Shown here: positions 1-64,000 of the stretch, piece after piece
Layout of the letters: each line of letters begins with the position of its first letter
Position numbering within the stretch: position 1 is the stretch's first letter
Notes under the pieces: model-generated
Seen by the model: only the letters and a program-made list of their open reading frames with translations
What the model was told of the DNA's origin: nothing
Database searches by the model: none
IMG/VR virus record: IMGVR_UViG_3300005525_000034
Location: 6,830-70,829 of that record
DNA from: a virus
Reading direction: 5' to 3' (one strand)
DNA: 64,000 bases
Translations under genes and position numbers: made by a program

Positions 1-1
1 C

Positions 2-370
2 GAGATCGCGCGGAGCGCCGGCAAACACGGCCTCTGCCATTTTCACCGCGAGATCGTGCTGGCCGGTCAGTGCTTCATCCGCACCTACCTGACCCATTCG
101 GGTGGCGGCTGGATCAGCTGCGATGTGCCGCTGCTGGTCAGGGAAAACAACATGATCAGCTCGCTGCAGCAGTGGGCCTCAGCGGCGACCATGGCGCGCC
201 GCTACGGACTCTTCCTGGTGCTTGGCATCGCGGTTGGCGAGGAGGATGACGATGGGGCTGGTGCAGGAGTGCCCAGCCGCAGCCGAAACAGCAGCGCTCC
301 TGCCGCAGCTACCCAGGGTGGGAGCAACAGGCCCGCGCCCACCACCTACCGCAACGCTGAACCGCGATGA
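2..370 (+). CDS. ERF-family single-strand annealing recombinase (5' truncated)
   Basis: Frame open from window start; ERF-type motif QQWASAATMARRYGLFLVLGIAVGEEDDDG. Confidence 0.8.
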   Translation, partial: EIARSAGKHGLCHFHREIVLAGQCFIRTYLTHSGGGWISCDVPLLVRENNMISSLQQWASAATMARRYGLFLVLGIAVGEEDDDGAGAGVPSRSRNSSAPAAATQGGSNRPAPTTYRNAEPR

Positions 371-897
371 CCATCTACCTCACTGGTTCCATCAATCTCC
401 TATCCCAGGAGCAGATTCAGCGGGAAGCGGAGCGCTACGCCGCAAACGGCTGGGAGTACCGCGATCCGACCACCCATAGGGTCTCAGTGCAGGTCGCGCA
501 GGAGGACATCGAGGCCTTCTGCGACTACCTGCGCAACAGGCCGCTCGACCGCCAGCCGAAGGTCTGGCGCGATCGCGACGGCAATCAGCACCAGACCCCG
601 ACCGTCACTTTTTTCCTCAACGGCAGCGAGATGACCGGCAACTGGATCCGGCTGCGCTCCGCTCTCAACAGCACGCCCCAGGCCAGTCCCCAGGTAGGCG
701 CCGCGACGACCTCGCAGCCGGTGCGCCGCACCCCCGCTCCTGCCCCCGTCCGCCGCGCCGCTGGCGCATCAGCCCCGGCGGCTGCAGCCCCGCCGACTGT
801 TGCCGTCCCCCAGCCCCGTGCAACACCGGAACAGCCGCCGGTCTGGAACTCCGACCCTCTCGACCCGGAAGACGATGACGACTTCCCCCCCTTCTGA
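367..897 (+). CDS. Putative single-stranded DNA-binding protein
   Basis: ATGA overlap with ERF gene; Pro/Ala-rich linker and acidic tail DDDDFPPF typical of SSBs. Confidence 0.55.
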   Translation: MTIYLTGSINLLSQEQIQREAERYAANGWEYRDPTTHRVSVQVAQEDIEAFCDYLRNRPLDRQPKVWRDRDGNQHQTPTVTFFLNGSEMTGNWIRLRSALNSTPQASPQVGAATTSQPVRRTPAPAPVRRAAGASAPAAAAPPTVAVPQPRATPEQPPVWNSDPLDPEDDDDFPPF

Positions 898-1063
898 CAA
901 TCGGCTTGAGGCGTATCTCCGGCTCACCTGGCGCACCGGCGAAGGCCATCAGAGTCGCCTCTACCGCATCGCCGATCCAGCCTGGCGGCAGGTTCACTCC
1001 TACCTCGCTGGCATCCCTTCTGCTCACGTCCGCATCGTCTACGACCATGCCGCAACGCTTTGA
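875..1063 (+). CDS. Hypothetical protein
   Basis: ATG at 875, fills gap in tightly packed operon. Confidence 0.5.
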   Translation: MTTSPPSDNRLEAYLRLTWRTGEGHQSRLYRIADPAWRQVHSYLAGIPSAHVRIVYDHAATL

Positions 1064-1439
1064 TCTCTGTGTTGGTGCCGGGGTTCTTCACGCCCCGTTT
1101 GCTGGCACCATCCTCGATGGCGAACGCGCCATTCCCCTGGTGGTGCGCTTCGACATCAGCGCCATCGCCGCCGATGGACGACTGGTTTCGATCGATCGGC
1201 CGACGGAATGGCCTGACCAGGCCTTCCCGTCCTGGATGGAGCTGCAGCTGCAGCGAATGGGCCCCGATCAGATGGCCGCGGCCTGCAGCCTCGTCGAACA
1301 CATGCTTGATCTGCCCCACGGCACCCTCTCTGCCGAGAGCCTGATGCCATCGCTGAAGGTGGCCGCGGCCTGCTGCACCGGCTCGCTGCTGCAGCTGCAG
1401 CTGCGTCTCAATCCTTGGAACTCCATCCAGCCTGTATGA
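1047..1439 (+). CDS. Hypothetical protein
   Basis: ATG at 1047; ATGA overlap with next gene. Confidence 0.55.
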   Translation: MPQRFDLCVGAGVLHAPFAGTILDGERAIPLVVRFDISAIAADGRLVSIDRPTEWPDQAFPSWMELQLQRMGPDQMAAACSLVEHMLDLPHGTLSAESLMPSLKVAAACCTGSLLQLQLRLNPWNSIQPV

Positions 1440-1840
1440 AGCGCTCTCACCTCGAGGTGCGTTTCGCCGCGCAGTGGACCGTGCGCTACCCGGAGCTGCC
1501 GTTCGAGCGTGAGCACGTCATTCCCGGCTGGCGGGGCTGGGCAGCAGAGAAGAAGGCCATGGGCCTCACCACCAAGGCGGTGCCGATGCGCGCCGATTTC
1601 GCCTGGCCGGCTGCCAGAGTCGCGCTGGAGATTCAGGGCGGACAGTGGGTCAAGAGCGGCCACTCCAGCGGCAGCGGCCTCGAACGTGATGCCGCCAAGG
1701 CGTTGCTCGCACAGCTCGATGGCTGGGCCCTGATCGCCCTCACCGAGCGGATGCTCACCCGACAGGCCGAGATCTGGCTGCCGCGCCTCGAGCAGCTGAT
1801 CCGCACACGACAACCCGGCACCGACACCGATGCGCCTTGA
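1436..1840 (+). CDS. DUF559/Vsr-like PD-(D/E)xK endonuclease
   Basis: RADFAWPAARVALEIQGGQW...GH...LERDAAK...GW pattern. Confidence 0.75.
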   Translation: MKRSHLEVRFAAQWTVRYPELPFEREHVIPGWRGWAAEKKAMGLTTKAVPMRADFAWPAARVALEIQGGQWVKSGHSSGSGLERDAAKALLAQLDGWALIALTERMLTRQAEIWLPRLEQLIRTRQPGTDTDAP

Positions 1841-2402
1841 TGGAAACAAGATCTGGCACCTCCAGCTGGTGGGGCGCTGGATCGAGCACGACCAGCAGCA
1901 GGGACCGCCGCAGCAGATCGGGCCCCGGATCTTCCTGCAGCCAGGCACACTTGCCGATGGCGGCAACGGCCTGGGCTTCACCAATCAGACGGGGGTGGCC
2001 CTGCCGGCCGATGCGCTGGTCAATCCCTGGTTGCTCGAGGGCTATGAGCTGTGGGATGGCCCCGTTGGTGGTGCCCAGTGCATCTGGATGCCGCTGGTAC
2101 AACCGCAGCTGATCCATCGGCCGGTGATGGAGCTGCTGCCGCCCTGTGCGCTTCAGCCCGATCGCGATCGCCAGCCGACCTTTGAGCTCAGCCGCGCCGA
2201 ACGCAATCCCTGCCCAGGGTGGTCGGAGCGGGTGCATCTCTACCAGAACCCGGGCAAGCCCTTTGAAGCCAGCGCGGTGGTCTACCTCAACGGCCAGGGG
2301 CAAATCGCCGCGGCCGAGCTGTTTCAGGTGCCGCTCCGCTCCGCGCAGCACGATGGCGCCATGGTGCCGCAGCGCCGGGCGTGGATTCGGTTCTCGTTCT
2401 GA
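1830..2402 (+). CDS. Hypothetical protein
   Basis: 190-aa ORF overlapping upstream stop. Confidence 0.6.
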   Translation: MRLDGNKIWHLQLVGRWIEHDQQQGPPQQIGPRIFLQPGTLADGGNGLGFTNQTGVALPADALVNPWLLEGYELWDGPVGGAQCIWMPLVQPQLIHRPVMELLPPCALQPDRDRQPTFELSRAERNPCPGWSERVHLYQNPGKPFEASAVVYLNGQGQIAAAELFQVPLRSAQHDGAMVPQRRAWIRFSF

Positions 2403-2427
2403 TCCCTACCCTGAACCATGAACCTGA

Positions 2428-3627
2428 ATGCGCATGACAGCCTCCGGTGATGTCCTGAAGACCCATGCCGCCGGCATTGCCGTGCTGCAGCAGTTTGAGG
2501 GGTGCGAGCTGACCGCCTACAGGTGCCCGGCGGGCGTGTGGACGATTGGGTGGGGCAGCACACGCGGCATCGACGGCCGTGCGGTGCAGGAGGGTGATCA
2601 GATCACCGAGGCCGCGGCCGATCAACTGCTGGCAGACGTGCTCGAGGCAGATGTCCTGCCGGCCCTGCGCAAGATCCCCCACTGGGGGGAAATGAGTGCC
2701 GAGCAGCAGGGTGGCCTGATCAGCTTTGCGTGGAACCTCGGCTGGAACTTCTACGGGGCTGAGGGCTTCGAGACCATCAGCCGCCGACTGCGCGAGAAGG
2801 ACTGGCAGAAGGTGCCGGAGGCCTTGCTGTTGTACCGCAACCGTGGCAGCGTCTTCGAGGAGGGCCTACGGCGACGGCGGCAGGCGGAGGGCAAGCTGTG
2901 GCGCCAGGGCCTGGCCGCGACCCAGGCCCCTCAGAGCGACGAGACCCAGTCGGCACTGTTCACGATCGAGACGCTGCAGAACACCTGGCTGAAGAAGCGG
3001 CCTCTGCAGGCGGCCGAGCTGAAGGACGGGGAGAAGCTGGCGGTTCAGGCCGATCGCACCTTCGGCGTGGTCAGCCTGACGGAGATTCCGGCCGATGGCC
3101 ATGCCCGAGTTCAGCTGGCGTCCAAGGCCGGCACGTGGGTGATCTACCTGCCGCACTGGCGCGTCGATCAACCGATTGGCGAGGCATTGCCTGCAGAGGT
3201 GGACTGGAGCGACTTCAACTGCCCTGTCACTATCAACCTGACGGTGGGGGAGGTGCTGCAGTGGGATCTGCGGCGGATTCCAGGGCCCAACAGCTCGGTG
3301 CGGTCTCGGCTGATCGACAGCGCCCGGGCCTTCCAACAGGTGCGGGACGCCTGGGGCAGTCCGCTCGGCGTGACCTCCTTCTATCGGCCTGAACCGATCA
3401 ACAGCGAGGTCGGGGGCGTGCCCAATTCCAGGCACGTCACCGGTGAAGCCTTCGACATCTACCCCGTCGATCGGTCGTTGGAGGCGTTCTACCAATGGAT
3501 CCGGGTTCGCTGGACCGGCGGGCTCGGCGACGGGCGGAACAAGGGGTTCATCCACCTGGATCGACGAAACGATGGTGGCTTCGTCCCCGGGGCTGGGGTC
3601 AGGCCCTACGCCGAGTGGCTGTACTGA
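2428..3627 (+). CDS. Endolysin: GH24 lysozyme + central domain + peptidase M15
   Basis: FEGCELTAYRCPAGVWTIGWGST and GLRRRRQAE (GH24); SFYR...GGVPNSRH..GEAFD...FIHLD (M15 Zn peptidase). Confidence 0.88.
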   Translation: MRMTASGDVLKTHAAGIAVLQQFEGCELTAYRCPAGVWTIGWGSTRGIDGRAVQEGDQITEAAADQLLADVLEADVLPALRKIPHWGEMSAEQQGGLISFAWNLGWNFYGAEGFETISRRLREKDWQKVPEALLLYRNRGSVFEEGLRRRRQAEGKLWRQGLAATQAPQSDETQSALFTIETLQNTWLKKRPLQAAELKDGEKLAVQADRTFGVVSLTEIPADGHARVQLASKAGTWVIYLPHWRVDQPIGEALPAEVDWSDFNCPVTINLTVGEVLQWDLRRIPGPNSSVRSRLIDSARAFQQVRDAWGSPLGVTSFYRPEPINSEVGGVPNSRHVTGEAFDIYPVDRSLEAFYQWIRVRWTGGLGDGRNKGFIHLDRRNDGGFVPGAGVRPYAEWLY

Positions 3628-3924
3628 TCAACCTCGCTTCAGGAACCGGCCCTTCTCGTCGCGCTCGGGGGATTGGGCAGGTTCCTCCGGGCGGAGGCTG
3701 GGATTGAAGGTGTTGTAGCCGACGCTGAATCCGCCACGACCAGCGACGCCGATTCCCATCATCGGCAGCGCGGAGAGGTAGCAACGGTCGACGGCATCGG
3801 CGCCGGAGGCGTGAGTGCGGCAGTCGACGAGGTAGATCGCCCCGACGATGATGGCGAGTGAGCTCGCGGTGTTCAAAACCTTGGCGCTGCACCCGAGGGC
3901 GGCAAAAAGGGTGTCGAGTTTCAT
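3628..3924 (-). CDS. Holin-like small membrane protein
   Basis: Two hydrophobic segments, charged C-tail, last gene of late operon abutting endolysin. Confidence 0.45.
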   Translation of the reverse strand: MKLDTLFAALGCSAKVLNTASSLAIIVGAIYLVDCRTHASGADAVDRCYLSALPMMGIGVAGRGGFSVGYNTFNPSLRPEEPAQSPERDEKGRFLKRG

Positions 3925-4328
3925 TTCGTCACCGGGGGAAGGGGTTGCTCGTTGCGCTGTTGGATCGCTTCGCGGTTGGCTCCAACACCCACCAAGGCCA
4001 GTACTGAGACCGCGAGAGCGAGCCAGGTGGCGAGGTTCGAGACACTCCAGCTGACAGCGCTTCGGCCGCCGGATTGGCGAGCGTCGGCTGCGACCAGTGT
4101 GTCGACCTTGTCGGCGAGAGACTTCAGATCGTCCCGAGTGACCTGGCGTGTTTCGAGCTCGACCAGCCGTTGCTCAAGGCGTTCGACGCGGGCTTGGGAG
4201 CCGGCCCATTGAGCTTGAGACTGGGAAATGGACGATTGCAGGCCGACCAACAAGCCTTCCAGGCGTCCCAGGCGATCAACGATCGCCATGGTGGTTGACT
4301 GATCAGATTCGCCCATGGGCCGGAGCAT
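3921..4328 (-). CDS. Coiled-coil protein with C-terminal membrane anchor (lysis-associated?)
   Basis: Heptad helix followed by LATWLALAVSVLALVGVGA. Confidence 0.5.
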   Translation of the reverse strand: MLRPMGESDQSTTMAIVDRLGRLEGLLVGLQSSISQSQAQWAGSQARVERLEQRLVELETRQVTRDDLKSLADKVDTLVAADARQSGGRSAVSWSVSNLATWLALAVSVLALVGVGANREAIQQRNEQPLPPVTK

Positions 4329-4411
4329 TCAATCCAGTCTGCCGAGCTCGGGGGATCAAGGGTGACGACATAGAGAACTTCAGATTTATTTTGTCCTAGT
4401 GTGAAGTTGGT

Positions 4412-5116
4412 TTATGACAGCACCCACTCCAGGCTTTCCCGCGCCGGGGTCGCCGGGTCGTCCGGCAGGAACTGGCCCTCCGGGTCGCGGGCCTGGATCA
4501 CTCGCCACTGGCTGCCGTCCGGGGCGGACCAGGTCTGGCCGACCGACTGGGCGAAAGGGCGGGTGAGCTCGATGATGAACGGTGCGGGCAGGTGGCAGGC
4601 GACCGCCAGGGCGCCGATCGTGATCAACAGGTCGGCTGGGATCAGGCCAGCGGCCCGCAGCGCGCGCCAGGTGGCATGGAAGTCGCTGGCGTCACCACCG
4701 GCAGCCACGGCCATCAGGGCTGCCGGCAGGGCCAGCACGGCGCTGGGGGCCACCGGCAGGGCCTGGGCCAGGGCGGTGTTGGCGGCAGGGTCCGACAGAA
4801 GGGCAGCCTTGAACCGCGCCCAGTCAGGCGCCGGGGCGTTGGCGGCATCCCAGGCCGCGATGTGCTCGGGCGAGGCGGGGATCACCTGCCACCGCTGGCT
4901 GTAGACGCCATCGGCGTCGGGCTCGGGGGGTAGCTCCTCAATCTGCTCGGAGCGGGGGTTGAACGCCGGCTGATCGGAGGGGTGGACGAACCGGCAGCCG
5001 AACAGCTCGATGTCGTCGTCGGTGGGGTTGGCGGGGAATGAGACGTTCGGGTTGTCTCGGCGCAGTTGCCAGAGGCTGAACGGGTATTCGCTGGTGGTCA
5101 GGTTGATCAGGTTCAT
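4412..5116 (-). CDS. Putative tail fibre-associated/assembly protein
   Basis: YPFSLWQLRRDNPNVSFP N-terminus; position after fibre genes. Confidence 0.5.
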   Translation of the reverse strand: MNLINLTTSEYPFSLWQLRRDNPNVSFPANPTDDDIELFGCRFVHPSDQPAFNPRSEQIEELPPEPDADGVYSQRWQVIPASPEHIAAWDAANAPAPDWARFKAALLSDPAANTALAQALPVAPSAVLALPAALMAVAAGGDASDFHATWRALRAAGLIPADLLITIGALAVACHLPAPFIIELTRPFAQSVGQTWSAPDGSQWRVIQARDPEGQFLPDDPATPARESLEWVLS

Positions 5117-5355
5117 GGCTCCTGGAGTTGGTCCGCGATCACGTCGCGGATAATGCGCATTCGCAACTGCTGACGCAGTTCTTCGGCTAGGCGTGCCTCT
5201 AGGTCGGCGCGGAACTCGGCGAGGTCGGCGTTCTCGGGATGCTCGGCCTGGATCTTGGCGATAGCCAGTCGGTAGTTGTCAATGTTGATCTGGTAGCCCA
5301 GAATCTCATTGTCGCGAGCCTCAAGGGCTTGAGTGAGGATGTCTGTTTTGTTCAT
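5113..5355 (-). CDS. Small helical hypothetical protein
   Basis: ATG at 5355 (MNKTDIL...), 4-bp overlaps on both sides. Confidence 0.6.
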   Translation of the reverse strand: MNKTDILTQALEARDNEILGYQINIDNYRLAIAKIQAEHPENADLAEFRADLEARLAEELRQQLRMRIIRDVIADQLQEP

Positions 5356-6398
5356 TCGTTGAAACGATAGGCAACAGCGCCAGGAGAGCTCTGACCTGCT
5401 TGGGCTATTGCAGCTCCAGTTGGAGAGAAACTGCAACACCAATAACCACTATAATCAATAGTAGTATTTATGCTAGCGTAGCGGGCGCCGAAACCCGAAG
5501 CAGACCATTCGTAAACTGATAAATAGGGAATAGCATTAGCGGTAAGTGCGATCGCGTTACCAGTAGGTGAAAAACTCACAGACCAGCCATTGCTAGCTGC
5601 TAATGTGACAGGATTGGCATACTTAGCGCCAAACCCAGAGGAAGACCATGCCCATGCCGTGATGTAAGGCGAGGTGTTATGGCCAACGGCTAGCGCGTCA
5701 CCCGAAGGCGAAAAACTTAGATTATTGGTATGCGAGAAACTGGCTTGTGGTGTTGCAGGGTTTGAGTACCGTGTCCCAAATCCAGACGAAGACCACCGGT
5801 AAGCATAAGTTGCTGCTGCAAAAGAAACCGCGACCGCGTCGCCTACAGGAGAAAATGCCACCGATAAGCCAATATCAGTTGGCAGGGAAGACGGATTAGC
5901 GAACTTGGTTCCAAATCCTGAGGAAGACCATCGGTAAGCTGAGATAAAAGGGCTTACATTATGTGCAATCGCGACAGCGTCACCTGCGGGGCTAAATGCG
6001 ATTCCATTGACGTTGCTGGGTGGCAATGTAGCAGGATTAGCGTATTTAGTGCCGAACCCGGTCGCGGACGACCAGGGCCAGGCATGAATAAATGGAGTAC
6101 CAACCTGACCCACAACGATTGCATCACTAGCTGGAGAGAACACAGCATCGTTACATTCGCCAGTCGGTATAGTAGTCGGGTTTGCATATTTTGCTCCAAA
6201 CCCAGATGAGTCTGACCAAGCGTAGACGAATATGTACGGTGAAGTGGTCGAAGCGACTGCGACGGCATCTCCGCTTGGGGCAAACTTAACGCTATTAGCG
6301 ATGTTCCCTGGAGTCGGGGACGGAGATGCCAGTTGTCCGTTGAAGCCGATTCCAGAGCTATTTGTAGGGCCCAGTAGTGCATTGCGACTTAGCATCAT
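5352..6398 (-). CDS. Beta-propeller repeat protein (putative receptor-binding tail component)
   Basis: About seven ~45-aa repeats FSPxGDAVAV...SPYIxAYxWSSSGFGxKYANP; visibly lower GC. Confidence 0.7.
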   Translation of the reverse strand: MMLSRNALLGPTNSSGIGFNGQLASPSPTPGNIANSVKFAPSGDAVAVASTTSPYIFVYAWSDSSGFGAKYANPTTIPTGECNDAVFSPASDAIVVGQVGTPFIHAWPWSSATGFGTKYANPATLPPSNVNGIAFSPAGDAVAIAHNVSPFISAYRWSSSGFGTKFANPSSLPTDIGLSVAFSPVGDAVAVSFAAATYAYRWSSSGFGTRYSNPATPQASFSHTNNLSFSPSGDALAVGHNTSPYITAWAWSSSGFGAKYANPVTLAASNGWSVSFSPTGNAIALTANAIPYLSVYEWSASGFGARYASINTTIDYSGYWCCSFSPTGAAIAQAGQSSPGAVAYRFNE

Positions 6399-9300
6399 GC
6401 CCTCCCCTTCAGTGGTGCAACCTCAATGGTCGTAGTTCCCCCAACCACTTCAATCACGATCTTCTCAGTCTGACTTGCCGTTGGAGTCATGGCGCTGCCG
6501 CCGTCCCACTTGACGGTGTAGCCGCTGTTGCCGGTGAACCAGCTGATGGTGCCGCTGGTGTACGCGAACGAGAGCACTCCGCGCCACAGGTAGCCGCTGG
6601 GGATGTTGGCGAGGTTGGCGAGGTTGATCGTCGTCGCCCCGGCGATCGCGGCGCTGGTCACGAACTCGTTGCCGGCCTGAACGTTCAACGAATAGGTGCC
6701 GCTGCTGGCCGTGACAGTCAGCCGGCGCTGGGCCAACGAGTCAGCGATCACCAGATCCCAGCCGCTGACGGCGGCGGTGCCCAGGCCGAGCTCCGCAAAC
6801 TGCGGTGTCGAACTGGTGCCCAGGCCGAGATTGCTGCGAGCAGTGGCTTGATTCGACAGATTCGCCAGGTTGTCGGCCGCGTTGAGCAGCAGGCGCTCAG
6901 TGTTGGTCGAGTCGCGGTAGCGAAGCGTGTCGGCAACTGAGTAGAGATCGCCGTAGGTGGGACTGGCGGGTGCGCCATTCGGGAGGGTCAGCTTCAGGGT
7001 GGCTGTCACACCGGCGAATGTCGGTGTGGAGCTGCTTCCCAGTCCGACATCTGCAGGCACACCTGCACGGAAGGACGGTGCCGCGGCGGATCCGGTGGCT
7101 GGCCCCGCAAAGATCAGATTCGCGCTCTGGTTTTCCCAGGCTGCGGTGAGTGTCCCCGAGCCTGTGACAGGGCTGCCGCTGACGGAGAATTGGGAGGGGA
7201 GGGACAGCCCAACGGAGGTGACACTACCGGAACCTGCTCCCGAGCTCGGGGTCGAATACCCGATGACACCGGTGACTGGGTCATAGGTGATGGAACCACT
7301 GCCGCTGATACTCTGCCGTGCTCGGGATTGCGTGAAGTAGAGGTTGACGCTGCCCTCGCTGACGGCATCGGTGCTGGGCAGCAGCGTCGAGGGGATCAGG
7401 CCCGAGCCGTCCAGCCGGGCCAGGCCGTTGGGAGCATTGAAGGACAGCTCGATGTTCCGCGAGCGGGTCCAGTAGCCCCCGCTGTCCTGCGTGCTGGTGT
7501 CAGTGACGGTCAGCGGTTGACCAGACGTCGCTGTGACGTCCGCCAGGAACCGATTCGTGGTGAAGCTGCGGACCGCGAACTGGGTCGGGGCTGTGTTTCC
7601 GTCAGAGGCGCCGGTCGAAGCCAACAGCGAGGTGTTGTTGGAGACTTCGCGCAGCTGCTCGCCAACGGTAGAGATACCTCCATTGCGCGAGAAAGGACCG
7701 ATGAAGTTCAAACCAGATAGGTTGAACTGATCAGTGTTAATCGTGACAGACCCGGACGTGCCGTCAACTTTGAACTGACTGCCGACAGCAAAGTCCCCGA
7801 GCTCGTTGGTGTTGCTGCTGTAGACGCGACCATTGTTGGTTTCAACAATGGCGTTCGCAGGAACAGGAACTCCGCCGTTCCAGGGCAGCGCATCGTAGTT
7901 CGTGCCTGCCCCCACGAACTCGAAGGTGTGACCAGGGGCGGAAATCTGAGAGCGATTCCTGAAGTCCAGCTTCTGCCCAGCGGAAATGGCGTCTCTCAGA
8001 CCACCATTGAGACCTGAGTAGAACAGCACGCGATAGCCGGCTCGGGTCGCAGCATCATTCGCAACGGGGTTGCCACTGGCGTCAATCGGCACTGAGCTGG
8101 TGACGATGTAAGCCGACGATGGGCAGAAAAAGGCCAGATTGCTGACTGTGACGTTGCCGTTCCCTGCAGGCAGTTGAGTCTTTGTCGTCAGGGTGACCAG
8201 TCCGGTGTTCTTGTCGTAGACCGCATCTGCGACACCGTAGTCGGTGTCACTGATCACTGCGCTGCCACCACTGACGTACTGGTGATCCGGTCCTGAGGCC
8301 GCCGCGGCCTCGGTGAACGTCAGGGTGAAGTTGCCGGTGCGGGTGTAGGCGAAGCTCTTGCTCTCCGGCAGCTTGGTTGTGGCGTTGCGAGGAAACACCA
8401 GCTGCGGGAACATCAGCTGCCCGGCATTGGGCCTGGAAGCAGAACTGCAGGAGAACGACAGCCCGGACAGGGTGACGCTGGCGCCGATTGTCGGCGCGTA
8501 GCCGGAGGCGGTGAGAACGGTCTGGCCGGTGCTGTTGTTGTAGGAGGCGCTGGTGATGGGGTAGCTGGTCCCGCTCACCGTGACGGTGCCGCCACCGACG
8601 AACTCGTGGGTGATCGTGCTGGTGGCCAGGGTGACCGTGAAGCTGCTGCCGGCGGTGCTTCCGCCACGCGCTGAGATGGTGACGGCGTTGCCGGCGCTGC
8701 CCAGGCTTCCGGCCGTGGGGTACTTGATCTGACGACCCAGACGATTGGCGGTGAAGCCGGTGACGTCGATCTCGGTGGCGCCCTGGCGTAGGAACTGGTA
8801 GGCCCCAGTGGCCGACCCGCTCATGTCGATCGTGCTTCCGCTGGGCGTTGCAGAAACCCGGAAGGCGTTGGCTGTGAGGCCGCTGGCGATCACGTAGTAG
8901 ATCTGGTTGGCCACCAGACCTGTCGGCAGGGTTCCCTGCGTCGCCGAGAACATGACCTGATCACCTGCGACCAGCGTGTGACCAGTGCAGGTGAAAAGAT
9001 CTGTGCTGGTGTCGATCGTGACGGTCTTCTCTGCTCGCAGGGCTCCGTAGGCGGCGACCCGGGCGGAACCTGTGTAGAGGGGTGAGCGGGATTGTCCATC
9101 GGCCATGAGGCCGTAGATGCCAAAGTCGCTGGTGCCACCACCGGAGAGATTGACCTGTCCACCGGTCTCGCAGCGAACGTGGTAGGTGCAGAAAGTCCCG
9201 AAGAAGGAGACGAGCTGCGCGTATCCGTCGTTCAGGACGAGGCACCCGGGGCCGCCCAGATTGACCTGGGTGTAGCTGTCCACCACCATCGAACGGATGG

Positions 9301-10303
9301 GGCTGTTGGCCGTACACACGCTGCCATCGACCCGGATGCCGCCCCCGGTGTTTCCGGTGCTGACGCTGCCGGCGAGGCCGGAGTCATCCTCGGCTGTGAT
9401 CGACGAGCAGTTCTGGATGTAGGGGCTCTTGAACACGTAGGCCCCAAGGCCAATGGCGCCGATCGAACGGTTGTCCGCGAGTTCATCGAAGCTGACCGCC
9501 CAGGCCTGCCTCGTGTTGTCGGCCTGATGCCCGGCGAAGGTGATGCCCCAGCACCAGAACCCGCTGTCGACCTTGAAGACGTCGTTGAACTCCTGACCGG
9601 CGGCGGGTTGAACAACGGTTGAGCGGAGGCCTGAGCCGAAGATCGTGACGTCCCGGCGCCAGCGGATCGGGAGGATCGTCTCGATGTAGAGGCCTGGGGC
9701 CACGAACACCACATCCCCGGGCTGCGCCAGGGCGGCGGCTGCTCGAAGCGATGCCAGCGGGGCGTCGACGGCCCCGGAGTTGCTATCAGAGCCGGACTCG
9801 GCGACGTAGAGACAGTTCGCGTGCTGCAGCGCCGCCAGCCGGCTGAGGATCGCGCTGACTGCGTCACCGGCGGCGACCGTGCCGGCCTGCGTACCGACGT
9901 TGAGGAACGCTGCGGCACCGAACTGGGGTCGGCCTGCGAGCTCGGAGTAGTTGAGTTGGCGAAAGGTCGGAGCCGCGGCCGATCCCGAGCTCGGTCCAGC
10001 AAAGACGAGATTGGCGCTCTGAGTGGCGAGGTTGGCAGTGAGGGTGCCAAGGCTGGTGACAGGGCTGCCGGTGACCGAGAAGAGCCCGCTCGGAAGACTC
10101 AGGCCGACGGAGGTCACCGTGCCAGTTCCGCCACCATTGCCTGCGACGAAACTGATGGTGCGAACTGTACCGTTGCCGTCCTTGATGGAAAGGAACGGAC
10201 TCGTAGGGTGCCAGTTGACGCCAATCTCGCCCAGCTTCAACTGCCAGGGTTCAGGGGCTTTGCCCAGAACGCCGCTGTTTTTGTTGACCTTCTCAAGCGT
10301 CAT
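6395..10303 (-). CDS. Large tail fibre/spike protein
   Basis: 1302 aa, Gly/Ser/Thr-rich; beta-helix-like start LYVAESGSDSNSG...APLASL; duplicated TSVGLSLP module. Confidence 0.75.
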   Translation of the reverse strand: MTLEKVNKNSGVLGKAPEPWQLKLGEIGVNWHPTSPFLSIKDGNGTVRTISFVAGNGGGTGTVTSVGLSLPSGLFSVTGSPVTSLGTLTANLATQSANLVFAGPSSGSAAAPTFRQLNYSELAGRPQFGAAAFLNVGTQAGTVAAGDAVSAILSRLAALQHANCLYVAESGSDSNSGAVDAPLASLRAAAALAQPGDVVFVAPGLYIETILPIRWRRDVTIFGSGLRSTVVQPAAGQEFNDVFKVDSGFWCWGITFAGHQADNTRQAWAVSFDELADNRSIGAIGLGAYVFKSPYIQNCSSITAEDDSGLAGSVSTGNTGGGIRVDGSVCTANSPIRSMVVDSYTQVNLGGPGCLVLNDGYAQLVSFFGTFCTYHVRCETGGQVNLSGGGTSDFGIYGLMADGQSRSPLYTGSARVAAYGALRAEKTVTIDTSTDLFTCTGHTLVAGDQVMFSATQGTLPTGLVANQIYYVIASGLTANAFRVSATPSGSTIDMSGSATGAYQFLRQGATEIDVTGFTANRLGRQIKYPTAGSLGSAGNAVTISARGGSTAGSSFTVTLATSTITHEFVGGGTVTVSGTSYPITSASYNNSTGQTVLTASGYAPTIGASVTLSGLSFSCSSASRPNAGQLMFPQLVFPRNATTKLPESKSFAYTRTGNFTLTFTEAAAASGPDHQYVSGGSAVISDTDYGVADAVYDKNTGLVTLTTKTQLPAGNGNVTVSNLAFFCPSSAYIVTSSVPIDASGNPVANDAATRAGYRVLFYSGLNGGLRDAISAGQKLDFRNRSQISAPGHTFEFVGAGTNYDALPWNGGVPVPANAIVETNNGRVYSSNTNELGDFAVGSQFKVDGTSGSVTINTDQFNLSGLNFIGPFSRNGGISTVGEQLREVSNNTSLLASTGASDGNTAPTQFAVRSFTTNRFLADVTATSGQPLTVTDTSTQDSGGYWTRSRNIELSFNAPNGLARLDGSGLIPSTLLPSTDAVSEGSVNLYFTQSRARQSISGSGSITYDPVTGVIGYSTPSSGAGSGSVTSVGLSLPSQFSVSGSPVTGSGTLTAAWENQSANLIFAGPATGSAAAPSFRAGVPADVGLGSSSTPTFAGVTATLKLTLPNGAPASPTYGDLYSVADTLRYRDSTNTERLLLNAADNLANLSNQATARSNLGLGTSSTPQFAELGLGTAAVSGWDLVIADSLAQRRLTVTASSGTYSLNVQAGNEFVTSAAIAGATTINLANLANIPSGYLWRGVLSFAYTSGTISWFTGNSGYTVKWDGGSAMTPTASQTEKIVIEVVGGTTTIEVAPLKGRA

Positions 10304-10362
10304 GGCCTATGCAGGCGTCGGTACCCTATGCAGGGCTGGTCACAGGCTAGCCCCGGCGCGTG

Positions 10363-13300
10363 TCACGCTTTGATGGTGACGATCATTCCATGCGCCGGGT
10401 GCTCGTTGACCACGGATTGGGCATTCAGGACTTTGTGCAAGTAGAAGATTTCGTGGAGACCTTCAGACAGGGCCCTGGCCCATTGAGAGCCGGCGGTGCT
10501 GTTGTTGTATGACTGCTCTCCGTAGAAAGCATCGTCTGGCTGCGTGGTGGTGGAGTCGATCCCAGGTGCAACGTAAGTGATGGAGCCATTGCCTACCGTC
10601 TGCGCACCAACCCAGTTGTTGTAGATGTCGAGAAAGGCTGTCACCAGTGTCTCTCTACCCTGCACAAAGCTGATGCGAGGATTCGTGGCATAAACAGACG
10701 TTGGCGGTGGCGACAGCGTTGAGTACACATGAGTCCAGGATGTGCCAAAGAAATACACAGCACGAGCGTCGTACTGGTTGTAGTAGTTGGAGAGATAGAG
10801 TCGGGGGTAGTTTGCGCTTTCGGCCCCGGTGATGGTGCCCCCGAGGTCGATGGTGCTGGTCCCTGCAGTCGTCGTTCGCACGACACCAATCAGGCGTCTG
10901 GAGGGGTTTCCGTTACGGACCACAACTCCATTCTGGTTTCCACGTGTTGGTGGGGTCAGGTTGCCCGGCCAGGCCAGGTACTCCACAGCCAGGGTGGGAT
11001 TCAGTGATGTGCCGGAGTTGTAGAGGTAGATGTCGTAGTTAGTGTTTGCAGCCGAAGCCCCAGCCAGGCTAAACGTTTGAACACCAGTGAAACGGACAAC
11101 TTGCCACCGAAGTGAAGTTGTGGAGTACAAGGCAATTTCATTGCCGTTGTACGGATGCACATAGATGTTCGTCGCGTTCAGCTGATCACCCTTGGGTACA
11201 GCGCTGCTGGCGGACAGGCTGAGGCGCAGGTTGACCACGCTCTTGACGGCATCTCCCAGAGCTTGAATCAGCGTCGCGGGCGTCACCGCCAAGTCGTCCC
11301 GGAGGAACTCCTGAACCTCCAGGCCGGTGGCCAGCTCGATGATCCCCCGTTGGGACGTCGTGGCGTTCGGCAAGGCCGGCAGCGTCCCGCCAAATCCGCC
11401 TTCCCAGCTGGGTGCCCCGCGCACGACGCCGCCGAGATTGAGCTCGGTGTTGACCGTGAGCTTGTTGGCGATCAGCTCATCGAAGCTGGTCGGGAAGGCA
11501 ACCTCGTCAATCGGAATCTCCGCCTCACCGAGGGCCTCGAAGCTGATCTCGGTCCCGGTCGCCAGGTTCTGCAGTCCCTGGGGGGTGACCAGAAAGCCTT
11601 CCTCGTTGAAGCCGCTGCCGTAGACCCGCCCGCCGTTCTGGTTGGTGAAGAAGTAGGTGAACTTGTTGATCGGCCCCAGGTCCAGCTGGTACTCGGGCAG
11701 GCTCTTGGTGTAGTTGAGGAAACCGCTCCATTCCCAGGCGTGGCCAAACAGGCGGATGTTCGAGGGCCGGCGGAATTGGATCGCCCAGTTGTTCCAGCCG
11801 GTGGCGGCACCGCTGGGGGCGGCCAGGCCATCGAGGGCGCTCTGGGGATTGCGCTCGCGGGTGGTGGGGGTCTTCGGCAGCAGGATCGTGTGGGCGTTGC
11901 TGGCGCTGAAGCCGAGACTCACCAGCAGGGAGTGAACGCCGAGGTAGTCGACGGCTGAGCGGAACTGCTTCTGCACCGCAGCATCCGTCGACCAGACGGT
12001 GGTCAGGTTGTAGCCGCAGGTGAGCGTGTTGTCGTTGGGGTCGCTGTCGTTGTCGAAGATCACCGCCGGCTGAGTGTTCTTCCAGTAGTCCTCCGGCCGG
12101 TAGGCCTCCTCCATGTGGACGTAGGCCTGCTCCCACTTGTTCGGATCCCAGCTGGTGTCGCTGTTCTGGGTCTTGCAGCTCCAGCTCTTGGAGAGGTAGC
12201 GGACCGTGTCGCCAGGCCGGTAGAGGGTGCCGCTCGTCCAGGTGTTGGCGGCATTCATCCGCCGCAGCTCGACCGACGCGGAGCGCTGCACCCCGGCGCC
12301 TTCTGGCGCGACATTGGAAGCCGCGGCCACCACCAGCAGCTGACTGTCGGGGATGGCGCCGACGATCCCACCGGTCCCCACGGTGGTCTGCAGCACGTAG
12401 TCGCGCACGGGGGTGCGAGAGCTGGCGGCGGAGCTGTTGCAGCGCAGGGAGTAGCGGCGTTCGTCGACAGTGCGAACATCTTGCAGGCGGCGCACGTAGA
12501 GGCGGGCGCCAGCGAGAGAAGGCCAGGTCTGACCGGTGTCGAAGCCCTGGCTGTTGATAATTGCCTGACCGGGCGCATTGCCGTCCTCGTTCTGGAGGGC
12601 AGCGGTGACGACGATCTGATCTGCGGTGGCGCCGCTCCAGGGGGTGGCCGCCAGCTGGGCGCGGTAGTCAACGCCACGCGGGTTCTCGACCCAGATGTAG
12701 GAGCCGGCCACGAGGCTGTAGCCATCACGATCGAGGATCCTGGGCTGGGCTGGGTTGTTGAGACCAGACTCGAGCGCCGCGGTGAGGGTGATGGAGGTGG
12801 CGTTGTTGGCGGTCGACTCAGCGACTTGCCCCAGGTAGATCTTGCGGACGTTGTTGCGCTTCTCTGCCAGGTTGGTGGCGACACGGATACTGCCGACGTT
12901 CCAGTTGCTGTCAGCGGCGAAGGCGACGCTCTTATAGCCCTGGGCCAGGGCAGCGCATCCGCCGAAGTTGCTGTTGGAGTTGGTGATCGTCAGCTCGCCG
13001 CCGCTCTGAACCCAGTGGTGGATGCCCTGGCCGATCGCGAAGACACTGACTTCCTGCATGATCGCGTCGTTGATGGCGCGAATGTGGAAGGAACGGCGTG
13101 CCGGGTGCATCCGCACGTCGTTCGGGTCGCTGTTGATGTAGTCGGCGTAGTTGGCGAAATAGTTGCCCCAGGCAGGGCTCTGGTTGCTGAGATACTTCTG
13201 CCAGCAGCTGAGATCGCGCTGCAGGCTGACGCCAGTGAACTGGGCGAGCACCATCGACCTGAAGCCCGTGGGCTTGAGGCCATCCGCGAAGATGCCGCAC

Positions 13301-14265
13301 AGCCCGTAGTTGCTGCGGATCGAGCAGTTGAAGACGTAGGGCGAGGCCGACAGGGTGGTGTCGGTGTTGACGTCCTGGTTGCCGGAGGCCGGCCGCGGCC
13401 CGACGATCTGGTATTCGCTGTTGCGGGTGACGGCGAGAGCCGGGTCGATGCCGCCCGTGTTGTTGGCGCCGGCGAAGGCGGAGCGGATCTTGCTGTAGAA
13501 CTCGTCCAGCTCGGCCTGACTGGCGAACTCGAAGCAGTGCAGCAGGTGGTGGGAGCTGGTGCTGCCCACCTTGTCCATGAACGTCAGCCCCCAGTAGTAA
13601 CCGGTGCCGGTGACCTTGAAGATGCTGCGGCGGTTGCTGGCGTCCGCTGCTTCATCGGCGGGGGTGGGCACAGCGACTGGCCGCAGGATGGTCTTGCGCA
13701 GATCACTGGAGACCGCGACGACGCTGCAGCCGCGGGGCAGCAGGATGCCACCAGTGGCCGCGGGGTTGAAGGCCTGCAGCTCGGCATCGGTCGGGTCCTT
13801 TCCGCCCTCCCATTCGACGACCATGGCGGCGCCGGCACCGTTGAGCACGTTCGTCGCGCCGGGGGCCAGCACGATCGACACCAGATCGTTGTTGCCGAGA
13901 GGGGCTTCGTAGTAGGACTTGGCGGTGATGATGCCTGCTTCAATGATCGCTCGGTTGAGCGTCTTGAATGGCCGGGTGGGCTGGTAGCCGCATTCGAGGC
14001 GCTGCAGATCAATGCGCTGGGTGGCTGAACCGCTGGTGGAGTAGCTGCCGCTTACAAACCGGTCGCTGCCGATGTAGGGATTGACGTAGAGGACGTAGGG
14101 GGCATTGAGGGGATCATTGACGACATCGCCGGGCCCGATCTCCGGGGCGCCGCCGAGCTGACGCACCGCATCGATCAGAGCAGCGAGCTGCTGACGAAAG
14201 GTGCCCTGAGAGACACCGATGTTGTTGAGCGCACCAGGCAGGCCCGCGCGGGTCAGCTTCGTCAC
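10363..14265 (-). CDS. Large tail spike/fibre protein
   Basis: 1300 aa; LYVNPYIGSD...RPFKTLNRA beta-helix start; ATTSQRGIIELAT...AVTP fibre motif. Confidence 0.7.
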   Translation of the reverse strand: MTKLTRAGLPGALNNIGVSQGTFRQQLAALIDAVRQLGGAPEIGPGDVVNDPLNAPYVLYVNPYIGSDRFVSGSYSTSGSATQRIDLQRLECGYQPTRPFKTLNRAIIEAGIITAKSYYEAPLGNNDLVSIVLAPGATNVLNGAGAAMVVEWEGGKDPTDAELQAFNPAATGGILLPRGCSVVAVSSDLRKTILRPVAVPTPADEAADASNRRSIFKVTGTGYYWGLTFMDKVGSTSSHHLLHCFEFASQAELDEFYSKIRSAFAGANNTGGIDPALAVTRNSEYQIVGPRPASGNQDVNTDTTLSASPYVFNCSIRSNYGLCGIFADGLKPTGFRSMVLAQFTGVSLQRDLSCWQKYLSNQSPAWGNYFANYADYINSDPNDVRMHPARRSFHIRAINDAIMQEVSVFAIGQGIHHWVQSGGELTITNSNSNFGGCAALAQGYKSVAFAADSNWNVGSIRVATNLAEKRNNVRKIYLGQVAESTANNATSITLTAALESGLNNPAQPRILDRDGYSLVAGSYIWVENPRGVDYRAQLAATPWSGATADQIVVTAALQNEDGNAPGQAIINSQGFDTGQTWPSLAGARLYVRRLQDVRTVDERRYSLRCNSSAASSRTPVRDYVLQTTVGTGGIVGAIPDSQLLVVAAASNVAPEGAGVQRSASVELRRMNAANTWTSGTLYRPGDTVRYLSKSWSCKTQNSDTSWDPNKWEQAYVHMEEAYRPEDYWKNTQPAVIFDNDSDPNDNTLTCGYNLTTVWSTDAAVQKQFRSAVDYLGVHSLLVSLGFSASNAHTILLPKTPTTRERNPQSALDGLAAPSGAATGWNNWAIQFRRPSNIRLFGHAWEWSGFLNYTKSLPEYQLDLGPINKFTYFFTNQNGGRVYGSGFNEEGFLVTPQGLQNLATGTEISFEALGEAEIPIDEVAFPTSFDELIANKLTVNTELNLGGVVRGAPSWEGGFGGTLPALPNATTSQRGIIELATGLEVQEFLRDDLAVTPATLIQALGDAVKSVVNLRLSLSASSAVPKGDQLNATNIYVHPYNGNEIALYSTTSLRWQVVRFTGVQTFSLAGASAANTNYDIYLYNSGTSLNPTLAVEYLAWPGNLTPPTRGNQNGVVVRNGNPSRRLIGVVRTTTAGTSTIDLGGTITGAESANYPRLYLSNYYNQYDARAVYFFGTSWTHVYSTLSPPPTSVYATNPRISFVQGRETLVTAFLDIYNNWVGAQTVGNGSITYVAPGIDSTTTQPDDAFYGEQSYNNSTAGSQWARALSEGLHEIFYLHKVLNAQSVVNEHPAHGMIVTIKA

Positions 14266-14310
14266 AGCTCAAGGCATCACTGCATCAGTCTAGGAATGCC
14301 GCTCAGAGGC

Positions 14311-15432
14311 CTAGTTCCCGCCGACTCTGAGATCGATCTTGCCGACGGTGACGAAATTGGCAGATCCCGCGATGTACTCAGTGGCCCTGGTGTTGATTGC
14401 CATGGAGGTGATCATCATGCGGGTGTCGTAGAAGAGGTCACCGGGCAGCAGCTCGCCTGCATCGACCTGATCGTCGATCATCCAGAACTGCGCGTCGGCG
14501 GTGCAGCCGCGCTCGGCCATCAGCAGCAGCTGCATCAGCTGGGTGGAGTCAGCCCGCGGGGCGCCGCTCTGATCAAGGCCGACCCGGCGGGTGACAATGA
14601 AGTCGAGGGAGCCGCCGCCGGTGATCAGGGCCTTGATCGATTCCCCGTAGCGTTCGCCCAGGGCTGTCGTGTCCACTTCCTGGGAGGTGAGACTGAGGCT
14701 CCACTCGGCCAGGTCGCCTTGCACGGTCCAGAAGCTGCGATCGGGCGGGCGGTTGACGTCTGATCGGGGGCTGACGTCGGCGTTCTCGTAGTCGCCGGTG
14801 CCGGCCGCCGGCGCCTGGTAGCTCGGGGCGGAGGCGCAGATCGAAGTGAGGGTTGCCTCGTCCAGCACGTCGCTGTTCTGGTAGTCGGTGCCGTCGAGCT
14901 CCTCGTTGCAGAGCAGCAGGGCGTTCTGGTAGTCGGCGCTGCCCCATGGGGCAAGGATGAGGCTGCCGAAGTCCACACGGGCCAGGGCTACCCGCTGGCT
15001 GCGGTCCCCCCGCAGGGCGGCCTCCTGGTCGGCGTAGAAGCTGACGCGATCCATGCGGTCGCGGTAGATGAAGAAGCTGGCGGAGTCCAGCAGGCCCACG
15101 TCTTGCTCCCGCAGGTAGAAGGCCACGTTCCCGTCAGGCTCATCGGCGTAGAAAGGATCCTCGTCAGCGGTGATGTGGTCCCGGTTGGAGCCAACAAGCC
15201 AGTCGCTGCCGACGTAGACCCCATGGCCATCCGGGCATGGGACGGCGCCGCCCTGCGTGACGATCGGCAAGCCGGTGCTGCTGATCAGGTTGACCTCGTC
15301 ACCGGACCAGAAGGCCTCGCTACGGACCACAAGGCCATTGCTGTAGGCGTGGACCGCAGAGGGCTGCAGCACGACCGGATCGGGCGCCTCGCGGCGCAGC
15401 CACAGCCGACCGCGGTGCCCGAGAACCGCCAT
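14311..15432 (-). CDS. Tail protein with C-terminal tail-tube-like domain
   Basis: EWSLSLTSQEVDTTALGE...GGGSLDF resembles neighbouring 15432-15827 protein. Confidence 0.55.
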   Translation of the reverse strand: MAVLGHRGRLWLRREAPDPVVLQPSAVHAYSNGLVVRSEAFWSGDEVNLISSTGLPIVTQGGAVPCPDGHGVYVGSDWLVGSNRDHITADEDPFYADEPDGNVAFYLREQDVGLLDSASFFIYRDRMDRVSFYADQEAALRGDRSQRVALARVDFGSLILAPWGSADYQNALLLCNEELDGTDYQNSDVLDEATLTSICASAPSYQAPAAGTGDYENADVSPRSDVNRPPDRSFWTVQGDLAEWSLSLTSQEVDTTALGERYGESIKALITGGGSLDFIVTRRVGLDQSGAPRADSTQLMQLLLMAERGCTADAQFWMIDDQVDAGELLPGDLFYDTRMMITSMAINTRATEYIAGSANFVTVGKIDLRVGGN

Positions 15433-15827
15433 CAGTAACCTCCGCCGATCGCACCGGTGATCTGGAAGTTGAGGCTGCAGGCGGTGAGATCACCGACCCG
15501 CACCGGTGTCGACACCTGAGTGGTGAGGGCCCGGAAGGCCAGGGCCTTGTTGGTGCTGGTGTCCAGGACAGCGGCGAACTCCTCTCCGCCGCGGCCATTG
15601 CGGAAGATGGAGCCCACCAGGTCGACGGTGCCGGGGTCCTCTTCGTCGTAGAAGACGGTGGCGCTGCCGGTGGAGCCCCGCATGCCTTCCACGTACTCCC
15701 GGTCATAGGAGCCGAGGGTGGAGGAATCGAGGGCATCGCGACTGGTCTCGATGCTGAACTCGCGGCACTTTGCGACACGCACCCCGCGGTAGCGCAGCTC
15801 GCCATTACTGCCGGTGATGAGCGACAT
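15432..15827 (-). CDS. Small tail-tube-like protein
   Basis: EFSIETSRDALDSSTLG...EYVEGMRGSTGSATVFY; tail module context. Confidence 0.55.
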   Translation of the reverse strand: MSLITGSNGELRYRGVRVAKCREFSIETSRDALDSSTLGSYDREYVEGMRGSTGSATVFYDEEDPGTVDLVGSIFRNGRGGEEFAAVLDTSTNKALAFRALTTQVSTPVRVGDLTACSLNFQITGAIGGGY

Positions 15828-15847
15828 TGCCCATTGGTCTGAAGTGC

Positions 15848-16255
15848 CTACTGCACTCTAAGTTCGGCCACCAGCGTGACTTTCGCTGAGCAGATGCCCG
15901 GAACGACGCTTTCGATGTCGGGGGTCTGGCCTTTCTTGAAGAACCAGCGGAGGCCATCGGCAGCCAGCTGTTCCTGCAGCCAGGCAGCCATTGGCCCGCT
16001 GTAGCCGGCAAAGATCGAGGGAGGCAGCTTGAGCTCATGGGTGGCCCCCTTGGCCTGCCGATGGGCGGCGAGGATCTGCTGGCCGATCTCGTCGCGGATG
16101 TTGTTGAAGCCGAGGGCCAGCTGGCCGTCGCCGGCCTTGCTGCCCCAGAGGCGGACGCTCACGGTGCCGCTCTGGCTGCGTTTCTCGCTGGTCGGCCAGT
16201 CGGGCGCGATAAAGCGGCGCGTGCTGGGCTCGATGTCGGGGAAGGGCACGGCCAT
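15848..16255 (-). CDS. Minor tail (distal tail-like) protein
   Basis: Context next to tip protein; 135 aa. Confidence 0.5.
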   Translation of the reverse strand: MAVPFPDIEPSTRRFIAPDWPTSEKRSQSGTVSVRLWGSKAGDGQLALGFNNIRDEIGQQILAAHRQAKGATHELKLPPSIFAGYSGPMAAWLQEQLAADGLRWFFKKGQTPDIESVVPGICSAKVTLVAELRVQ

Positions 16256-19200
16256 CAGTCGAGGATGATCCAGTTGGTTTCATCATCGAAGCCGGCGGCC
16301 AGCAGCAGGATGCCGTCGTCGTTGGTGGGCATGTGAACGGCCTCGATGCTGTAGCCGCCGTCCTCCGGTGGGGTGATGCGCTCGATCTGGTAGGTGAAGG
16401 CCTGGGTGGCGCTGTTCACCAGGGTGAAAATCACGCCGGCGGGGGTAGCCCGGCTGCCGCCGGCGTTGACCGAGAGGGTGGTGATCGCCGGCTCGCTGTT
16501 GCTGCTGCCGTCCCAGGCCAGGACCGAATAGGCCCCATCCTCGAGGGGCTGGGTCGAAACCAGGGAGCCATCGCCCAGCACGGCCCCGTTGCGGAGCTCC
16601 TGGGTGTGGGTGACGTCCATCACCACCCGGATGAAGTCGCCAGGCGCCAGGGGCGCCACCAGGGCCTCATGGGTGGTGGAGAACCGGACGGCGTGATCAG
16701 GGATGCGGCGCATCCGGGCCACGAACTTGCCGGCATCGATCGCGTGCCGCCGGCTGGTGCAGTAGTCCGACAGGTCCAGTGACTCGATCGGGTCGGTCTC
16801 GCTGGCGAAGGGTGAGGCCTCGCGCACCAGCACCTCCCGCTCGACCGGAAACAGGCCGGGGTTATCGAAGCTGGTGGAGAGGCGCTCCTCCCGGTAGCGG
16901 ACGGAGACCTGAATCGGCCGGCGGTCCTCCGGCTCGAAGAACTGAAGCGAGAACGTGCCCTCCTGGATGAAGCCCGCGGTGAAGATCCCTCGGATCTCCA
17001 CCGGCTCAGGCCGGGCGACGGTGCCGGGCCAGGCCGGCCGCAGCCAGAACCGCCCGCCGCTCTCGCCGAACAGGAGCAGGTGGGCGGCACCGACATCAGC
17101 GCCCCACTGGCGGATGTTCACCCTGCCGACGGCGCCACCATCGAAGAACAGACGCCGCTCGTAGCACCAGGTCGCCGCGGCCTCGAAGCTCTCCACGTCA
17201 ATCTGCTCGAGGGTGATCAGGTCGCCGCGGCCGTAGTCCGGATTGGTCATTGCATCCAGCAGCACCTCCGGGAACAGGTGGGTGGCCTGCAGGCCCTGGG
17301 TGACGTAGACGGAGAGCTGGCCGAACTGCTGGAACTCTGGGCCGCTGCGGACGTTGAAGCCAAGCACTGCCAGGCGGTCGTAGAGGGGTGCGACGGGGTT
17401 GGGGATGATCTCGTTGATGTTGACGACCTCATGCTCCGGGCCGCCCTCGGCACTGGTGCGCACCTCCTCGTAGATGAACGCCTCGGCCAGCTTTCCCCAG
17501 CGATCGAGGTAGCTGTTGCCGTTGGCATAGCCGATGCCGATCTCGCCGCGGCCGCCGCGCTGGACGCTGGTGAGCTGGAAACGGCTGTCGCCCTCGCTGG
17601 TGCGGTTGGCCGCCGGGATGAACGGACCGGAGACCGAGACGGCGCCACGAAACTGCAGGGTCACCGCGCCGGCGGTCACGCTGCGCTCAGATGTGAGGCT
17701 GGAATCGATCAGCTCCAGATCACCGGTGGCGGTTCCGGAGCGGATCTCCCAACCGGAGAGGGGCTCGATCTGGAACTCCCACCGCTTGACGTCGGGCATG
17801 ACCAGACGGAGGTCGTTGAAGACGTTCTGCTGGGTGATCCCACGCACGCCCAGGCAGGGTTCCAGGTCGATAAAGGGGCCCTGGGTGCCGGCCTCGCGGT
17901 AGCGCAGGCGGAAGAAGCTGTAGCGCTCCTCCGAGCTGTTCATCTGGCCGCTGTTGAAGAGGTCGACCGTGAGGTAGTCGCCGGGGGCGATCTTGTTGTC
18001 CTCCTTGTCGTAGCAGGCCCTGTCGTCGATCTCGTTGTAGGTGAGGGTGTCGCGGAAGTTGCAGAGGCCAGCGATCCGGATCCCGAGGCTGCTGCGGATG
18101 CAGATCTCGACGATGCGGCACTCGCGCAGGGTGGCGAAAGTGGCGATCGCGACGCGGAACAGGTGGGGGAAGTCGGTCGCGACCTTGAATGCCGGGTCGT
18201 CATCGGCATCGCGCTGAAGGTCCGCCAGTGGGATCGTCTGGGCGGTGCCGGGCCGGATCACGGTCAGGGTGACGTCGATGGCATTGCCCTGGCTGGGGAT
18301 GACAGGCTCGAAGTCGGCGTCCGAGTTGAAGCCGATGGTTGAAGGGCTGCGGGCGGTGACGATCGCCAGGGCACTGCCCATCTTGATCAGCTCACCCACC
18401 TGCAGGGCGTCATCCCAGGTCTTCTGCCGGCCAGCCACTGCCGCGGCCACATCACCAGAGCGCTCCTGGTGGACGTCCAGGCGATCGTTGACCGAGACGG
18501 TGATGATGGCGCTGGCGTTGGTGTAGGTGAAGGAGACCACCGGCGGCGAGCCGGCAGTGGTGACCTTGCTGACGCTGACGAGGTGCTCGGTGAAGATCTG
18601 TTTGCTGCCCCGCTCGAAGAAGATCGAGTAGTCGATCACGTAGGTGCCGTCGTCCTCGAGCGCGAGGGCGAGCTCGATCGCCGTGGTGTTGAGGGTCGCC
18701 AGAGACGACAGCTGGTTGCTGGTGGCCAGCACAGGCCCCATCGACAGCCAGCCCTTGACGGTCGCGTCGGTGATGTCTGGGAAGGGGTTGGTGGCGACCT
18801 CGATGCGGGTGTCCCATGCGCTGACGTCCGGACCGGCCGAAAACGTGGTCTCCGCGTCGGTGGTGTTGCTGAGGTGGTAGGTCCAGGTGTCGCCGTTCTG
18901 CAGGATCAGGCCGCTGCGACCGGAGAAGCGGGCCTGGAACTTCTTGCGCTGCGCCAGGCTCACGTAGTCAGGCTCGCAGACGACACGGCCTTCGGCCTTG
19001 GTGTTCTTCTTGCTGCCGTTCACGTCGACGGTGATCTGGGCGTTGACCCCGGGCCGGAGGGTGGGGTTGACGCGCAGGCCGAAGCCGTTGCCGATGAGGG
19101 TGTAGACCCCGAACTGGGTCTGACTGGTGGGCCGGTGGGCGTGGCAGAAGTCCGGGGCGAGATCGCCGGCGGCATTCGGCACCACGTAGGCGTCATCGGC

Positions 19201-19866
19201 CTGGAGGCTGCCCGGGTCGTTGCCGGTGCCGATCAGCCGATCAGCGCTGGTGATCCGGCCGCCATTGGGCCGGTAGTAGACCGTGAAGCGGGCGTTATCG
19301 GTGTTGCCCAGCAGGTAGCTGCCGAGGGTGTTGTTGCCGATCGCGATGTTGGCCGGATCGATCTGGAGGTTCGGATCGCCCTCGCCGATCAGGAACATGG
19401 CGCGCAGCAGCTGCGACTTGTCGAGGGCCTGGATCTGGCTCCAGATCAGCGGCACGTTCACCCGCACGCCTCCGTAGAACTGCCCATCGATCAGTTCCCG
19501 CTTGGCGTAGACCAGGGGGATGAAGTCGCCGATGCGGGCCACTTCCTGCAGCGAGTCGAAGCCATTCCGCGGCACGAAACGGCGCACATCGCTGACGGTC
19601 TGGCCCTGGGTCTGGTTCTGCTGCAGCCGCGGAGGCTGCTGCTGCTTGGGCTTGAAGAAGCTGGCGACGATCGTCAGGCCGACGCTGATCAAGGTGGCGA
19701 CCAGCGAGATGGTGGCGAGGGTGGCCGGCTCATTCACCACCGCCGGGCGGGGCTGCGCCGCGGCCCGCCGTCGCACCTCCGCCTGGTAAAGGCGGAACTG
19801 ATCCTCTGTCAGGCCGAGCAGATCGGCGATGTAGCGATCTGACGGCAGCAGGGGCAGTTCAGGCAT
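16255..19866 (-). CDS. Tail tip / host specificity protein (lambda J-like)
   Basis: 1203 aa; follows L-like and NlpC-like genes; IPLVY, LLDAMTNPDYGRG, LFFDG motifs. Confidence 0.7.
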   Translation of the reverse strand: MPELPLLPSDRYIADLLGLTEDQFRLYQAEVRRRAAAQPRPAVVNEPATLATISLVATLISVGLTIVASFFKPKQQQPPRLQQNQTQGQTVSDVRRFVPRNGFDSLQEVARIGDFIPLVYAKRELIDGQFYGGVRVNVPLIWSQIQALDKSQLLRAMFLIGEGDPNLQIDPANIAIGNNTLGSYLLGNTDNARFTVYYRPNGGRITSADRLIGTGNDPGSLQADDAYVVPNAAGDLAPDFCHAHRPTSQTQFGVYTLIGNGFGLRVNPTLRPGVNAQITVDVNGSKKNTKAEGRVVCEPDYVSLAQRKKFQARFSGRSGLILQNGDTWTYHLSNTTDAETTFSAGPDVSAWDTRIEVATNPFPDITDATVKGWLSMGPVLATSNQLSSLATLNTTAIELALALEDDGTYVIDYSIFFERGSKQIFTEHLVSVSKVTTAGSPPVVSFTYTNASAIITVSVNDRLDVHQERSGDVAAAVAGRQKTWDDALQVGELIKMGSALAIVTARSPSTIGFNSDADFEPVIPSQGNAIDVTLTVIRPGTAQTIPLADLQRDADDDPAFKVATDFPHLFRVAIATFATLRECRIVEICIRSSLGIRIAGLCNFRDTLTYNEIDDRACYDKEDNKIAPGDYLTVDLFNSGQMNSSEERYSFFRLRYREAGTQGPFIDLEPCLGVRGITQQNVFNDLRLVMPDVKRWEFQIEPLSGWEIRSGTATGDLELIDSSLTSERSVTAGAVTLQFRGAVSVSGPFIPAANRTSEGDSRFQLTSVQRGGRGEIGIGYANGNSYLDRWGKLAEAFIYEEVRTSAEGGPEHEVVNINEIIPNPVAPLYDRLAVLGFNVRSGPEFQQFGQLSVYVTQGLQATHLFPEVLLDAMTNPDYGRGDLITLEQIDVESFEAAATWCYERRLFFDGGAVGRVNIRQWGADVGAAHLLLFGESGGRFWLRPAWPGTVARPEPVEIRGIFTAGFIQEGTFSLQFFEPEDRRPIQVSVRYREERLSTSFDNPGLFPVEREVLVREASPFASETDPIESLDLSDYCTSRRHAIDAGKFVARMRRIPDHAVRFSTTHEALVAPLAPGDFIRVVMDVTHTQELRNGAVLGDGSLVSTQPLEDGAYSVLAWDGSSNSEPAITTLSVNAGGSRATPAGVIFTLVNSATQAFTYQIERITPPEDGGYSIEAVHMPTNDDGILLLAAGFDDETNWIILD

Positions 19867-20245
19867 TCCGGAGGCGCCGATAGTTCAGTGGCCGCATGCT
19901 GCTCAGCGGCACCCACACGACCCCAAGCGTAGCCCTCACCGTCAGAAGCCCATTGTCGACGACAACGGCGATCGAGAAGTCTCCATCAGCCGGAAGGACC
20001 GTCATTGCGTATTGCTCTGGCCCCGATGTTTGCTCTGTGAGTGTGAACCAGTCGCGCTCGATTGCGGCCATGTCCCGCTGTGCCAGCAGCTGATACCAAC
20101 GGCGCTCCACCGGCGGCGGGTCCAGGCCGGCATCGCGCAGCACGCTGAGCACCAACCGGATGCAGTCGGTGCCGCGGCCCTGGCTGGGATCGCCCCCCAG
20201 CCGGTAGGGCATGCCGACGTAGCGCATCCAGGCTTTCGCGGTCAC
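19859..20245 (-). CDS. NlpC/P60-like tail assembly protein (lambda K-like)
   Basis: YVGMPYRLGGD...GTDCIRLV; GTG start overlapping upstream TGA. Confidence 0.7.
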   Translation of the reverse strand: MTAKAWMRYVGMPYRLGGDPSQGRGTDCIRLVLSVLRDAGLDPPPVERRWYQLLAQRDMAAIERDWFTLTEQTSGPEQYAMTVLPADGDFSIAVVVDNGLLTVRATLGVVWVPLSSMRPLNYRRLRNA

Positions 20246-20718
20246 GAGACCGACAGCGAGCCGGTGCTCGGCAGGCTGCCCACCAGATTGCTGCTGAGGG
20301 TCCGACGGGGGATCTGGGAGTCGACCGCGTCCAGGGGGGAGGTGAGGCGCAGAATCGCGGTCTCGTTGCCGACGTTGACCTCGGGCCTGCTGCAGACCCA
20401 GGTCTCTCGGGTGATCTGGTACTGCTCCTCGAAGGTCTCCGGATCCAGCAGGACCATGCAGATTTCGCATAACCACCGCTCGTTGCACGCCTCGACGAAG
20501 AGGTTGACGGCCAGAGCGTTGGCCGGGGCCACCACCGCCGAATCGCTGCGGTCGCCTCCCTTGGTGCCGGCGCCGGGGCTCACCGCGAAGGGCGCGAACA
20601 GGTAGGTGACGCCATCGCGCTGCCGCTGTTCACCGATCCAGAAGTTCTGGAAGTCTCGGCCGGCCACGTACTCACCTCCGGAGCGGAAGCGGATGAAGTT
20701 GGCGAGTGCGACCGCCAT
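20242..20718 (-). CDS. Minor tail protein (lambda L-like)
   Basis: Directly after tape measure; YLFAPF...LRLTSPLDAV..IPRR pattern. Confidence 0.6.
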   Translation of the reverse strand: MAVALANFIRFRSGGEYVAGRDFQNFWIGEQRQRDGVTYLFAPFAVSPGAGTKGGDRSDSAVVAPANALAVNLFVEACNERWLCEICMVLLDPETFEEQYQITRETWVCSRPEVNVGNETAILRLTSPLDAVDSQIPRRTLSSNLVGSLPSTGSLSVS

Positions 20719-23700
20719 CAGCCCATCCCCAGCGACTTGCGGACCTTGACGCTGTTGCGCATGTCCTTGAGGGTCATGGCCCGGCCCCGTTCTGCCGCAT
20801 CGCGCAAACCCTGCTGGAACTGCTCAGCGGTCACGTACTCCACCCCGTTGATCACCCGGCTCTCGAAGCGCACGTCCAGGGGCCTGGCCGGGGCCGCCAT
20901 GGCGACGGACAGGGCCTGCGCGGCCTGCTGCTGCCGGGTCACCGTGGCGACGGCTGCAACGGCCTCACGGCTGGCCTCAAAGGCCGCAGCCGACGCCCCC
21001 CCGCCGGCGGAGCCGCCGCCCAGGGCGCTGCGGGCCTGAAGCAGCGCCTGAGTCCTGTCGTTCGGGATGACGGTGCCGCTGGCGCCCGGCACGAAGAGTT
21101 CCATCCCCCGCTCACCGACCAGGTAGGCGCGGTTGCTGGTGACCGGGCCGCCCCGGGCCCGCTGGGGAATCCCCCAGTTCGGGCCCGCGATGCCGAGGCC
21201 GTTGGCCTGGTAGCCCTTGGCCGACATCCCCGTCAGTGCCTTTGACCCACCGAACAGGCTGGTGAGGCTGCCGATCGAGCCGAACACGCCGGCCAGGCCC
21301 ATCAGCGTGTTGTAGGTGCCACCGCCAGACATCTGCTGCACGCCGCCGGTGGCCATGGCAACGCCGCCGAGCACGGCGCCCACGCGGCCCAGGCTCTGCA
21401 TCAGCCCCTCGAAGCCGCCGGCCGTGCGGCCCGCGGTGGTGGCCACCACGTCGATCACCTGCCCGGCGTTGTCCATCGACTGCGCTAGGCCGGCGGCGCT
21501 GGGCACCAGGGCACCAGCAGCGGCCCCGGTCTCCTGGAAGGGCATTACGGCGAGGGGGACGGGTGCGCCGGTGCCGCTGCCCCCTGTCAGAGCGCTTGCG
21601 GCCTGCCCCAGGGCGGTGCCGGCCTGCTGCAGTGTGCTGCCGGCAGTGTTGAGGCTGGAGGCCGCGGCCTGCTGTTGGCTTGTTGCCTGCTCCTGGGCCA
21701 GCTTGCGGGCCTGCTCCTCCACGTCCACACCGCTGAAGGTGCGGAACAGGTTCTCGGTCAGCTGTTTCTCGATCGGCGCCAGGGCTGCCTCCAGCAGGGC
21801 GCCGGTGAACCGTTCGGCCATCGTGCGCGTGATGCTCTCAGTCAGCCCCGCCAGGTCGAAGCCCTCGCTGCTGAACAACTGCCCCAGCAGGCCCCGGATC
21901 GTGTTGCCAAGGCTGCCGGCGGTGGCCTCCGTCAGCTGGCCCGCCAGGCGGCCGCGAGGGGTCTTGAGAACCTCGGCGGTGAGCTGATCGCGGACGGCCT
22001 GGATCCGCAGCTCTTCCGTCTTGGCCCGCTGGCTGGTCGTCAGGGTTTCGGCCTGCAGAGACTGCGTCTGCACCAGGTTGGGGATCAGCACGTTGTTCAG
22101 GCGCTCCAGAGCCTCCGTGGTGCGCTGAATCAGTGCCGCGTTGTCCCGGATGCTGTTGGCGTTGCTCTCGATCGAGTTCTGAAGGCTGGCCGCCTGACCT
22201 GCAGCATCAAAGGCCGGAGCGGTGGTCGGCCCAAACCACTGTCCAGGAGAAGAGTTCTGAAGCTCGATAACCGCTTGTCGGAGCTTTGCGGTATTCGCAT
22301 ACTGCAAGCCGATCCATTCTTGGCGCAGCCCGCGCATGCCTTGCTCAACGGATACACCCTGAACACGGTTACGGGCCAATAGATAGCCAAGCCTTTCCTG
22401 TACTTCCGGGGTAAAGCGATCGCTCATGCTGACGCCCGTGGCGCCATAGCGGCCCTGCATAAGCCCCTGCAGGGTCGAACCAATGATCTGATACTTGCCG
22501 ACCGCGTGCAGTTGCTGACTACGAGGCACACCAGGAGCCAGCTGACGCCGCTGAATCTCGGCAATCGTCATGTTCACAAGGTTCGGATCAATCCCGCTTC
22601 CATGTGCGGTGTGTCCGTTATTGCTCCCTCCACGGTTGAACGCTCCGTAGTTCCCTCCGTAGCTTTCGTGGCTCCCGATCAGTCGGCTCAGCAGCGTGCC
22701 ACCCACCCCGCCTCCGGGGGTGGCAGCTCCACCTGGCGTAGGGGGGAGGATCGGTGCCGGAGGGTAACCCCCGCCCACCCAGCTTCCGATCGCCGGACCC
22801 GCCTGCGCGTTCTGGATCACAGAGGCGCTGATCTGATCACGCTGCTTCTGCAGCTTCAGCTGCTCCCGCTGGGCCTCCAGCTCGATCTGCGAGTTCTTCG
22901 CGCGCAGACCCTCGATGTTCAGCCGCACCGCCGCCAGCTGCAGCTCGGTGCGTTCCCGTTCCTGCTGAACCTGCAGCTGCTTGCGCTGAAGCTCCTGCTC
23001 CTGCTGCAGCTGCCGCTGACGGGCCTCATAGACCTTGCGGGTGGCATCCGCTTCCGACACAAAGCCCTGCGCGCCGGCGGCCAGTGCTTCGATGCGGGCG
23101 CCGATCACCGCCTGGACGCTGGTCGGGCTGTCGGTCGCGTTCTGCTGCGCCTGGGCCACCTTCAGCTGGGCCTCGGCCTCCTGCACGGCAGCCGCGGCCT
23201 GGGCCTGCTGCAGCTCCAGCCTGGCGCGGTCAACCTTCTCCAGCTCGCGCGAATCCTCCAGTTTCCTCTCGAGTTTGCGCAGCTCGTTCTCTTGATCGCG
23301 GATCTCCTGTTTGCCCTTCTCGAGCCGCTTGTCGCGCTCCGCTGTGATTGCCTGCTCCTTCTGCTGCAGCTCCGCCAGCTGGGCCTGCTGCTCGCGGGTG
23401 GCGCCCGCCAGCTGCTCCTGAATGCCCAGCTGCTGCCCCTTGATGTCCAGCGTCCGGCCCTCGAGGGCGTTCGTCTGCTGGATCACCCCGACCATTTCGT
23501 TGCCGAGCTCAACGGTGCGGTCAACGATCTCCAGCTGCTGGTTCCTGAGCCGCAGCTCCGCCTGGGCCTCACTCCGCTGCCGCGCCAGGGACTTGAACTC
23601 CGGGCTGCTGGCCCGGACCACCTGCATCCGGCTCGAGATGTCGGCGATGGCGGCCTGAGCCTTCTCCCGCTGGATCTGCAGCTCGAGGCGCTGGATGCGC

Positions 23701-25781
23701 AGCTGCTCCTGCTGCAGCTTCTGCTGCTTCAGCTGGATCTGCAGCTGGGTCTGCAGCATCTCCCGCTCGGTGCCCAGCAGGGCCCGCCGCTCCTGAATCC
23801 GCTGCTGCTCCTGCCGCAGCGCCAAGTCGTTGCGAGCTTCGTCTGCCGCCAGGCGGGCCTCCGGCGAAGCGGCCACCTGGATGGCGAAGTTGGCACGGTT
23901 GGTCTCGAGGCCGCGGCGGCTCTCGGCCAGCTCATTCATCGACTGCTGCAGGCCCTTCTGAGCACCCATGAGCCGCAGCGTCTGCTCGAGGCCCTGGATC
24001 TCGTTCTTGACCCGGTCCTGCACCAGCTGGCTCAGCTCCTTGGCTTCGTTCAGCCGGCGGGTGCTTCCCGTGCCGAGCCTCGCCTCGCGCTCCTGCAGCA
24101 GCTTCTTGGTGCTGTCAGACAGGTTCAGGGACCGCAGCTCGGGCTCTTTCGCTCCCCCCAACGAGGTCGCGAACTCGGACTCGATCACCGATTGCCGCTG
24201 CGCAATCTCCTGCGGCGTCATACCCCGGAGCTTGCCATCAAGCCACGCCACCCCCTTGGCCATTTCGACAAAGGGCCGCGCCACCGTGGCAGCGGCCCCC
24301 TCGGCCTTGGCAATCAGGTCGTCGAAGAACTTCAGGATCTTGTCGAAGAACGAGTCGATGCTGTCGACCGTCTGACCAGTCAGCACCCGAAGAAAAACAC
24401 TGATCGGACGCAGCGCGGTCGAGGCAGCCGCAGCCACAAGCTCGAACACCTTGGCGATGACCTGCAGGATGCCGCCCAAGGCTTTGAAGACTGGCAGCAG
24501 GCCCAAGCCGATGAGATTCATCCCCACCGCGCCGACGTCCGCAACGATCTGCACCAGCGAGGCCACCATCGAGCCGAGAGACACCAGCCAGCCACCGATC
24601 TCGCCGAGCATGCGCAGCAGAGGCTCAATCGCTTCCGAGATGCCACGCATGGCGCCGGCAAAGCTGCCCTGCAGGCTGTCGAGACTGTCGAGGACCGCCT
24701 TCAGGCCCATGGCCAGTCCGCGCTCCAGCGCCTGCCCGCCCTCAGTGTTGATTGTCTGAAAAACGTCCTCGAAGTTGCTCTGAACGTTTGAGAGCGAAGC
24801 GCTCAGAACTTCCTGCCCCTGATACAGCTTCTCCAGCTTCTGCATCAGGTCTTCGTAGTATTTTCCCTCTTCCTTCAGCTGCGCAATCTTCTCCCTGGCG
24901 CCAGCGCCATAGAGCTTGTTTGCCAGCTGGTCGTACATCTGGACGTCGCCAGTGAGCAGGGAGCTCACCTCCGAGCGGTATTGATCGCCCGGAACCCCCA
25001 GCACATTGGTGGCCGCAGCCAGGCGGGTGCTGAGCTTGCGGATGTTGCCCAGGTTCTCCCCTTCTTTGCCCAGCGATGCGCTGTTCTGCAAGATGAGGTT
25101 GAAGCCCTCGTAGATCTCGGAAGCGGTGGCGCCCGAGATCTTGGCAACTTCCTTCTGAATCTCCTTGTACTCCTTGGTGATGACGCCCCGGACGGCGCGC
25201 ATCTGGTTGGCGGTGCCCTCAATCGCCTTGCCGTCGGGCCCCAGGATCCCGAACGACTGCGATGTGAAGATGCCCGCCTCGGCCACCTGCTGGTTGAAGC
25301 GGCCGGCCTCTTGCGACAGCTGCTTCAGCGGCGCCAGCACGCTGTTCACCGCGGCCGAGACGCCATAGAAGATGGCCTGGAGGCCCTGGGCGGCCAGACC
25401 GATCTGGGCCAGGACAGGCAGGGCCCGGCCGGCGGCACCCATCGCCCCGCTCAGGGCGCCGGAGAAGCCCCCAAGCGCACCACCGGAAGCGCTGAGGCGC
25501 GACGACAGGTTGCTGAGGCTCTCTGCCAGGCCCTGGAACGCATTGCCGTCGCCCTGCAGGCCCTGGCCAACGGCCGCCAGGATCTGATTGAGGCCGTTCA
25601 GCCGGTTCTGCAGCTGATCGATCTCGCGCGACGCCTGGCCGGTGTCGGCGTCGAACTTGACCGTGATGCCCTGCTTCTCAAGCTGGTCGGTGTAGCGCTT
25701 GAGGACCGCCAGCTCGCGATCCAGCGCGCTGCGATCCCCGTAGAGCCGCAGGAATGCTGAGCCGAGGCTGATTCCTTCCAA
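20718..25781 (-). CDS. Tape measure protein with embedded lysozyme-like domain
   Basis: 1687 aa, long coiled coil; C-terminal RARGGPV...YLVGERGMELFVP; ES.GGNY...AVGKYQI muramidase-like segment. Confidence 0.88.
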   Translation of the reverse strand: MEGISLGSAFLRLYGDRSALDRELAVLKRYTDQLEKQGITVKFDADTGQASREIDQLQNRLNGLNQILAAVGQGLQGDGNAFQGLAESLSNLSSRLSASGGALGGFSGALSGAMGAAGRALPVLAQIGLAAQGLQAIFYGVSAAVNSVLAPLKQLSQEAGRFNQQVAEAGIFTSQSFGILGPDGKAIEGTANQMRAVRGVITKEYKEIQKEVAKISGATASEIYEGFNLILQNSASLGKEGENLGNIRKLSTRLAAATNVLGVPGDQYRSEVSSLLTGDVQMYDQLANKLYGAGAREKIAQLKEEGKYYEDLMQKLEKLYQGQEVLSASLSNVQSNFEDVFQTINTEGGQALERGLAMGLKAVLDSLDSLQGSFAGAMRGISEAIEPLLRMLGEIGGWLVSLGSMVASLVQIVADVGAVGMNLIGLGLLPVFKALGGILQVIAKVFELVAAAASTALRPISVFLRVLTGQTVDSIDSFFDKILKFFDDLIAKAEGAAATVARPFVEMAKGVAWLDGKLRGMTPQEIAQRQSVIESEFATSLGGAKEPELRSLNLSDSTKKLLQEREARLGTGSTRRLNEAKELSQLVQDRVKNEIQGLEQTLRLMGAQKGLQQSMNELAESRRGLETNRANFAIQVAASPEARLAADEARNDLALRQEQQRIQERRALLGTEREMLQTQLQIQLKQQKLQQEQLRIQRLELQIQREKAQAAIADISSRMQVVRASSPEFKSLARQRSEAQAELRLRNQQLEIVDRTVELGNEMVGVIQQTNALEGRTLDIKGQQLGIQEQLAGATREQQAQLAELQQKEQAITAERDKRLEKGKQEIRDQENELRKLERKLEDSRELEKVDRARLELQQAQAAAAVQEAEAQLKVAQAQQNATDSPTSVQAVIGARIEALAAGAQGFVSEADATRKVYEARQRQLQQEQELQRKQLQVQQERERTELQLAAVRLNIEGLRAKNSQIELEAQREQLKLQKQRDQISASVIQNAQAGPAIGSWVGGGYPPAPILPPTPGGAATPGGGVGGTLLSRLIGSHESYGGNYGAFNRGGSNNGHTAHGSGIDPNLVNMTIAEIQRRQLAPGVPRSQQLHAVGKYQIIGSTLQGLMQGRYGATGVSMSDRFTPEVQERLGYLLARNRVQGVSVEQGMRGLRQEWIGLQYANTAKLRQAVIELQNSSPGQWFGPTTAPAFDAAGQAASLQNSIESNANSIRDNAALIQRTTEALERLNNVLIPNLVQTQSLQAETLTTSQRAKTEELRIQAVRDQLTAEVLKTPRGRLAGQLTEATAGSLGNTIRGLLGQLFSSEGFDLAGLTESITRTMAERFTGALLEAALAPIEKQLTENLFRTFSGVDVEEQARKLAQEQATSQQQAAASSLNTAGSTLQQAGTALGQAASALTGGSGTGAPVPLAVMPFQETGAAAGALVPSAAGLAQSMDNAGQVIDVVATTAGRTAGGFEGLMQSLGRVGAVLGGVAMATGGVQQMSGGGTYNTLMGLAGVFGSIGSLTSLFGGSKALTGMSAKGYQANGLGIAGPNWGIPQRARGGPVTSNRAYLVGERGMELFVPGASGTVIPNDRTQALLQARSALGGGSAGGGASAAAFEASREAVAAVATVTRQQQAAQALSVAMAAPARPLDVRFESRVINGVEYVTAEQFQQGLRDAAERGRAMTLKDMRNSVKVRKSLGMG

Positions 25782-25815
25782 CGATCGTTCGCCTGTTCTC
25801 CATTCTGGCCGCGCC

Positions 25816-26280
25816 TCAATTCAGCACGTCTGCGCTCTTCAGGTCCTCCATCAGGAAGGCGATCACCGGCATCGGCAATGCACGGGTCTGGATCAGCTGC
25901 CGCAGCGTCGCTGCTGCATCAGCCGCCAGCCGCGGCCGCCCGTCGGGGTTCTCCATCCGGTAGGGCAGCCAGTCCTCGAGGGTGGAGGTGGCCTTGCCCA
26001 TGCTGGCCGCCACCTGCACGGTCATCCCCACCCGTGCCGTGGTGTAGGCCAGGGCGTTGGTCCGCTCGCGCTCCTGGCGCAGGATCATCTCCAGCACCTT
26101 GAAGATCTTGCGGCAGGGCTGCCGCCCGAACTGCGCCGCCTGGTAGCGGGGGTCGGAGAAACCGCTGCTGTTGATCGCGACGTAGATCTCGTTCAGGTCG
26201 ACCGGTGGGGTCTTCAGGGCGGTGCGCAGCTGCGCGATCTGGGCGTCGACACTCAGCTGGCCGACGCCTTGGCCTTTCCC
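25816..26280 (-). CDS. Tail assembly chaperone T part (expressed as G-T fusion by -1 frameshift)
   Basis: Frame open from slippery GGGAAAG at 26280-26274 to stop at 25816. Confidence 0.8.
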   Translation of the reverse strand, partial: GKGQGVGQLSVDAQIAQLRTALKTPPVDLNEIYVAINSSGFSDPRYQAAQFGRQPCRKIFKVLEMILRQERERTNALAYTTARVGMTVQVAASMGKATSTLEDWLPYRMENPDGRPRLAADAAATLRQLIQTRALPMPVIAFLMEDLKSADVLN

Positions 26281-26774
26281 TTGCCGGCCGCGGCCGGTTC
26301 TTCGCCGGTCTGCTCCTGGCGGATGAAGGCCAGGATCTGCTGGCGGAACTTGCCGGGCAGTCGGCGGGTGGCGTCCAGATCCCAGTCATCCATCGGCTGC
26401 CAGCCGTCGGGGCCCTCGATCTCCGCGCGCGACAGGATGAACAGGTTGATCATCTGCGAGTCGATCACGCTCTGGATCGGCAGACTGCTGACCAGCATGA
26501 ATGCCTCCTCGCTGAACTCCGCGATCCAGGGCGAGTCGGCGAAGGTGCCGCTCGTCAGCTTGTTGATCACCTCCTCGAAGGGCACCTCTCTGGCATCGCT
26601 GATCCGCTTGGCCAGGGTCATCATCGACAGCAGCGCCTGGGTCGATTGCCGCTGAGCCTGCTCCATCTCCTCGAGCTCGGCGCCCAGCAGATCGATGTAG
26701 CGACGAAAACGCAGCTTGCCGATCGTTTCGTAGTCGGTGGCAAAGGAATCAAACAGCAGTTCTTTGCTACTCAT
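26253..26774 (-). CDS. Tail assembly chaperone G
   Basis: Between major tail and tape measure; ends ...GKGKAKASAS with slippery site. Confidence 0.8.
   Translation of the reverse strand: MSSKELLFDSFATDYETIGKLRFRRYIDLLGAELEEMEQAQRQSTQALLSMMTLAKRISDAREVPFEEVINKLTSGTFADSPWIAEFSEEAFMLVSSLPIQSVIDSQMINLFILSRAEIEGPDGWQPMDDWDLDATRRLPGKFRQQILAFIRQEQTGEEPAAAGKGKAKASAS
26274..26280 (-). other. -1 programmed ribosomal frameshift slippery site G GGA AAG
   Basis: Same heptamer as lambda G/GT; -1 frame continues without stop into VLEMILRQERER. Confidence 0.85.
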
Positions 26775-27019
26775 GTGAGTCTTTTGAGGGGGAGAACGCA
26801 GTCGTATCCTTTGTAGCGCTCCGGCTGAGCGATCACTTCTGTGGGAAGTTGCACCAGGTAGGCGACGCCGTCCATCGTTGGATCCTTGACGGTCAGCCAT
26901 CCGTCTTCAACGAAGCCATCGACCACCAGCAGAGCCACCTGCAGTTCTGCCGTGTCGGCAGTGCAGTGGATCAGGAACACCTGGCTGCGGTTGTCCTGTA
27001 GCAGGGCGTGAAAGTGCAT
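26771..27019 (-). CDS. Hypothetical protein
   Basis: ATG at 27019; ATGTGA-type coupling to chaperone G. Confidence 0.5.
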   Translation of the reverse strand: MHFHALLQDNRSQVFLIHCTADTAELQVALLVVDGFVEDGWLTVKDPTMDGVAYLVQLPTEVIAQPERYKGYDCVLPLKRLT

Positions 27020-27020
27020 G

Positions 27021-27044
27021 AAAAAGCCCCGGCGTCCCGGGGCT
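27021..27044 (-). terminator. Rho-independent terminator after major tail gene
   Basis: AGCCCCGG-GACG-CCGGGGCT stem followed by T run on minus strand. Confidence 0.75.
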
Positions 27045-27073
27045 CCGTCCACCTCTCGTTCAGGCTAGGCGCC

Positions 27074-28087
27074 TCAGGCAGTGCGGAAGGTGGTGGTGAA
27101 TCCCTGGATCGGCTTGCGGAAGCCGCTTGGGGAGGCATTACCGCTGCCATCCACCGCCTGGGTGATGGCACCATCTGCGATCCGCAGCCGGTAGATCGTC
27201 GCCGCGGCCAGGTCGGTCGTCGGGTTGATCGTGACCACGTTGGAGCCGACGCCACCGAGCGAGACCGCTGCGGGCACCAGCTGACCGCTGGAGGCCACCT
27301 CGAGGCGGAAGCCGCTGCCGTCCTCGCTGCCGAGCGCCAACTGGGTGAGAGCGGCCGTGCCGTTGCTGGTGAAGGTGACGACCACGTTGCTGGTGGTCGC
27401 GACGTCGTCGGCGTTGTCGACGGGGGAGACAGCCGCCTGACGGGTGCCGGCCACCAGGAACAGCAGGGTGTTCTGGATCTGGCCGATCGTCAGGGGAGCG
27501 CCGCCGGCGTTGTAGCGGCCGAACACCGGCCTGCCGCGGCTCATCACGTCGAAGCTGATCTCGGTGAGGCCCTCGGCCTGGCCGCCGTCGTTGTAGTTGC
27601 GGCAGACGCCATTGAAGCCGGCGTAGTCGTAGATGTAGTCGCCGGTGCTGCCATTGAGGCGGCCCATCTCCTTGAGGATCTCGAAGTAGATCTCGAACTC
27701 CTTGTCGTAGCGGGCCCGCTCGATCAGGGCGAAGTCTTCGCTGTAGTCGCCGCGGAACTGGGGCACCGTGGAGCCAGCCGGCACCTCGATGTCCTTGATG
27801 AAGTAGCTCCGCATGCTGGAGCGCACCCGGCTGCCAGTGGTCACCGAGTCGGCCCAGCCGTCATCGCCGAACAGGCGAAACTCCTGGTCGTTGTCGTCGA
27901 CCTGGAAGCTGCCGCTGGTGATGCCCTGCATCTCGATGTAGCCCTGGCTTGGGGGCAGGGTGGGCAGCGACACGAAGCCGGCGCTGTCGCGCACGGCAAA
28001 CAGGCGCTGCGGTGCCACCAGGGGAACAGCTCGAACAAGGGTGCGGTGCGCCTTGTGGAAGGCCGCGCCGATCGCGAAATTGGCCAT
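27074..28087 (-). CDS. Major tail protein with C-terminal Ig-like domain
   Basis: Context; C-terminal VSPVDNADDVATTSNVVVTF...VTINPTTDLAAATIY Big-type pattern. Confidence 0.8.
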   Translation of the reverse strand: MANFAIGAAFHKAHRTLVRAVPLVAPQRLFAVRDSAGFVSLPTLPPSQGYIEMQGITSGSFQVDDNDQEFRLFGDDGWADSVTTGSRVRSSMRSYFIKDIEVPAGSTVPQFRGDYSEDFALIERARYDKEFEIYFEILKEMGRLNGSTGDYIYDYAGFNGVCRNYNDGGQAEGLTEISFDVMSRGRPVFGRYNAGGAPLTIGQIQNTLLFLVAGTRQAAVSPVDNADDVATTSNVVVTFTSNGTAALTQLALGSEDGSGFRLEVASSGQLVPAAVSLGGVGSNVVTINPTTDLAAATIYRLRIADGAITQAVDGSGNASPSGFRKPIQGFTTTFRTA

Positions 28088-28097
28088 GGTGCTACTC

Positions 28098-28511
28098 CTA
28101 GAGCGGGGTGATCAGAACGGGATCGGGCAGCTCGTAGGTGAGCTGCTCGTAGGTGTTGTCGGTCTGGGGGAGTCCACGTGGCTTCGCCCAGGGCCAGGCC
28201 CTGTACGCCAGTAGCTGAACCCCACTGAGGTCCTTCGTGATGTCGTAACAGCGAAACTGGAGGGTCCAGATCCGCTGCGCCTTGAGCATTCCGAGGCCTC
28301 CCAAGTGCTGCAGGGGCGGCGGATTGGTCAGCACGCATTCGATGCCGCTGACCCGCCAGTCCGGCGGAACCTGGGACCGGCCGACCACATACAGGGCCGG
28401 CTGGGTGGTGCCGTTGGGAAGGGTGTAGGTGCCCAGTTCGCTACCGAACAGCTCGAGCAGGGCCTCACGCAGCTGGCGGACGCTGCAACCGGCAACCACA
28501 GGCAGGGTCAT
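28098..28511 (-). CDS. Putative tail terminator
   Basis: Position immediately upstream of major tail gene. Confidence 0.55.
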   Translation of the reverse strand: MTLPVVAGCSVRQLREALLELFGSELGTYTLPNGTTQPALYVVGRSQVPPDWRVSGIECVLTNPPPLQHLGGLGMLKAQRIWTLQFRCYDITKDLSGVQLLAYRAWPWAKPRGLPQTDNTYEQLTYELPDPVLITPL

Positions 28512-28906
28512 TGCCCGGCCCTCCGGCGCATGGCCAGCCTGAACCTGGCCTCGAACTGCCGGACCACGGTGTCGCGGTCGTAGAGCACTGGCCGGGTCCA
28601 CGGCCTGGCCGGCATGCTTCGGGCGTTGCCCTCGGCATCGGTGGCCTTGAACACCGCCCCGTCATGCACCACGGCCGCATAGGGGGCTGTCCAGTCGAAG
28701 AAGGTCTCGAGCTCCTGGCTCAGGCCACGGGTGATTCGCAGGCTGCGGCGCAGGTTGCCGGTGTCGACGATGTCCCGCGGGGTCGGCTCGCGGGGCCAAT
28801 CCCACTTTTCGTCAGAGATCTCCTTGGTGAACCGGCGGCCCAGATAGGCCGACAGGTCGTCCCAGGCTTCGTTGAGGGCGTCGTCGATGCGCAGGTCCAG
28901 CGGCAT
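28508..28906 (-). CDS. HK97 gp10-like neck protein
   Basis: VDTGNLRRS...YAAVVHDG...MPARPW motif. Confidence 0.75.
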   Translation of the reverse strand: MPLDLRIDDALNEAWDDLSAYLGRRFTKEISDEKWDWPREPTPRDIVDTGNLRRSLRITRGLSQELETFFDWTAPYAAVVHDGAVFKATDAEGNARSMPARPWTRPVLYDRDTVVRQFEARFRLAMRRRAGQ

Positions 28907-28919
28907 GGGTCTGTCCTCC

Positions 28920-29342
28920 TCAGGGGGCTTGTGGGGGCGGTGGAGGGGGAGGCAGCTGCTTGCCGCCCAGCACCCGGAACGTGCCGCTGATCGACTGGCG
29001 GATGGTCGGATACGCCGACTCGTCCATTGCCAGATCGAACACCAGCTCGAAACGACCGGTGAGGCCGTTGATCACCGCCGCGGCCTTGCTGCCGTTCGTG
29101 ATCCGCTCGTCCAGGACGGCGGGATACAGCAGGCGGCCGTTGCAGCGGTAGAGCGTGGTGTCGACCCCTGGCTCTGAGCTCCAATCAGGGCCGGAGAGCT
29201 TCAAGGCCGCCAGGACCTCGATCGTCTCGAGGCTGGCGACAGGGTTCCCGGTCGCGGCGTCCGTGGTGATGGCAGAGCCGCTGACTGTGAAGGTCAGCTG
29301 GGCATTGCCCCACGGGGCGAAAGCAGCGACGGGAAGGGGCAT
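28920..29342 (-). CDS. Putative head closure protein
   Basis: Context between adaptor and gp10-like gene. Confidence 0.5.
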   Translation of the reverse strand: MPLPVAAFAPWGNAQLTFTVSGSAITTDAATGNPVASLETIEVLAALKLSGPDWSSEPGVDTTLYRCNGRLLYPAVLDERITNGSKAAAVINGLTGRFELVFDLAMDESAYPTIRQSISGTFRVLGGKQLPPPPPPPQAP

Positions 29343-29650
29343 CAGACGACGAAGCCGGTGAGCGGAAGGGTGAGGCGCAGGGCCTCGTACTGCGTGCCGT
29401 AGAAGGTGCTCATCACACCTTCTCCAGCGGGATCAGCCGTCCGCTGATCGACGGAGGCGCCCACCTGCCGCACCCGCTGGGTCACCAGATGGGCGGCGTA
29501 GTAGGCGACACCATCGCTGTGCAGCTCCCCCCAGATGTCCTCACCGCAGACCCGGCCGGCCAGCGCCAGCGACCCATCCACGACGGCGTCGGGGTGGATC
29601 GCCAGCTCCGGGAACCGAGCCAGAAATGCCGATCGGCTGGGGACTGCCAT
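29342..29650 (-). CDS. Head-tail adaptor (DUF4054-like)
   Basis: FLARFPEL...YYAAHL...STFYGTQY pattern. Confidence 0.7.
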   Translation of the reverse strand: MAVPSRSAFLARFPELAIHPDAVVDGSLALAGRVCGEDIWGELHSDGVAYYAAHLVTQRVRQVGASVDQRTADPAGEGVMSTFYGTQYEALRLTLPLTGFVV

Positions 29651-29652
29651 GG

Positions 29653-30069
29653 TCAGCCCTGCCCCTCCTCAATCTCCGCCAGGCGCCGCTTGCAGGCGTT
29701 GCGGATCGCCATCCGCTCGTCTGCGTCGTGCCAGGCCTGCAGCTGGGCCGCTTCACGGGAGTGATGGATCAGCCGCAGCGCCGCGCGCTGCTCGGTCGTG
29801 GCAATCGAGATGACGGCCGCGGCCGGGGTCTCGCTGACCTTCTCGGTGGTGAGGTCGATCTCTTCCACCAGGCGCTGCTCAAGCAGCTCACGGATGGGGG
29901 TGAGTTCCTGAGCGCGGGCCCAGAGCTCCTGGTCGATGTTGAAGTTGTTGCCCGGCTTGAGAACCAGGCACTTATCTTCTCCAGGGAAGGCGACCACAAC
30001 CGCGCCGCCGGAAACGTTGGCGAGGACGGGATCAACCAGCTCAGGGGTGTAGGCGATGGCGAGGCTCAT
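29653..30069 (-). CDS. Head-associated hypothetical protein
   Basis: 138-aa ORF directly after capsid gene. Confidence 0.6.
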   Translation of the reverse strand: MSLAIAYTPELVDPVLANVSGGAVVVAFPGEDKCLVLKPGNNFNIDQELWARAQELTPIRELLEQRLVEEIDLTTEKVSETPAAAVISIATTEQRAALRLIHHSREAAQLQAWHDADERMAIRNACKRRLAEIEEGQG

Positions 30070-30074
30070 GGGGT

Positions 30075-31004
30075 TCAGCCCTTATCGACGTAGGTGATGG
30101 ATTTGGGGTAGTAGAGCGCCACGCCGGCGATCTTGGCCTCTGCAGGCACACTCCACGCCAGGTTTTTGGGCTGGGGTGGGTGGAACTTCAGCGGCATCGG
30201 CACGTGGAACTGGAGCTTCCCGGGATCGCGCTTGTAGATCACCATCCGGGGGGCACTGAGAGCGCCGCCGGAGTTGGCCGGATCAAGCTCATTGATGGGC
30301 TCAACCTGGGTGATGTACGGATTGGTGCGCAGAAAATACTCCAGCACCGTGGTATCGGAGACGTTGCTCCGGGGCGTGGTGCTGATCTTCCGGTAGACGC
30401 TGTAGGGAAGCAGCATCGTGTCCGGGCGCTCCACCATGTTCGAGGCGTTCACCTGGTAGGTAATGCCCTCGTTCAAGATGGCCAGCATCTGATCGGGGGT
30501 GACACTGGCGGAGTCGAACCAGCCATCGCTGGACGAGCCGGTGACCACGATCTTGTCGACCGTCGGGTGGTTGAAGAAACCCCGCAGGCCGGTACCGGGG
30601 TAGCCGAAGAGGGCCACCTTGTTGGCGCGGCGCTCGTAGGCGTCACGCACGGCGTCGGCGCGGCGCTGCTCCAGGGACACCTTGGCGAACTGCGCCTTGC
30701 GCAGCTCCTCGGTGGTGTAGACAAAGGAGCCGCCGAAGTTGCGGATCGTGTTGATGATCTCCCCGCGACGGACGTCGGAGGTGGGGAGATCACTGGCGAA
30801 GTCACCGACCAGGTCGAAGTCACCGACCTTGTCATAGATCTCGTACTTGTAGGTCTCGGCGCCTTCCGGGACCTCATTCGAGACGGGGACGATCCGCGAG
30901 TAGGGGATCTCCGCGTAAGTCTTCTCGAAAACCTTGGGCAGGATGTGCTCGAGTTCACGCAGGAGGAACACTCCCGGCGTGGCGTTGTCCATGCGAACAG
31001 TCAT
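30075..31004 (-). CDS. Major capsid protein (DUF2184 / HK97 fold)
   Basis: FLLRELEHI..KVFEKTY, GLRGFFNHP, PDTMLLP, GVALYYPKSITYVD; starts MTVRMDN. Confidence 0.88.
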   Translation of the reverse strand: MTVRMDNATPGVFLLRELEHILPKVFEKTYAEIPYSRIVPVSNEVPEGAETYKYEIYDKVGDFDLVGDFASDLPTSDVRRGEIINTIRNFGGSFVYTTEELRKAQFAKVSLEQRRADAVRDAYERRANKVALFGYPGTGLRGFFNHPTVDKIVVTGSSSDGWFDSASVTPDQMLAILNEGITYQVNASNMVERPDTMLLPYSVYRKISTTPRSNVSDTTVLEYFLRTNPYITQVEPINELDPANSGGALSAPRMVIYKRDPGKLQFHVPMPLKFHPPQPKNLAWSVPAEAKIAGVALYYPKSITYVDKG

Positions 31005-31018
31005 TGGTCGATGCCTCC

Positions 31019-31603
31019 TCAACCGGGTGCGGTGTCAGCGGTGAAAGTGAGCTGGGCTGGAGTGTTGATCTCCAGCGCCAGCACCAGGCCAGCAGCGCCG
31101 GCCTTGCGGATCACCCAGCCGCCGGCAGCCAGCGCGAGGGTGTTGCCATTGCTGGCGGTCTTGCCCCACTTGCCGGCATGGGTGCCGGATTTGTGGAAGC
31201 GCAGGGTGTCGCCAGGGCCGACCGCCTCCATCACCTCCAGGTAGATCGTCCCTTGGGTGAGGATGTTGACGGCCTTGAGGCTCGGGACCCCTTCGCTGTA
31301 GTTGGGGGCCGAACCGATCGCCGGGATGTTCTGCTTCTCCTGGGTGGAGGAGCGGGCAGTGATGCCGAGGATCGCGCCGGCGGCGGTGGCCAGCTGGCAG
31401 CTGTTGGCCAGAACGCCGCCGCTGTTGGCAACGACGGGGACGCCATAGGCCAGCAGGTTGCCGGTCTCGTTGGCGCCAGTGATCACCCGCAGGGTGGCGA
31501 GATCAGCGATCTGGCCGGGGAGGCCGCGATCGAGCTGCAGGGGGTAGTTGAACTGCGCGCCCTCGCCGGAGCTGACCGCAGTGGGCGTGAAGGTCTGAGC
31601 CAT
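31019..31603 (-). CDS. Capsid decoration/cement protein
   Basis: Between DUF2213 and capsid gene; GLPGQIAD, AYGVPV, VNILTQGTIY. Confidence 0.7.
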   Translation of the reverse strand: MAQTFTPTAVSSGEGAQFNYPLQLDRGLPGQIADLATLRVITGANETGNLLAYGVPVVANSGGVLANSCQLATAAGAILGITARSSTQEKQNIPAIGSAPNYSEGVPSLKAVNILTQGTIYLEVMEAVGPGDTLRFHKSGTHAGKWGKTASNGNTLALAAGGWVIRKAGAAGLVLALEINTPAQLTFTADTAPG

Positions 31604-31607
31604 GGGA

Positions 31608-32945
31608 TCACTCCTTGGTGATGGTGAGGGCCCGGCGGGAGTTCTCCTGCTGGGCGCGGATCATGCGCGCACGGGCCGCGTCCTGGCCGCCGGAATCGGC
31701 GGGGATGCCATTGATCGCGCTCAGCAGCGGGTCGGCGCTGTCGCTGCGGCCCATGCCCTGCTCCGCGTAGGCGTCGAAGGTGGCCGTCACGTAGTCGTCG
31801 CTGCGGCCCTCGAAGCGCTCCGGATCGACGCCGACCTTCTCGAGCGAATCGATCATCAGCTCGCGGTTACTGAGACCATCGAACGTGGGTCGTTCGCCGG
31901 TGATGGCCGTGGCGCGATCGATCAGCTCCAGGCGGGCGGTGACCAGGGCGTCGATGTCGAGGTCGTCCGCATCGGTGCGGCTGTCGATCTCGAGCTCGAG
32001 CGAGTCGAGTCGATCGACGAGGGCATCGAGGCGGCCCAGGTCGCGCTCATGGGCCTCGATGGCGTCATCGCGCTCGGCGCAGGCCCGGTCGTACATGGCC
32101 TTGGGCACCATCTTCCCGCCGCCGTCCTTCTTGGAGACCATGTAGGAGCCGAGATTGGCGGCGCCACCGCCGTCCATTTCGTCCTCGTCGCACTGTTCCA
32201 TTTCCTCGTCGTCACTGCCTTCCCGGGCCTCTTCGTCCTCCTCCATTGCCATGGGGGGAGGTGCCTTCTTCCTGCCCTTGGCGTCGGCCCGAACCTGGGC
32301 TGACAGGGCGGAAGCGAGGGCCTCGGTGGCATTGCTGAGCGCTGCCACAGCGGTCATGGAATCCTCCGTTTGGGGTTGTGGTTGGCCGTCGGCCGGGATG
32401 GGATCAACGGCGTAGGCGGAATCCATGTGCAACCGCACCTCAGGGCCTGCACGGCCCTTGCGCACGATCGCCACGTGGTTTCCTGAGATCTCCCTCTGGA
32501 CGCCGTCGTATCGCTGGCCGTCGGGGGTGACGCCGGGGGTGGCGTCGAACTTGACCCGATAGCCCACGGACACCTCACGGGCATCACCCCGCTTGATGGC
32601 GTCGATGGCCTCCCGGTCAGTGACCGTGACGAAGCCCACCGCGAACGGTGAGCGGTACTCGACCATCGATCCGGTGTGACCCCGCTGGTACTCCCGGCAC
32701 GTCTCAGGTGTCAGCAGCTCCGGCGGGTGCTCCAGGGTGACCGGGAGGTTCGCCAGGGAGAGCAGGGCGTCCTTGCGGGAGACCTCTTCCTCCGGCCGGT
32801 ACTCGATTGCCTCCTTCCCGTCCTGACGCCGATAGCGCTGCAGTCCGGTGCGCGCGAAGGTGGCATTGATGCGCAGATAGCCCTCGGGAGTTTCCTCCCA
32901 GTCGGACGAGATCTCGGCGCGATCAAAGCGCAGCGCTTCGCTCAT
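31608..32945 (-). CDS. DUF2213 putative prohead protease with C-terminal scaffold region
   Basis: TPEGYL..ATFARTG, PVTLEHP, REVSVGY, GNHVAIVRKGRAG; acidic coiled-coil C-terminal half. Confidence 0.85.
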   Translation of the reverse strand: MSEALRFDRAEISSDWEETPEGYLRINATFARTGLQRYRRQDGKEAIEYRPEEEVSRKDALLSLANLPVTLEHPPELLTPETCREYQRGHTGSMVEYRSPFAVGFVTVTDREAIDAIKRGDAREVSVGYRVKFDATPGVTPDGQRYDGVQREISGNHVAIVRKGRAGPEVRLHMDSAYAVDPIPADGQPQPQTEDSMTAVAALSNATEALASALSAQVRADAKGRKKAPPPMAMEEDEEAREGSDDEEMEQCDEDEMDGGGAANLGSYMVSKKDGGGKMVPKAMYDRACAERDDAIEAHERDLGRLDALVDRLDSLELEIDSRTDADDLDIDALVTARLELIDRATAITGERPTFDGLSNRELMIDSLEKVGVDPERFEGRSDDYVTATFDAYAEQGMGRSDSADPLLSAINGIPADSGGQDAARARMIRAQQENSRRALTITKE

Positions 32946-33016
32946 GGCCAATCGAAACCTGCCTGCATCCTGCGAGGTGGCATCTATGGTTTGGGCTGAA
33001 TGTTCCTGAGCGGAAC

Positions 33017-33244
33017 GTGTTTTCAATCGCGCCCGACGACTACGTTCTCAGCCAGCTGGGCGCCAGGGTGCGGGTGCTGCGGCAGGCGCGTGAAATGACC
33101 CAGGCGCAGCTGGCGGAGCAGCTGGGTGTGCAGCATCCATGGGTCGCCAAGGTCGAGGCCGGCACGTTGGCACCCACGCCAGGCCGCCTGCGGGCCCTCT
33201 CGCAGGTGCTCAACTGTTGCCCTTCGTATCTGCTTGCTCTCTGA
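33017..33244 (+). CDS. XRE-family HTH transcriptional regulator
   Basis: LGARVRVLRQAREMTQAQLAEQLGVQHPWVAKVEAG. Confidence 0.85.
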   Translation: MFSIAPDDYVLSQLGARVRVLRQAREMTQAQLAEQLGVQHPWVAKVEAGTLAPTPGRLRALSQVLNCCPSYLLAL

Positions 33245-33313
33245 TAGGATTTGGGTGTTGGAGAGAGGCCTGGATCTGGCCCTCCAACGGCAACAACGGC
33301 TCCAGGGCCTTGG

Positions 33314-33410
33314 GCACCTTGACATAGCGGCTTCGGCCGCCGCGGGCGGTCAGCCCCGCACTCGGCAGGTGGCCTCAACCGGCACCTCTGAGTCCCCCGC
33401 CGGAGGACTC
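33314..33410 (+). promoter_or_regulatory. Conserved structured leader (copy 1) with boxA-like start
   Basis: Aligns with the reverse complement of 61276-61366; GCACCTTGACA followed by three hairpins. Confidence 0.6.
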
Positions 33411-33430
33411 GCCACCTACCCGAGATGCAC

Positions 33431-33631
33431 ATGGCTGATTCGACCCGCACCGCCCCCGCCACGGGCAACCCCGATCTCGACGATCTGTTCGCCGAGATCG
33501 ATGCGGCCCTCGAGGCGTATGGACGCTCCCTCGATCAGGGCTTGGCACTGGCTGCAGAGATGCGCCAGCTTGCCGACACGATCGACGCCGGACTGGCTGA
33601 CAGCCAGGCCGAGCTGATGGAGTGGTTCTGA
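33431..33631 (+). CDS. Small acidic helical protein (paralog of 61073-61255)
   Basis: Shares EAYGRS.D.GLALAAEMRQLADTIDAG.AD..AEL.EWF. Confidence 0.75.
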   Translation: MADSTRTAPATGNPDLDDLFAEIDAALEAYGRSLDQGLALAAEMRQLADTIDAGLADSQAELMEWF

Positions 33632-33678
33632 GGGCGCCCCCGGGGCCGCAAGGCCCCACTGACTCTCACCGCCACGGA

Positions 33679-33987
33679 TCAGCCGTCTTGCGGCTTCCGC
33701 TTGCCCTTCTGATCACCGGCCTGCCAGCTCTCGCTGGCCGATCGGTTGAGCTCCACCATCGTGCGGGCCTCGCTGGCCACGTTCGCCCAGTCGATGCCGC
33801 CATCGGCCGCGGCCGGCTGGGTGACCTCTTTCTTGTTGCTCACCGCTGGATCGGCATCTGTCCGACTTGATCCTGACAGCAACTCAAGCCAGCGCCAATG
33901 GAGACGCTCGGCCTCGTTCAGATCGCCACGGTCCATGGCCTTTGGATAGGCCGCCCATGCCGTGATGTGCTCGGGGATGTTGCTCAT
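33679..33987 (-). CDS. Hypothetical protein downstream of kinase
   Basis: ATGA overlap with kinase stop. Confidence 0.6.
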   Translation of the reverse strand: MSNIPEHITAWAAYPKAMDRGDLNEAERLHWRWLELLSGSSRTDADPAVSNKKEVTQPAAADGGIDWANVASEARTMVELNRSASESWQAGDQKGKRKPQDG

Positions 33988-35342
33988 GCGGCCTCCCAGG
34001 CGGCGTAGTGGCGGTCAACGGCCCGGCGGAACCTCTCCAGGTGCTTGGGGCCGAACGTCCGGTCCCGGGCCGCTTCTGCTTGCCTGACGACGGCAGCAGG
34101 CAACGGCGGCAACAGGCCCACCATCCGTTCGGCCGTGTGGAAGTCAACGCCGGTCTTGACCAGCGCATTGGCCTGCTGGATGCGCTCGCCCGGGTTCTTG
34201 ACGGTGTCCTCAAACCCGGCGGCCCACTGCTCTTCGTCGAAGGCGTCGGTCACGTCCTTGTAAGCCTTGGCGGCCTTGAAGCTCATGCTCATGCCGTGGC
34301 CGACCAGACGATCGATCGAAGGCTTCAGGCGCGCCAGCCGGCGGCTCTTGGTGTCCGTGCCGTTGACCTGCTCGTTGATCTTGACCAGGTGACCGCCGAG
34401 CACCGCCAGCGCCGCGGCCTCGGTTCGGATCTTTTCGTGCGGCAGGGTGTTCTCCACCTTCCGGGCCATTCCCCAGTCGATCAGGGTCGGGGTGCCATCG
34501 GGGCCGAGCAGCACGTTGCCGCCGTGCAGATCGCCGTGATGAAAGCCAGCATCGGCCATGGTGCGGGCGATGCGTGCCACACCGGCGGCATAGCGGGCCA
34601 TGGCGCCAGGCTGGCGCAGCACCTCTGCAGCCTCCGGGGTGATGTCCATCGCCCGGTGGTCGGCGGCCAGCTTGACGCCGGGCAGCATTTCGTAGGCGAA
34701 GGCCAGCCGGCCGTCCTGCAGCTTCTGCACCGGGCCGATCGGGCGGGGCCCAAGGCCGAGCGCATGGGCGCGCTCCATGCTTGCCCGCTCGCGTTCGACC
34801 ATGTTGCGGCGCTGCGTCGGGCGGTCCGGCGGCTCGTAGCTGGTATCCAGCGGATCGCCATTGGTGAGGCGGTCGACCTTGACGACCACAGGCCCCGATG
34901 GCGTCTCGGCCATGAAGGTGTCCCCAAAGGCGCCGCCGCCCAGGGCCCGGGCCGGCGGCTGGCCGTTGATCAGCAGCGTCCCGTCGTCCTGCAACTTGAT
35001 GGCGACCGGCAGGGTGGCAGTGCTGTTGGCGCGGTCCTGGGCGGCACGGGCCTGCTGTTCAGCGGCGGCCCGCTCTCGTTCCGCCGCCTTGCGGGCCTGC
35101 GTCGCCTGATGCAGCTGCATGAAGCGGCTGGGCTTGGCGGCGGCCGGCGCTCCACCTGCACCCTTTCGGCAGGTCTTTCTCGGGTCGATCCAGCCGGCGC
35201 CGCACTTCTCACCACCGGGGCCCGGAGCGCCGCCGCCGGTGAGGTCGAGCGCCAGCTGGCCGGGGCTCACCTTGATCCGACGCGCATCCAGGCGATCCTC
35301 CAGGGCATCCAGGCGGATCTGCAGAACCTGGATCGGGTGCAT
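33984..35342 (-). CDS. Ser/Thr protein kinase-like protein with RxD/Cys leader
   Basis: LGGGAFG, VVVK, HGDLHGGN, IDWG catalytic motifs; N-terminal RLDA..GQLALD..CGAGWIDPRKTCR. Confidence 0.85.
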   Translation of the reverse strand: MHPIQVLQIRLDALEDRLDARRIKVSPGQLALDLTGGGAPGPGGEKCGAGWIDPRKTCRKGAGGAPAAAKPSRFMQLHQATQARKAAERERAAAEQQARAAQDRANSTATLPVAIKLQDDGTLLINGQPPARALGGGAFGDTFMAETPSGPVVVKVDRLTNGDPLDTSYEPPDRPTQRRNMVERERASMERAHALGLGPRPIGPVQKLQDGRLAFAYEMLPGVKLAADHRAMDITPEAAEVLRQPGAMARYAAGVARIARTMADAGFHHGDLHGGNVLLGPDGTPTLIDWGMARKVENTLPHEKIRTEAAALAVLGGHLVKINEQVNGTDTKSRRLARLKPSIDRLVGHGMSMSFKAAKAYKDVTDAFDEEQWAAGFEDTVKNPGERIQQANALVKTGVDFHTAERMVGLLPPLPAAVVRQAEAARDRTFGPKHLERFRRAVDRHYAAWEAA

Positions 35343-35345
35343 CGC

Positions 35346-35633
35346 TCAGGTGGCAGATGGGCTCAGCAGCAGAGCACTGGTCTCCGCGTAGGCCAAGTCT
35401 GCGCGCTGCGCCACCAGCGCAATCGGCGTCGAGGTGGCCTGGTTCTGGATCACGACATCTGCCCAGGCCTGCTCAGCGGGAGTGCTGCACAGGGGCGCGA
35501 AGGCCTCGATCTGGGCACCCAGACGCTGGCGTTCGGCGCCGGCCGCGGCCCGGTAGCGCTTCAGCCACTTCAGCATCCCGTCCTTGAGCGCTGGATCCAT
35601 CTGGGAATGGGAACCGGTGGCTGTCGCCATCAT
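35346..35633 (-). CDS. Hypothetical protein downstream of metallopeptidase
   Basis: ATGA overlap; 95 aa. Confidence 0.6.
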   Translation of the reverse strand: MMATATGSHSQMDPALKDGMLKWLKRYRAAAGAERQRLGAQIEAFAPLCSTPAEQAWADVVIQNQATSTPIALVAQRADLAYAETSALLLSPSAT

Positions 35634-37030
35634 CGCTTGACCTCCGGAGTGGCCTGGGCGCGTCGCAGCACGTCATCCACCCAGTCGTAGACCTCGGGCG
35701 ACCGCTGGCGTAACGCCGCCGGTGAGACGACGAAGGCGGTGAAGGCCTCTGCGAACATTTCCAGCCGGTTCGTCATCGCGTAGTCGCTGACGAAGTGCCG
35801 AGTGTCGCCAAGCAAGCCGCCAAGAGGGTTGCCGGGTTCGGCGTCGCGGATGTTGCCCTCCAACGCTGGGCTGATCTTCACGATCGTGTTGCGGGTATCG
35901 CCGGAGGCGAAGTGAACCATGTGGCCGACCTCATGGACATAGGTGGCCATCAGCTGATCATTGCGGGATGACAGGAATGAAGTGGTATAGGCGCCACCCT
36001 TGTAGCCGGGCTGGCCAAACTGGCTGACGTGCCGATCAAGACTTGCTGTCATCCCTTCAGGGTTGAGTCCGGCGCCCCTCCAGGCGGCGTCATCAGGATC
36101 ATCCATCATGCAGATGATGCCGTTTCGGTGTGCAAGGCCGCCGGCTCCTGGCCTGCCCATCAGCTGCGCAGCAAGCAATCGATAGTCCAACTGGAGCTGC
36201 TGTTTCGCCAGCTGCAGCTCTTGCTTCTGATGCGCGAGTGCTTCATGCGTGGCAGCAGGAGTATCCCACCCCATTCGGCGATCATCCTCCATGCTGGTTT
36301 TGATGTTCCGAATCTGGCCGTTCACATACTTCACTCGTTCTTTCTCGAAGACAATCTCGCCAACAATCCGCCTGATGTTCGGGCTGTTCACTTCCACCTT
36401 CTTCAGCACCTCCTCGCTTAGCAGGTGCTCCATGTCTGAATCCTTGATCGGCCCGTCGATCTTGCTGTCTCTGCGCAGGTGTGGAGCAATGCTGTCGACC
36501 GCGACCAGCACGTTGGAGCCCATCAGGAACTTGGCCATCCGGCGGGCATTCCGGCCCACCTCCCCGGGCTGATCGCAGAGCTTCAAGGTGGCCGCGGCCA
36601 GGGTGTTGCCGTCGTAGCTGGCACCAGGCCGGGCGATGGAGCGCGCACGCATGTGTTTCACGAAGGCCATGCGGGCCTCCGGTGTGCTGACGTCCAGCTC
36701 GTCATCGACGCGGGTGTGGCTGCCCGGTTCGACATACCAGGCCGGCTTGATGCCGGTGCGCTGGAACTTGTTGATCTCCAGCGTCAGCTGGTCGCGCTGC
36801 TGCGGCGTCAGGTTGCCGATGCCCCTCGGCTTGATCTCGCCTCTCGCCAGGGCCATCAGGCGCTCGGCCCGCTCTCTGCTCAGGCTGCTCTGCGGATCGC
36901 TGCGGCACTCCTTCTTCAGGCTGATGCAGGCATTGCCGCAGCTGTAGCCGGTCTTGCATTTCCGCTTGGCCGCATCGAGGCGCAGCTCCAGGGCCGCCAG
37001 CCGGCCGCGCAGGTCCATCAGATTGTTCAT
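35630..37030 (-). CDS. Zincin-like metallopeptidase with RxD/Cys leader
   Basis: TYVHEVGH ... SDYAMTNRLEMFAEAF; N-terminal RLDAAKRKCKTGYSCGNACISLKKECR. Confidence 0.8.
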   Translation of the reverse strand: MNNLMDLRGRLAALELRLDAAKRKCKTGYSCGNACISLKKECRSDPQSSLSRERAERLMALARGEIKPRGIGNLTPQQRDQLTLEINKFQRTGIKPAWYVEPGSHTRVDDELDVSTPEARMAFVKHMRARSIARPGASYDGNTLAAATLKLCDQPGEVGRNARRMAKFLMGSNVLVAVDSIAPHLRRDSKIDGPIKDSDMEHLLSEEVLKKVEVNSPNIRRIVGEIVFEKERVKYVNGQIRNIKTSMEDDRRMGWDTPAATHEALAHQKQELQLAKQQLQLDYRLLAAQLMGRPGAGGLAHRNGIICMMDDPDDAAWRGAGLNPEGMTASLDRHVSQFGQPGYKGGAYTTSFLSSRNDQLMATYVHEVGHMVHFASGDTRNTIVKISPALEGNIRDAEPGNPLGGLLGDTRHFVSDYAMTNRLEMFAEAFTAFVVSPAALRQRSPEVYDWVDDVLRRAQATPEVKR

Positions 37031-39228
37031 GCTCTGCCCCTCCGGATCCGCACGGCTCTGAAGACGTTGTTGAGGCCCCATACCCACCGGTCATACTCGC
37101 CGTGCTCGGGCACGATCCAGTCCTCGAAGCGGGGATCCCGGTGGCGCTCTTCCCGCCGCTGCTGCGCTGCGCTGATGTCGCCGGACAGGATCCGTGAAGC
37201 GGACATGAACCGCCGGCCGGCGATGTAGCGTTCTGCGTCAATGCCGATCGTCTGCGTGCGGGCGGTCCAGCGGTCGTCCTTCGAGAACTCCTCAGGCCCC
37301 CCGTAGCGTGTGATGTCGTCATCGATGTTCGCCTGGGAATCGTCGAACCACTCCCGCAGGTCCTGGCGGCCGGAGGCGTAGACCTTCTGCCGGATCTGCT
37401 CCGTGGCCCACTTGAGCTCCTCGGTGGTCATCCGCTGCATCACCGCCGCCTCAAACAGGCTGCCCGCCAGTCCCGGCGCCCCTTTGGGCTGTGGATAGCG
37501 GATGTAGCCGTCATCCCCGAAGAACGTCTCGTCGTTCTTGGTGGCCATCTTCTTCAGGCCCGTTGGCCGCGGCAGGCCCTCGCCTTTGGGCTTCAGGGGG
37601 CGTTCCGGGAAGCTGGGCCGCTTGGGCCTCACCACCCGTTGCTCTCGGCCGTCCTTGGGCTTCTCCTTCTGATCAGGGACGTCGCCCTGGCCCTTGCCAT
37701 CCAGGGGCTTGGCGCCGACGAAATTGCCCTCGGGCATCCAAGCGCCTCCCGGATACCAGTGGCCGTCCGGCCCGTGCTCGCCGCCCGGCTTGGCCCGGCG
37801 GAGCTTGACCACGACGCTCGGTTTGCGGGTGCCGTTCTTGGCCGCCTCGGCCTTGTGCCGTTCCCGCTCGGCCTTGACCACCGCCTGCTGCTCGGCGCGT
37901 TCGGTGCGGAGCTTGTCGGCCAGGGCCCGGGCTTCCTCGGGCTGTGGGTTGCCAATGCCGCGGGGCTTGATCTGTCCCTTGGCCAGCTGCTCAAGGCGGC
38001 TGATGCGTTCGCGGCTGGTGGTGGCAGTCGGCTGGCTGCGGCACTCCTTCTTGATGCTGATGCACGCGGCCCCGCAGGCGTAGCCGGTGCTGCAACGGCG
38101 CTTCAGGGCATCCAGGCGGGCCAGCAGGCTGTCGATCCGGTCGGCTGAGTCGGAGCGGATCGTGGCCTCTATTCCGCGGATCGTGGCCCCTATTCCGCCC
38201 CCCCTGGAAACGCGGGAGAAACCAGTCAGGGACTGGGATCTGAGGTCGTTTTCGTGGCTATTTTCGTTTCCGCCCGGATTGGAGCGGGTCTGCGCCATCA
38301 GCTTGGCCTCAGCACGCGCCAGGCGCTTCGCCAGATCTTCGCGGTTGCGGCGCAGATAGCCGCGCATCGCGGTCTGCCCCTGCCCCTTGTAGTCCCAGCC
38401 GCGTTTCTCCATCTCGACGGCTATCCAGCGGGCCCAGATGTGGGCTGCCTGCTCCTGGTCGGTGTCGACGCCGAGCTGATTCCAGATCTGATCCTGCTGG
38501 ACATCACCGGCGCGCCAGCTGCGGCGGCGATACCCCTCACGGGGCCAGCCCGGTGGTTCCTCCGACCATTCCCCGACCTCAAGCGGTGGCCGCGGCATGG
38601 CCCCAACCTCATCCCAGTCCTTCTGCCAGCGCTTCTCCTGCTGATCGAGCTCCTGCTGGGCCATGCGCAGCCTGGCCACGGTGCGAGCGCTGCTCTTGAG
38701 GCTGCCGAAGGCCTTGCGATCGGTCTCGCTCAGGAAGCCCATCAGCTTCAGGGCCGATTCAGCGCTGACGGTGCGCGTCTCGCCGCCCACCTCCACCTGG
38801 AACTGGTGGACGACGTTCCGGCCGGTTTCGACGTTGGCAATGCTCTTCTCCCAGTCGGAGACACGCTTTTCGACCGGTTCGCCGCGGTGGTCAACGTCTT
38901 CGGTGAGGGTCCACTGCCAGGTGTAGGCGGTGAGCTTGGCGCCGGTGGGACCCACGATCGGCTCAGGGAAGACGATCGTCTCCTTGGGCTTGCTCCGCTT
39001 GGCCTCATAGGGCCGATCGATGGGATCTCCCCCCTCCCCCTTGCGGCAGGTCTTCTTGGGATCGATCCAGCCGCCACCGCACTTCTCCCCGCCGCCGGGG
39101 CCCTTGCCAGCCGCCGGTGCGCCGCCGGTCAGGTCCAGGGCCAGTTGGCCGGCGGCCTCGGCGCGCCGGCGGGCATCCAGGCGGGCCTCCAGGGCACCCA
39201 GGCGGGTCAGCAGTGCGGTGATGGTCAT
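37027..39228 (-). CDS. Two-module protein with two RxD/Cys modules and unknown domains
   Basis: CGGGWIDPKKTCR near N-terminus; internal RIDSLLARLDALKRRCSTGYACGAACISIKKECR. Confidence 0.75.
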   Translation of the reverse strand: MTITALLTRLGALEARLDARRRAEAAGQLALDLTGGAPAAGKGPGGGEKCGGGWIDPKKTCRKGEGGDPIDRPYEAKRSKPKETIVFPEPIVGPTGAKLTAYTWQWTLTEDVDHRGEPVEKRVSDWEKSIANVETGRNVVHQFQVEVGGETRTVSAESALKLMGFLSETDRKAFGSLKSSARTVARLRMAQQELDQQEKRWQKDWDEVGAMPRPPLEVGEWSEEPPGWPREGYRRRSWRAGDVQQDQIWNQLGVDTDQEQAAHIWARWIAVEMEKRGWDYKGQGQTAMRGYLRRNREDLAKRLARAEAKLMAQTRSNPGGNENSHENDLRSQSLTGFSRVSRGGGIGATIRGIEATIRSDSADRIDSLLARLDALKRRCSTGYACGAACISIKKECRSQPTATTSRERISRLEQLAKGQIKPRGIGNPQPEEARALADKLRTERAEQQAVVKAERERHKAEAAKNGTRKPSVVVKLRRAKPGGEHGPDGHWYPGGAWMPEGNFVGAKPLDGKGQGDVPDQKEKPKDGREQRVVRPKRPSFPERPLKPKGEGLPRPTGLKKMATKNDETFFGDDGYIRYPQPKGAPGLAGSLFEAAVMQRMTTEELKWATEQIRQKVYASGRQDLREWFDDSQANIDDDITRYGGPEEFSKDDRWTARTQTIGIDAERYIAGRRFMSASRILSGDISAAQQRREERHRDPRFEDWIVPEHGEYDRWVWGLNNVFRAVRIRRGRA

Positions 39229-41330
39229 CGGGCACCCGCCATGGCGTGCATGAACCGCCAAATCCGTTCGTCGCGGCTGTCGTTCCGGTTAGTGGGCCCC
39301 GGGAAGTCGTCCTGCCGCAGCCGGGCAATCAGCGCATCGAACATTGGCTCCATCGCCTCTGCCTGCTGCCGGGTGGGCCACAGGCCGTCACCCGCCTTGG
39401 GGTCCGCATTCCCCTTGTTCATGCCGCTGTCATGCAGCTCGCGGGTCAGGTAGGTGTTGCTCCTGCCGGCCTTGCTGAGCTTCAGCGAGACATAGGCCTC
39501 GAACGACCGTGCGAAAAGCTCCACATGGCTCATCCAGTATTTCTCGTTCACCATGCCACCGGCCTTCTTTACGGCCCGAAGAGTTTCGTGGCATTGCCGG
39601 ACGTATCCACTGTTCATCCAGGCATCCACCACAGCGGTCATGGCCTGACGTTTTTCGGGTGATCCACGGAAATCCGACAGGAAGCCGTCCCCCCTGGCAC
39701 TATCAGAGGCGTAGTTGTCCAGGGCGTGAGCCCATTCGTGCGATAGCGAACCGACGCCGTTCTTGCGGGTGAGATTGATGACCTTGAGACCAGACTCGTA
39801 GTGGGCAACGGCGCCACCCTTTCCGCGAGCACCGATCGCCAACCCCAACGTGCCGTTCAGGCCGATCGCGCTGTCGGGCAGGCCAATCGCATCCGCGAGG
39901 TCTACCAGTGCCTCGGCCGCCCTCTGAACGTGATGGGCGCGCTCGTCATCGGTGACTGAGTTGCCGTACTGCAGGCCCCGAAAGCCCAAGTCCTTGATGA
40001 TCGTGTCCGTCGCCGCTTGCGGTGTGCCGCCGACCTTTCGGCCGCCTTCTCGACGAGTGTGGCCGACATAACGGTCGGCAGCGCTGAATCGCCACTTGCC
40101 ATTGGCACCCTTCTGATCAAACGCTTCATTTAGGCTGGCGCCTTCCATGATCCTGGTCGCCGGCTCGACCATGCGCTCAAACGTCCCGCGCGCGTCACTC
40201 TTGTCGATCCCGCCGGTGCTGGCCAGCGCCTTGCTAAATTCATTCAACTGCCCATAAACAGTCGCCTTGCCGCCGGCACGGAGGCGGTTATACATGGAGA
40301 TGAGCGCATTGCCGACCGGGTTGTAATGGTCGCCATGAGTTTGGAAATAGCCTGCGCCTTCTGTTTTGCGGTATTTGTCGATCAGCTTATGAACTTCGGC
40401 CTGCAGCTTCTTGCGTAGCGTGCCCGGCTCTACATCCTTGTTGTCCTCAACAAACTGACGGATGGTTTGGAATGCCTCGAAATATTGTCGGCGAACAGTT
40501 TTGGCGTCAACGGTCTGATGGGGCTCCTGCTTCCTGCCGGTCGTGTTTTCCAGGCTCTGCCTGTTGCGTTCCCGGAGCTCGGACCCGCTGATGTAGGCGT
40601 CGATCTCCTTGGCCGACAGGTTCGGGAAGGCCCTGAGGCAGTAGTGGGCCTCCAGTCGGCCCAGAACGTTTTCGGGCGTCACCCCACTCACCAGATCAGT
40701 CGGGAAGTTCTTCAGGAGGTTGTCGCGGGTGAGGATCTTCTCGATCTCCCCTGAGGCCTCGGCCTCCTCGATGGTGCGAAACGCATTGCGCCGGTGGCGA
40801 GCCGAGTTGGCGATGTCCTCCCCGGCGTTCTGAATGGCGCTCTTGCGGGCGAACTCATAGTCGCCGGAGCCCTCCACAGTCTCAGCCTCACCTCGTGGAG
40901 TGCCCTTGCGGGCCCGCGAGGCCCGGCCGGCGGTCGCCTCCTTGGCCTTGGCGGCCTCCTGCGCTTTGGCAGCCTCCTGCGCTTTGGCAGCCTCCTCTGC
41001 GGCCTTGGCCTCCCGGGTAGCCTTGCGCTGCCCCAGGAGTTCCTGTGCCTTGCTGCCGCGGGCGCCGCGGAGCCTTTCCGCCATGGCCGCGGCCTCAGCC
41101 GGCTTGGGGGTGCCCAGACCGCGGGGCTTCACCTCTCCCCTGGCCAGCTGCTCCAGCCGACCAATCCGCTCCTTGCTGATCGCGGCGCCGCCTTCGCTGC
41201 GGCACTCCTTCTTGACGTTGATGCAGGTGGACCCGCAGCCGTAGCCGGTGGTGCATTTCCGGCGGGCGGCGTCCAGGCGGGCCTCGACCAGTTCAAGGCG
41301 ATCGCGCAGGGTCAGGAGTCGAGTGGTCAT
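39225..41330 (-). CDS. LPD1-like (large polyvalent protein domain) protein with RxD/Cys leader
   Basis: FRGLQYGN, LGLAIGARGKG.A.AHYE...INLT..NG.GSLSHEWAHALD, YW....ELFARSFEAYV. Confidence 0.8.
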   Translation of the reverse strand: MTTRLLTLRDRLELVEARLDAARRKCTTGYGCGSTCINVKKECRSEGGAAISKERIGRLEQLARGEVKPRGLGTPKPAEAAAMAERLRGARGSKAQELLGQRKATREAKAAEEAAKAQEAAKAQEAAKAKEATAGRASRARKGTPRGEAETVEGSGDYEFARKSAIQNAGEDIANSARHRRNAFRTIEEAEASGEIEKILTRDNLLKNFPTDLVSGVTPENVLGRLEAHYCLRAFPNLSAKEIDAYISGSELRERNRQSLENTTGRKQEPHQTVDAKTVRRQYFEAFQTIRQFVEDNKDVEPGTLRKKLQAEVHKLIDKYRKTEGAGYFQTHGDHYNPVGNALISMYNRLRAGGKATVYGQLNEFSKALASTGGIDKSDARGTFERMVEPATRIMEGASLNEAFDQKGANGKWRFSAADRYVGHTRREGGRKVGGTPQAATDTIIKDLGFRGLQYGNSVTDDERAHHVQRAAEALVDLADAIGLPDSAIGLNGTLGLAIGARGKGGAVAHYESGLKVINLTRKNGVGSLSHEWAHALDNYASDSARGDGFLSDFRGSPEKRQAMTAVVDAWMNSGYVRQCHETLRAVKKAGGMVNEKYWMSHVELFARSFEAYVSLKLSKAGRSNTYLTRELHDSGMNKGNADPKAGDGLWPTRQQAEAMEPMFDALIARLRQDDFPGPTNRNDSRDERIWRFMHAMAGAR
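40936..41010 (-). repeat. 18-bp in-frame tandem repeat (EAAKAQ)n linker
   Basis: AEEAAKAQEAAKAQEAAKAKEA. Confidence 0.7.
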
Positions 41331-44300
41331 CGGGCATCACCTCCAAAGGTCAGCAGGGCCAGGATCAGAGCGTCCAGATCGACCGCATCGCCCGCATCCA
41401 GGCGATCACCGCGGGCGCCCTCGATTCGGCTGAGCCTGCCATTGCGGACAACGGCAATGCCAGTGCCATCGATGAACGTGAACCCGGCGCGCTCATAGAG
41501 CGATCGGCGCTTGTCGCCATAGCCATCATCCTCATGTGCCTTGCAAAGCACGATCTGGCCCTCCTCCATGTTCGACACCAGGCCCTTCACCTGCTTTGAG
41601 ACCTCCATGGCAAACCGCCGCGCCACGTTCGTTGGCAGCTCCATGCGGTCTGCGCCCATGAAGGCCTCGCCTCCACCGGCGCCAGTCAGCCAGGCCAGTT
41701 CCAGGGCGTTGTTGACCTGCCCGTGGCTCAGATTGATGCCCTGCTCCCCCAGCTTCCTGGCGATAGGCTTCGCGTTTGCCTCTTCCACCGCGACCTGGAA
41801 GCTGAGCTTGTCCACCAAGCGGGGTTCCTTGCCTGGTCTTACTGGCAGGCGGAGAGGCTCCTCGAGCTGCACCTCGTAGCGGGATTCATGCCAGACGACG
41901 CCCTTGTCGCCGCGGCCACGCACCTCGTTTTTCTCTACCTGTTTCACGCCCCATTCCTGGGGCCCGCGGCTGAGCAGCTCCTCCTCGCGCGCTTTCTCCT
42001 TGGCCTGCCTTTCGCGTTCCTCCCGCTGGCGGGCGGCTGCCATCTGCTGAATGCGTTCCGCTGCGGCCATCGCATCCGCTTCTGACACCTTTGCGCCGCG
42101 GCCCAGCAACCGCCGGCCCAGGCCCTTGATCCGCTGGCCCAGGCCCCGCGCGGCGCCAGCCAGCTTTCCCTTGCGGCATTCCCCGCTGGTGCCGTAGTAG
42201 CTGCCGTCTGGCCGCTTGCAGCGCTGATCTAGGCGCACACTCAGGGCCGTCAAGCGATCGATCGCGGCATCAAAGCGACCGTCGACCGCATCACGCCGGC
42301 GGCCGCGGCCCAGCCGGCGCCGGTTGCTGGATCCCCCCAGGGTGGGGTCATCCCCCTCGCCGCCGAACTGTTCCTCGGCTCCCACCCGGAGATCGATGGC
42401 CTGCCGGGCCAGATCGTTCAGCCGGTCGTCGGAGGCCTTCATCTCCTCCAGCAGGCTGCGCATCGCGCCGGAGACGCTGCCGCTTTCTGCGGCCCGGCGG
42501 CCCATTTCTGCCCGGCGGGCCGCAGCCTCCGGAGAGTTGGCCTCTTCTTGCAGTTTCTGCATGAACTCGACCTTGTATTGCTCCCGGGCCTCGTCCTTGC
42601 TCATGCCCCGGTAGCGGCCGCGGCGCTCCAGCAGCCAGTCGGTCTCGAATAACTGCTCGGCCACCATGCCCATCTGGCGGGCATCGGCCGCTTTCATGGC
42701 ATTGAGCGTCTCCCGCATGATGCTGACGATGCTGCCCGGTCGGCCGCTGCTTGAGCCGGGCTGCACCACCTCTGGCGTCACCACCTCAGGGGTCACGGCC
42801 TGAGCCGATCCGCCGGTGGGCACCAGGACCCCGCCAGCGGGCCGGCGCTGGGCGCGCTGCCTCCGCAGCTGGGCCGCCTGCTCCGACCGGGAGGCCTTGA
42901 TCTCCTCCGCCTTGGCCGCGGCCGCACCACCCTTGAGGCGACCGATGCCGCGGCCGGTGGCACCGCCCTGAGCGGCCTGCTCGAGGCGCTTCAGGCGCTC
43001 CTTGCCGGTGGTGGCCCGGCCCTCCGATCGGCAGTCCTTGTCGGCGCTGATGCAGCTGCTGCCGCAGGCGTAGCCGGTCTGGCATTTCCGACGCAAGGCA
43101 TCGATGCGGGCAAGCAGGCTGTCGAACCGATTGGCCGAGTCGAACAGGTTCATGGTCAGCTCATCCACCGGGGCAGCCTCTTTGCGCAGCCCAAGGCGCT
43201 TGAGCTCCTCTTCCATGGCCTGCACGACCTGCTGACGCAGCTCCCGGGCCACCTTGTTGCGGTTCTCGCCTGCGGTGACACGGGCCGCGGCCTGATCCAG
43301 CGCAACGGCCACAGGGCCCGACACGCTCTTCAGCTGATCGAAGAACCGCAGCACCGAGCTGGCCTCATCGGCCTGCTGCTGGCTCTGTTCGACGTTGATC
43401 GTGTTGCCGCCCTTCTGTTCGAGCAGTTCCACCGCCTGAGTGCTTTTTGAGACGGCCCCAAGCAGGCGGGCCTCGCGGCCCAGGGACTTCTTCAGACCGT
43501 TGGCCAGCTCCGCCCGCGCCAGACCAGTGTCAACCGACTTCTCTTCGGTACCGAACAGATCGATCTCTTCCTGCGTCTGCCGGCTGCTGACAGCGAGGTG
43601 CTGGACATACTCCTCGAGCGTTTCGTCGGTCATCTTCGGCCAAGCCTTGAGGACCTTGTAGACCTCCCGCTGCTTGTCCTGATCGAGGCCGGAGCCGCCG
43701 ATCACGGCCGCTCGCCGCATGCGCAGCTTGCCCTGCACCACGTCGTTGAACATCTCGTCGGGCAGCTGGGCCAAGGCCAGGCCCTTCTCGGCCTTCCCGC
43801 TCCTCAGCGGCAGGCCCAGGGCCTTCACTTCTTCGAGGGTCTTGAGGCCGGAATCCCGGAAGAACTTGCCGGCATCGATTTCGGTGCCGGCCCCCTCGGC
43901 GATGTTCTGCATCGCCCCGATCGCCCGCGCCTCCTGCGCACTGCCGGCCTTCAGGTAGCGGACCGTCACCTCTTCGGCTCCAAGACGTTTGGCCAGCGCC
44001 AACCGGTTGTGACCGTTGACCACGTAGGTCTTGCCGTCTTTCGGGTCCTGCCAGACCGAGATCACCCCCGCCAGGTTGGGATCCCAGCGCTCCACACCCG
44101 ACAGCGAACCCACCTCGCCGGAGGCGCTGGAGCCGATCTTGTACTGGAAACGCTCGGGATCCACTTCCACGTCACCAGGCGCCACATCACGCACTTTTCC
44201 AGGCTTGGCTGCAGCCGCCGCGGCTTCAGGCACCTTGCCGGTGCGGACCATTTCAGCCACCCGCGGGTCCTCGAGCATTTTCTCCAGCCGGGCCGTCTGC

Positions 44301-45871
44301 CGCCCCTTCACCAGGCTTTGGGCCTTGGCCTCCCGCTGCATCTGCAGCTCCTGGGCCTGGGTCGCGGCGTTCTGGTCACCCTCCTGGGCCAGAGCCTGCA
44401 GCTGTCGCAGCCGCACCTTGCCGATCGCACTCGTCGGCTGCACCCGGCATTCCTTGCTGAGGCTGATACAGGCTGATCCGCAGCCGTAGCCCTTGCTGCA
44501 CTGGCGTTTGGTGGTCTTCTGCTGGAATTTCAACGCCCGCTTGTAATCCAGGCGTGCGGACGGATCTCGGGCCGCCAGGAACCCCTCGGATCGCAGTTCC
44601 CACTGCCGTTCATCGATCCCCTCCCAGGCCGGCTGGTACCCGATCGATGCCGAATCAAGGCGGAAACGGTAGACCAGCCCCTCGGACACCGCGCGGCCGG
44701 CGGTGATCCCCCGGGGGTGGCGATTCCAGTCGAGCACCTGCGCGCCAGGCAGCTGCTCTCGCAGGATGCTGCTGCACAGCCGGGCCACCGGATCGACGCT
44801 GTCCCGCCGCTGCCGGAACAGGGGCATGGTCTCGTCGTACTCGGTGACGCCAAACAGGGATTCCTGGTTCTGCTGGCCGCGGCTGAGAGCGCCCTGCAGG
44901 CGATCGCGCTCCGCGGCGCGCTCCTGCTGCCGCCAGGCCTCGGCGGCCTTCTGATCACCGGCCTCCTGGGCGGCCTTGCGCTGCTGACGGGCCAGCTGCG
45001 CCTGCCCGGACGAAGTGGTCACGTCCTGGGCATTGATCCCCGCCGGCTTGGCCTTTGGCGCCAGGCCGGGGTCGTAGCGGTCCGGGTTGGTCAGCACCGG
45101 CTCCTCATTGACCTCCGGAGGTGGCTCCGCCTCCTGCTTGCCCCGACGATCGAAGAACCCCTCGCGGATCGGCCGCGAATGCTTGTTGCCGGCGATCCGG
45201 ACATCCACAACGGTGCCGCCACGGGTCGCCTTGCCAACAAAGGCCCGATCCTCCGCGAACACCAGCATGTCGTAGTCGCCGACATCACGCAGCATGTTTC
45301 GGTGTGCCGAATAGGAGGCCTTGAACTCGGCCTGCCATTCCTTGCTGCGACGCTTGTCCGATCCGACCTCCGCATCAGCATCGGCCTTGGCGTCATCTTC
45401 CGCCATCCAGTGCGCGGCTGCTTCCTTGTCGCGGAACCAGTAATGATAGCCAGGCCGACCGTTAGTTGAGCGCCAGAACCTCAGTCCGCCCTTGTGCTTT
45501 TCGCGTTCCTGAGCAACGTCAAAATCCTTGTCGCCGCCGCTGGCGATACTCATGGGCTTGGCCTGCATGCCGCCGCTCACCTGCGGGGTTTTCTTGCTGC
45601 CGCTGCTGCCACCGTTCAGGCCGCGGCCGTCAGGCGCCGTGCCGGATGGCCCGTTTTTGCGGCACTCCTTCTTCGGATCGATCCAGCTGCCACCGCACTG
45701 CTCGCCACCTCCAGGGCCTTTGCCGGCCGCGGCCGCAGGCTTCGGTTTCGGAGGCGGGGCAGCAGGTGCGCTGAAGTCGAGCCCCAGCTGGCCGGGCGAC
45801 ACCTTGACCTTGGCATCCAGGCGCGCCACACGCTCCTCAAGTGCCCGCAGGCTCAGTTCAGCAACGTCCAC
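41327..45871 (-). CDS. Large polyvalent protein: several RxD/Cys modules, ParB/Srx-like domain, C-terminal GNAT-like domain
   Basis: 1514 aa; VISVWQDPKDGKTYVVNGHNRLALAKR (ParB-like); KRRSLYERAGF (GNAT-like); four Cys modules. Confidence 0.75.
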   Translation of the reverse strand: MDVAELSLRALEERVARLDAKVKVSPGQLGLDFSAPAAPPPKPKPAAAAGKGPGGGEQCGGSWIDPKKECRKNGPSGTAPDGRGLNGGSSGSKKTPQVSGGMQAKPMSIASGGDKDFDVAQEREKHKGGLRFWRSTNGRPGYHYWFRDKEAAAHWMAEDDAKADADAEVGSDKRRSKEWQAEFKASYSAHRNMLRDVGDYDMLVFAEDRAFVGKATRGGTVVDVRIAGNKHSRPIREGFFDRRGKQEAEPPPEVNEEPVLTNPDRYDPGLAPKAKPAGINAQDVTTSSGQAQLARQQRKAAQEAGDQKAAEAWRQQERAAERDRLQGALSRGQQNQESLFGVTEYDETMPLFRQRRDSVDPVARLCSSILREQLPGAQVLDWNRHPRGITAGRAVSEGLVYRFRLDSASIGYQPAWEGIDERQWELRSEGFLAARDPSARLDYKRALKFQQKTTKRQCSKGYGCGSACISLSKECRVQPTSAIGKVRLRQLQALAQEGDQNAATQAQELQMQREAKAQSLVKGRQTARLEKMLEDPRVAEMVRTGKVPEAAAAAAKPGKVRDVAPGDVEVDPERFQYKIGSSASGEVGSLSGVERWDPNLAGVISVWQDPKDGKTYVVNGHNRLALAKRLGAEEVTVRYLKAGSAQEARAIGAMQNIAEGAGTEIDAGKFFRDSGLKTLEEVKALGLPLRSGKAEKGLALAQLPDEMFNDVVQGKLRMRRAAVIGGSGLDQDKQREVYKVLKAWPKMTDETLEEYVQHLAVSSRQTQEEIDLFGTEEKSVDTGLARAELANGLKKSLGREARLLGAVSKSTQAVELLEQKGGNTINVEQSQQQADEASSVLRFFDQLKSVSGPVAVALDQAAARVTAGENRNKVARELRQQVVQAMEEELKRLGLRKEAAPVDELTMNLFDSANRFDSLLARIDALRRKCQTGYACGSSCISADKDCRSEGRATTGKERLKRLEQAAQGGATGRGIGRLKGGAAAAKAEEIKASRSEQAAQLRRQRAQRRPAGGVLVPTGGSAQAVTPEVVTPEVVQPGSSSGRPGSIVSIMRETLNAMKAADARQMGMVAEQLFETDWLLERRGRYRGMSKDEAREQYKVEFMQKLQEEANSPEAAARRAEMGRRAAESGSVSGAMRSLLEEMKASDDRLNDLARQAIDLRVGAEEQFGGEGDDPTLGGSSNRRRLGRGRRRDAVDGRFDAAIDRLTALSVRLDQRCKRPDGSYYGTSGECRKGKLAGAARGLGQRIKGLGRRLLGRGAKVSEADAMAAAERIQQMAAARQREERERQAKEKAREEELLSRGPQEWGVKQVEKNEVRGRGDKGVVWHESRYEVQLEEPLRLPVRPGKEPRLVDKLSFQVAVEEANAKPIARKLGEQGINLSHGQVNNALELAWLTGAGGGEAFMGADRMELPTNVARRFAMEVSKQVKGLVSNMEEGQIVLCKAHEDDGYGDKRRSLYERAGFTFIDGTGIAVVRNGRLSRIEGARGDRLDAGDAVDLDALILALLTFGGDAR

Positions 45872-45938
45872 AGACCAGCATCATCCCTGCTCCATTCTGG
45901 CTGGACTTGCTGACTGCTCTTTTCTCGAAATCAGCCAT

Positions 45939-46376
45939 TCAGCGCAGGTTCTCGAGCTTGTAGAGCGTCGTGTCGACGAGGGTGAGAACCGTGTCGATGT
46001 CGTTCTGGATCTCGCTGTCAGTGGCGACACCAGCGCGCACGCGCCGGACGTAGTTGCTCAGCTGGGTCGTGAAGGCCACGGGGTCGTCATTCGGCTGCGA
46101 CGGGCCCATGGGGTAGCTCTGGATGATGCCGTATTTGCCCTGGTAGCTCTCGATCAGACCATCGGCCAGGTCCTCAAGCTCTTCGTAGAACTCGCCCAGG
46201 GCCGAGTGCTGGGAGAACGAGCGCGACTGCAGGTGGAGCAGGTGGGCGGCGGTGACGGCATCCAGCAGCGTCTTGAAGAACTCGGCCGCCACCGCGCGGT
46301 CGGTCGTGCCGGCGTCGGGGGCGTCCTGGCGGGCAACGAGAGATTCGTAGCCGGGGGCCCAGAAGGAAGGGGTCAT
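45939..46376 (-). CDS. Ferritin/Dps-like (DUF5856-type) protein
   Basis: HLLHLQSRSFSQHSALGEFYEELEDLADGLIESYQG; C-terminal TLYKL. Confidence 0.75.
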   Translation of the reverse strand: MTPSFWAPGYESLVARQDAPDAGTTDRAVAAEFFKTLLDAVTAAHLLHLQSRSFSQHSALGEFYEELEDLADGLIESYQGKYGIIQSYPMGPSQPNDDPVAFTTQLSNYVRRVRAGVATDSEIQNDIDTVLTLVDTTLYKLENLR

Positions 46377-46394
46377 GGTCGTCGGTCGTGGTGA

Positions 46395-47450
46395 TCAGGC
46401 GGAGCGCTCCAACACCTCGCGGTAGGCGTCCCGGCGAGAGGCGCTCCAGCGGTTGCGCAGCGCCAGGCGAGACAGGGTCAACTCCTTGAGCAGTTCGGCC
46501 AGATCGGGTTCCGCGGAGTCTTTGCGGCGGCTGGCCGCCTTGCGCGAGTCGGGCATGAAGGCCAACATCGAGTCCCGCATCTTCTTCAGCCGTTCCGGCA
46601 TGCGGGGATCACCGCCCTGGTCCGGGTGATGCTTCATCAGCAGCTTCCGGAACTTGGCACGCACCTCATCGGCGGTGGCCGTCTTGGGGTCCAGGCCGAA
46701 CACATGCCAAGGCCGGAAGTTCTTGATCACGTCAATGCCGTTGATCACGGTCGGACCGTCGGGCAGGCCTCTCTCATTGTCGGGAACACGCACATGAGCC
46801 CTATAGACCTTCAGCCAGTCCTCCTTGGTCCTTAGCGGGTTGTCAGAGCCTGACATCGCCATCTGGAACATCTCGTCTCGCTTCAGCTCCGCGACTGTCT
46901 TGACGCCGAACGTCTTAAGCACTGCGGCTTTCACGTCCTTCATGCTTGGGGCCTTACCGGCTCCCTTGCCAGAGGTCGCCGGGGCCTCGCTCTCGCCACT
47001 GCCTGATTCCTTGGCTGGCGCTTTCTTGGCAGGCTTCTCCGCTGCAGGCGCAGAGGCCCCGCCACCGGCATGCTTGACGATGGCGGTCACCTTCTGGGCC
47101 GCGGCCCCACCCTTGGCCTTGCAGATCTTCCCCTTCTGGATGCAGGTGGCGCCGCAGGGATAGCCGGTGGTGCAGTTGCGGGGCTTGCCTTGGGCGGCAT
47201 CCAGGCGCGGACTTGCCCACACCTCCTGGTCGGTCGCATCGGAGCGATCGCCACCGCCGCCGGCGCCGACCGGCCGGTAACGAACGGCGCCGCCGCCGAT
47301 TGTGTAATCAAACAGGACACCATTGGAGCGGAATCGCCCCGAAACGTCCCCGGTGTCTTTGGACGGGTTGACCGATAGGAGCTGCACCGGCCGGATCAGG
47401 GTCAGCAGTTCTTCTCGGACAAGGCGGGCAATTTCCTGAAGGTTAGTCAT
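46395..47450 (-). CDS. J-domain (DnaJ-like) protein with RxD/Cys module
   Basis: PWHVFGL...EVRAKFRKLLMKHHPDQGGD; RLDAAQGKPRNCTTGYPCGATCIQKGKIC. Confidence 0.8.
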   Translation of the reverse strand: MTNLQEIARLVREELLTLIRPVQLLSVNPSKDTGDVSGRFRSNGVLFDYTIGGGAVRYRPVGAGGGGDRSDATDQEVWASPRLDAAQGKPRNCTTGYPCGATCIQKGKICKAKGGAAAQKVTAIVKHAGGGASAPAAEKPAKKAPAKESGSGESEAPATSGKGAGKAPSMKDVKAAVLKTFGVKTVAELKRDEMFQMAMSGSDNPLRTKEDWLKVYRAHVRVPDNERGLPDGPTVINGIDVIKNFRPWHVFGLDPKTATADEVRAKFRKLLMKHHPDQGGDPRMPERLKKMRDSMLAFMPDSRKAASRRKDSAEPDLAELLKELTLSRLALRNRWSASRRDAYREVLERSA

Positions 47451-47453
47451 GGC

Positions 47454-47750
47454 TCAGCTCCTCTCAGGACCAATGTCGACGTGAGCGCCGCCGGTGCGCT
47501 TGCCTTTGCGGCGCAGCTGCTCATTCTCATCTGCCGGGGTTTCCGGCGCCTTTGGCACAGGCGACGGACAGACCACCACGTCAGCCGCGATCGAGGCCTC
47601 CTCCAACGCCGCGGCCAGCAACTCACTGGATTCAGCCCCCTCTGCCAACGCGCTGCACTGGGCAAGCACATCACGGATCTCATAGATGCCGTGGTTGCGG
47701 CACCACTGGCCCAGCGTGAGAAGGGCAAAGGCGCGATTGGTTTGAGGCAT
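47454..47750 (-). CDS. Hypothetical protein
   Basis: 98-aa ORF ending 3 nt before J-domain gene start. Confidence 0.5.
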   Translation of the reverse strand: MPQTNRAFALLTLGQWCRNHGIYEIRDVLAQCSALAEGAESSELLAAALEEASIAADVVVCPSPVPKAPETPADENEQLRRKGKRTGGAHVDIGPERS

Positions 47751-47906
47751 CGACCAGGACAGGGCTGCACCACGGTAGGCAGGAACAACCTGGGGCCTGA
47801 ATACAGCAGCCTCGCCCTCAGGTCCACGGATGGCAGCCCAGGCCGTTCAGGATCTTGTATGCTGCTGAAGCCGCTTGGTGCGGTCATCCTGCCTTCACTG
47901 CGTGCC

Positions 47907-48077
47907 ATGCCTCGTATTCGGTCCGTTTCTCGACGGGAAGCAGCCCTTGAGATTTCCCTGCTGCTCGCCCTGGCCCTCTTGCCGATCACTGCGCTACTGG
48001 GCTTCAGCTGCATGCGCGACAACTATGCGCTCAACGATCTGCGCGCACCGATTGCCGCTCCACCATTGCATCAGTGA
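47907..48077 (+). CDS. Small membrane peptide
   Basis: Hydrophobic ISLLLALALLPITALLGF. Confidence 0.4.
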   Translation: MPRIRSVSRREAALEISLLLALALLPITALLGFSCMRDNYALNDLRAPIAAPPLHQ

Positions 48078-48132
48078 TCAGCTTGTTTCACGCCTCCCAC
48101 TCATCGAACATGACACAATCCATCGTCACATC

Positions 48133-48363
48133 ATGAACTCACTCATTCAGGCGCCATTGCACTACGAAAACACCTTGCTGGATCGTTGCCGACGTGCCTA
48201 CGACGAAGCTCCTGCAGCCGGTATGGCGAGCCGCAGCGGACTGACCCTGGTGCTGGAGCATCTGGCCGCAGAGATCATGGCTGCGCAGCACATGCGCGGA
48301 AACATGAGCGGGCACGACGCTGCGCGCATGTTGCTGGAAGGTGCCAAGCCGCAATCTCCGTGA
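48133..48363 (+). CDS. Hypothetical protein
   Basis: ATG 48133; TGATG coupling to next gene. Confidence 0.55.
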   Translation: MNSLIQAPLHYENTLLDRCRRAYDEAPAAGMASRSGLTLVLEHLAAEIMAAQHMRGNMSGHDAARMLLEGAKPQSP

Positions 48364-48620
48364 TGACTGACGTGATCTACGAGAGCCCACGGGTTGACGA
48401 TCATCCTCCCTCGTGGCGCATCACGAAACAGGCGAATGACTGCACAAATACGGCCATGGTTCGCTTCCATCGTGTCAATCGATTTCGTACCCTGCTGAAT
48501 CAGACAGCAGCATGGACACCCAACGGCTGGGATGATCGCCATTGGATCCCCACTATTTACAAGGTGCCTCGCCACCTGCTCGACATGGTTGAACAGCACA
48601 TGCAGCAGCAACAGCCATGA
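48363..48620 (+). CDS. Small Trp-rich protein (paralog of 48744-49001)
   Basis: LLNQTAAWTPNGWDDRHWIP..P...HMQ. Confidence 0.6.
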   Translation: MTDVIYESPRVDDHPPSWRITKQANDCTNTAMVRFHRVNRFRTLLNQTAAWTPNGWDDRHWIPTIYKVPRHLLDMVEQHMQQQQP

Positions 48621-48751
48621 GACGTGCTGGATTTATTGCTGGGATTTTGCCCATTTGCATCTGGGCATGGATCCTTCAGGACAACTGCGGCCTGCAAGGA
48701 GATGCCTGGCGGAAATGCTGGAGTGCTGAACTGGAGTATCGCCGTGGCTGA
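48617..48751 (+). CDS. 44-aa hydrophobic peptide
   Basis: ATGA overlap; MRRAGFIAGILPICIWAWILQ...; not in ORF track (too short). Confidence 0.4.
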   Translation: MRRAGFIAGILPICIWAWILQDNCGLQGDAWRKCWSAELEYRRG

Positions 48752-49001
48752 AGTGCTTCACTATTCCACTCACCCCACTCGCGGCACGCGTTGGGCAATC
48801 ATCCGCCATCCTGAAGGCACCACCGATCCACGGCTGGTGAGCTTCGTCAAGCACGGCCGCAATGGCAAGCTGCTGGACCAGGTTGCCCGCTGGGGCCCTG
48901 ATGGCTGGGATCTCAGTCGTTGGGTGCCGAAGTCCCCTCAAATACCGCAGTGGATTCTGCAGAAGATCACAACACACATGCAGAGGAGTTTTCATGGCTG
49001 A
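48744..49001 (+). CDS. Small Trp-rich protein (paralog of 48363-48620)
   Basis: GGAG RBS, GTG start; LLDQVARWGPDGWDLSRWVP..P...HMQ. Confidence 0.6.
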   Translation: MAEVLHYSTHPTRGTRWAIIRHPEGTTDPRLVSFVKHGRNGKLLDQVARWGPDGWDLSRWVPKSPQIPQWILQKITTHMQRSFHG

Positions 49002-49215
49002 TCACTATGGCTACCCGCCGCTGGATGAGCAGCGCTGTGAGAACTGCCGCTACAGCCGGCCGATGGCCGGGGTGAACATCACGGCCATGCGATGCGCGCG
49101 CCATGCGCCGCAGCTCTCCGAGGCCATCACCGTGGCTGCCTTCACGACCCGTTGGGGCTGTTGGCCGGCGGTGGTGCCGGAGAGCTGGTGCGGTGAATGG
49201 GGGCCGCAGCCATAG
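48994..49215 (+). CDS. Small Cys-rich protein
   Basis: GAGGAG RBS; CENCRY...RCARHAP...WP.V....WCGEW. Confidence 0.65.
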   Translation: MADHYGYPPLDEQRCENCRYSRPMAGVNITAMRCARHAPQLSEAITVAAFTTRWGCWPAVVPESWCGEWGPQP

Positions 49216-49223
49216 GCGTAGTC

Positions 49224-49394
49224 ATGAATGACCACTGCGTTTTCGACTACAGCCGGCAACCTCCCCGGCTGATCTGCACCCGCTGCGGCTACGAAGAGAC
49301 GATCACCCTGCCGATGCCGATCAGGCAGGTGGTGGTGATCAGCGACTCGTTCGTCATGGAGCACCGCTCTTGCAGGGAGGCTCCCGATGGGTGA
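49224..49394 (+). CDS. Small Zn-ribbon-like protein
   Basis: CTRCG ... HRSC. Confidence 0.5.
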   Translation: MNDHCVFDYSRQPPRLICTRCGYEETITLPMPIRQVVVISDSFVMEHRSCREAPDG

Positions 49395-49668
49395 CCCCAC
49401 CCGCTCGGATCGCCTGCGCCAGCTGGAACGGGCCTCAGCCCTGGCCCGCACAAGGCGCAGCCGCGCACGCAAGAAGGGCCTGCTGCCACTGCATCCTCTA
49501 TGCCCGGCATGTAGCCGCAAAGTCCTGCAGGAGAGGACACTGCCGCTGTGCAGCAGATGCTGGAGCCGCACGCCGGAGGGCCGGGCCGCGGCGGTGCAGC
49601 GGGTTCAGGAGTGGCGCCGCAGGAGGGCAAATCAGGCCTGCCTACCGTCAAATCAGCGTCAAGTTTGA
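49387..49668 (+). CDS. Basic Zn-finger-like protein
   Basis: CPAC...CSRC, Arg-rich. Confidence 0.55.
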   Translation: MGDPTRSDRLRQLERASALARTRRSRARKKGLLPLHPLCPACSRKVLQERTLPLCSRCWSRTPEGRAAAVQRVQEWRRRRANQACLPSNQRQV

Positions 49669-49670
49669 CG

Positions 49671-49844
49671 ATGACAGCCATGCGCCAGTGGTTCGTGACG
49701 GTGGCGGATGAGCCGCAGCGCACTCGAGATGTCCTGGTGCCGGGCCACAGCGCCTGGTCCGCCGGCTGGCTGTATCGGCACCTCCATCCGGGCCAGTCGA
49801 TCCTCATGATCCGGCCGGCCCAGAAGCGGCCTACAGGTCCCTGA
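49671..49844 (+). CDS. Hypothetical protein
   Basis: Short ORF ending the plus-strand block. Confidence 0.4.
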   Translation: MTAMRQWFVTVADEPQRTRDVLVPGHSAWSAGWLYRHLHPGQSILMIRPAQKRPTGP

Positions 49845-51198
49845 CCTCGGCCACCACCGCCTCGTAGGCCATCCGGGCGTTGGGATCGAGCCAGCCCCGC
49901 CGGGGACACCAGACCGGATCACCCGACGGCCAGGGCCTTGAGCCGGCGTTGCGCGGGTCATCGCTGGGGATGCCCGGCCTGGCCTTTGTCTGGGGCAGCG
50001 CCGTCTTCTCCATCAGCGGGAAATCCCGGGGGCCCCGGGCCTGTCCTGCCCCCCCGATCGGCTTCATCGCTGCCCCCTCGCCGTTGAGCTCCTCGAAGTG
50101 GCGCTGCACCGCCGCGGCCGTGGCGCGGGCCTCCGCCTCCCAGGTGCCGTCCTCCCCCTCGGAGAAGGCGTTCTGCAGGGCCAGGCTCTCCAGGGTCACC
50201 GGGGCGAGGTCACAGCGGCATTTGGGGTGGATCGGGGTCTTGACGCTGCCGATCCAGTAGAGGCAGCCGGCGCGCGGCGCGCAGAACTCGCAGGTGCGGT
50301 CGTCCAGGGTGGCGACGTACTGCACGAAGCCCACCCGCAGCTTGCGATAGGTGCGCTCCTGAGCCTCGCCGCTGGCCATCAGGGTCTCGGTGCGGGCGAT
50401 GGTCTCGGCCCGGTTGCGGAAGGCCTCGTTGACGTTGGGGATCGCCTTCTGCAGCTCCCGCTTGAGGCGGCGGGGATCGGGCCCGCTGGCCATCTGCCGG
50501 GCGGTGAGGAAGCTCACGGTCTCCCCCCAGTGCCGCCACCACTTGAAGTAGTAGTGCTTGCTGGCGGCCACGTGGGCATCGGTGGCGATGTCCCGCTGGC
50601 GCCGGTAGTTCATCGCCAGGCTGCGGAAGTCCCGCTCGGCGGCGGCGATCGAGCCGGCCATGTCGAACAGGCGCGAGAAGCGCTGCCCCTCCTGGTAGCG
50701 GCCCTGCTCACGGTCAGGCCACTGCTCCAGCACCGGATCCCGCTCTGGCGGCCGCTGGGCCGCGCGCAGGGCCGGATCGAGCTCATCGCGGGTCATCTGG
50801 ATCGCATACTCGGTGCCGACGTCCTGGGCCCGGATGAACAGCTCCGCCAGCTCTTCCTCCAACCGCAGCTCCTGCTGGGGGGTGAGCGACAGCTCGGTGA
50901 GCACCCGGCGCAGGTCCTGCAGCAGCTGCCCCTCGAGGTAGAGGGCCGCCTGGTTCTTCTCGATGGGGGTGATCGGCACCGGCCCGTCCGGAGTGGAGCC
51001 GGCGAAGGCGCCCGGGGTGGTGATCGGGTCGTACTCCGGCTGGGCTTCGATCCCATCGAGCAGGCGCATCACCCTCCGGATGGTCTGCCGCAGGGCGCTT
51101 TCCCAGATCTGGCCGATGCGCGCGATCTGTTGGTCCTCGAGGCCGCGGAGCTCTTCGCTGAGCTGCTGGGCCAGCTGTTCCCGCCGCTCCTGGCTCAT
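49831..51198 (-). CDS. MuF / SPP1 gp7-like minor head protein
   Basis: RAETIARTE, YVATLDDRTCEFC, PIHPKCRC. Confidence 0.88.
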   Translation of the reverse strand: MSQERREQLAQQLSEELRGLEDQQIARIGQIWESALRQTIRRVMRLLDGIEAQPEYDPITTPGAFAGSTPDGPVPITPIEKNQAALYLEGQLLQDLRRVLTELSLTPQQELRLEEELAELFIRAQDVGTEYAIQMTRDELDPALRAAQRPPERDPVLEQWPDREQGRYQEGQRFSRLFDMAGSIAAAERDFRSLAMNYRRQRDIATDAHVAASKHYYFKWWRHWGETVSFLTARQMASGPDPRRLKRELQKAIPNVNEAFRNRAETIARTETLMASGEAQERTYRKLRVGFVQYVATLDDRTCEFCAPRAGCLYWIGSVKTPIHPKCRCDLAPVTLESLALQNAFSEGEDGTWEAEARATAAAVQRHFEELNGEGAAMKPIGGAGQARGPRDFPLMEKTALPQTKARPGIPSDDPRNAGSRPWPSGDPVWCPRRGWLDPNARMAYEAVVAEVRDL

Positions 51199-51434
51199 GG
51201 TTTCCCCTCCAGCCCGGCGGCCAGCTGCCTCAGGCGCTGATTCTCAGGCCTGTCCGGCGGGAGGTAGGCGTCGCACCACAGGGTCACGATCTGCGGCGGC
51301 AAGCTGCCGTCGCGATTGCGGAGGGCCATCCGAACGTCCGGTGTGGCCCCCAGGCGCTGACAGTCGTGGCACTCCTCCAGCCAATCCTCAGGGCCATCTC
51401 CCCAGCCGGGGCAACGGGCAACGGGGTCAGCCAT
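51195..51434 (-). CDS. Small Cys-containing protein
   Basis: MADPVARCPG...CHDCQR; GGAGG RBS. Confidence 0.55.
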   Translation of the reverse strand: MADPVARCPGWGDGPEDWLEECHDCQRLGATPDVRMALRNRDGSLPPQIVTLWCDAYLPPDRPENQRLRQLAAGLEGKP

Positions 51435-51660
51435 GGCGCCCCTCCAGCTCGTCGGCGTAGTGGCGCATCTGGTGAGCGGACCACCGAACTCCGGTGTGCT
51501 CCTGGTAGCCGTGCCAGATCGAGTCGGCCTCGGTGAGATCTGCCGCAGCGCGGAGAACAGCAGCAGCAATCAGCCGGCGGGTCGGCTCATGGTCGTAACT
51601 GCGGTGCATAGCCCCCAGCACCTTCTGCGCGCCAGGGGAAAGCGGCGGTCGATCAGCCAT
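51427..51660 (-). CDS. Hypothetical protein bounded by 24-bp direct repeats
   Basis: IAAAVLRAAAD...ADELEG; GGAGG RBS. Confidence 0.6.
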   Translation of the reverse strand: MADRPPLSPGAQKVLGAMHRSYDHEPTRRLIAAAVLRAAADLTEADSIWHGYQEHTGVRWSAHQMRHYADELEGRHG

Positions 51661-51676
51661 GGCGCCCCTCCAGCTC
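51427..51676. repeat. 24-bp perfect direct repeat at 51427-51450 and 51653-51676
   Basis: TCAGCCATGGCGCCCCTCCAGCTC twice. Confidence 0.9.
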
Positions 51677-51997
51677 CTGCAGGATGAGCTCAAGACGGGC
51701 CAGGGCGTTCCAGGCCGTGTGGGCCGCATGGAGCAGCCCGGAGTCGGGATCGCACTCCAGGCCCTGGGCCTCCTCCAGCAGGTGGCGCCAGAGGGCATCG
51801 GTGTAGCGCTCCTGCCCGGCGGGGACGCTGCGCCAGCCATTGTCGGTGTATTTGGCCGCCCCGAAGGTGCCGACCTGGGCAACCTTCTCGAGGGCCCGGC
51901 TGAAGCCCCCCAGCACCAGGCCGCAGCGGGGCTTGCCGGCGTCCAGTTTCGCGCCGGGCTCATGGGCGCTCCGGCCGGTGGGATCGAGCTCAACCAT
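51653..51997 (-). CDS. dATP/dGTP diphosphohydrolase-like protein (DUF5664 type)
   Basis: GAKLDAGKP...VAQVGTFGAAKY..NGW...RY.DAL.RHL...DPDSGLLHAAH.AWNAL. Confidence 0.8.
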   Translation of the reverse strand: MVELDPTGRSAHEPGAKLDAGKPRCGLVLGGFSRALEKVAQVGTFGAAKYTDNGWRSVPAGQERYTDALWRHLLEEAQGLECDPDSGLLHAAHTAWNALARLELILQELEGRHG

Positions 51998-54090
51998 CAG
52001 TCCTCCACCTCATAGGCATCGCAGCGGACGCCCATGGCCACCAGGTCGACGCTGTCCAGCCGGCGCACGGTCGCATCAGGGCCGGCCGCGGCCTGCAGGG
52101 CCTGTTGATCGGCCACGCCCACCACTGCGAACCAGTCGCCGCAGGAATCCATTACCTCCCACAGGCCCGTGGGATCGGGGCCGACCACCGCCTGATGGGG
52201 CGTGGGGGTGCCGTAGGGGCCGATCAGGGGGCCGGTGCCGTCGGCGCCCACATCGACGATCACCCCAGCGACCTTCAGGCGTGCCGGCAGCTCCCAGGCG
52301 TCCTCGCGCACGGTGCGGCGGCGGCCGGCGCGCCGGCGCGGCCTGCTCTTGCCCGCGATCGACAGGGCGATGGCGATCGCCTGCTTGCGGCCATCGGGAT
52401 AGCCCACCTTTCCGCGATGCTCACCCTTCTTGCCGGTGCCGGAATGCAGCGTGCCGTGCTTCCAGCGGTGCATCACCTGGCCGACCTCGTCGGGGTGGGT
52501 GTGGTTGGCCGGGTCATCGTCTTCTTTCTTGCAGCTGCTGCCGTCGCAGTCGTCCTCGCACTCATGCCCGCGGGCGCAGGAGGCGCAGCAGGCCTCCTCG
52601 GCCGCGTCGGTCGTGGGGCGCTGCTGGCCGCCGCCGGCGACGTCTCCCGCCAGGGCGGCGCCATCGAGGCCCGGGCCCTCACCGCCCGGCTGCCCCTGAT
52701 CCTGGCCCTGCTGCTGGCCGAAGTCGCCACCGAACTGCACCTGGCTCATGTCCTGCTCTTCCTCCTTGATTGAGCCGTCGGGCTCCCGATCGATCAGGGT
52801 GGTGTCGAGCGAGAACTCAGGCCGCCCGAAGCGCGCCAGGGCCACCTCGTTCGGCGTGAGCACCCCGGCCTGGATGTAGGACACATCGGCCGCGGCCACC
52901 TGCTGCCGCAGGCCAGCCATCTCCTCGTCGTTCATCACGAAGGTCGGGCGGAACTGCACCCGCCAATCCTCCGGGGGCTCCCCGGTGAACGGCCCCTCGC
53001 TGCACTTCATCAAGGTTTCGTAGAACTGCCGCAGTGGGTCCTGCAGGTAGTCCTCCTGGTACTCGGCGACGTCCTGCGCGAAGCCCCGATCCTCGCTGCG
53101 GCCGGTGGCGCCCAGGCCGCTGGGACTCTCCCCCCAGAGCTTGGTGTGGGGCATGCCCGAGGCGCCGGTCACCTCCTGAGTGAGGCGATCGAGCACATCG
53201 GCGACGCCGGCCGCCGAGCGGGTGATGAACTGCGCATCCTCGTTGGCATCCAGGACCAGGGCCCGATAGACGCCGCGAGCCATCTGGTTCACCTCCAGCC
53301 GGCGGGTGATGGCCTCCTGGTTCCCGCTGCTGATCATCTGGCCCAGGCCCGGGATCTTGTGGACAAACTGGTCGAAGTCATGGAGCAGGGCCGCGGCGCT
53401 GGTCTGCCCGGTTTCGTAGCGCTTGAACACCTCCCAGATCGGTTGCAGCACTGACACCCCCCACCAGTTGAAGTGGGATCGCCACCGCCAGGGCACCTCC
53501 TCCCCCTCGAAGCGCAGCACGCGGCTGCCGTGGATTCTCACGGTTTCGGCCCCCTGAAGGCCGAGCTGCGCGAGGTCGTTGTCGCGGTTGGTGTTGAACT
53601 CGTAGCTCTCCGGCTGGCCGATGCCGGACCAGCCCGGTGCGGGCCAGATCCGCCAGCGATCGAGGGCGTAGAGGCCCTTGATCCGTCGGAGATTGCGCCA
53701 GTTGATCGGCTTGGCGAAATCCTGCACGCCGTCGTCGACCAGCATGATCAGCACGGCGCCACCCTGATGCCGCGCCAGCTGCACCGCCCGCCGGACGTGT
53801 TTGCGCAGCCGCAGCCTTTCCCCGGCGGCGACCAGGGCGTCGGATTGCTTGCGGGCCTTCCTGCTGTCGTCTCCCAGGGCGATGTCCCAGCCCATCCGGG
53901 TGGCTTCGGAGGCCCAGAGGTTGACGACCTTGCGGCACAGCCAGCTGTTCAGGTAGAGGCTGTCCAGGTCGGCCTGGTTCAGAAACTCCGGTGTGGCGAT
54001 CATCGTCGCCGTGGTCCGATCGCGCGTGGTGCCCATGCCGGTGAGGGCGTTGACCAACACCCCGTCCTGCCGTTCCTCGAACTCCGCCAT
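51997..54090 (-). CDS. Portal protein (DUF1073 family) with C-terminal extension
   Basis: LY..SWLCRKVV...A.EATR.G, IHGSRVLRF, SGMPHTKLWGESPSGL; C-terminal DUF6496-like KQAIAIALS. Confidence 0.85.
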   Translation of the reverse strand: MAEFEERQDGVLVNALTGMGTTRDRTTATMIATPEFLNQADLDSLYLNSWLCRKVVNLWASEATRMGWDIALGDDSRKARKQSDALVAAGERLRLRKHVRRAVQLARHQGGAVLIMLVDDGVQDFAKPINWRNLRRIKGLYALDRWRIWPAPGWSGIGQPESYEFNTNRDNDLAQLGLQGAETVRIHGSRVLRFEGEEVPWRWRSHFNWWGVSVLQPIWEVFKRYETGQTSAAALLHDFDQFVHKIPGLGQMISSGNQEAITRRLEVNQMARGVYRALVLDANEDAQFITRSAAGVADVLDRLTQEVTGASGMPHTKLWGESPSGLGATGRSEDRGFAQDVAEYQEDYLQDPLRQFYETLMKCSEGPFTGEPPEDWRVQFRPTFVMNDEEMAGLRQQVAAADVSYIQAGVLTPNEVALARFGRPEFSLDTTLIDREPDGSIKEEEQDMSQVQFGGDFGQQQGQDQGQPGGEGPGLDGAALAGDVAGGGQQRPTTDAAEEACCASCARGHECEDDCDGSSCKKEDDDPANHTHPDEVGQVMHRWKHGTLHSGTGKKGEHRGKVGYPDGRKQAIAIALSIAGKSRPRRRAGRRRTVREDAWELPARLKVAGVIVDVGADGTGPLIGPYGTPTPHQAVVGPDPTGLWEVMDSCGDWFAVVGVADQQALQAAAGPDATVRRLDSVDLVAMGVRCDAYEVED

Positions 54091-54199
54091 GCCCTGCCGA
54101 CTCGACAGGTCAGGCTAGGAGTGGTTCAAGATGCTGGATCTGGGCATTCATAGCCGTGGATGCGAGCGTTCTTTAAGCTGGTTCCGTTCTGAACCCTGA

Positions 54200-55243
54200 A
54201 TGGCTGTGGCTCAAACCGCTGTTGACCGCATGCTCGACTCGTTCGGTCGGTATGTGGTCCTCGGTCACGAGGAGCAGCTGGAGGCCGGCCGGCTGATTCG
54301 GAAGTGGCTGGACTGGCCGGATGGGCCGGATGTAGCCCCTCCGGGGGTGCGGCGTGCTGGGATGCGGGCCAAGCGACGCATGGTCGAGACGAACATGCGC
54401 CTGGTCGTCTCGGTCGCCAGGAAGTACCAGAGGATGGGCCTGCCATTGGAGGATCTGGTGCAGGAGGGCGCCATCGGCCTGAGCCGGGCCGCTGAGCTCT
54501 ACGACCCCAGCCGGGGGTATGCCTTCAGCACCTACAGCTACTGGTGGATCAGGCAGAGCGTCACCAGGGCCCTGTCGAACCTCAATGGCCAGATTCGGAT
54601 TCCCTCCAACATCTCCGACAAGCTGCGAAACGTCGAGGCCTATCTGCAGGCGCCGGAGAATCGCAACGGCCGGCCCAGCGACGAGCAGATCTGCAGGGAC
54701 CTGCGGATCACCGATGCCCAGCTCGGTCTGCTGCGCACCGCGGCGCAACGGCGCTCGGTCGTCAGCCTCGACAAGCCGGTGGGCGATCAGATGAACGGCC
54801 TGTGGGATGCGATCGCCTGCCCCCGCAGCGCCGCTGACCCATTCGAGGCGGTGGAATCCAGCGTTCATCAAGAGATCCTGCGGCGGCTGCTGCCACGCCT
54901 GAATGATCGCGAGCGCCAGGTGCTCGAGGGCGTCTACGTCCACGGACTCAACCTCACGCAGGTGGGCCGCGAGATGGGGCTCAACCGCGAACGGGTGCGG
55001 TCGCTGGAGAGCAAGGCGCGCAACAAGCTGCACCTCTGGATGACTCAGCAGGGACAGGTGTCGGAGTTCGACGGCGTGCCGCCGGCGCCACCGCTGCCGG
55101 AATGGAGCGACCCGGAAGAAGATCCAGAGCAGCTGGCCCTGGTGGCCGTGCCGACGATCAAGGTGCGGCACCAGCCGCGGCGGCTGTACCGGCGGCGACA
55201 GAGCGATGTCAACCCAAATCAGCTGCCACTGATGACCGCGTAA
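54200..55243 (+). CDS. RpoD/group-2-like sigma-70 factor
   Basis: [48 protein letters not shown], region 4 [10 protein letters not shown]. Confidence 0.92.
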
Positions 55244-55399
55244 GGGGTGCCGGCCATGGATCCTGTTCCCCCGGCGGATTGAACCCAGCGCCGACACCCC
55301 TCAGGCCATTGCTGGATTGCGCGCCATGGGCCCAGGGGGCCGGCACTCCAAACTAGGCATCCAGGATTCTGGTCAGACTGGTGCAATCGCTCGCTGGCC

Positions 55400-55633
55400 A
55401 TGGCTGAACCGCTTCACCGGCTGCCTCTCGAAGCCGAGCTGAAGTTGCAGATCATGCGCAGCGACGTCCAGGCCGCCGGTGATCTGGAGCAGCTGCGGCA
55501 AGTTGCCCTGCGGGTGGTCGACATGGCCGAGATGCAGGCCCGGCTCACCGGAGCGATGCTCCGGCAGGCCTATCTCAAGCCGCGGCCGTTTCATCCGGCG
55601 CTGCTGCAGGGTGAGCTGGGGCCTCCCGCTTGA
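55400..55633 (+). CDS. NblA-like small protein (tentative)
   Basis: LPLEAELKLQ...DLEQLRQ.AL....Q..L...MLRQ helix-loop-helix pattern. Confidence 0.45.
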   Translation: MAEPLHRLPLEAELKLQIMRSDVQAAGDLEQLRQVALRVVDMAEMQARLTGAMLRQAYLKPRPFHPALLQGELGPPA

Positions 55634-55844
55634 CTAGGGAGTAGGTGGTTTCTGCACTCTGCAGGGTGGTGAGGCCTTCGGTCTCATACCACTCAGCCAG
55701 GGCCTCGATCTCCTCGGTGGTGAGGATGCGCTCCACCGTCATGCAGGCCAAGGCATGGGGCCTGAACTCGAGGCTCATGCTGATCGTGTTCGGGGGGAGG
55801 TCCAGGGCCTCGATCAGACGGGCCATAGCGGATTGACAGAGCAT
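55575..55844 (-). CDS. Hypothetical protein
   Basis: 89-aa ORF, convergent overlap with NblA-like gene. Confidence 0.45.
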   Translation of the reverse strand: MLCQSAMARLIEALDLPPNTISMSLEFRPHALACMTVERILTTEEIEALAEWYETEGLTTLQSAETTYSLVKREAPAHPAAAPDETAAA

Positions 55845-55920
55845 TGCTTCTGGATTGCGACAGGGCCGTGGCGAAACGTGATCGCCACCTTAGGCTGTTC
55901 AGGATCTTGGATGCTTTTCA

Positions 55921-56484
55921 ATGACCGCCACCGCATGCCCGCAGGAGGTGATCCCAGAGCGTGTCACCGTTGGGCTCTGGGCCCGCCGCTCACACCTGCC
56001 TGAACGCGAGCGGGTGCTGGCCTTCTGCAACGACCTGGTGATGGCTCTGCGCAATGGTCAGATGCCAGACGTTCCCCGCACGTCACTTGGGGAGCTCGAG
56101 CTCAGCACCATGACGATCAATGCGCTGCGCCGTTCAGGCTTCTTCTACCTCGATGAGGTTGAGCTGTTGTCCGCCGAGCAGCTGTGCAGCATTCACAGGA
56201 TCGGCGCATTCAGCGCCGCCGAGATCCTTCAGGCCGTTCGTCGTCACCAACGCAGGGTGGCCCGAGAGCGACTGGCCACCACCTTCGAGGTTTTCCCCGC
56301 TCTGGAGCCGCCGGCACCGGAAGCGCTGCAGGACCAGGCGCGCAGCCTGATCCAGGCCTTCTACATCTGCACCGAAGATCAGGAGCGGATGGCAGCGCTG
56401 CTGTTGCGTGCTGCGGACCTGGCGTCTGGCGGCCCGGCCCACCTGCGCAACCTGGCCATGGCCCTGCTGGAGCAGCCGGCATGA
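55921..56484 (+). CDS. RNA polymerase alpha C-terminal-domain-like protein
   Basis: SLGELELSTMTINALRRSGF..LDEV..LSAEQLCSIHRIGAFSAAEI. Confidence 0.75.
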   Translation: MTATACPQEVIPERVTVGLWARRSHLPERERVLAFCNDLVMALRNGQMPDVPRTSLGELELSTMTINALRRSGFFYLDEVELLSAEQLCSIHRIGAFSAAEILQAVRRHQRRVARERLATTFEVFPALEPPAPEALQDQARSLIQAFYICTEDQERMAALLLRAADLASGGPAHLRNLAMALLEQPA

Positions 56485-57224
56485 GCACACCCATCAAGGA
56501 CCCGCTGTTCCGGGTCGAGCTGATCACCGCCACGCCCAACCCGCAGCAGGCCTGCTGGGTCGGGATGCACCAGGACTACAGCGAGCATTTCGTGGCGGAC
56601 CATCGCGACAGCTGGCCGGAGGAGACCCGCGCAGGGGAGATCTGCGTCAACCGTCTGCTGAACGGCGATCGGGGGCACTACGGGCCCCTGGAACACGTCG
56701 GCATCGTCCTGAACGTGGGCTTCTTCCCCCATGGGGTGATGCAGCAGGCCCGTACCCATCGCATCGCCTCATTCGATGTGCAGTCGATGCGTTACACCGG
56801 CGACCGAATCTGCCAGGCCTCGGCCATCGGCACGGTGGAGGCGATTGAGCGCGCCTTCTACCTCCGGCCCGTGGGCCGCTACCGCGACCGGCAGGGCAAG
56901 GCCTACACCTACAGCCAGGCCGATCGGAACATCGACCTGGGCCTCTGCTCCTGTGCAGCCCACCGCTACCGGGAACTGATCCGACAGGGCTACGCCGAGG
57001 AGCACGCCCGCGGGATCCTGCCCTTCGACTATCGGCAGCACTTCGTCGTCAGCTTCAGCCTGCGGTCGCTGATGCACTTCCTCGATCTGCGCTCCAAGGC
57101 CGATGCCCAGCCAGAGATCCAGGCGCTCTGCCACCTGATCTGGCCGCACTTTCAGGCCTGGGCCCCGGAGCTCGCAGCCTGGTACGAGGCCAACAGACTG
57201 GGCAAGGCCCGCCTGGCGCCATGA
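56481..57224 (+). CDS. thyX: FAD-dependent thymidylate synthase
   Basis: GHYGPLEH, QQARTHRIASFDVQSMRY, EHARGILP, HFLDLR...AQPEI. Confidence 0.92.
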   Translation: MSTPIKDPLFRVELITATPNPQQACWVGMHQDYSEHFVADHRDSWPEETRAGEICVNRLLNGDRGHYGPLEHVGIVLNVGFFPHGVMQQARTHRIASFDVQSMRYTGDRICQASAIGTVEAIERAFYLRPVGRYRDRQGKAYTYSQADRNIDLGLCSCAAHRYRELIRQGYAEEHARGILPFDYRQHFVVSFSLRSLMHFLDLRSKADAQPEIQALCHLIWPHFQAWAPELAAWYEANRLGKARLAP

Positions 57225-57427
57225 CACCTGAGCTGATGCTGAACCTGCGGCAGTGCGCCTGCCGCCGTGCCCACCTGGCCGGCGCCGAGGCGGCCCGCCT
57301 CGAGGCCGAAGCGAAGGAAGCCCAGCGGCGAGCTGTTGCAGCGCGCTGCCTCTACTTCCGCGAGCTGGCAACGGTCGATCGGGTTGGCGGTCATCCCACG
57401 CCGTTCGACGCCCTGGACGGATGCTGA
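57221..57427 (+). CDS. Hypothetical protein
   Basis: Overlaps both thyX stop and dcd start. Confidence 0.5.
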   Translation: MTPELMLNLRQCACRRAHLAGAEAARLEAEAKEAQRRAVAARCLYFRELATVDRVGGHPTPFDALDGC

Positions 57428-58041
57428 AGAACGATCGGTGGATCAAGGCCCAGGCCGCGGCCGGGATGATCTGCCCCTTCGAGCCGCGCCTGATCCGTGA
57501 GATCAGCCTGGCCCCGGATGGCGCATCCCTGGTTCAGGGCTTCCCCACCCTGCCGGTGCTCAGCTACGGCTGCAGCAGCTACGGCTACGACGTGCGGCTC
57601 TCTTCCAGGGAGTTCCTGATCTTCCGGCACGTGCCCGGCACGGTGATGAACCCCAAGCGGTTCAACCCGGCCAACCTCGAGCCGGCCCCCCTGCAGCACG
57701 ATGAAGACGGGGCTTACTTCATCCTCCCGGCCCACTCCTACGGGCTCGGCGTGGCGCTGGAGCGGCTGCGGGTGCCGGCGAACATCACGGTGGTTTGCCT
57801 GGGCAAGAGCACCTATGCGCGTCTGGGCATCATCGTCAACACCACCCCGGCCGAGGCCAGCTGGAAGGGGCATCTGACCCTGGAGTTCAGCAACGCCAGC
57901 GGGGCCGACTGCCGCATCTACGTCAACGAGGGGATCTGCCAGCTGCTGTTCTTCGAGGGCGATCCCTGCGACACCACCTACCAGGACCGCGCCGGGAAGT
58001 ACCAGGGCCAGCCGGAGCGGGTCACCCTGGCACGGGTCTAG
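57421..58041 (+). CDS. dcd: dCTP deaminase
   Basis: MLKNDRWI, SYGCSSYGYD, GKSTYARLG, TPAEASWKGHLTLE, NEGICQLLF, YQDRAGKYQ. Confidence 0.93.
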   Translation: MLKNDRWIKAQAAAGMICPFEPRLIREISLAPDGASLVQGFPTLPVLSYGCSSYGYDVRLSSREFLIFRHVPGTVMNPKRFNPANLEPAPLQHDEDGAYFILPAHSYGLGVALERLRVPANITVVCLGKSTYARLGIIVNTTPAEASWKGHLTLEFSNASGADCRIYVNEGICQLLFFEGDPCDTTYQDRAGKYQGQPERVTLARV

Positions 58042-58343
58042 TGAAGAAGCGAGGAGCCGCGGAACGGTTCACGGCAGACACGGACGAGAACGTCATCCCC
58101 GCGGGCCGGGATGGGCGAGGAGCCGCGGTGGGCGATGACCTCGTGGGCATCGGGGTGCGAGAGGAGAATGCGCCTGGCGTGGATGAGCGCGAGGTTGTGA
58201 ATGGATTGCCCGGCGGCGGCCGGAAGATCAAGGGGATCGACGGAGAGGGGGTCGTCTTCGCTGGCCGAACCGTAGATCGAGAGCCAGATGCGGATTCTGC
58301 GCGTTTGGTGGCTGGTGGGTGCGAAGCCTCTATTCATGGTCAT
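58038..58343 (-). CDS. Hypothetical protein
   Basis: Probable ATG at 58343 after GAGGA. Confidence 0.5.
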   Translation of the reverse strand: MTMNRGFAPTSHQTRRIRIWLSIYGSASEDDPLSVDPLDLPAAAGQSIHNLALIHARRILLSHPDAHEVIAHRGSSPIPARGDDVLVRVCREPFRGSSLLH

Positions 58344-58380
58344 TCGATTAGAGTGTTCCTCTAGGGATAGACGGTGAACT

Positions 58381-58575
58381 TCATGGCGTGTTCTGCTCAT
58401 GCCCGCAGAAGTGCCAGGGGCCGAGCATGATTCGCCAGCCCCAGTGCTCGCGGACGACGCCAAGGCCGGCCCATCCAAGGTGAATGCCAATCCACCAGTG
58501 AGCCCAGGCGCCGGTTTGATGCTCATGGCGATCACGCCAGCGGCGCCGATGCCGTCTCCACTTCAGGGATGCCAT
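58381..58575 (-). CDS. Small Trp/Arg-rich protein
   Basis: AAGGAG RBS; 64 aa. Confidence 0.45.
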   Translation of the reverse strand: MASLKWRRHRRRWRDRHEHQTGAWAHWWIGIHLGWAGLGVVREHWGWRIMLGPWHFCGHEQNTP

Positions 58576-58587
58576 TAGTCTCCTTCT

Positions 58588-58857
58588 CTACGGCGTGGAT
58601 TGAGCAAGAACTGCAGTCCCAAGCCTCAGATGGTCTTCGGAGGAGCAGAAGCCTTCGCTGAGTGAAGGGTTGCTGTCGTGCTCAGGGCATCGACAACACC
58701 TGACAAAAGCTGGCGATGGCTTGGGGAGATAGCCGGTATCAGCAGCGCTCAGAGCAACCCCGTATCGAGCCTTGTCTGCGCTGACGGCCAGCGTGAAGGC
58801 GTTACCCAAGTCTTCCTGACCTGGAATCCAGCAGCGATAGGCGCGTGGGTCTGACAT
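58588..58857 (-). CDS. Hypothetical protein
   Basis: 89 aa, RBS-like AGGAGG upstream. Confidence 0.55.
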   Translation of the reverse strand: MSDPRAYRCWIPGQEDLGNAFTLAVSADKARYGVALSAADTGYLPKPSPAFVRCCRCPEHDSNPSLSEGFCSSEDHLRLGTAVLAQSTP

Positions 58858-58898
58858 CCTCTAGTCCTCCTGTCTTGTGGGTGTTGTGTGAAGCCTGG

Positions 58899-59798
58899 TC
58901 ATGCACGCTGAAACAGCCAGCTTGGCGGGCCGGGCGGCACGGGGTAGCCGAGCTCCTCTGAGAAGCGCTTGCCGCGGCCGATCAAGCGCCAGCCATGCAG
59001 CTCTGCCCCGATCGGCTGCTGGCGGGCCCAGTAGCTGACCATCTGGCGGCTCATGTTGAGCCGGCGCGCCAGCTCCGGACCGGTGAGGATCTCGGTTGCT
59101 GCTGGCGTGCTGGGCGCGGCGCTCACCAGCTGAGCCGGCTGGTGACGTGGCAGGGTCTGAGCGGAAGGGCCAGGCAGCTCCAGCCGGGCATGGTGATCGA
59201 TCAGCCATTGCATGAAATGCGTGGCCAGGGGCCTGGCGAAGCGCATCGAGCGGCGCCGCTGCGCGAAGGGCACATCGGTCAGGCCGGCATCGACGGTGTC
59301 GACGTAGTCGTCCACCAGCTGGCACCAGTTCGCCGGCGCGGTGAGCACCGTGGTGGGCTCTGCAGTGGCGATCGGCTGGGCGACGGATTGAGTGTCCCGC
59401 ATCTGGGACTGTCGGCCGGCCGCGGCCTCGAGGAACCAGCCATCCATCCAGACGGCGAAGGCCGGGCTGATCCAGCGGGCCAGGTCTACCGCCAGGCGGG
59501 GATGGATCCAGGTGCCCTGCAGTTCGGGCCGGCCGCCTTGAATGGATTGCACCAGTTCCGTGGCGGGAAATCTCGCCACGGCTGCGCCGCAAGCGATTTG
59601 AGTCCGCACAGCAGCCGCGAGGGCACGGATGTACTCCTGAGTGCGCTCCGTGATCGCGTAGTCGCGCCAGCGCTTGCCATTGGCCTTGCACATGGCCGTG
59701 GCGTTCACGTAGCCATCGCTGGGCCGGCGTTGGATCTCCACGCCGTTCCAGATGCGGCAATCCATCCCCAGGGGGGAAAGAGAGCTGTTCATGGTCAT
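58899..59798 (-). CDS. KilA-N domain DNA-binding protein
   Basis: IQRRPSDGYVNATAMCKA.GK, QGTWIHPRLAVDLARWISPAF; C-terminal HTH-like ELARRLNMSRQMVSYW. Confidence 0.88.
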   Translation of the reverse strand: MTMNSSLSPLGMDCRIWNGVEIQRRPSDGYVNATAMCKANGKRWRDYAITERTQEYIRALAAAVRTQIACGAAVARFPATELVQSIQGGRPELQGTWIHPRLAVDLARWISPAFAVWMDGWFLEAAAGRQSQMRDTQSVAQPIATAEPTTVLTAPANWCQLVDDYVDTVDAGLTDVPFAQRRRSMRFARPLATHFMQWLIDHHARLELPGPSAQTLPRHQPAQLVSAAPSTPAATEILTGPELARRLNMSRQMVSYWARQQPIGAELHGWRLIGRGKRFSEELGYPVPPGPPSWLFQRA

Positions 59799-60028
59799 TC
59801 CCGCTCAAGGCGGGCAGAGAGATTCCCTGCTGTCGCCAGCAGGTCGCCTCACCATACACACGCTGGCGAGGTGCTGATCAAGAGGATGCCGGGCCTCCGA
59901 TGGGGTTTCAGGGGGCGTCTCTCGGCACCCCCACCCCTGCGCTGCTTCCCCTCACGGGTGTTGTATCCGCGCCGACCCGGCTGCAGGAGGCTACGACCCG
60001 TCGACGGATCAACCGTGGACGGGAAGCA

Positions 60029-60505
60029 TCACTCGTCGATCAGGGCCCGGTACTCGCTGCCGTTGAACACGCAGTAGGCAGTGCCCTGGTCGTAGCCGCC
60101 AAAACCGTTGCGAGAGCGGAAGTCGATCTGGGCAGCCCAGCCCTCGCCGGGTTTCACGTCGACGATCTGGGCGCTGATGCGTTCGTAGCTGCCAGGGTCA
60201 CGGAGGATCGCCTTGACGGCCCGGTCGCAGTTGGTGCGACCGATGAAGGTGGTGCTGCCCACCTCAGGAAGGCGACTGCCATCAGCTGCAAGCCTGCTGT
60301 TGCTGATGGTGCTGGTTGCATCTGCCTGGGCAGCGCTGAGATCAGGGGTGAACCGCACGATCAGGGTTGCCAGCAGCCACATCAGCAGTGAACCGCCAAT
60401 GCCTACCAGCACCAGGACCCCATAGACCTTGGCGGCCGTGATCGCAATGCGCTTGGCGGTCCATTTCCTGGGAGGAGGGCTGTCGCCGGGGAGAAGCTCG
60501 GTCAT
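60029..60505 (-). CDS. Membrane-anchored hypothetical protein
   Basis: N-terminal TM helix; VKAILRDPGS...RSRNGFGGY. Confidence 0.65.
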   Translation of the reverse strand: MTELLPGDSPPPRKWTAKRIAITAAKVYGVLVLVGIGGSLLMWLLATLIVRFTPDLSAAQADATSTISNSRLAADGSRLPEVGSTTFIGRTNCDRAVKAILRDPGSYERISAQIVDVKPGEGWAAQIDFRSRNGFGGYDQGTAYCVFNGSEYRALIDE

Positions 60506-60582
60506 GGTGGTTCAGGGGTGGAGGGTGAGATGAGCATCGCAGCGGCCCTGTAGGGGCACCAGGCCGCTGCGATGCGGTGTTG

Positions 60583-60963
60583 TCAGGCCATGGCCAGGTA
60601 GGCCTCGAGGGACTGGCGCCGCTCGGCGATCCAGTCAGCCAGCAGGGCCCGGGCGGCCGCGGCCAGTTGCTCGAGCTGCGGCACCAGGGGCAGGGCCGGC
60701 AGAGGTGCCGGTGGGGTGCTGGGCACCAGCAGGGCGGCGTAGGCCTTGCCGAGGCGCTCGCTGAAGCCAGGCAGGCCATCCCAGAGGCGGCGGGCGCCGC
60801 GGCCGGCCAGCAGGGCGAGCACCACCAAGACCTTGAGGCCTTGGATGACGATCTGGGCGACCTCAGCCCAGTCGATCTGATCGTTCAGCCAGCGCAGGTG
60901 ACGCGCCAGGGTCCCGGCCAGGCGGCCCAGATCGCCGGTGGTCGATTTATGCAGTTTCTGCAT
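60583..60963 (-). CDS. Hypothetical protein with hydrophobic segment
   Basis: GGAGA RBS, ATG at 60963. Confidence 0.55.
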   Translation of the reverse strand: MQKLHKSTTGDLGRLAGTLARHLRWLNDQIDWAEVAQIVIQGLKVLVVLALLAGRGARRLWDGLPGFSERLGKAYAALLVPSTPPAPLPALPLVPQLEQLAAAARALLADWIAERRQSLEAYLAMA

Positions 60964-61072
60964 TTTCTGTCTCCGAAGGGATCGGCGGCCAGACCATCGC
61001 TTCCAGGTCATGGCTGCCACAGCTCCCCGTGATGGGGCCAGAAATGACTCACGCCCCCGAAGGGGCTTGCCC

Positions 61073-61255
61073 TCAGAACCACTCCTGAAGCTCGGCGGTG
61101 GCGTCAGCCATGCCGGCGTCGATCGTGTCGGCCAGCTGGCGCATCTCTGCAGCCAGGGCCAGGCCCCGATCGATGGAGCGGCCGTACGCCTCCATGGCCT
61201 CATCCAGCAGGCGGATGAGCTCCTCGGTGGCGAGGGCGGCGGTGGTGTCGGTCAT
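61073..61255 (-). CDS. Small acidic helical protein (paralog of 33431-33631)
   Basis: Shared C-terminal 40 aa; GGAGA RBS. Confidence 0.75.
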   Translation of the reverse strand: MTDTTAALATEELIRLLDEAMEAYGRSIDRGLALAAEMRQLADTIDAGMADATAELQEWF

Positions 61256-61275
61256 CGGTCTCTCCGGTGATGGAT

Positions 61276-61366
61276 GAGCCCCCAGGCGGGACTCGAAAGT
61301 GCCTGGGTTGAGGCCACCTCCGGAACCGGGGCCGACGCCCCGCGGACTATGTGGTTGTCAAGGTTC
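61276..61366 (-). promoter_or_regulatory. Conserved structured leader (copy 2) with boxA-like GAACCTTGACAACCACATAG
   Basis: Aligns with 33314-33410; hairpins preserved despite sequence changes. Confidence 0.65.
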
Positions 61367-61418
61367 GGGGGATCCCCCACGCACCGAATCTTACCATCCA
61401 AGATTCTGAATGAGCAGA

Positions 61419-62906
61419 TCAGACCATCGCCACCCAGCTGGAGTCCAGGGGCCGCTGCACCGAACCGGCATGACAGGTCAGGGCCAAGGCCATCACTGCA
61501 TCGTCGTGCTGGCCGGCCGCGGCCTCCCGCTTGCCCTTGTCGGTCTGGCGGAAATTCCGCATCTCCTTGCCCAGGTAGCTGTCGGGCGGGATGGTGAGCT
61601 CCTGCTGCTCGAGCAGAAGCACGATCCGGTCGGTCATCAGGATCTTGCTGACGTTGCTGGTGCTCACCTCCTCGACCAGGCAGTCAGGCCGGAGGATGCA
61701 GAGGCCCTCGGCGATGGCGGTGCCGACGCCGTTCTTCTCCACGCAGGTGAGGACCGGCTGGTACTGGTCATAGAGCCGGGCGGCGTTGCGCATGCCGTAG
61801 TCCCGGCTGTTCTGGTTCTCGTAGAAGCCGGCGACGACCTTCCAGGGGGCGGTGGTGACATCCACGACGATGACGGCGAAGTTGTCGTTGCCGCCGCCGT
61901 TGGGGTCAATGCCCATCACGTAGCAGTGGCCACGCTTCGGGTTTTCCCAGCCGCCGGAGGCCTCCGCCAGCTCAATCAGCTCGTGGGCAAAGATCTCGAA
62001 GTCGCTGGCGGCAAAGTCGAGCTCGTACTCCTGGGCCCACTGCTTGAGCGTCAGCTGGCGCTTGCGGCGGGTGGTCTCCGCCCAGTCGGCCCGCTCCCCG
62101 TAGATGGGGTGCTGGGAGTAGTGGATGGCGACCTTGGCAAACTGGTTGTCGGGGCTGATCTGCAGCCGCGGCACCCTCGAGGCGCCCATGGGGGTCGGAT
62201 CGATCACCACCTCCCCGTGGTCCTCCTGCCAGTGGTCGGAGAAGGGGCCGCTGCGGCCGTTGGGGGTGGTGACCCAGACGTGGCGGGCCCGGTCGCCCAG
62301 CATCGAAGTGGTGGGCAGGGCGCCGGTCTCGATGCCCTGGAGCTTGTCGATGAAGGCCGCCTCGTCGAACAGGATGAAGGAGGCCGACGGGATGCCCCGG
62401 GCGGCCCGCTCGGTCGGCGGCAGGAAGTGCAGGGAACCGGCGCCGTCGAACACGATCTTGCGCATCGAGTCCTTGCTGAACTTCGGGCAGCGATCGCGCA
62501 GGGTGGCCGCCTGGCCCTTGATTCGGGCCGCCAACTCTGATGCGTCATCACCTGTCTTGCTGAAAACCACCCCGGTCCAGGCCGGCTTACGGATCGCCTG
62601 GCTGAGCATGTAGCTGATGACCGTCTCGCTCACGCCCGTCTGGCGGCTCTTGAGCACGTAGGTGTTGGTGCAGCGCCGGATCGTCCTGACCAGGTCGATC
62701 TGGTAGGCGTACGGGTCGAAAGGGACGTAGCGGCCGCCGGAGGCCACCAGGGTTTCGTGGGCGAACTTCGGCCACTTCTTCGGGAGGCTGTCCCAAGGGT
62801 TGACCTTCCGGTTGATGTCCGAGACCAGCGGCTCGTCGGAGTACCAGTCGGCCAGGCTGGGCCCCGAGAAGCCCCGCGCGCGCAGCTGCTGGTTCCGCAG
62901 GGCCAT
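61419..62906 (-). CDS. terL: Terminase large subunit
   Basis: VLKSRQTGVS (Walker A), ILFDEAAF (Walker B), TTPNG, MGIDP, HDDAVMALAL. Confidence 0.92.
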   Translation of the reverse strand: MALRNQQLRARGFSGPSLADWYSDEPLVSDINRKVNPWDSLPKKWPKFAHETLVASGGRYVPFDPYAYQIDLVRTIRRCTNTYVLKSRQTGVSETVISYMLSQAIRKPAWTGVVFSKTGDDASELAARIKGQAATLRDRCPKFSKDSMRKIVFDGAGSLHFLPPTERAARGIPSASFILFDEAAFIDKLQGIETGALPTTSMLGDRARHVWVTTPNGRSGPFSDHWQEDHGEVVIDPTPMGASRVPRLQISPDNQFAKVAIHYSQHPIYGERADWAETTRRKRQLTLKQWAQEYELDFAASDFEIFAHELIELAEASGGWENPKRGHCYVMGIDPNGGGNDNFAVIVVDVTTAPWKVVAGFYENQNSRDYGMRNAARLYDQYQPVLTCVEKNGVGTAIAEGLCILRPDCLVEEVSTSNVSKILMTDRIVLLLEQQELTIPPDSYLGKEMRNFRQTDKGKREAAAGQHDDAVMALALTCHAGSVQRPLDSSWVAMV

Positions 62907-62909
62907 GGA

Positions 62910-63320
62910 TCAGAAATCCTCCTCTGGATCGATCTCGAGGCTCTGTTGCTCGGAGAAGGTGATCTCCGGCGCGTTCTTGACCCAGTGCGCAGCGATCTGG
63001 GCATTGGCCTGGATCATCGCCATCGGGTTGCGCTGGCTGGCCGCCAGCCGGTAGGCGTTCTCGAAGCGCACCAGACAGATCGCTGCGATCCGTCGCTTGT
63101 CCAGCTGGCTCATGCCATTGACGATCGCGTCGTAGGCGGAGTCGACCAGGGCCCTGGCGCCGGACTCCTTCAGGCCGAACTCCTCAGAGGCGTAGTCCCG
63201 CAGCTGGCTGTTATCCCATCCGAGCTTGATCAGCTGCATGATCTTGCGAATGCGGTATTCACGTTCGCTCTTCGTTGAGCGGCGCTTGATAGGACGAGGC
63301 TCCTCCTTCTTAGCCACCAC
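62910..63320 (-). CDS. Putative terminase small subunit
   Basis: Helical HTH-like protein immediately upstream of TerL. Confidence 0.6.
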   Translation of the reverse strand: MVAKKEEPRPIKRRSTKSEREYRIRKIMQLIKLGWDNSQLRDYASEEFGLKESGARALVDSAYDAIVNGMSQLDKRRIAAICLVRFENAYRLAASQRNPMAMIQANAQIAAHWVKNAPEITFSEQQSLEIDPEEDF

Positions 63321-63984
63321 TCAGGAATTGATCGAGGATGTGCTGTAGCCGCTGCTCGGTGGTGCGGATCTTCGGAAGTGCGGCCGAGAGCTGCTGCAAT
63401 GATTGCAGGAAGGTGTCGAAGTCGCTCGGATCCTCGAAGTTCAGCTTCACCTCCAGTTTGCCCTGGCTGCCGGTATTTCCGTCATCCTCCTTCTCCTCCT
63501 GCTCCAGATCACCCATCAGCTGATCGAGCTCGGCCTCGGTCCAGAAGCTGTCGAGGTGCAGATCAGGATCTTCCTCCTGCAGGCTGGCCAGGGTGGCGGC
63601 ATCCCACTCGGACAGATCTGAAGCCCTGTTGTCCGCGATGGCGTAGCGGACCTTCTGCCGCTCGTCCAGATCGGTGCGCTGCACCGCCACCAGGGTGTTG
63701 CCGTCGGCCGGCACCACCAGCACCCGATCGATGCCAAGCGAGGCCGCGGCCTCCAGGGTGCCGTTGCCAGCCAGAACCATGCCGGCCTCGTCGATGACGA
63801 TCGAACGGGCCGCACCGAACTCCGAGAGGCTGTTCTCGATCTGGACGGCCGATCGCTCTGTACGTCGCCGCGCATTCTTGGGATCCGGTCTCAGTTGGGC
63901 CAATGTGACCAGCTGCGGATGTGCAGCATCTAATGAGACCCCAGCTGCCGCCTTGGTTCTCGTCTGTTGAGACCGTGGGCCCAT
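63310..63984 (-). CDS. ParB/Srx-like domain protein
   Basis: LRPDPKNARR, SLSEFG..RSIVID..G.VLAGNGT.EAA, YAIADNRASDLSEWD. Confidence 0.8.
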   Translation of the reverse strand: MGPRSQQTRTKAAAGVSLDAAHPQLVTLAQLRPDPKNARRRTERSAVQIENSLSEFGAARSIVIDEAGMVLAGNGTLEAAASLGIDRVLVVPADGNTLVAVQRTDLDERQKVRYAIADNRASDLSEWDAATLASLQEEDPDLHLDSFWTEAELDQLMGDLEQEEKEDDGNTGSQGKLEVKLNFEDPSDFDTFLQSLQQLSAALPKIRTTEQRLQHILDQFLSGG

Positions 63985-64000
63985 AAGCGAAGCGGACGGA

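Follow-up and report, generated by a model that had tools for sequence, protein, structure and literature searches.

What do the many Arg-x-Asp motifs in the head gene cluster of this virus signify, and which enzyme reads them? The window, that is, the whole stretch of 64,000 nucleotides that was analysed, comes from a 71-kb, cyanophage-like virus. A preliminary description had proposed that R-x-D↓small (the arrow marks the putative cut) is the recognition code of DUF2213, acting as an Asp-specific maturation protease. The motifs quoted in it are all present: MTVRMD↓N, MAEFEERQD↓G, MSEALRFD and ARQD↓A towards the N-termini of the capsid, portal, DUF2213 and DUF5856 proteins; RAD↓A, RLD↓A, RLD↓S, RTD↓A and RSD↓S in the C-terminal half of DUF2213; RED↓A, RLD↓S and RCD↓A in the portal tail; and RLD↓A, RRD↓S, RFD↓S, RID↓A, RSD↓S, RND↓S and RKD↓S in the cargo proteins.

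The motif is concentrated in head proteins

Expected counts were obtained from 2000 per-protein shuffles, with head, tail and other gene sets assigned from open reading frames and the GC3 pattern, not from an annotation. R-x-D↓small is far above chance expectation in the head proteins. Across 15 proteins (6836 aa), RxD[ASGN] was observed 42 times against 11.7 ± 3.4 expected, a count that none of the 2000 shuffles reached, and RxD[AS] 36 times against 6.9. In the head-versus-tail comparison suggested in the preliminary description, the tail set (19 proteins, 8293 aa) held 5 RxD[ASGN] sites against 8.2 expected and the other proteins (14 proteins, 3439 aa) 2 against 4.3. Relative to shuffles of the head set, no enrichment was found for the same-composition control motifs RxE[ASGN] (13 vs 14.1), KxD[ASGN] (6 vs 6.2), R..D[ASGN] (9 vs 11.6) or the reversed motif [ASGN]DxR (15 vs 11.7). 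In an unbiased scan of 8000 a-x-b-c patterns over the head set, RxDA ranked third (25 vs 4.65), preceded only by patterns of a repeated Cys module, and RxDS ranked sixth. Thirteen of the 42 sites lie inside paralogous RLDA-helix/Cys modules of the cargo proteins; when these modules (338 residues) were masked, 29 sites were left against 10.7 expected (z 5.8).

DUF2213 is predicted to be a head protease fused to a scaffold

The protein to which the code had been attributed is encoded as follows.

31608..32945, minus strand: gene of the DUF2213 protease-scaffold fusion; the ATG at 32945 gives 445 aa (PF09979, E 5.4e-45; PHROG 530 'head maturation protease', E 7e-81)
32922..32930, minus strand: R6-F-D8 at the DUF2213 N-terminus (R in 147/151 and D in 143/151 representatives)
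32421..32909, minus strand: protease domain, residues 13-175 (AF2 pLDDT, T4 gp21/assemblin matches, invariant His/Ser/His)
32727-32729, 32568-32570 and 32475-32477, minus strand: candidate triad His73, Ser126 and His157 (invariant in the family)
32421..32429, minus strand: H-M-D175↓S, a predicted self-cleavage site where the protease domain meets the linker (D175 invariant)
31611..32420, minus strand: linker followed by the helical scaffold half, together spanning residues 176-445; candidate cuts lie after D221, D274 (KKD↓G), D294, D307, D314, D325 and D402

A longer form of the open reading frame reaches up to a TTG at 33026. The AF2 model of the protein has a mean pLDDT of 81, with block means of about 96-98 across most of residues 13-175 and low values at residues 178-196. 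On the strength of this model, the domain appears to share its fold with T4 gp21 and the herpesvirus assemblins. Its best Foldseek match was T4 gp21 (5jbl; E 4.2e-4, prob 1.00), followed by the proteases of EBV, PRV, KSHV, HCMV and HSV; VIA-align gave Z 11.6 against gp21 (rmsd 2.7 A, 130 aligned) and Z 6-9.6 against the assemblins, and each of its top 38 entries was one or the other. His73, Ser126 and His157 are invariant in all 151 family representatives, which were drawn from 11,799 hits at E<=1e-3, and probably form the catalytic triad. Profile comparison placed Ser126 on Ser114 of HK97 gp4 in an alignment that is not significant (hhalign, prob 1.7%), and the comparison with Mu gpI was likewise not significant (prob 0.2%). 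No Pfam match to S21, S77 or S78 was obtained at E<=10, and a Pfam scan of 40 ORF translations from the window revealed no other head protease. The protease label for DUF2213 is already present in PHROGs and RefSeq; its Asp-specific cleavage code seems to be unpublished.

Two further positions of the protein bear on the consensus. D175 is conserved in 151/151 representatives, within [RKH]-x-D-[SAGTN] in 118 of them. At the N-terminus the R-x-D that had been pointed out holds, while the small P1' residue does not, Arg coming next in the window protein and P1' varying among the representatives (R 56, F 18, V 15).

The scaffold half carries a family-wide signature

Helices are predicted at residues 198-222 and 282-437 of the scaffold half (AF2), and four of its sites lie within a confidently predicted helix, residues 282-324. 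A profile of this half hits gp24, the scaffolding protein of Pa193 (9b40_G, E 2e-20), and, weakly, coiled-coil proteins. The positions of the sites are conserved in 11 homologues of 45-73% identity, the surrounding linker being unalignable; the motif behaves in this like a short linear motif. The 151 DUF2213 proteins together contain 644 RxD[AS] against 74.8 expected. The homologues behind this and the other family counts are related, so their z-scores overstate independence. RxDA leads all 8000 patterns in the C-terminal parts of the 151 proteins (288 vs 33.9), with KxDG, RxDG and RxDS also within the top seven. The GNH motif allowed 64 of the 151 proteins to be divided into halves; in the C-terminal halves of these, RxE[AS] was not enriched (10 vs 20.8) and the reversed motif was depleted (8 vs 22.0). 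One site, G-R-x-D-A-L, is among the family-wide R/K-x-D-A/S positions, with D307 kept in 132/151 and R/K305 in 127/151.

Capsid and portal proteins begin with leaders predicted to be removed

The structural proteins around DUF2213 are listed below.

30075..31004, minus strand: major capsid protein, 309 aa (PF09950, E 1.7e-52), predicted to have its leader MTVRMD removed; motif at 30987-30995
31019..31603, minus strand: cement/decoration protein (PF22758, E 8e-20)
45939..46376, minus strand: DUF5856 (Dps/ferritin-like) protein (PHROG 858; PF19174 match from residue 48)
49831..51198, minus strand: MuF/SPP1 gp7-like head morphogenesis protein (PF04233, E 1e-8; TIGR01641)
51997..54090, minus strand: portal protein, 697 aa (PF06381, E 1.6e-68), with motif-based candidate cuts after D9 (54064-54072), D597 (52300-52308), D679 (52054-52062) and D691 (52018-52026)

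In 119 of 120 capsid homologues an R-x-D occurs no later than residue 10, behind leaders of 3-8 aa. The small P1' residue of the proposed consensus is borne out in the scaffolds (A, G, S) and often fails at the capsid N-termini, where N, T, A, D or E follows. Experimental evidence comes from phage TLS, whose gp33 is a DUF2213 protein. Edman sequencing of the TLS capsid protein gave ASDMGIW (PMC11447400), and the authors surmise, by alignment, a loss of 45 residues. ASDMGIW comes directly after ...GAKND in the RefSeq TLS protein and maps to residue 33 of it, which differs from the 45-residue removal. In our BLASTP alignment, TLS K30-N-D32 pairs with R4-M-D6 of the window protein, and the T1 capsid protein has KQD↓A at the matching site.

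The four candidate cuts of the portal protein are all outside its Pfam portal match (residues 42-402; the PHROG 146 match spans 7-476). Among 120 portal homologues, 23 were without the TGxG anchor; in 93 of the 97 anchored ones an R-x-D↓G stands 7 aa ahead of it, behind leaders ranging from 3 to about 50 aa. Over all 120, RxD[ASG] is depleted in the portal core (19 vs 66.4 expected) and enriched in the C-terminal extension (441 vs 51.6). The DUF5856 protein has an 18-aa leader ending in ARQD↓A (46323-46331). The MuF protein has a single RxD, RCD↓L, within the MuF domain, and the motif count found no R-x-D in the cement/decoration protein.

Cargo proteins combine the motif with a helix/Cys module

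Six cargo or candidate cargo genes are listed below.

33984..35342, minus strand: 452-aa kinase-like cargo protein (partial APH, ABC1 and Pkinase matches)
35630..37030, minus strand: 466-aa cargo protein with HExxH (weak Peptidase_M90, E 8e-4, below cut-off)
37027..39228, minus strand: 733-aa cargo protein, N-terminal RLD↓A at 39175-39183
39225..41330, minus strand: 701-aa cargo protein with LPD1 domain and HExxH (PF18796, E 6e-14)
41327..45871, minus strand: 1514-aa cargo polyprotein, N-terminal RLD↓A (45815-45823) and 8 more RxD[ASGN]
46395..47450, minus strand: 351-aa cargo candidate with a J-domain-like HPD segment (DnaJ E 5e-6, 27.0 bits, just below the 27.8 cut-off)

The 466-aa and 701-aa proteins share the order N-terminal helix, RLD↓A (36974-36982 and 41271-41279, respectively), type-A Cys module. 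The 733-aa protein has an internal RSD↓S-RID↓S-RLD↓A cluster ahead of such a module, and several sites of the 1514-aa polyprotein, which matched no Pfam family, are immediately N-terminal of Cys modules. The 351-aa candidate carries RSD↓A, RLD↓A (47199-47207, ahead of a type-A module), RKD↓S and RRD↓A. The N-terminal RLDALEDRLD↓A (35286-35294) of the 452-aa protein is similar to the helix RLDALVDRLDS (32004-32033) of the scaffold and aligns locally with scaffold residues 305-329 at z 5.4. Of 43 type-A modules from 34 homologues, 38 have a fixed R-[LIW]-D-A ahead of the Cys motif. The cargo RLD↓A motifs proposed as cleavage sites are part of a conserved, heptad-like helix module, which may also be a targeting element or be retained for structural reasons.

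Proposed maturation pathway and alternative explanations

Taken as a whole, these data are likely to be best explained by DUF2213 being an Asp-specific head-maturation protease that reads R-x-D. The central proposal of the preliminary description is supported by four independent lines of evidence: the fold with its catalytic residues, the scaffold signature, the positional conservation and the published TLS N-terminus. Both the assignment of these cuts to DUF2213 and the choice of individual sites are inferences. The 445-aa protein would comprise an assemblin/T4-gp21-fold serine protease joined by a disordered linker to a helical scaffolding half. Acting within the procapsid, the protease would cleave behind the Asp of [R/K/H]-x-D↓(small or polar), releasing itself from the scaffold at H-M-D175↓S and breaking linker and scaffold down to fragments of about 7-77 residues able to exit the shell. 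The capsid protein would lose the six-residue leader MTVRMD and the portal its nine-residue leader, with its C-terminal extension trimmed; packaged cargo proteins would lose N-terminal helices of 12-20 residues, and cargo polyproteins would be cut at module junctions. Cutting is improbable at sites within folded domains, such as RAD↓A at 115 of the capsid protein and four sites of the protease domain.

A different division of the sites, which we consider rather unlikely, would have those of scaffold, capsid and portal cut and leave the cargo RLD↓A as the uncut face of an amphipathic helix (heptad R-L-D-A-L-x-x) for targeting or oligomerisation, resembling cleavage sites only through copying of the scaffold helix. 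The fixed R-[LIW]-D-A of the type-A modules with its conserved neighbours (L-E-A before, x-[KR]-R-[KR]-C after), a second RLD seven residues upstream in about 17/43, and the best alignment of 6/7 cargo helices with scaffold residues 304-329 (z 2.0-5.4) speak for it. However, the matching scaffold segment, G-R-x-D-A-L, is itself one of the family-wide positions, the enrichment survives module masking, and cargo proteins also have sites outside the helix, at junctions or near C-termini, such as the RND↓S 17 aa from the C-terminus of the 701-aa protein, kept as RRD↓S in a related contig (L010).

That nothing is cut, R-x-D[AS] being an inherited structural signature of helical or coiled-coil head-internal proteins and N-arm starts, is very improbable, although many sites are within predicted helices, the scaffold profile has its weak coiled-coil matches and the counted sequences are related. 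The TLS N-terminus lies exactly behind the aligned K-N-D; the motif is retained in disordered, unalignable linkers, an invariant R-x-D follows leaders of varying length, and reversing the motif abolishes the enrichment in the head set and gives depletion in the scaffold halves of the 64 divided homologues. Arg and Asp at i/i+2 are, moreover, not at a helical salt-bridge spacing. Cutting by a different enzyme, either a packaged zincin-like HExxH cargo protein (466-aa or 701-aa) or a host protease, could draw on the two HExxH proteins, one with LPD1 and the other with the weak Peptidase_M90 match, and is extremely improbable: the head regions of TLS, T1 and S-CBS4 retain the motif and a DUF2213 gene but show no annotated large cargo genes over the stretches examined, the C-terminal halves of the DUF2213 proteins themselves (151 representatives) give the strongest signal, and the DUF2213 domain shares the fold of known head proteases.

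The motif in other phages

A strict Arg at P3 did not hold, R, K or H being found across the family. Even a basic P3 is not universal and is missing in Pbunaviruses; the DUF2213-bearing Pbunavirus PB1 has A-M-D↓S in place of a basic-P3 site and shows no enrichment of [RK]xD[ASG] in its head proteins (1 vs 3.3 expected). In TLS, the same motif numbers 15 against 3.3 expected in head proteins, 8 against 6.9 in tail proteins and 4 against 7.7 in others, and in S-CBS4 head proteins the motif numbers 10 against 3.5. The head set of contig L010 contains 18 motifs against 5.0 expected, and 15 of 24 window sites are conserved there, against 9.0 expected.

Head module and the DUF2213 protein

The window covers bases 6830-70829 of one 70.8-kb contig and has a G+C content of 65%; its genes were called from open reading frames (ORFs) together with the codon-position GC pattern. 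The nearest named relative is the Synechococcus siphovirus S-CBS4, whose capsid and DUF2213 proteins share 54% and 46% identity, respectively, with those encoded here. The head genes all lie on the (-) strand in the order below, with the tail genes downstream.

Head module, (-) strand, in order
portal protein, PF06381
protein with a dATP/dGTP diphosphohydrolase N-terminal domain
MuF/SPP1-gp7-like protein
2.4-kb non-coding-looking gap
J-domain-like protein of 351 aa
DUF5856 (Dps-like) protein
cargo-like proteins of 1514, 701 (LPD1, HExxH), 733, 466 (HExxH) and 452 aa (kinase-like), with two small ORFs
DUF2213 protein, 31608-32945
cement protein, PF22758
capsid protein, PF09950

The 445-aa DUF2213 protein matched Pfam DUF2213 (PF09979) over residues 44-199 of the long ORF (153.8 bits, gathering score 22; E 5.4e-45), a family that is uncharacterised in Pfam and is already labeled 'head maturation protease' in PHROGs and RefSeq. 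Its relatives amounted to 11,799 at E<=1e-3 among 1.84 billion cluster representatives, and tblastn hits were spread over 1751 phage records, among them T1-like phages of Klebsiella and Escherichia, Pbunaviruses, vibriophages, and cyanophages. The accessible parts of the literature on DUF2213 yielded no functional claim. In Pfam, residues 1-192 gave no match to Peptidase_S77, S78, or S21 at E<=10 (DUF2213 only) in a search whose HMMER filters drop many weak matches; NCBIfam returned nothing for the protein, and sequence searches of the PDB retrieved only Pa193 gp24 and coiled coils. A sequence link to Mu gpI was not significant (hhalign with a 104-sequence alignment, prob 0.2%), and an ESM Atlas feature search with residues 1-185 was uninformative, returning unnamed clusters and a 12% YonD_N cluster.

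The AF2 model of the protein had a mean pLDDT of 81, with block means of about 96-98 across most of the protease domain (residues 13-175), and its top Foldseek match was T4 gp21 (5jbl; E 4.2e-4, prob 1.00), followed by the proteases of EBV, PRV, KSHV, HCMV, and HSV. With VIA-align, the domain superposed on gp21 with Z 11.6 and an rmsd of 2.7 A over 130 of 164 residues, and on assemblins with Z 6-9.6; the first 38 entries were all gp21 or herpes proteases, after which came unrelated MCE-domain proteins at Z 5.6 and below. The modeled domain thus shares the fold of assemblin- and T4 gp21-type capsid maturation proteases. Across the query and the 150 best of its 11,799 relatives (151 aligned rows), His73, Ser126, and His157 were invariant (151/151), in agreement with the 104-row alignment, as were G43, G89, Y129, G138, Q150, G167, and D175. 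The three residues form a candidate triad, and their His-Ser-His order matches that of the assemblin triad. The invariant Arg50 and Arg165 are candidates for lining a basic S1 pocket. Beyond the domain, AF2 predicted helices at residues 198-222 and 282-437, each preceded by a low-pLDDT linker (178-196 and 227-275), and the profile of this C-terminal half matched the 'scaffolding protein' Pa193 gp24 (E 2e-20), showing a protease-scaffold fusion with a linker and a helical scaffold part.

Enrichment of the R-x-D motif in head proteins

The preliminary description had noticed Arg-x-Asp followed by a small residue (R-x-D, with the presumed cut, ↓, after Asp at P1 and Arg at P3) in head proteins, and had proposed that DUF2213 is an Asp-specific head-maturation protease reading this motif. 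Every motif it quoted was found in the sequence, and the excess over other proteins that it anticipated was confirmed: RxD[ASGN] occurred 42 times in the head set (15 proteins, 6836 aa) against 11.7 +/- 3.4 expected from 2000 per-protein shuffles, as opposed to 5 against 8.2 in the tail set (19 proteins, 8293 aa) and 2 against 4.3 in the remaining 14 proteins (3439 aa). RxD[AS] alone gave 36 sites in the head set where 6.9 were expected. Same-composition controls in the head set were flat (reversed motif, 15 against 11.7; shifted motif, 9 against 11.6), and neither RxE[ASGN] (13 against 14.1) nor KxD[ASGN] (6 against 6.2) was enriched there. As a guard against cherry-picking, all 8000 a-x-b-c patterns were scanned in the head set; RxDA ranked third (25 against 4.65) and RxDS sixth, with patterns from a repeated Cys module ahead of them. 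Thirteen of the 42 sites lie inside this module, and masking it left 29 sites against 10.7 expected (z 5.8). In a related contig (L010) whose capsid protein is 77% identical, the head set contained 18 sites against 5.0 expected, and 15 of 24 window sites were kept, where the rate at which the remaining R and D residues are conserved predicts 9.0. For the head proteins of S-CBS4, the count was 10 against 3.5 expected. Enrichment in head-internal but not in other virion or non-virion proteins, as in a prohead-protease substrate code, was present in the window and repeated in phage TLS, S-CBS4, and L010, but not in the Pbunavirus PB1.

The motif extends throughout the DUF2213 family. Counts among homologues rest on related sequences rather than independent samples; on this footing, RxD[AS] occurred 644 times across the 151 DUF2213 proteins against 74.8 expected, and in the regions C-terminal to D175 (33,980 aa) RxDA was the top of the 8000 patterns (288 against 33.9), with KxDG, RxDG, and RxDS among the top seven. 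The residue following RxD in all 151 proteins was mostly A (458), G (241), or S (186), then R (68). A split at the GNH motif was possible for 64 of the 151 proteins, and in their C-terminal halves the controls stayed below expectation (RxE[AS], 10 against 20.8; reversed, 8 against 22.0; shifted, 6 against 21.3). At the border between domain and linker, the consensus was [R 82 / H 37 / K 10]-[L/M]-D (151/151)-[S 63 / A 47 / G 14], with [RKH]-x-D-[SAGTN] present in 118 of 151 proteins and H-M-D↓S in the window. Among 11 homologues with 45-73% identity, the R-x-D sites of linker and scaffold kept their positions while the surrounding linker was unalignable, which is the behavior of a short linear motif. 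Four of the scaffold sites fall within a confidently predicted helix.

Capsid and portal proteins as predicted substrates

R-x-D was present in the first ten residues of 119 of 120 capsid protein homologues (52-100% identity), behind leaders of differing length and sequence. The capsid protein also has an internal RAD↓A(115), which L010 does not preserve and which is probably not used. At the portal N-terminus, R-x-D↓G stood exactly seven residues before TGxG in 93 of 97 anchored homologues (120 examined), preceded by leaders of 3 to about 50 residues. Within the 120 portal homologues, RxD[ASG] was depleted in the core (residues 40-470; 19 against 66.4 expected) and enriched in the C-terminal extension (441 against 51.6), where the tail carries a conserved ...R-R-L-D↓S...R-C-D↓A-Y. 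The cement protein contained zero R-x-D.

The portal extension (51997-52650, residues about 480-697, ~215 aa) comprises a Gly/Gln-rich stretch, a Cys/Asp-rich stretch, a DUF6496 domain (E 4e-8), and an Arg-rich stretch. A 92%-identical database homologue of the portal is named 'anti-CBASS Acb1 family protein' by NCBI, presumably an artefact of how members of the PF06381 portal family are named.

A mapped capsid terminus in phage TLS and a possible divergent motif in Pbunaviruses

One published terminus, from a homologous phage, fits the motif. Edman sequencing of the mature TLS capsid protein gave ASDMGIW (PMC11447400); in the RefSeq protein this sequence begins at residue 33 and is preceded by ...QLRGAKND, giving K-N-D↓ASDMGIW, and BLASTP aligned TLS K30-N-D32 gaplessly with R4-M-D6 of the window. 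TLS encodes a DUF2213 protein (gp33) and a PF09950 capsid protein, and its [RK]xD[ASG] motifs were concentrated in head proteins (15 against 3.3 expected) compared with tail (8 against 6.9) and other proteins (4 against 7.7). The TLS terminus after K-N-D lends indirect support to DUF2213 as a protease that would act on head proteins. T1 carries KQD↓A at the corresponding capsid position and KHD↓G at the N-terminus of its portal; its scaffold half contains eight KxD[ASG] motifs. The available text of the TLS paper names neither a cleavage motif nor a link to DUF2213 (PMC11447400).

The TLS authors surmise, from an alignment with Rogue1, the loss of 45 capsid residues (PMC11447400), whereas the Edman start at residue 33 (TLS record, L013, 15072-16061) implies that 32 would be removed. 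The reading adopted here follows the Edman sequence, and the disagreement with the authors' own figure is noted.

The Drexlerviridae T1 and TLS resemble the window in having a PF06381 portal (for TLS, from its annotation as DUF1073), MuF, DUF2213, a decoration protein, and a PF09950 capsid protein, and in the homologous capsid processing site, K-N-D in TLS and a predicted R-M-D in the window. They differ in using Lys at P3 (low-GC hosts) instead of Arg, in the length of the capsid leader (32 aa in TLS; a predicted 6 aa in the window), and in the large cargo polyproteins, which the window has and none of which are annotated in the Drexlerviridae head regions examined.

In Pbunaviruses, the basic residue appears to be missing. 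Pa193 gp24 (PDB 9b40) is a sequence homologue of the DUF2213 protein (phmmer E 1e-9, profile E 2e-20) and is likewise encoded directly upstream of the cement and capsid genes, but it is described as a scaffold alone and not as a protease. In Pa193, a helix-turn-helix formed by gp24 residues 286-326 stays bound beneath the five-fold vertices, with cleavage left open by the authors (PMC11456595). PB1, a Pbunavirus with DUF2213, had no enrichment of [RK]xD[ASG] in head proteins (1 against 3.3 expected). A-M-D↓S was present instead in its capsid protein (D64), portal (D76), and DUF2213/scaffold protein (PB1 record, L012, 7218-8366, 1112-3421, and 5172-6569), and may be the form that the code takes in Pbunaviruses, lacking the basic P3. 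The basic P3 thus depends on lineage. The proposal that DUF2213 is an Asp-specific protease reading R-x-D is supported in its core by the fold, the invariant His/Ser/His, the family-wide motif, the constant position of R-x-D behind variable leaders, and the TLS terminus.

The A-M-D↓S sites of PB1 lie near the starts of two cryo-EM models, and their fit to Asp at P1 is only loose: in E217 the capsid protein is modeled from residue 66 onward (PMC10329688), and in Pa193 the first 93 portal residues are absent from the model (PMC11456595). Shigella phage Sf11, which showed no RxD enrichment and whose capsid MS coverage begins at residue 40, was considered as a counter-example and dropped, as Pfam finds no DUF2213 in its gp41 and assigns its capsid protein to a different family (DUF6260).

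Leader helices and Cys modules of the cargo proteins

In five of the head-module proteins presumed to be packaged as cargo, the N-terminus is a helix no longer than about 20 aa that ends in R-L-D-A, after which one of two Cys motifs marks the start of each cargo module. The type A motif is C-x-T-G-Y-x-C-G-x-x-C-I-x3-K-x-C-R, and type B is PGQL...C-G-x-x-W-I-x-P-x-K-x-C-R-K (also seen as C-G-x-x-W-I-D-P-x-K-x-C-R-K); no Pfam model covers either, and each could be a metal-binding site or a disulfide knot. The combined helix/Cys unit recurs within the 1514-aa, 733-aa, and 351-aa proteins.

Genes carrying the Cys motifs
33984-35342, type B
35630-37030, type A
37027-39228, types A and B
39225-41330, type A
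41327-45871, types A and B
46395-47450, type A

Among 34 homologues of the first 90 residues of the 701-aa protein, we counted 43 type A modules, which in metagenomic relatives are joined to LPD1, Zeta-toxin, kinase, or M90 domains; in 38 of the 43, R-[LIW]-D-A occupied positions -8 to -5 relative to the first Cys. The 701-aa protein itself is an LPD1-bearing large polyvalent protein (PF18796, E 6.1e-14, 52.3 bits, cut-off 27). Six of seven cargo helices in the window aligned best to scaffold residues 304-329 (GRLDALVDRLDSLE; z 2.0-5.4), which suggests loading by scaffold mimicry. A complex prediction with scaffold residues 280-350 and residues 1-45 of the kinase-like protein scored 0.26 against a mark of 0.32, run without controls, and spoke neither for nor against binding.

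Tentatively, the R-L-D-A helix of the cargo may be a copy of the conserved helix of the scaffold (GRLDALVDRLDS), so that cargo would co-assemble with the scaffold and then be cut loose at R-x-D↓A, one code serving as both loading-tag boundary and processing signal; we regard this as possible rather than probable. Under such a scheme, kinase-like, two HExxH, J-domain-like, and Dps-like proteins and the 1514-aa polyprotein would enter the procapsid by co-assembly with the scaffold, and the Asp-specific protease that dismantles the scaffold would also free them at R-x-D↓A, leaving each mature effector with a small Cys module as a cap. The three-residue code would then mark the tag boundary and direct processing for a swappable arsenal of ejected proteins, and if this is true, it could be read from sequence in the 11,799 DUF2213 cluster representatives.

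In the 1514-aa protein (41327-45871), Pfam gave no match at E<=0.01; its residues about 590-650 include the segment ...VVNGHNRLALAKRLG..., which may resemble ParB/sulfiredoxin-type nuclease domains.

Comparison with other head-maturation proteases

To our knowledge, all head-maturation proteases of known specificity cleave behind Glu, as in T4 and phiKZ-like phages, or behind Ala, as in herpesviruses, or have poorly defined sites. T4 gp21 acts in the prohead on capsid, scaffold-core, and internal proteins at a short motif with an acidic P1, and removes the N-terminal targeting leaders of the internal proteins; the five cargo leaders ending in RLD↓A present a pattern like these capsid targeting sequences, with a putative targeting role. 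Although gp21 (PDB 5jbl) is the best structural match, its identity to DUF2213 is 12-13%, and Pfam S77 was unmatched at E<=10. It also differs in being unfused to a scaffold and in cutting after Glu (L/I-x-E), whereas the predicted P1 of the DUF2213 family is Asp, as indicated by the invariant border Asp and the depletion of RxE[AS] in scaffold halves, and its P3 is basic.

The herpesvirus assemblins (VZV, PRV, HSV, HCMV, KSHV, EBV) share the fold at 13-18% identity, and PDB titles name the HCMV catalytic-site mutants S134A and H157A. Assemblin is made as a scaffold fusion, releases itself, and cuts Ala↓Ser. For HK97 gp4 (Peptidase S78), which uses His65 and Ser114, there is a local likeness around the serine (EVSVGY against GMSVGF with Ser114; also REIS...); the link was rejected, as hhalign with the 104-sequence alignment was not significant (prob 1.7%, single-comparison E 0.029) and no Pfam S78 match was obtained. 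For the prohead proteases of jumbo phages (phiKZ gp175, SPN3US gp245), as in the window, a short consensus with an acidic P1 recurs in many head and ejection proteins and makes a cleavage map readable from sequence (PMC5694885, PMC7411985, PMC10052503). The jumbo-phage motif has Glu at P1 and a small P3 (S/A/G-x-E in phiKZ). The window code differs in its Asp at P1 and basic P3, the protease in its fusion to the scaffold, and the phages in group and genome size.

The protease label was already known from annotation. The Asp-specific [R/K/H]-x-D↓ code, the reach of this code across the family, and the modular leaders of the cargo proteins appear to be new, and in the literature on Asp-specific prohead cleavage and DUF2213 we did not find the code described. 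If true, the assemblin fold would gain a new specificity, for Asp at P1 together with a basic P3. The three-residue code would allow the mature termini of capsid, portal, scaffold, and cargo proteins to be predicted from sequence, would guide cryo-EM model building, for example at the unexplained missing N-termini in E217 and Pa193, and would pick out head-module proteins that are packaged and ejected into the host. T1 and TLS are tractable E. coli phages suited to testing it.

Surroundings of the head module

The region between the MuF-like gene and the 351-aa gene (47450-49830, ~2.4 kb) has a lower G+C content of ~62-63% and holds no ORF with the codon-position GC pattern of the genome. Neither a tRNA nor an Rfam match (E<=0.1) was detected in it, Pfam matched none of 10 ORF translations, and its repeats were only weak. 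Between the portal and MuF genes, 51653-51997 encodes the 114-aa protein with the dATP/dGTP diphosphohydrolase N-terminal domain (PF18909, E 5.6e-27), which contains zero RxD. Elsewhere, the window encodes an endolysin, a sigma factor, ThyX, dCTP deaminase, KilA-N, and TerL, including the following.

54200-55243, (+), sigma-70-family factor
56184-57224, (+), ThyX
57253-58041, (+), dCTP-deaminase-like gene
61419-62906, terminase gene

The sigma-70-family, ThyX, and dCTP-deaminase-like genes, opposite in strand to the head genes, fall between the portal and the terminase, which are thereby separated by ~7 kb.

Follow-up and report, generated by a model that had tools for sequence, protein, structure and literature searches.

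The internal proteins of phage T4 carry a capsid-targeting sequence of about ten residues, which is cut by the gp21 prohead protease. MuF polymorphic toxins combine the head-assembly protein MuF with variable toxin domains. Toxin domains linked to MuF also appear in the main text of Iyer, Burroughs, Anantharaman and Aravind (2017, PMC5512222), which is devoted to polyvalent proteins, strings of effector domains encoded beside portal and MuF genes and predicted to be packaged and injected. The same text covers the Dar/Ddr proteins of phage P1, which are large and packaged in the head and among whose domains are a DdrB-type ParB and a zincin.

Here we describe a cassette of putative effectors from an uncultured siphovirus of picocyanobacteria, which we read as a variant of the phage polyvalent or internal-protein arsenals. 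It lies in a window of 64,000 nucleotides (positions 6,830 to 70,829 of virus record IMGVR_UViG_3300005525_000034), where six effector genes on the minus strand sit between the MuF and DUF2213 genes of the head operon. As in polyvalent proteins, unrelated effectors are strung together, with LPD1, zincin-type peptidase, ParB-like, kinase and ADP-ribosyltransferase domains in the repertoire, at least two effector units may share a polypeptide, and the genes stand beside those for portal, MuF and other head proteins. Unlike in polyvalent proteins, however, the string is for the most part broken up into genes that are translationally coupled, a conserved helix-plus-Cys module precedes every unit, MuF stands on its own and carries no effector, and one type of module contains a clamp-binding motif. 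Neither "cysteine" nor "Zn-ribbon" occurs in the main text of PMC5512222. The cassette shares with Dar/Ddr a zincin and, as a lead, a ParB-type domain; beyond that lead no sequence relation was detected, the head type is another one, and the shared module is not described for P1. In contrast to the MuF polymorphic toxins, MuF has here PF04233 as its only domain match, with the toxins unfused, and the common N-terminal element is the helix-Cys module. New here are the putative clamp motif of the type A module, a gp21-like model for DUF2213 and the reading of the module as a unit marker rather than an N-terminal leader.

Results and discussion

The head operon runs on the minus strand from the portal gene (51997..54090; PF06381, E 1.6e-68; PF20106; phrog_146), whose product has a C-terminal extension including DUF6496, and the gene of a 455-aa MuF-like minor head protein (49831..51198; PF04233, E 1e-8; head-morphogenesis PHROGs) through the cassette to the genes for the DUF2213 protein (31608..33026; PF09979; phrog_530), the cement, or decoration, protein (31019..31603; PF22758) and the major capsid protein (30075..31022; PF09950, E 1.7e-52). 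The six effector genes encode a J-domain protein (46395..47450), a multi-unit protein of 1514 aa (41327..45871), an LPD1/CLCA_X zincin-like protein (39225..41330; PF18796; NF041907), a two-unit protein of 733 aa (37027..39228), a zincin (35630..37030) and a kinase (33984..35342). Three further minus-strand genes are without module: that of a DUF5856 (ferritin/Dps-like) protein (45939..46376; PF19174, E 5e-18; phrog_858), p95 (35346..35633; 95 aa), conserved in the related locus L001, and p102 (33679..33987; 102 aa), conserved in L001 and L002. Strand and coordinates of the six genes agree with the preliminary description of this DNA, and so does the translational coupling claimed there: five junctions are ATGA stop/start overlaps (1514-aa protein to LPD1 protein, LPD1 to 733-aa protein, 733-aa protein to zincin, zincin to p95, and kinase to p102), and a gap of 3 nt separates p95 from the kinase gene. 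The operon is already broken by an opposite-strand cassette of small ORFs. The tail genes are of the siphovirus type, plus a long gene of tape-measure size.

Most of the effector domains proposed earlier could be recovered. The kinase matched APH, ABC1 and Pkinase families and has an H-G-D-L-H-x-x-N catalytic loop (34515-34538), the zincin has an HExxH motif (35921-35935) together with sub-threshold M90 and ATLF matches, and the LPD1 domain was found at E 6e-14, with HExxH at 39726-39740. The J-domain protein contains the HPD motif (46620-46628) and scored 27.0 bits for DnaJ, just under the cut-off of 27.8; the gene described as ferritin-like is indeed one, by its DUF5856 match. The ParB-like unit of the 1514-aa protein (43172-44329) is to be taken as a lead only: it has an N-G-H-N-R motif and an Atlas score of 0.95 with 146 shared features, the ten best named matches all being ParB families, but gave no sequence match in Pfam or the PDB. 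The GNAT-like domain assigned to the same protein found no support: searches with its C-terminal unit gave no Pfam match up to E=5 and a best Atlas score of 0.85, spread over unrelated and mutually inconsistent families. For both effector parts of the 733-aa protein, too, no family could be assigned.

The shared grammar of leader and Cys motif was confirmed in the six genes, which contain ten copies of a module of about 55-75 aa in which a Cys loop comes after an amphipathic R-x-D-A helix (six copies of type B with four Cys, three N-terminal copies of type A with two Cys, and one of type C). In type A, the helix is followed by a Q-L-x-L-x-[LF] motif and a two-Cys loop. This type forms the N-terminus of the kinase (motif 35241-35258, loop 35163-35204), the 733-aa protein (motif 39130-39147, loop 39040-39081) and the 1514-aa protein (module 45656-45871, motif 45773-45790). 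Type B, with the helix before C-x2-G-Y-x-C-G-x2-C-I-x3-K-x-C, opens the zincin (Cys core 36905-36958) and the LPD1 protein (41202-41255), lies inside the 733-aa protein once (38041-38094) and inside the 1514-aa protein twice (44447-44500 and 43031-43084), and occupies residues 93-110 of the J-domain protein (47121-47174). The type C loop comprises residues 1218-1232 of the 1514-aa protein (42176-42220), where the order of modules is A, B, B, C. A profile built from the six type B copies found exactly those six places in the virus record (E 1e-42 to 9e-23), a recurrence far beyond chance. The internal repetition of units in two genes was likewise recovered, with four module-delimited units in the 1514-aa protein and two in the 733-aa protein. 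In the J-domain protein, however, the module is not the N-terminal leader it had been taken for: a domain of about 80 aa precedes it, common to residues 358-440 of the 1514-aa protein, where it also stands before a type B copy. The RQDA leader ascribed to the ferritin-like gene found no counterpart in either module profile.

The four Cys of type B are invariant in 63 copies; types A and C retain only two. The type B module also carries a different short motif, R-G-I-[GA]. Its AlphaFold model showed short strands at low confidence (pLDDT 63.5), which makes the knuckle fold and metal binding guesses, of which we regard metal binding by the four-Cys knuckle as probable.

The module is a widespread, unnamed family. 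Among 1.84 billion proteins, 465 representative clusters matched at E<=1e-3 and 98 at E<=1e-10; 8000 scored candidates yielded 194 proteins at E<=1e-3, with up to seven module stretches in one relative. No Pfam, NCBIfam or named PHROG model spans it, only phrog_33618, which has a function-less label, and in cultured phages the type B query gave no more than a weak match, in PaV-LD, and that with type A none. Homologues of portal, MuF, DUF2213, cement or capsid genes adjoin the modules in 69 of the 72 viral loci, the link to head genes anticipated in the preliminary description, and the module position in related loci is always the portal-MuF or the MuF-DUF2213 interval. The expected variability of the effectors was also observed. 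Families fused to the module include LPD1, Pkinase/APH/ABC1, M90/ATLF-like zincins and DnaJ, and further ADP-ribosyltransferase families, zeta toxin, DUF676 esterase and LRAT; the effector units of the window are patchily distributed, each present in 4 to 44 of the 72 loci, and their best matches form a mosaic.

In many loci, the portal stop codon is overlapped by the first gene that carries a module. Such proximity to the portal would suit structural ejection proteins that form a conduit or plug there, with helix and Cys loop as assembly elements and the enzymes secondary. We consider this very improbable, given a highly variable and patchy content made of enzyme and toxin families; nor is an ejectosome of the podovirus type expected, since the phage has siphovirus-type tail genes and a gene of tape-measure size.

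Of 91 unique type B copies, 61 are internal and 28 N-terminal. Because most of them are internal, the module is a marker of units and more than a mere leader at the N-terminus. Gene starts coincide with module starts, and neighbouring modules of a single ORF follow one another at intervals of 239-683 aa (median 456, n=49). From the earlier interpretation, the modular and shuffled cassette of the polyvalent kind, locked in the head operon, stands, whereas the simple picture of a cleaved N-terminal leader has evidence against it: besides the placement of type B, the most conserved non-Cys feature of the type A leader turned out to be the clamp motif.

The consensus for binding to the beta sliding clamp has a hexapeptide form, Q-L-x-L-x-[LF]. 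The published consensus is QL[SD]LF, and motifs of this type in MuC/Mor of phage Mu and in SocB are described in the corresponding reports as binding the host beta clamp (PMC12867686, PMC9690074). In 22 copies of type A, P-G-Q-[LM]-x-L was conserved with an invariant Q; pentapeptide and hexapeptide forms alternated, the linker varied in length, and the motif sat in a flexible Gly-rich stretch. It was found at most 110 aa upstream of 23 of the 29 unique type A loops, against an expectation of 0.028 for each, the other six being without it under the pattern used. An independent protein set had it at 48 of 68 loops, in 41 of 51 proteins, and none of the 91 type B copies had it. A complex model of type A with Synechocystis DnaN, a stand-in for the host protein, scored 0.78 (best of three controls, 0.02). 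Of 80 solved complexes, 58 reached this mark, and of 110 mismatched pairs, 2 did. The runs agreed in at least 62% of contacts, with a partner pLDDT of at least 47 and an uncertain fold of the partner itself. Partner residues 21-36 faced clamp residues 155-184, 263-268, 299-301, 341-349, 367-369 and 383-388, the modelled motif docking where clamp domains II and III form a cleft. Since clamp-peptide complexes have already been solved, the result may reflect the memory of the model, and it would speak for a likeness to known clamp ligands rather than for binding.

By its sequence, the type A motif is a canonical beta-sliding-clamp-binding motif. The kinase, the 733-aa and the 1514-aa proteins, which carry it, are therefore predicted to dock on host DnaN, and we infer that they actually bind the clamp; a search for a DnaN of the virus itself gave no PF00712 match. 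MuC/Mor is a transcription factor and SocB a toxin, both produced inside the cell, whereas here a repeated leader on head-operon effectors bears the motif. Our literature searches turned up no report of packaged or injected clamp-binding effectors, and clamp addressing of head-operon or polyvalent effectors is, to our knowledge, undescribed.

The clamp motif is an address in the host cell and not in the capsid, where it would be useless. This raises the question whether the proteins are packaged at all or act in the producing cell, as late host-takeover or anti-defence enzymes whose modules would be intracellular addresses and recombination joints. S-CBS4, the closest cultured relative by DUF2213, has glycosyltransferases and a methyltransferase in the same slot, so the slot alone does not imply cargo; these ordinary enzymes speak for action in the producing cell, as does the small-ORF cassette that interrupts the operon. 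Late takeover of the host would, however, be of little use, and the tight coupling within the head operon and the strict placement between portal and protease genes, in 69 of 72 loci, speak against it. LPD1, zincin and ParB domains, moreover, are typical of polyvalent proteins in the main text of PMC5512222, where these are predicted to be packaged. Finally, phrog_21, a "portal protein" profile, matches the ParB-like unit through its C-terminal part (E 6e-54), and the unit is 41-43% identical to part of a 2563-aa protein of P-SCSP1g, a T7-like Prochlorococcus phage, which follows the gp12 tail-tube gene, the position of an internal-core protein. By homology, the fusion to portals and the internal-core position argue for a place in the virion, and we regard effectors that stay unpackaged as unlikely.

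The DUF2213 protein combines an N-terminal domain of predicted prohead-protease fold with a helical, scaffold-like C-terminal half. The model of the N-domain superposed on T4 gp21 (5jbl_A) with Z 7.9 (rmsd 3.3, 129 aligned residues; next-best Z 2.9); a Z below 8 can reflect a common arrangement, and here it stands alone above the other matches. Model quality was moderate (pLDDT 64, pTM 0.59), and Foldseek returned no match to it at E<=0.001. A His, a Ser and a second His are invariant among 17 homologues. The domain models as a prohead protease like T4 gp21. In the scaffold half, an amphipathic R-L-D-A-L-like helix aligned, by MAFFT against PB1 gp22, with the helix of Pa193 gp24 (residues 286-326), reported to bind the capsid interior as a pentamer (PMC11456595). 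The likeness of the module leader to this helix is weak: the best scores of the leader PSSM on eight DUF2213 proteins lay at 7.6-11.5 bits, where real leaders have a median of 20, and shuffled sequences matched these scores in 4-18% of 300 trials.

A modelled gp21-like protease beside cargo-like genes with a common short N-terminal helix recalls the T4 internal proteins. Strictly applied, the T4 scheme would make the R-x-D-A helix a cleaved capsid-targeting sequence and have the DUF2213 protease cut the polyproteins, whose modules do lie at unit boundaries; a scaffold-like DUF2213 helix would let cargo helices join scaffold bundles. The weak score of that helix weighs against it, however, and unlike the T4 peptide of some ten residues the modules are 55-75 aa long with conserved Cys, and mostly internal. 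No conserved Glu or other obvious cleavage residue was found before the Cys motif, and the E217 and Pa193 papers leave cleavage open. We therefore give the strict T4 scheme a minor chance.

We lean, if only slightly, towards reading the cassette as polyvalent-type effectors in units opened by address modules, with type A addressing DnaN, and packaged with the DNA. The string of effectors is split into six late genes between portal/MuF and the protease-scaffold gene, a putative address module of the length given above opening each unit. The module marks unit boundaries in separate genes and in fused polyproteins alike, and phages probably also swap units at this conserved sequence, as at a joint. 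The effectors would be built into the prohead and exit with the DNA, and the three type A proteins would then dock on DnaN, that is, on DNA under replication or repair. Packaging and departure with the DNA are inferred from the operon position, the homologous unit fused to portals and the internal-core protein elsewhere; the polyproteins are possible substrates of the DUF2213 protease.

A more elaborate, and tentative, possibility, to which we also attach a minor chance, is a tag with two addresses. The R-x-D-A helix would mimic the helix with which the DUF2213 scaffold binds the capsid and forms bundles, and would so load each unit into the prohead, to be separated there from the others by the gp21-like protease; after injection, the type A clamp motif and the R-G-I-[GA] of type B would bring them to host hubs. 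If true, kinases and other enzymes brought by the virion would be tethered to the replisome of the host only seconds after infection.

Conclusions

The marker of the effector units is defined by sequence and hence searchable, and it ties 465 clusters of unannotated metagenomic proteins to phages of freshwater picocyanobacteria. The model in which DUF2213 joins a gp21-like protease to a scaffold offers a function-level handle on this family, and the clamp motif predicts the destination in the host of at least three effectors. If the effectors are packaged, the cassette would be a natural plug-in system that sends arbitrary enzymes into the cell with the phage DNA.

Results and discussion

Six large genes on the minus strand had been picked out in the preliminary description for a leader that they appeared to share. 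These are a kinase gene (33984-35342), a zincin gene (35630-37030) and the genes of a 733-aa protein (37027-39228), an LPD1 protein (39225-41330), a 1514-aa protein (41327-45871) and a J-domain protein (46395-47450); genes and coordinates were correct. The cassette has ATGA overlaps at five gene junctions and carries ten copies of a shared module, in three types. In type B, a helix with two R-x-D-x-L turns is followed by K-R-K, a four-Cys core (C-x2-G-Y-x-C-G-x2-C-I-x3-K-x-C) and a second helix. Type A shares the helix of type B, which is followed by P-G-Q-L-x-L-D-[LF], a linker rich in Gly whose length varies, and a two-Cys loop; type C is a two-Cys variant. Run against the virus record, a profile built from the six type B sequences returned exactly those six sites (E 1e-42 to 9e-23). 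An AlphaFold model of this type, built from 63 sequences, reached a pLDDT of 63.5, too low for a fold search.

Some details of the preliminary description did not hold. The ferritin-like DUF5856 gene, which it had credited with a leader, lacks the module, and for the domain called GNAT-like neither Pfam (up to E=5) nor the Atlas gave anything usable, as was the case for the other unassigned units. The J-domain protein does have the module, not in leader position, however, being preceded by a domain of about 80 aa that the 1514-aa protein also has, there ahead of a type B copy. By sequence, the 1514-aa protein had no match in the PDB. Two further open frames were seen in this region. A 98-aa minus-strand ORF (47454-47750), with no family match, ends 3 bases ahead of the J-domain start codon and may be an additional cassette gene. 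Antisense to the kinase, a 560-aa frame on the plus strand (34008-35690) has a GC3 of 0.73 versus 0.86 for the kinase frame and is most probably a high-G+C artefact.

The virus record comprises 70,829 bases and is rated complete; the window covers bases 6830-70829 and has a G+C content of 65%. Its minus strand holds a siphovirus-type structural operon with large terminase (61419-62906), portal (51997-54090) and MuF (49831-51198) genes. The six-gene cassette comes next, followed by the gene of the DUF2213 protein (31608-33026), a cement protein gene, the major capsid protein gene (30075-31022) and the tail genes, also on the minus strand, one of which (1687 aa) is of tape-measure size. Judged by the DUF2213 protein, the nearest cultured relative is Synechococcus phage S-CBS4 (45.6% identity). 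In a survey of 185,579 species, each represented by a single genome, the module was found on contigs of two Cyanobium MAGs only (4 loci) and, weakly, of one Trichocoleus MAG (2 loci). Because of this distribution and of the relatedness to S-CBS4, the host is most likely a picocyanobacterium. Among cultured phages, megablast gave no match to the 24-kb head region, the type A module had no match, and the type B module had PaV-LD as its sole and weak match.

The minus-strand operon is interrupted by a gap of about 2 kb (47750-49830), where the best open frames are small plus-strand ones. Two (48186-48620 and 48624-49001) resemble paralogues and others are Cys-rich; Pfam and PHROG searches with the gap ORFs gave no match. 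G+C falls to 0.626 over 48001-50000, below the value of the window. Between the portal and terminase regions, the plus strand carries ThyX (PF02511) and a dCTP deaminase-like gene (PF22769; 56184-58041). Portal residues ~500-580 (52300-52700, minus strand) form an acidic Cys-rich stretch with a match to DUF6496 (PF20106, E 4e-8).

The row of genes with a shared module is a real observation, and beyond the window it reaches a large family without a name that is linked to a single head type. The module is not covered by any Pfam or NCBIfam model, and the only PHROG to span it is phrog_33618, of unknown function. With the type B profile, 194 proteins scored at E<=1e-3 among 8000 candidates; a 63-copy profile, searched against 1.84 billion proteins, gave 465 representative clusters at E<=1e-3 and 98 at E<=1e-10, with up to seven module stretches in one protein. 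A scan of viral contigs yielded 72 loci. The link to head clusters, set as a test in the preliminary description, was borne out: a homologue of portal, MuF, DUF2213, cement or capsid protein (phmmer, E<=1e-5) adjoins the modules in 69 of these 72 loci, which were themselves recovered through the module. In three loci (L001, L003 and L029) no head gene adjoins; L001 and L003 extend to the contig end, and L001 retains two small module-free genes of the window, p95 (95 aa, 35346-35633, minus strand) and p102 (102 aa, 33679-33987, minus strand). The slot is always the portal-MuF or the MuF-DUF2213 interval. One more small module gene was seen about 4 kb downstream of the capsid gene, outside the portal-to-protease slot, in L014 (15978-16793) and L015.

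The 91 unique type B copies include 28 at an N-terminus and 61 at internal positions, and consecutive modules in one ORF are spaced by 239-683 aa (median 456). Position and spacing thus identify the module as the opening of an effector-sized unit, with or without a gene start at the same place.

Across an alignment of 22 type A copies, the helix R, D and A, one Q and a G/C/G/I/C set in the loop region are invariant. Depending on the copy, this Q is the first residue of Q-[LM]-x-L-x-[LF] or of Q-L-D-L-[FL]. The hexapeptide form, too, is a bacterial beta-clamp-binding motif. The beta-clamp-binding consensus is given in the literature as QL[SD]LF (PMC12867686, PMC9690074). By its sequence, the Q-motif of type A is the bacterial beta-clamp-binding motif. 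It lies within 110 aa upstream of 23 of the 29 unique type A loops, with 0.028 expected per 110 aa (background of 93 matches in 362,869 aa), and a separate set of metagenome proteins had it at 48/68 loops, in 41/51 proteins. The motif is absent from all 91 type B copies, and no clamp gene was found in the virus. Residues 1-75 of the kinase, entered as a 22-row alignment, were modelled with Synechocystis DnaN and scored 0.78. Among solved complexes 58 of 80 attain this mark, and among mismatched pairs 2 of 110; the highest score among three controls was 0.02. Contact agreement between runs was at least 62% and the partner pLDDT at least 47. The contacting partner residues 21-36 are the clamp motif, and the contacts on the clamp include C-terminal residues 383-388 and residues 155-184, presumably the cleft between clamp domains II and III, as in solved clamp-peptide complexes. 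The score speaks for likeness to known ligands, not for binding, and since clamp-peptide complexes are solved, it may stem from the memory of the model.

In type B, a Gly/Ala-rich stretch with an R-G-I-[GA]-type motif follows 21-45 aa past the first Cys, for example at 41100-41140 (minus strand). Present in 50/91 unique copies of the 72 loci versus 0.034 expected, it resembles a further docking motif.

Operon position and translational coupling are indirect signs that these proteins may travel in the virion, and so are two matches of the ParB-like unit. It matches the C-terminal region of a PHROG labelled 'portal protein' (E 6e-54) and is 41-43% identical to part of a 2563-aa Cys-free protein of the T7-like Prochlorococcus phage P-SCSP1g (5699-13390). 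The gene of this protein follows the gp12 tail-tube gene, a position at which T7-like phages have their internal core proteins. S-CBS4, however, has ordinary enzymes in the corresponding slot, which speaks against virion cargo. Loading of the cassette proteins into the prohead, cleavage and injection with the DNA, as the preliminary description proposed, are what we infer. The last ~90 portal residues (606-693; 52012-52275, minus strand) are conserved in two module-bearing loci (L007, L058) and gave no tblastn match when compared with the portal region of the module-free S-CBS4; on these three comparisons only, they could be a docking site for cargo.

The protease proposed for the cutting step is the DUF2213 protein, whose family is labelled head maturation protease in PHROGs and in whose alignment His, Ser and His are invariant. 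Its N-domain was modelled from 17 sequences (pLDDT 64, pTM 0.59), an alignment that is shallow because a second homologue search returned only close relatives (identity at least 59%). In a wide VIA search T4 gp21 (5jbl_A) stood alone at the top with Z 7.9 (rmsd 3.3, 129 residues aligned), the next-best Z being 2.9. Only this search returned gp21; Foldseek against the PDB did not, giving nothing at E<=0.001 and SSB OB-folds with TM <0.2 in the top rows. By sequence, the sole PDB row was a chance match to NusA (E 0.036). A T4-type L/I-x-E cleavage site in the leaders was rejected, Glu reaching at most 13-15% at any leader position.

The C-terminal half of the DUF2213 protein is scaffold-like. 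In phage Pa193, residues 286-326 of gp24, a 478-aa homologue, form a helix-turn-helix that remains bound, as a pentamer, below the five-fold vertices of the capsid (PMC11456595). Through the alignment of PB1 gp22, the R-L-D-A-L-like helix of the window's DUF2213 protein lines up with this helix, and the positional match supports the hypothesis that cargo leaders mimic a scaffold helix. The likeness of this helix to the cargo leaders is visible, without statistical significance: under a 13-residue leader PSSM the DUF2213 proteins score 7.6-11.5 bits, which shuffles reach in 4-18% of 300 trials, and the leader median is 20 bits.

Conclusions

Families fused to the module in relatives include LPD1, protein kinases, M90/ATLF-like zincins, DnaJ, ADP-ribosyltransferases, zeta toxin, DUF676 esterase and LRAT, and the majority of units there match no family. 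The units of the window recur patchily in the 72 loci (LPD1 in 44, ParB-like in 29, the J-domain part in 24, kinase in 13, zincin in 4), and neighbouring units have their best matches in different loci, which is a picture of cassette shuffling. Of the preliminary proposal, the reading as a modular arsenal of polyvalent type is well supported. What had been called a leader is more aptly termed a unit-marking address module, one version of which carries a putative host clamp address.
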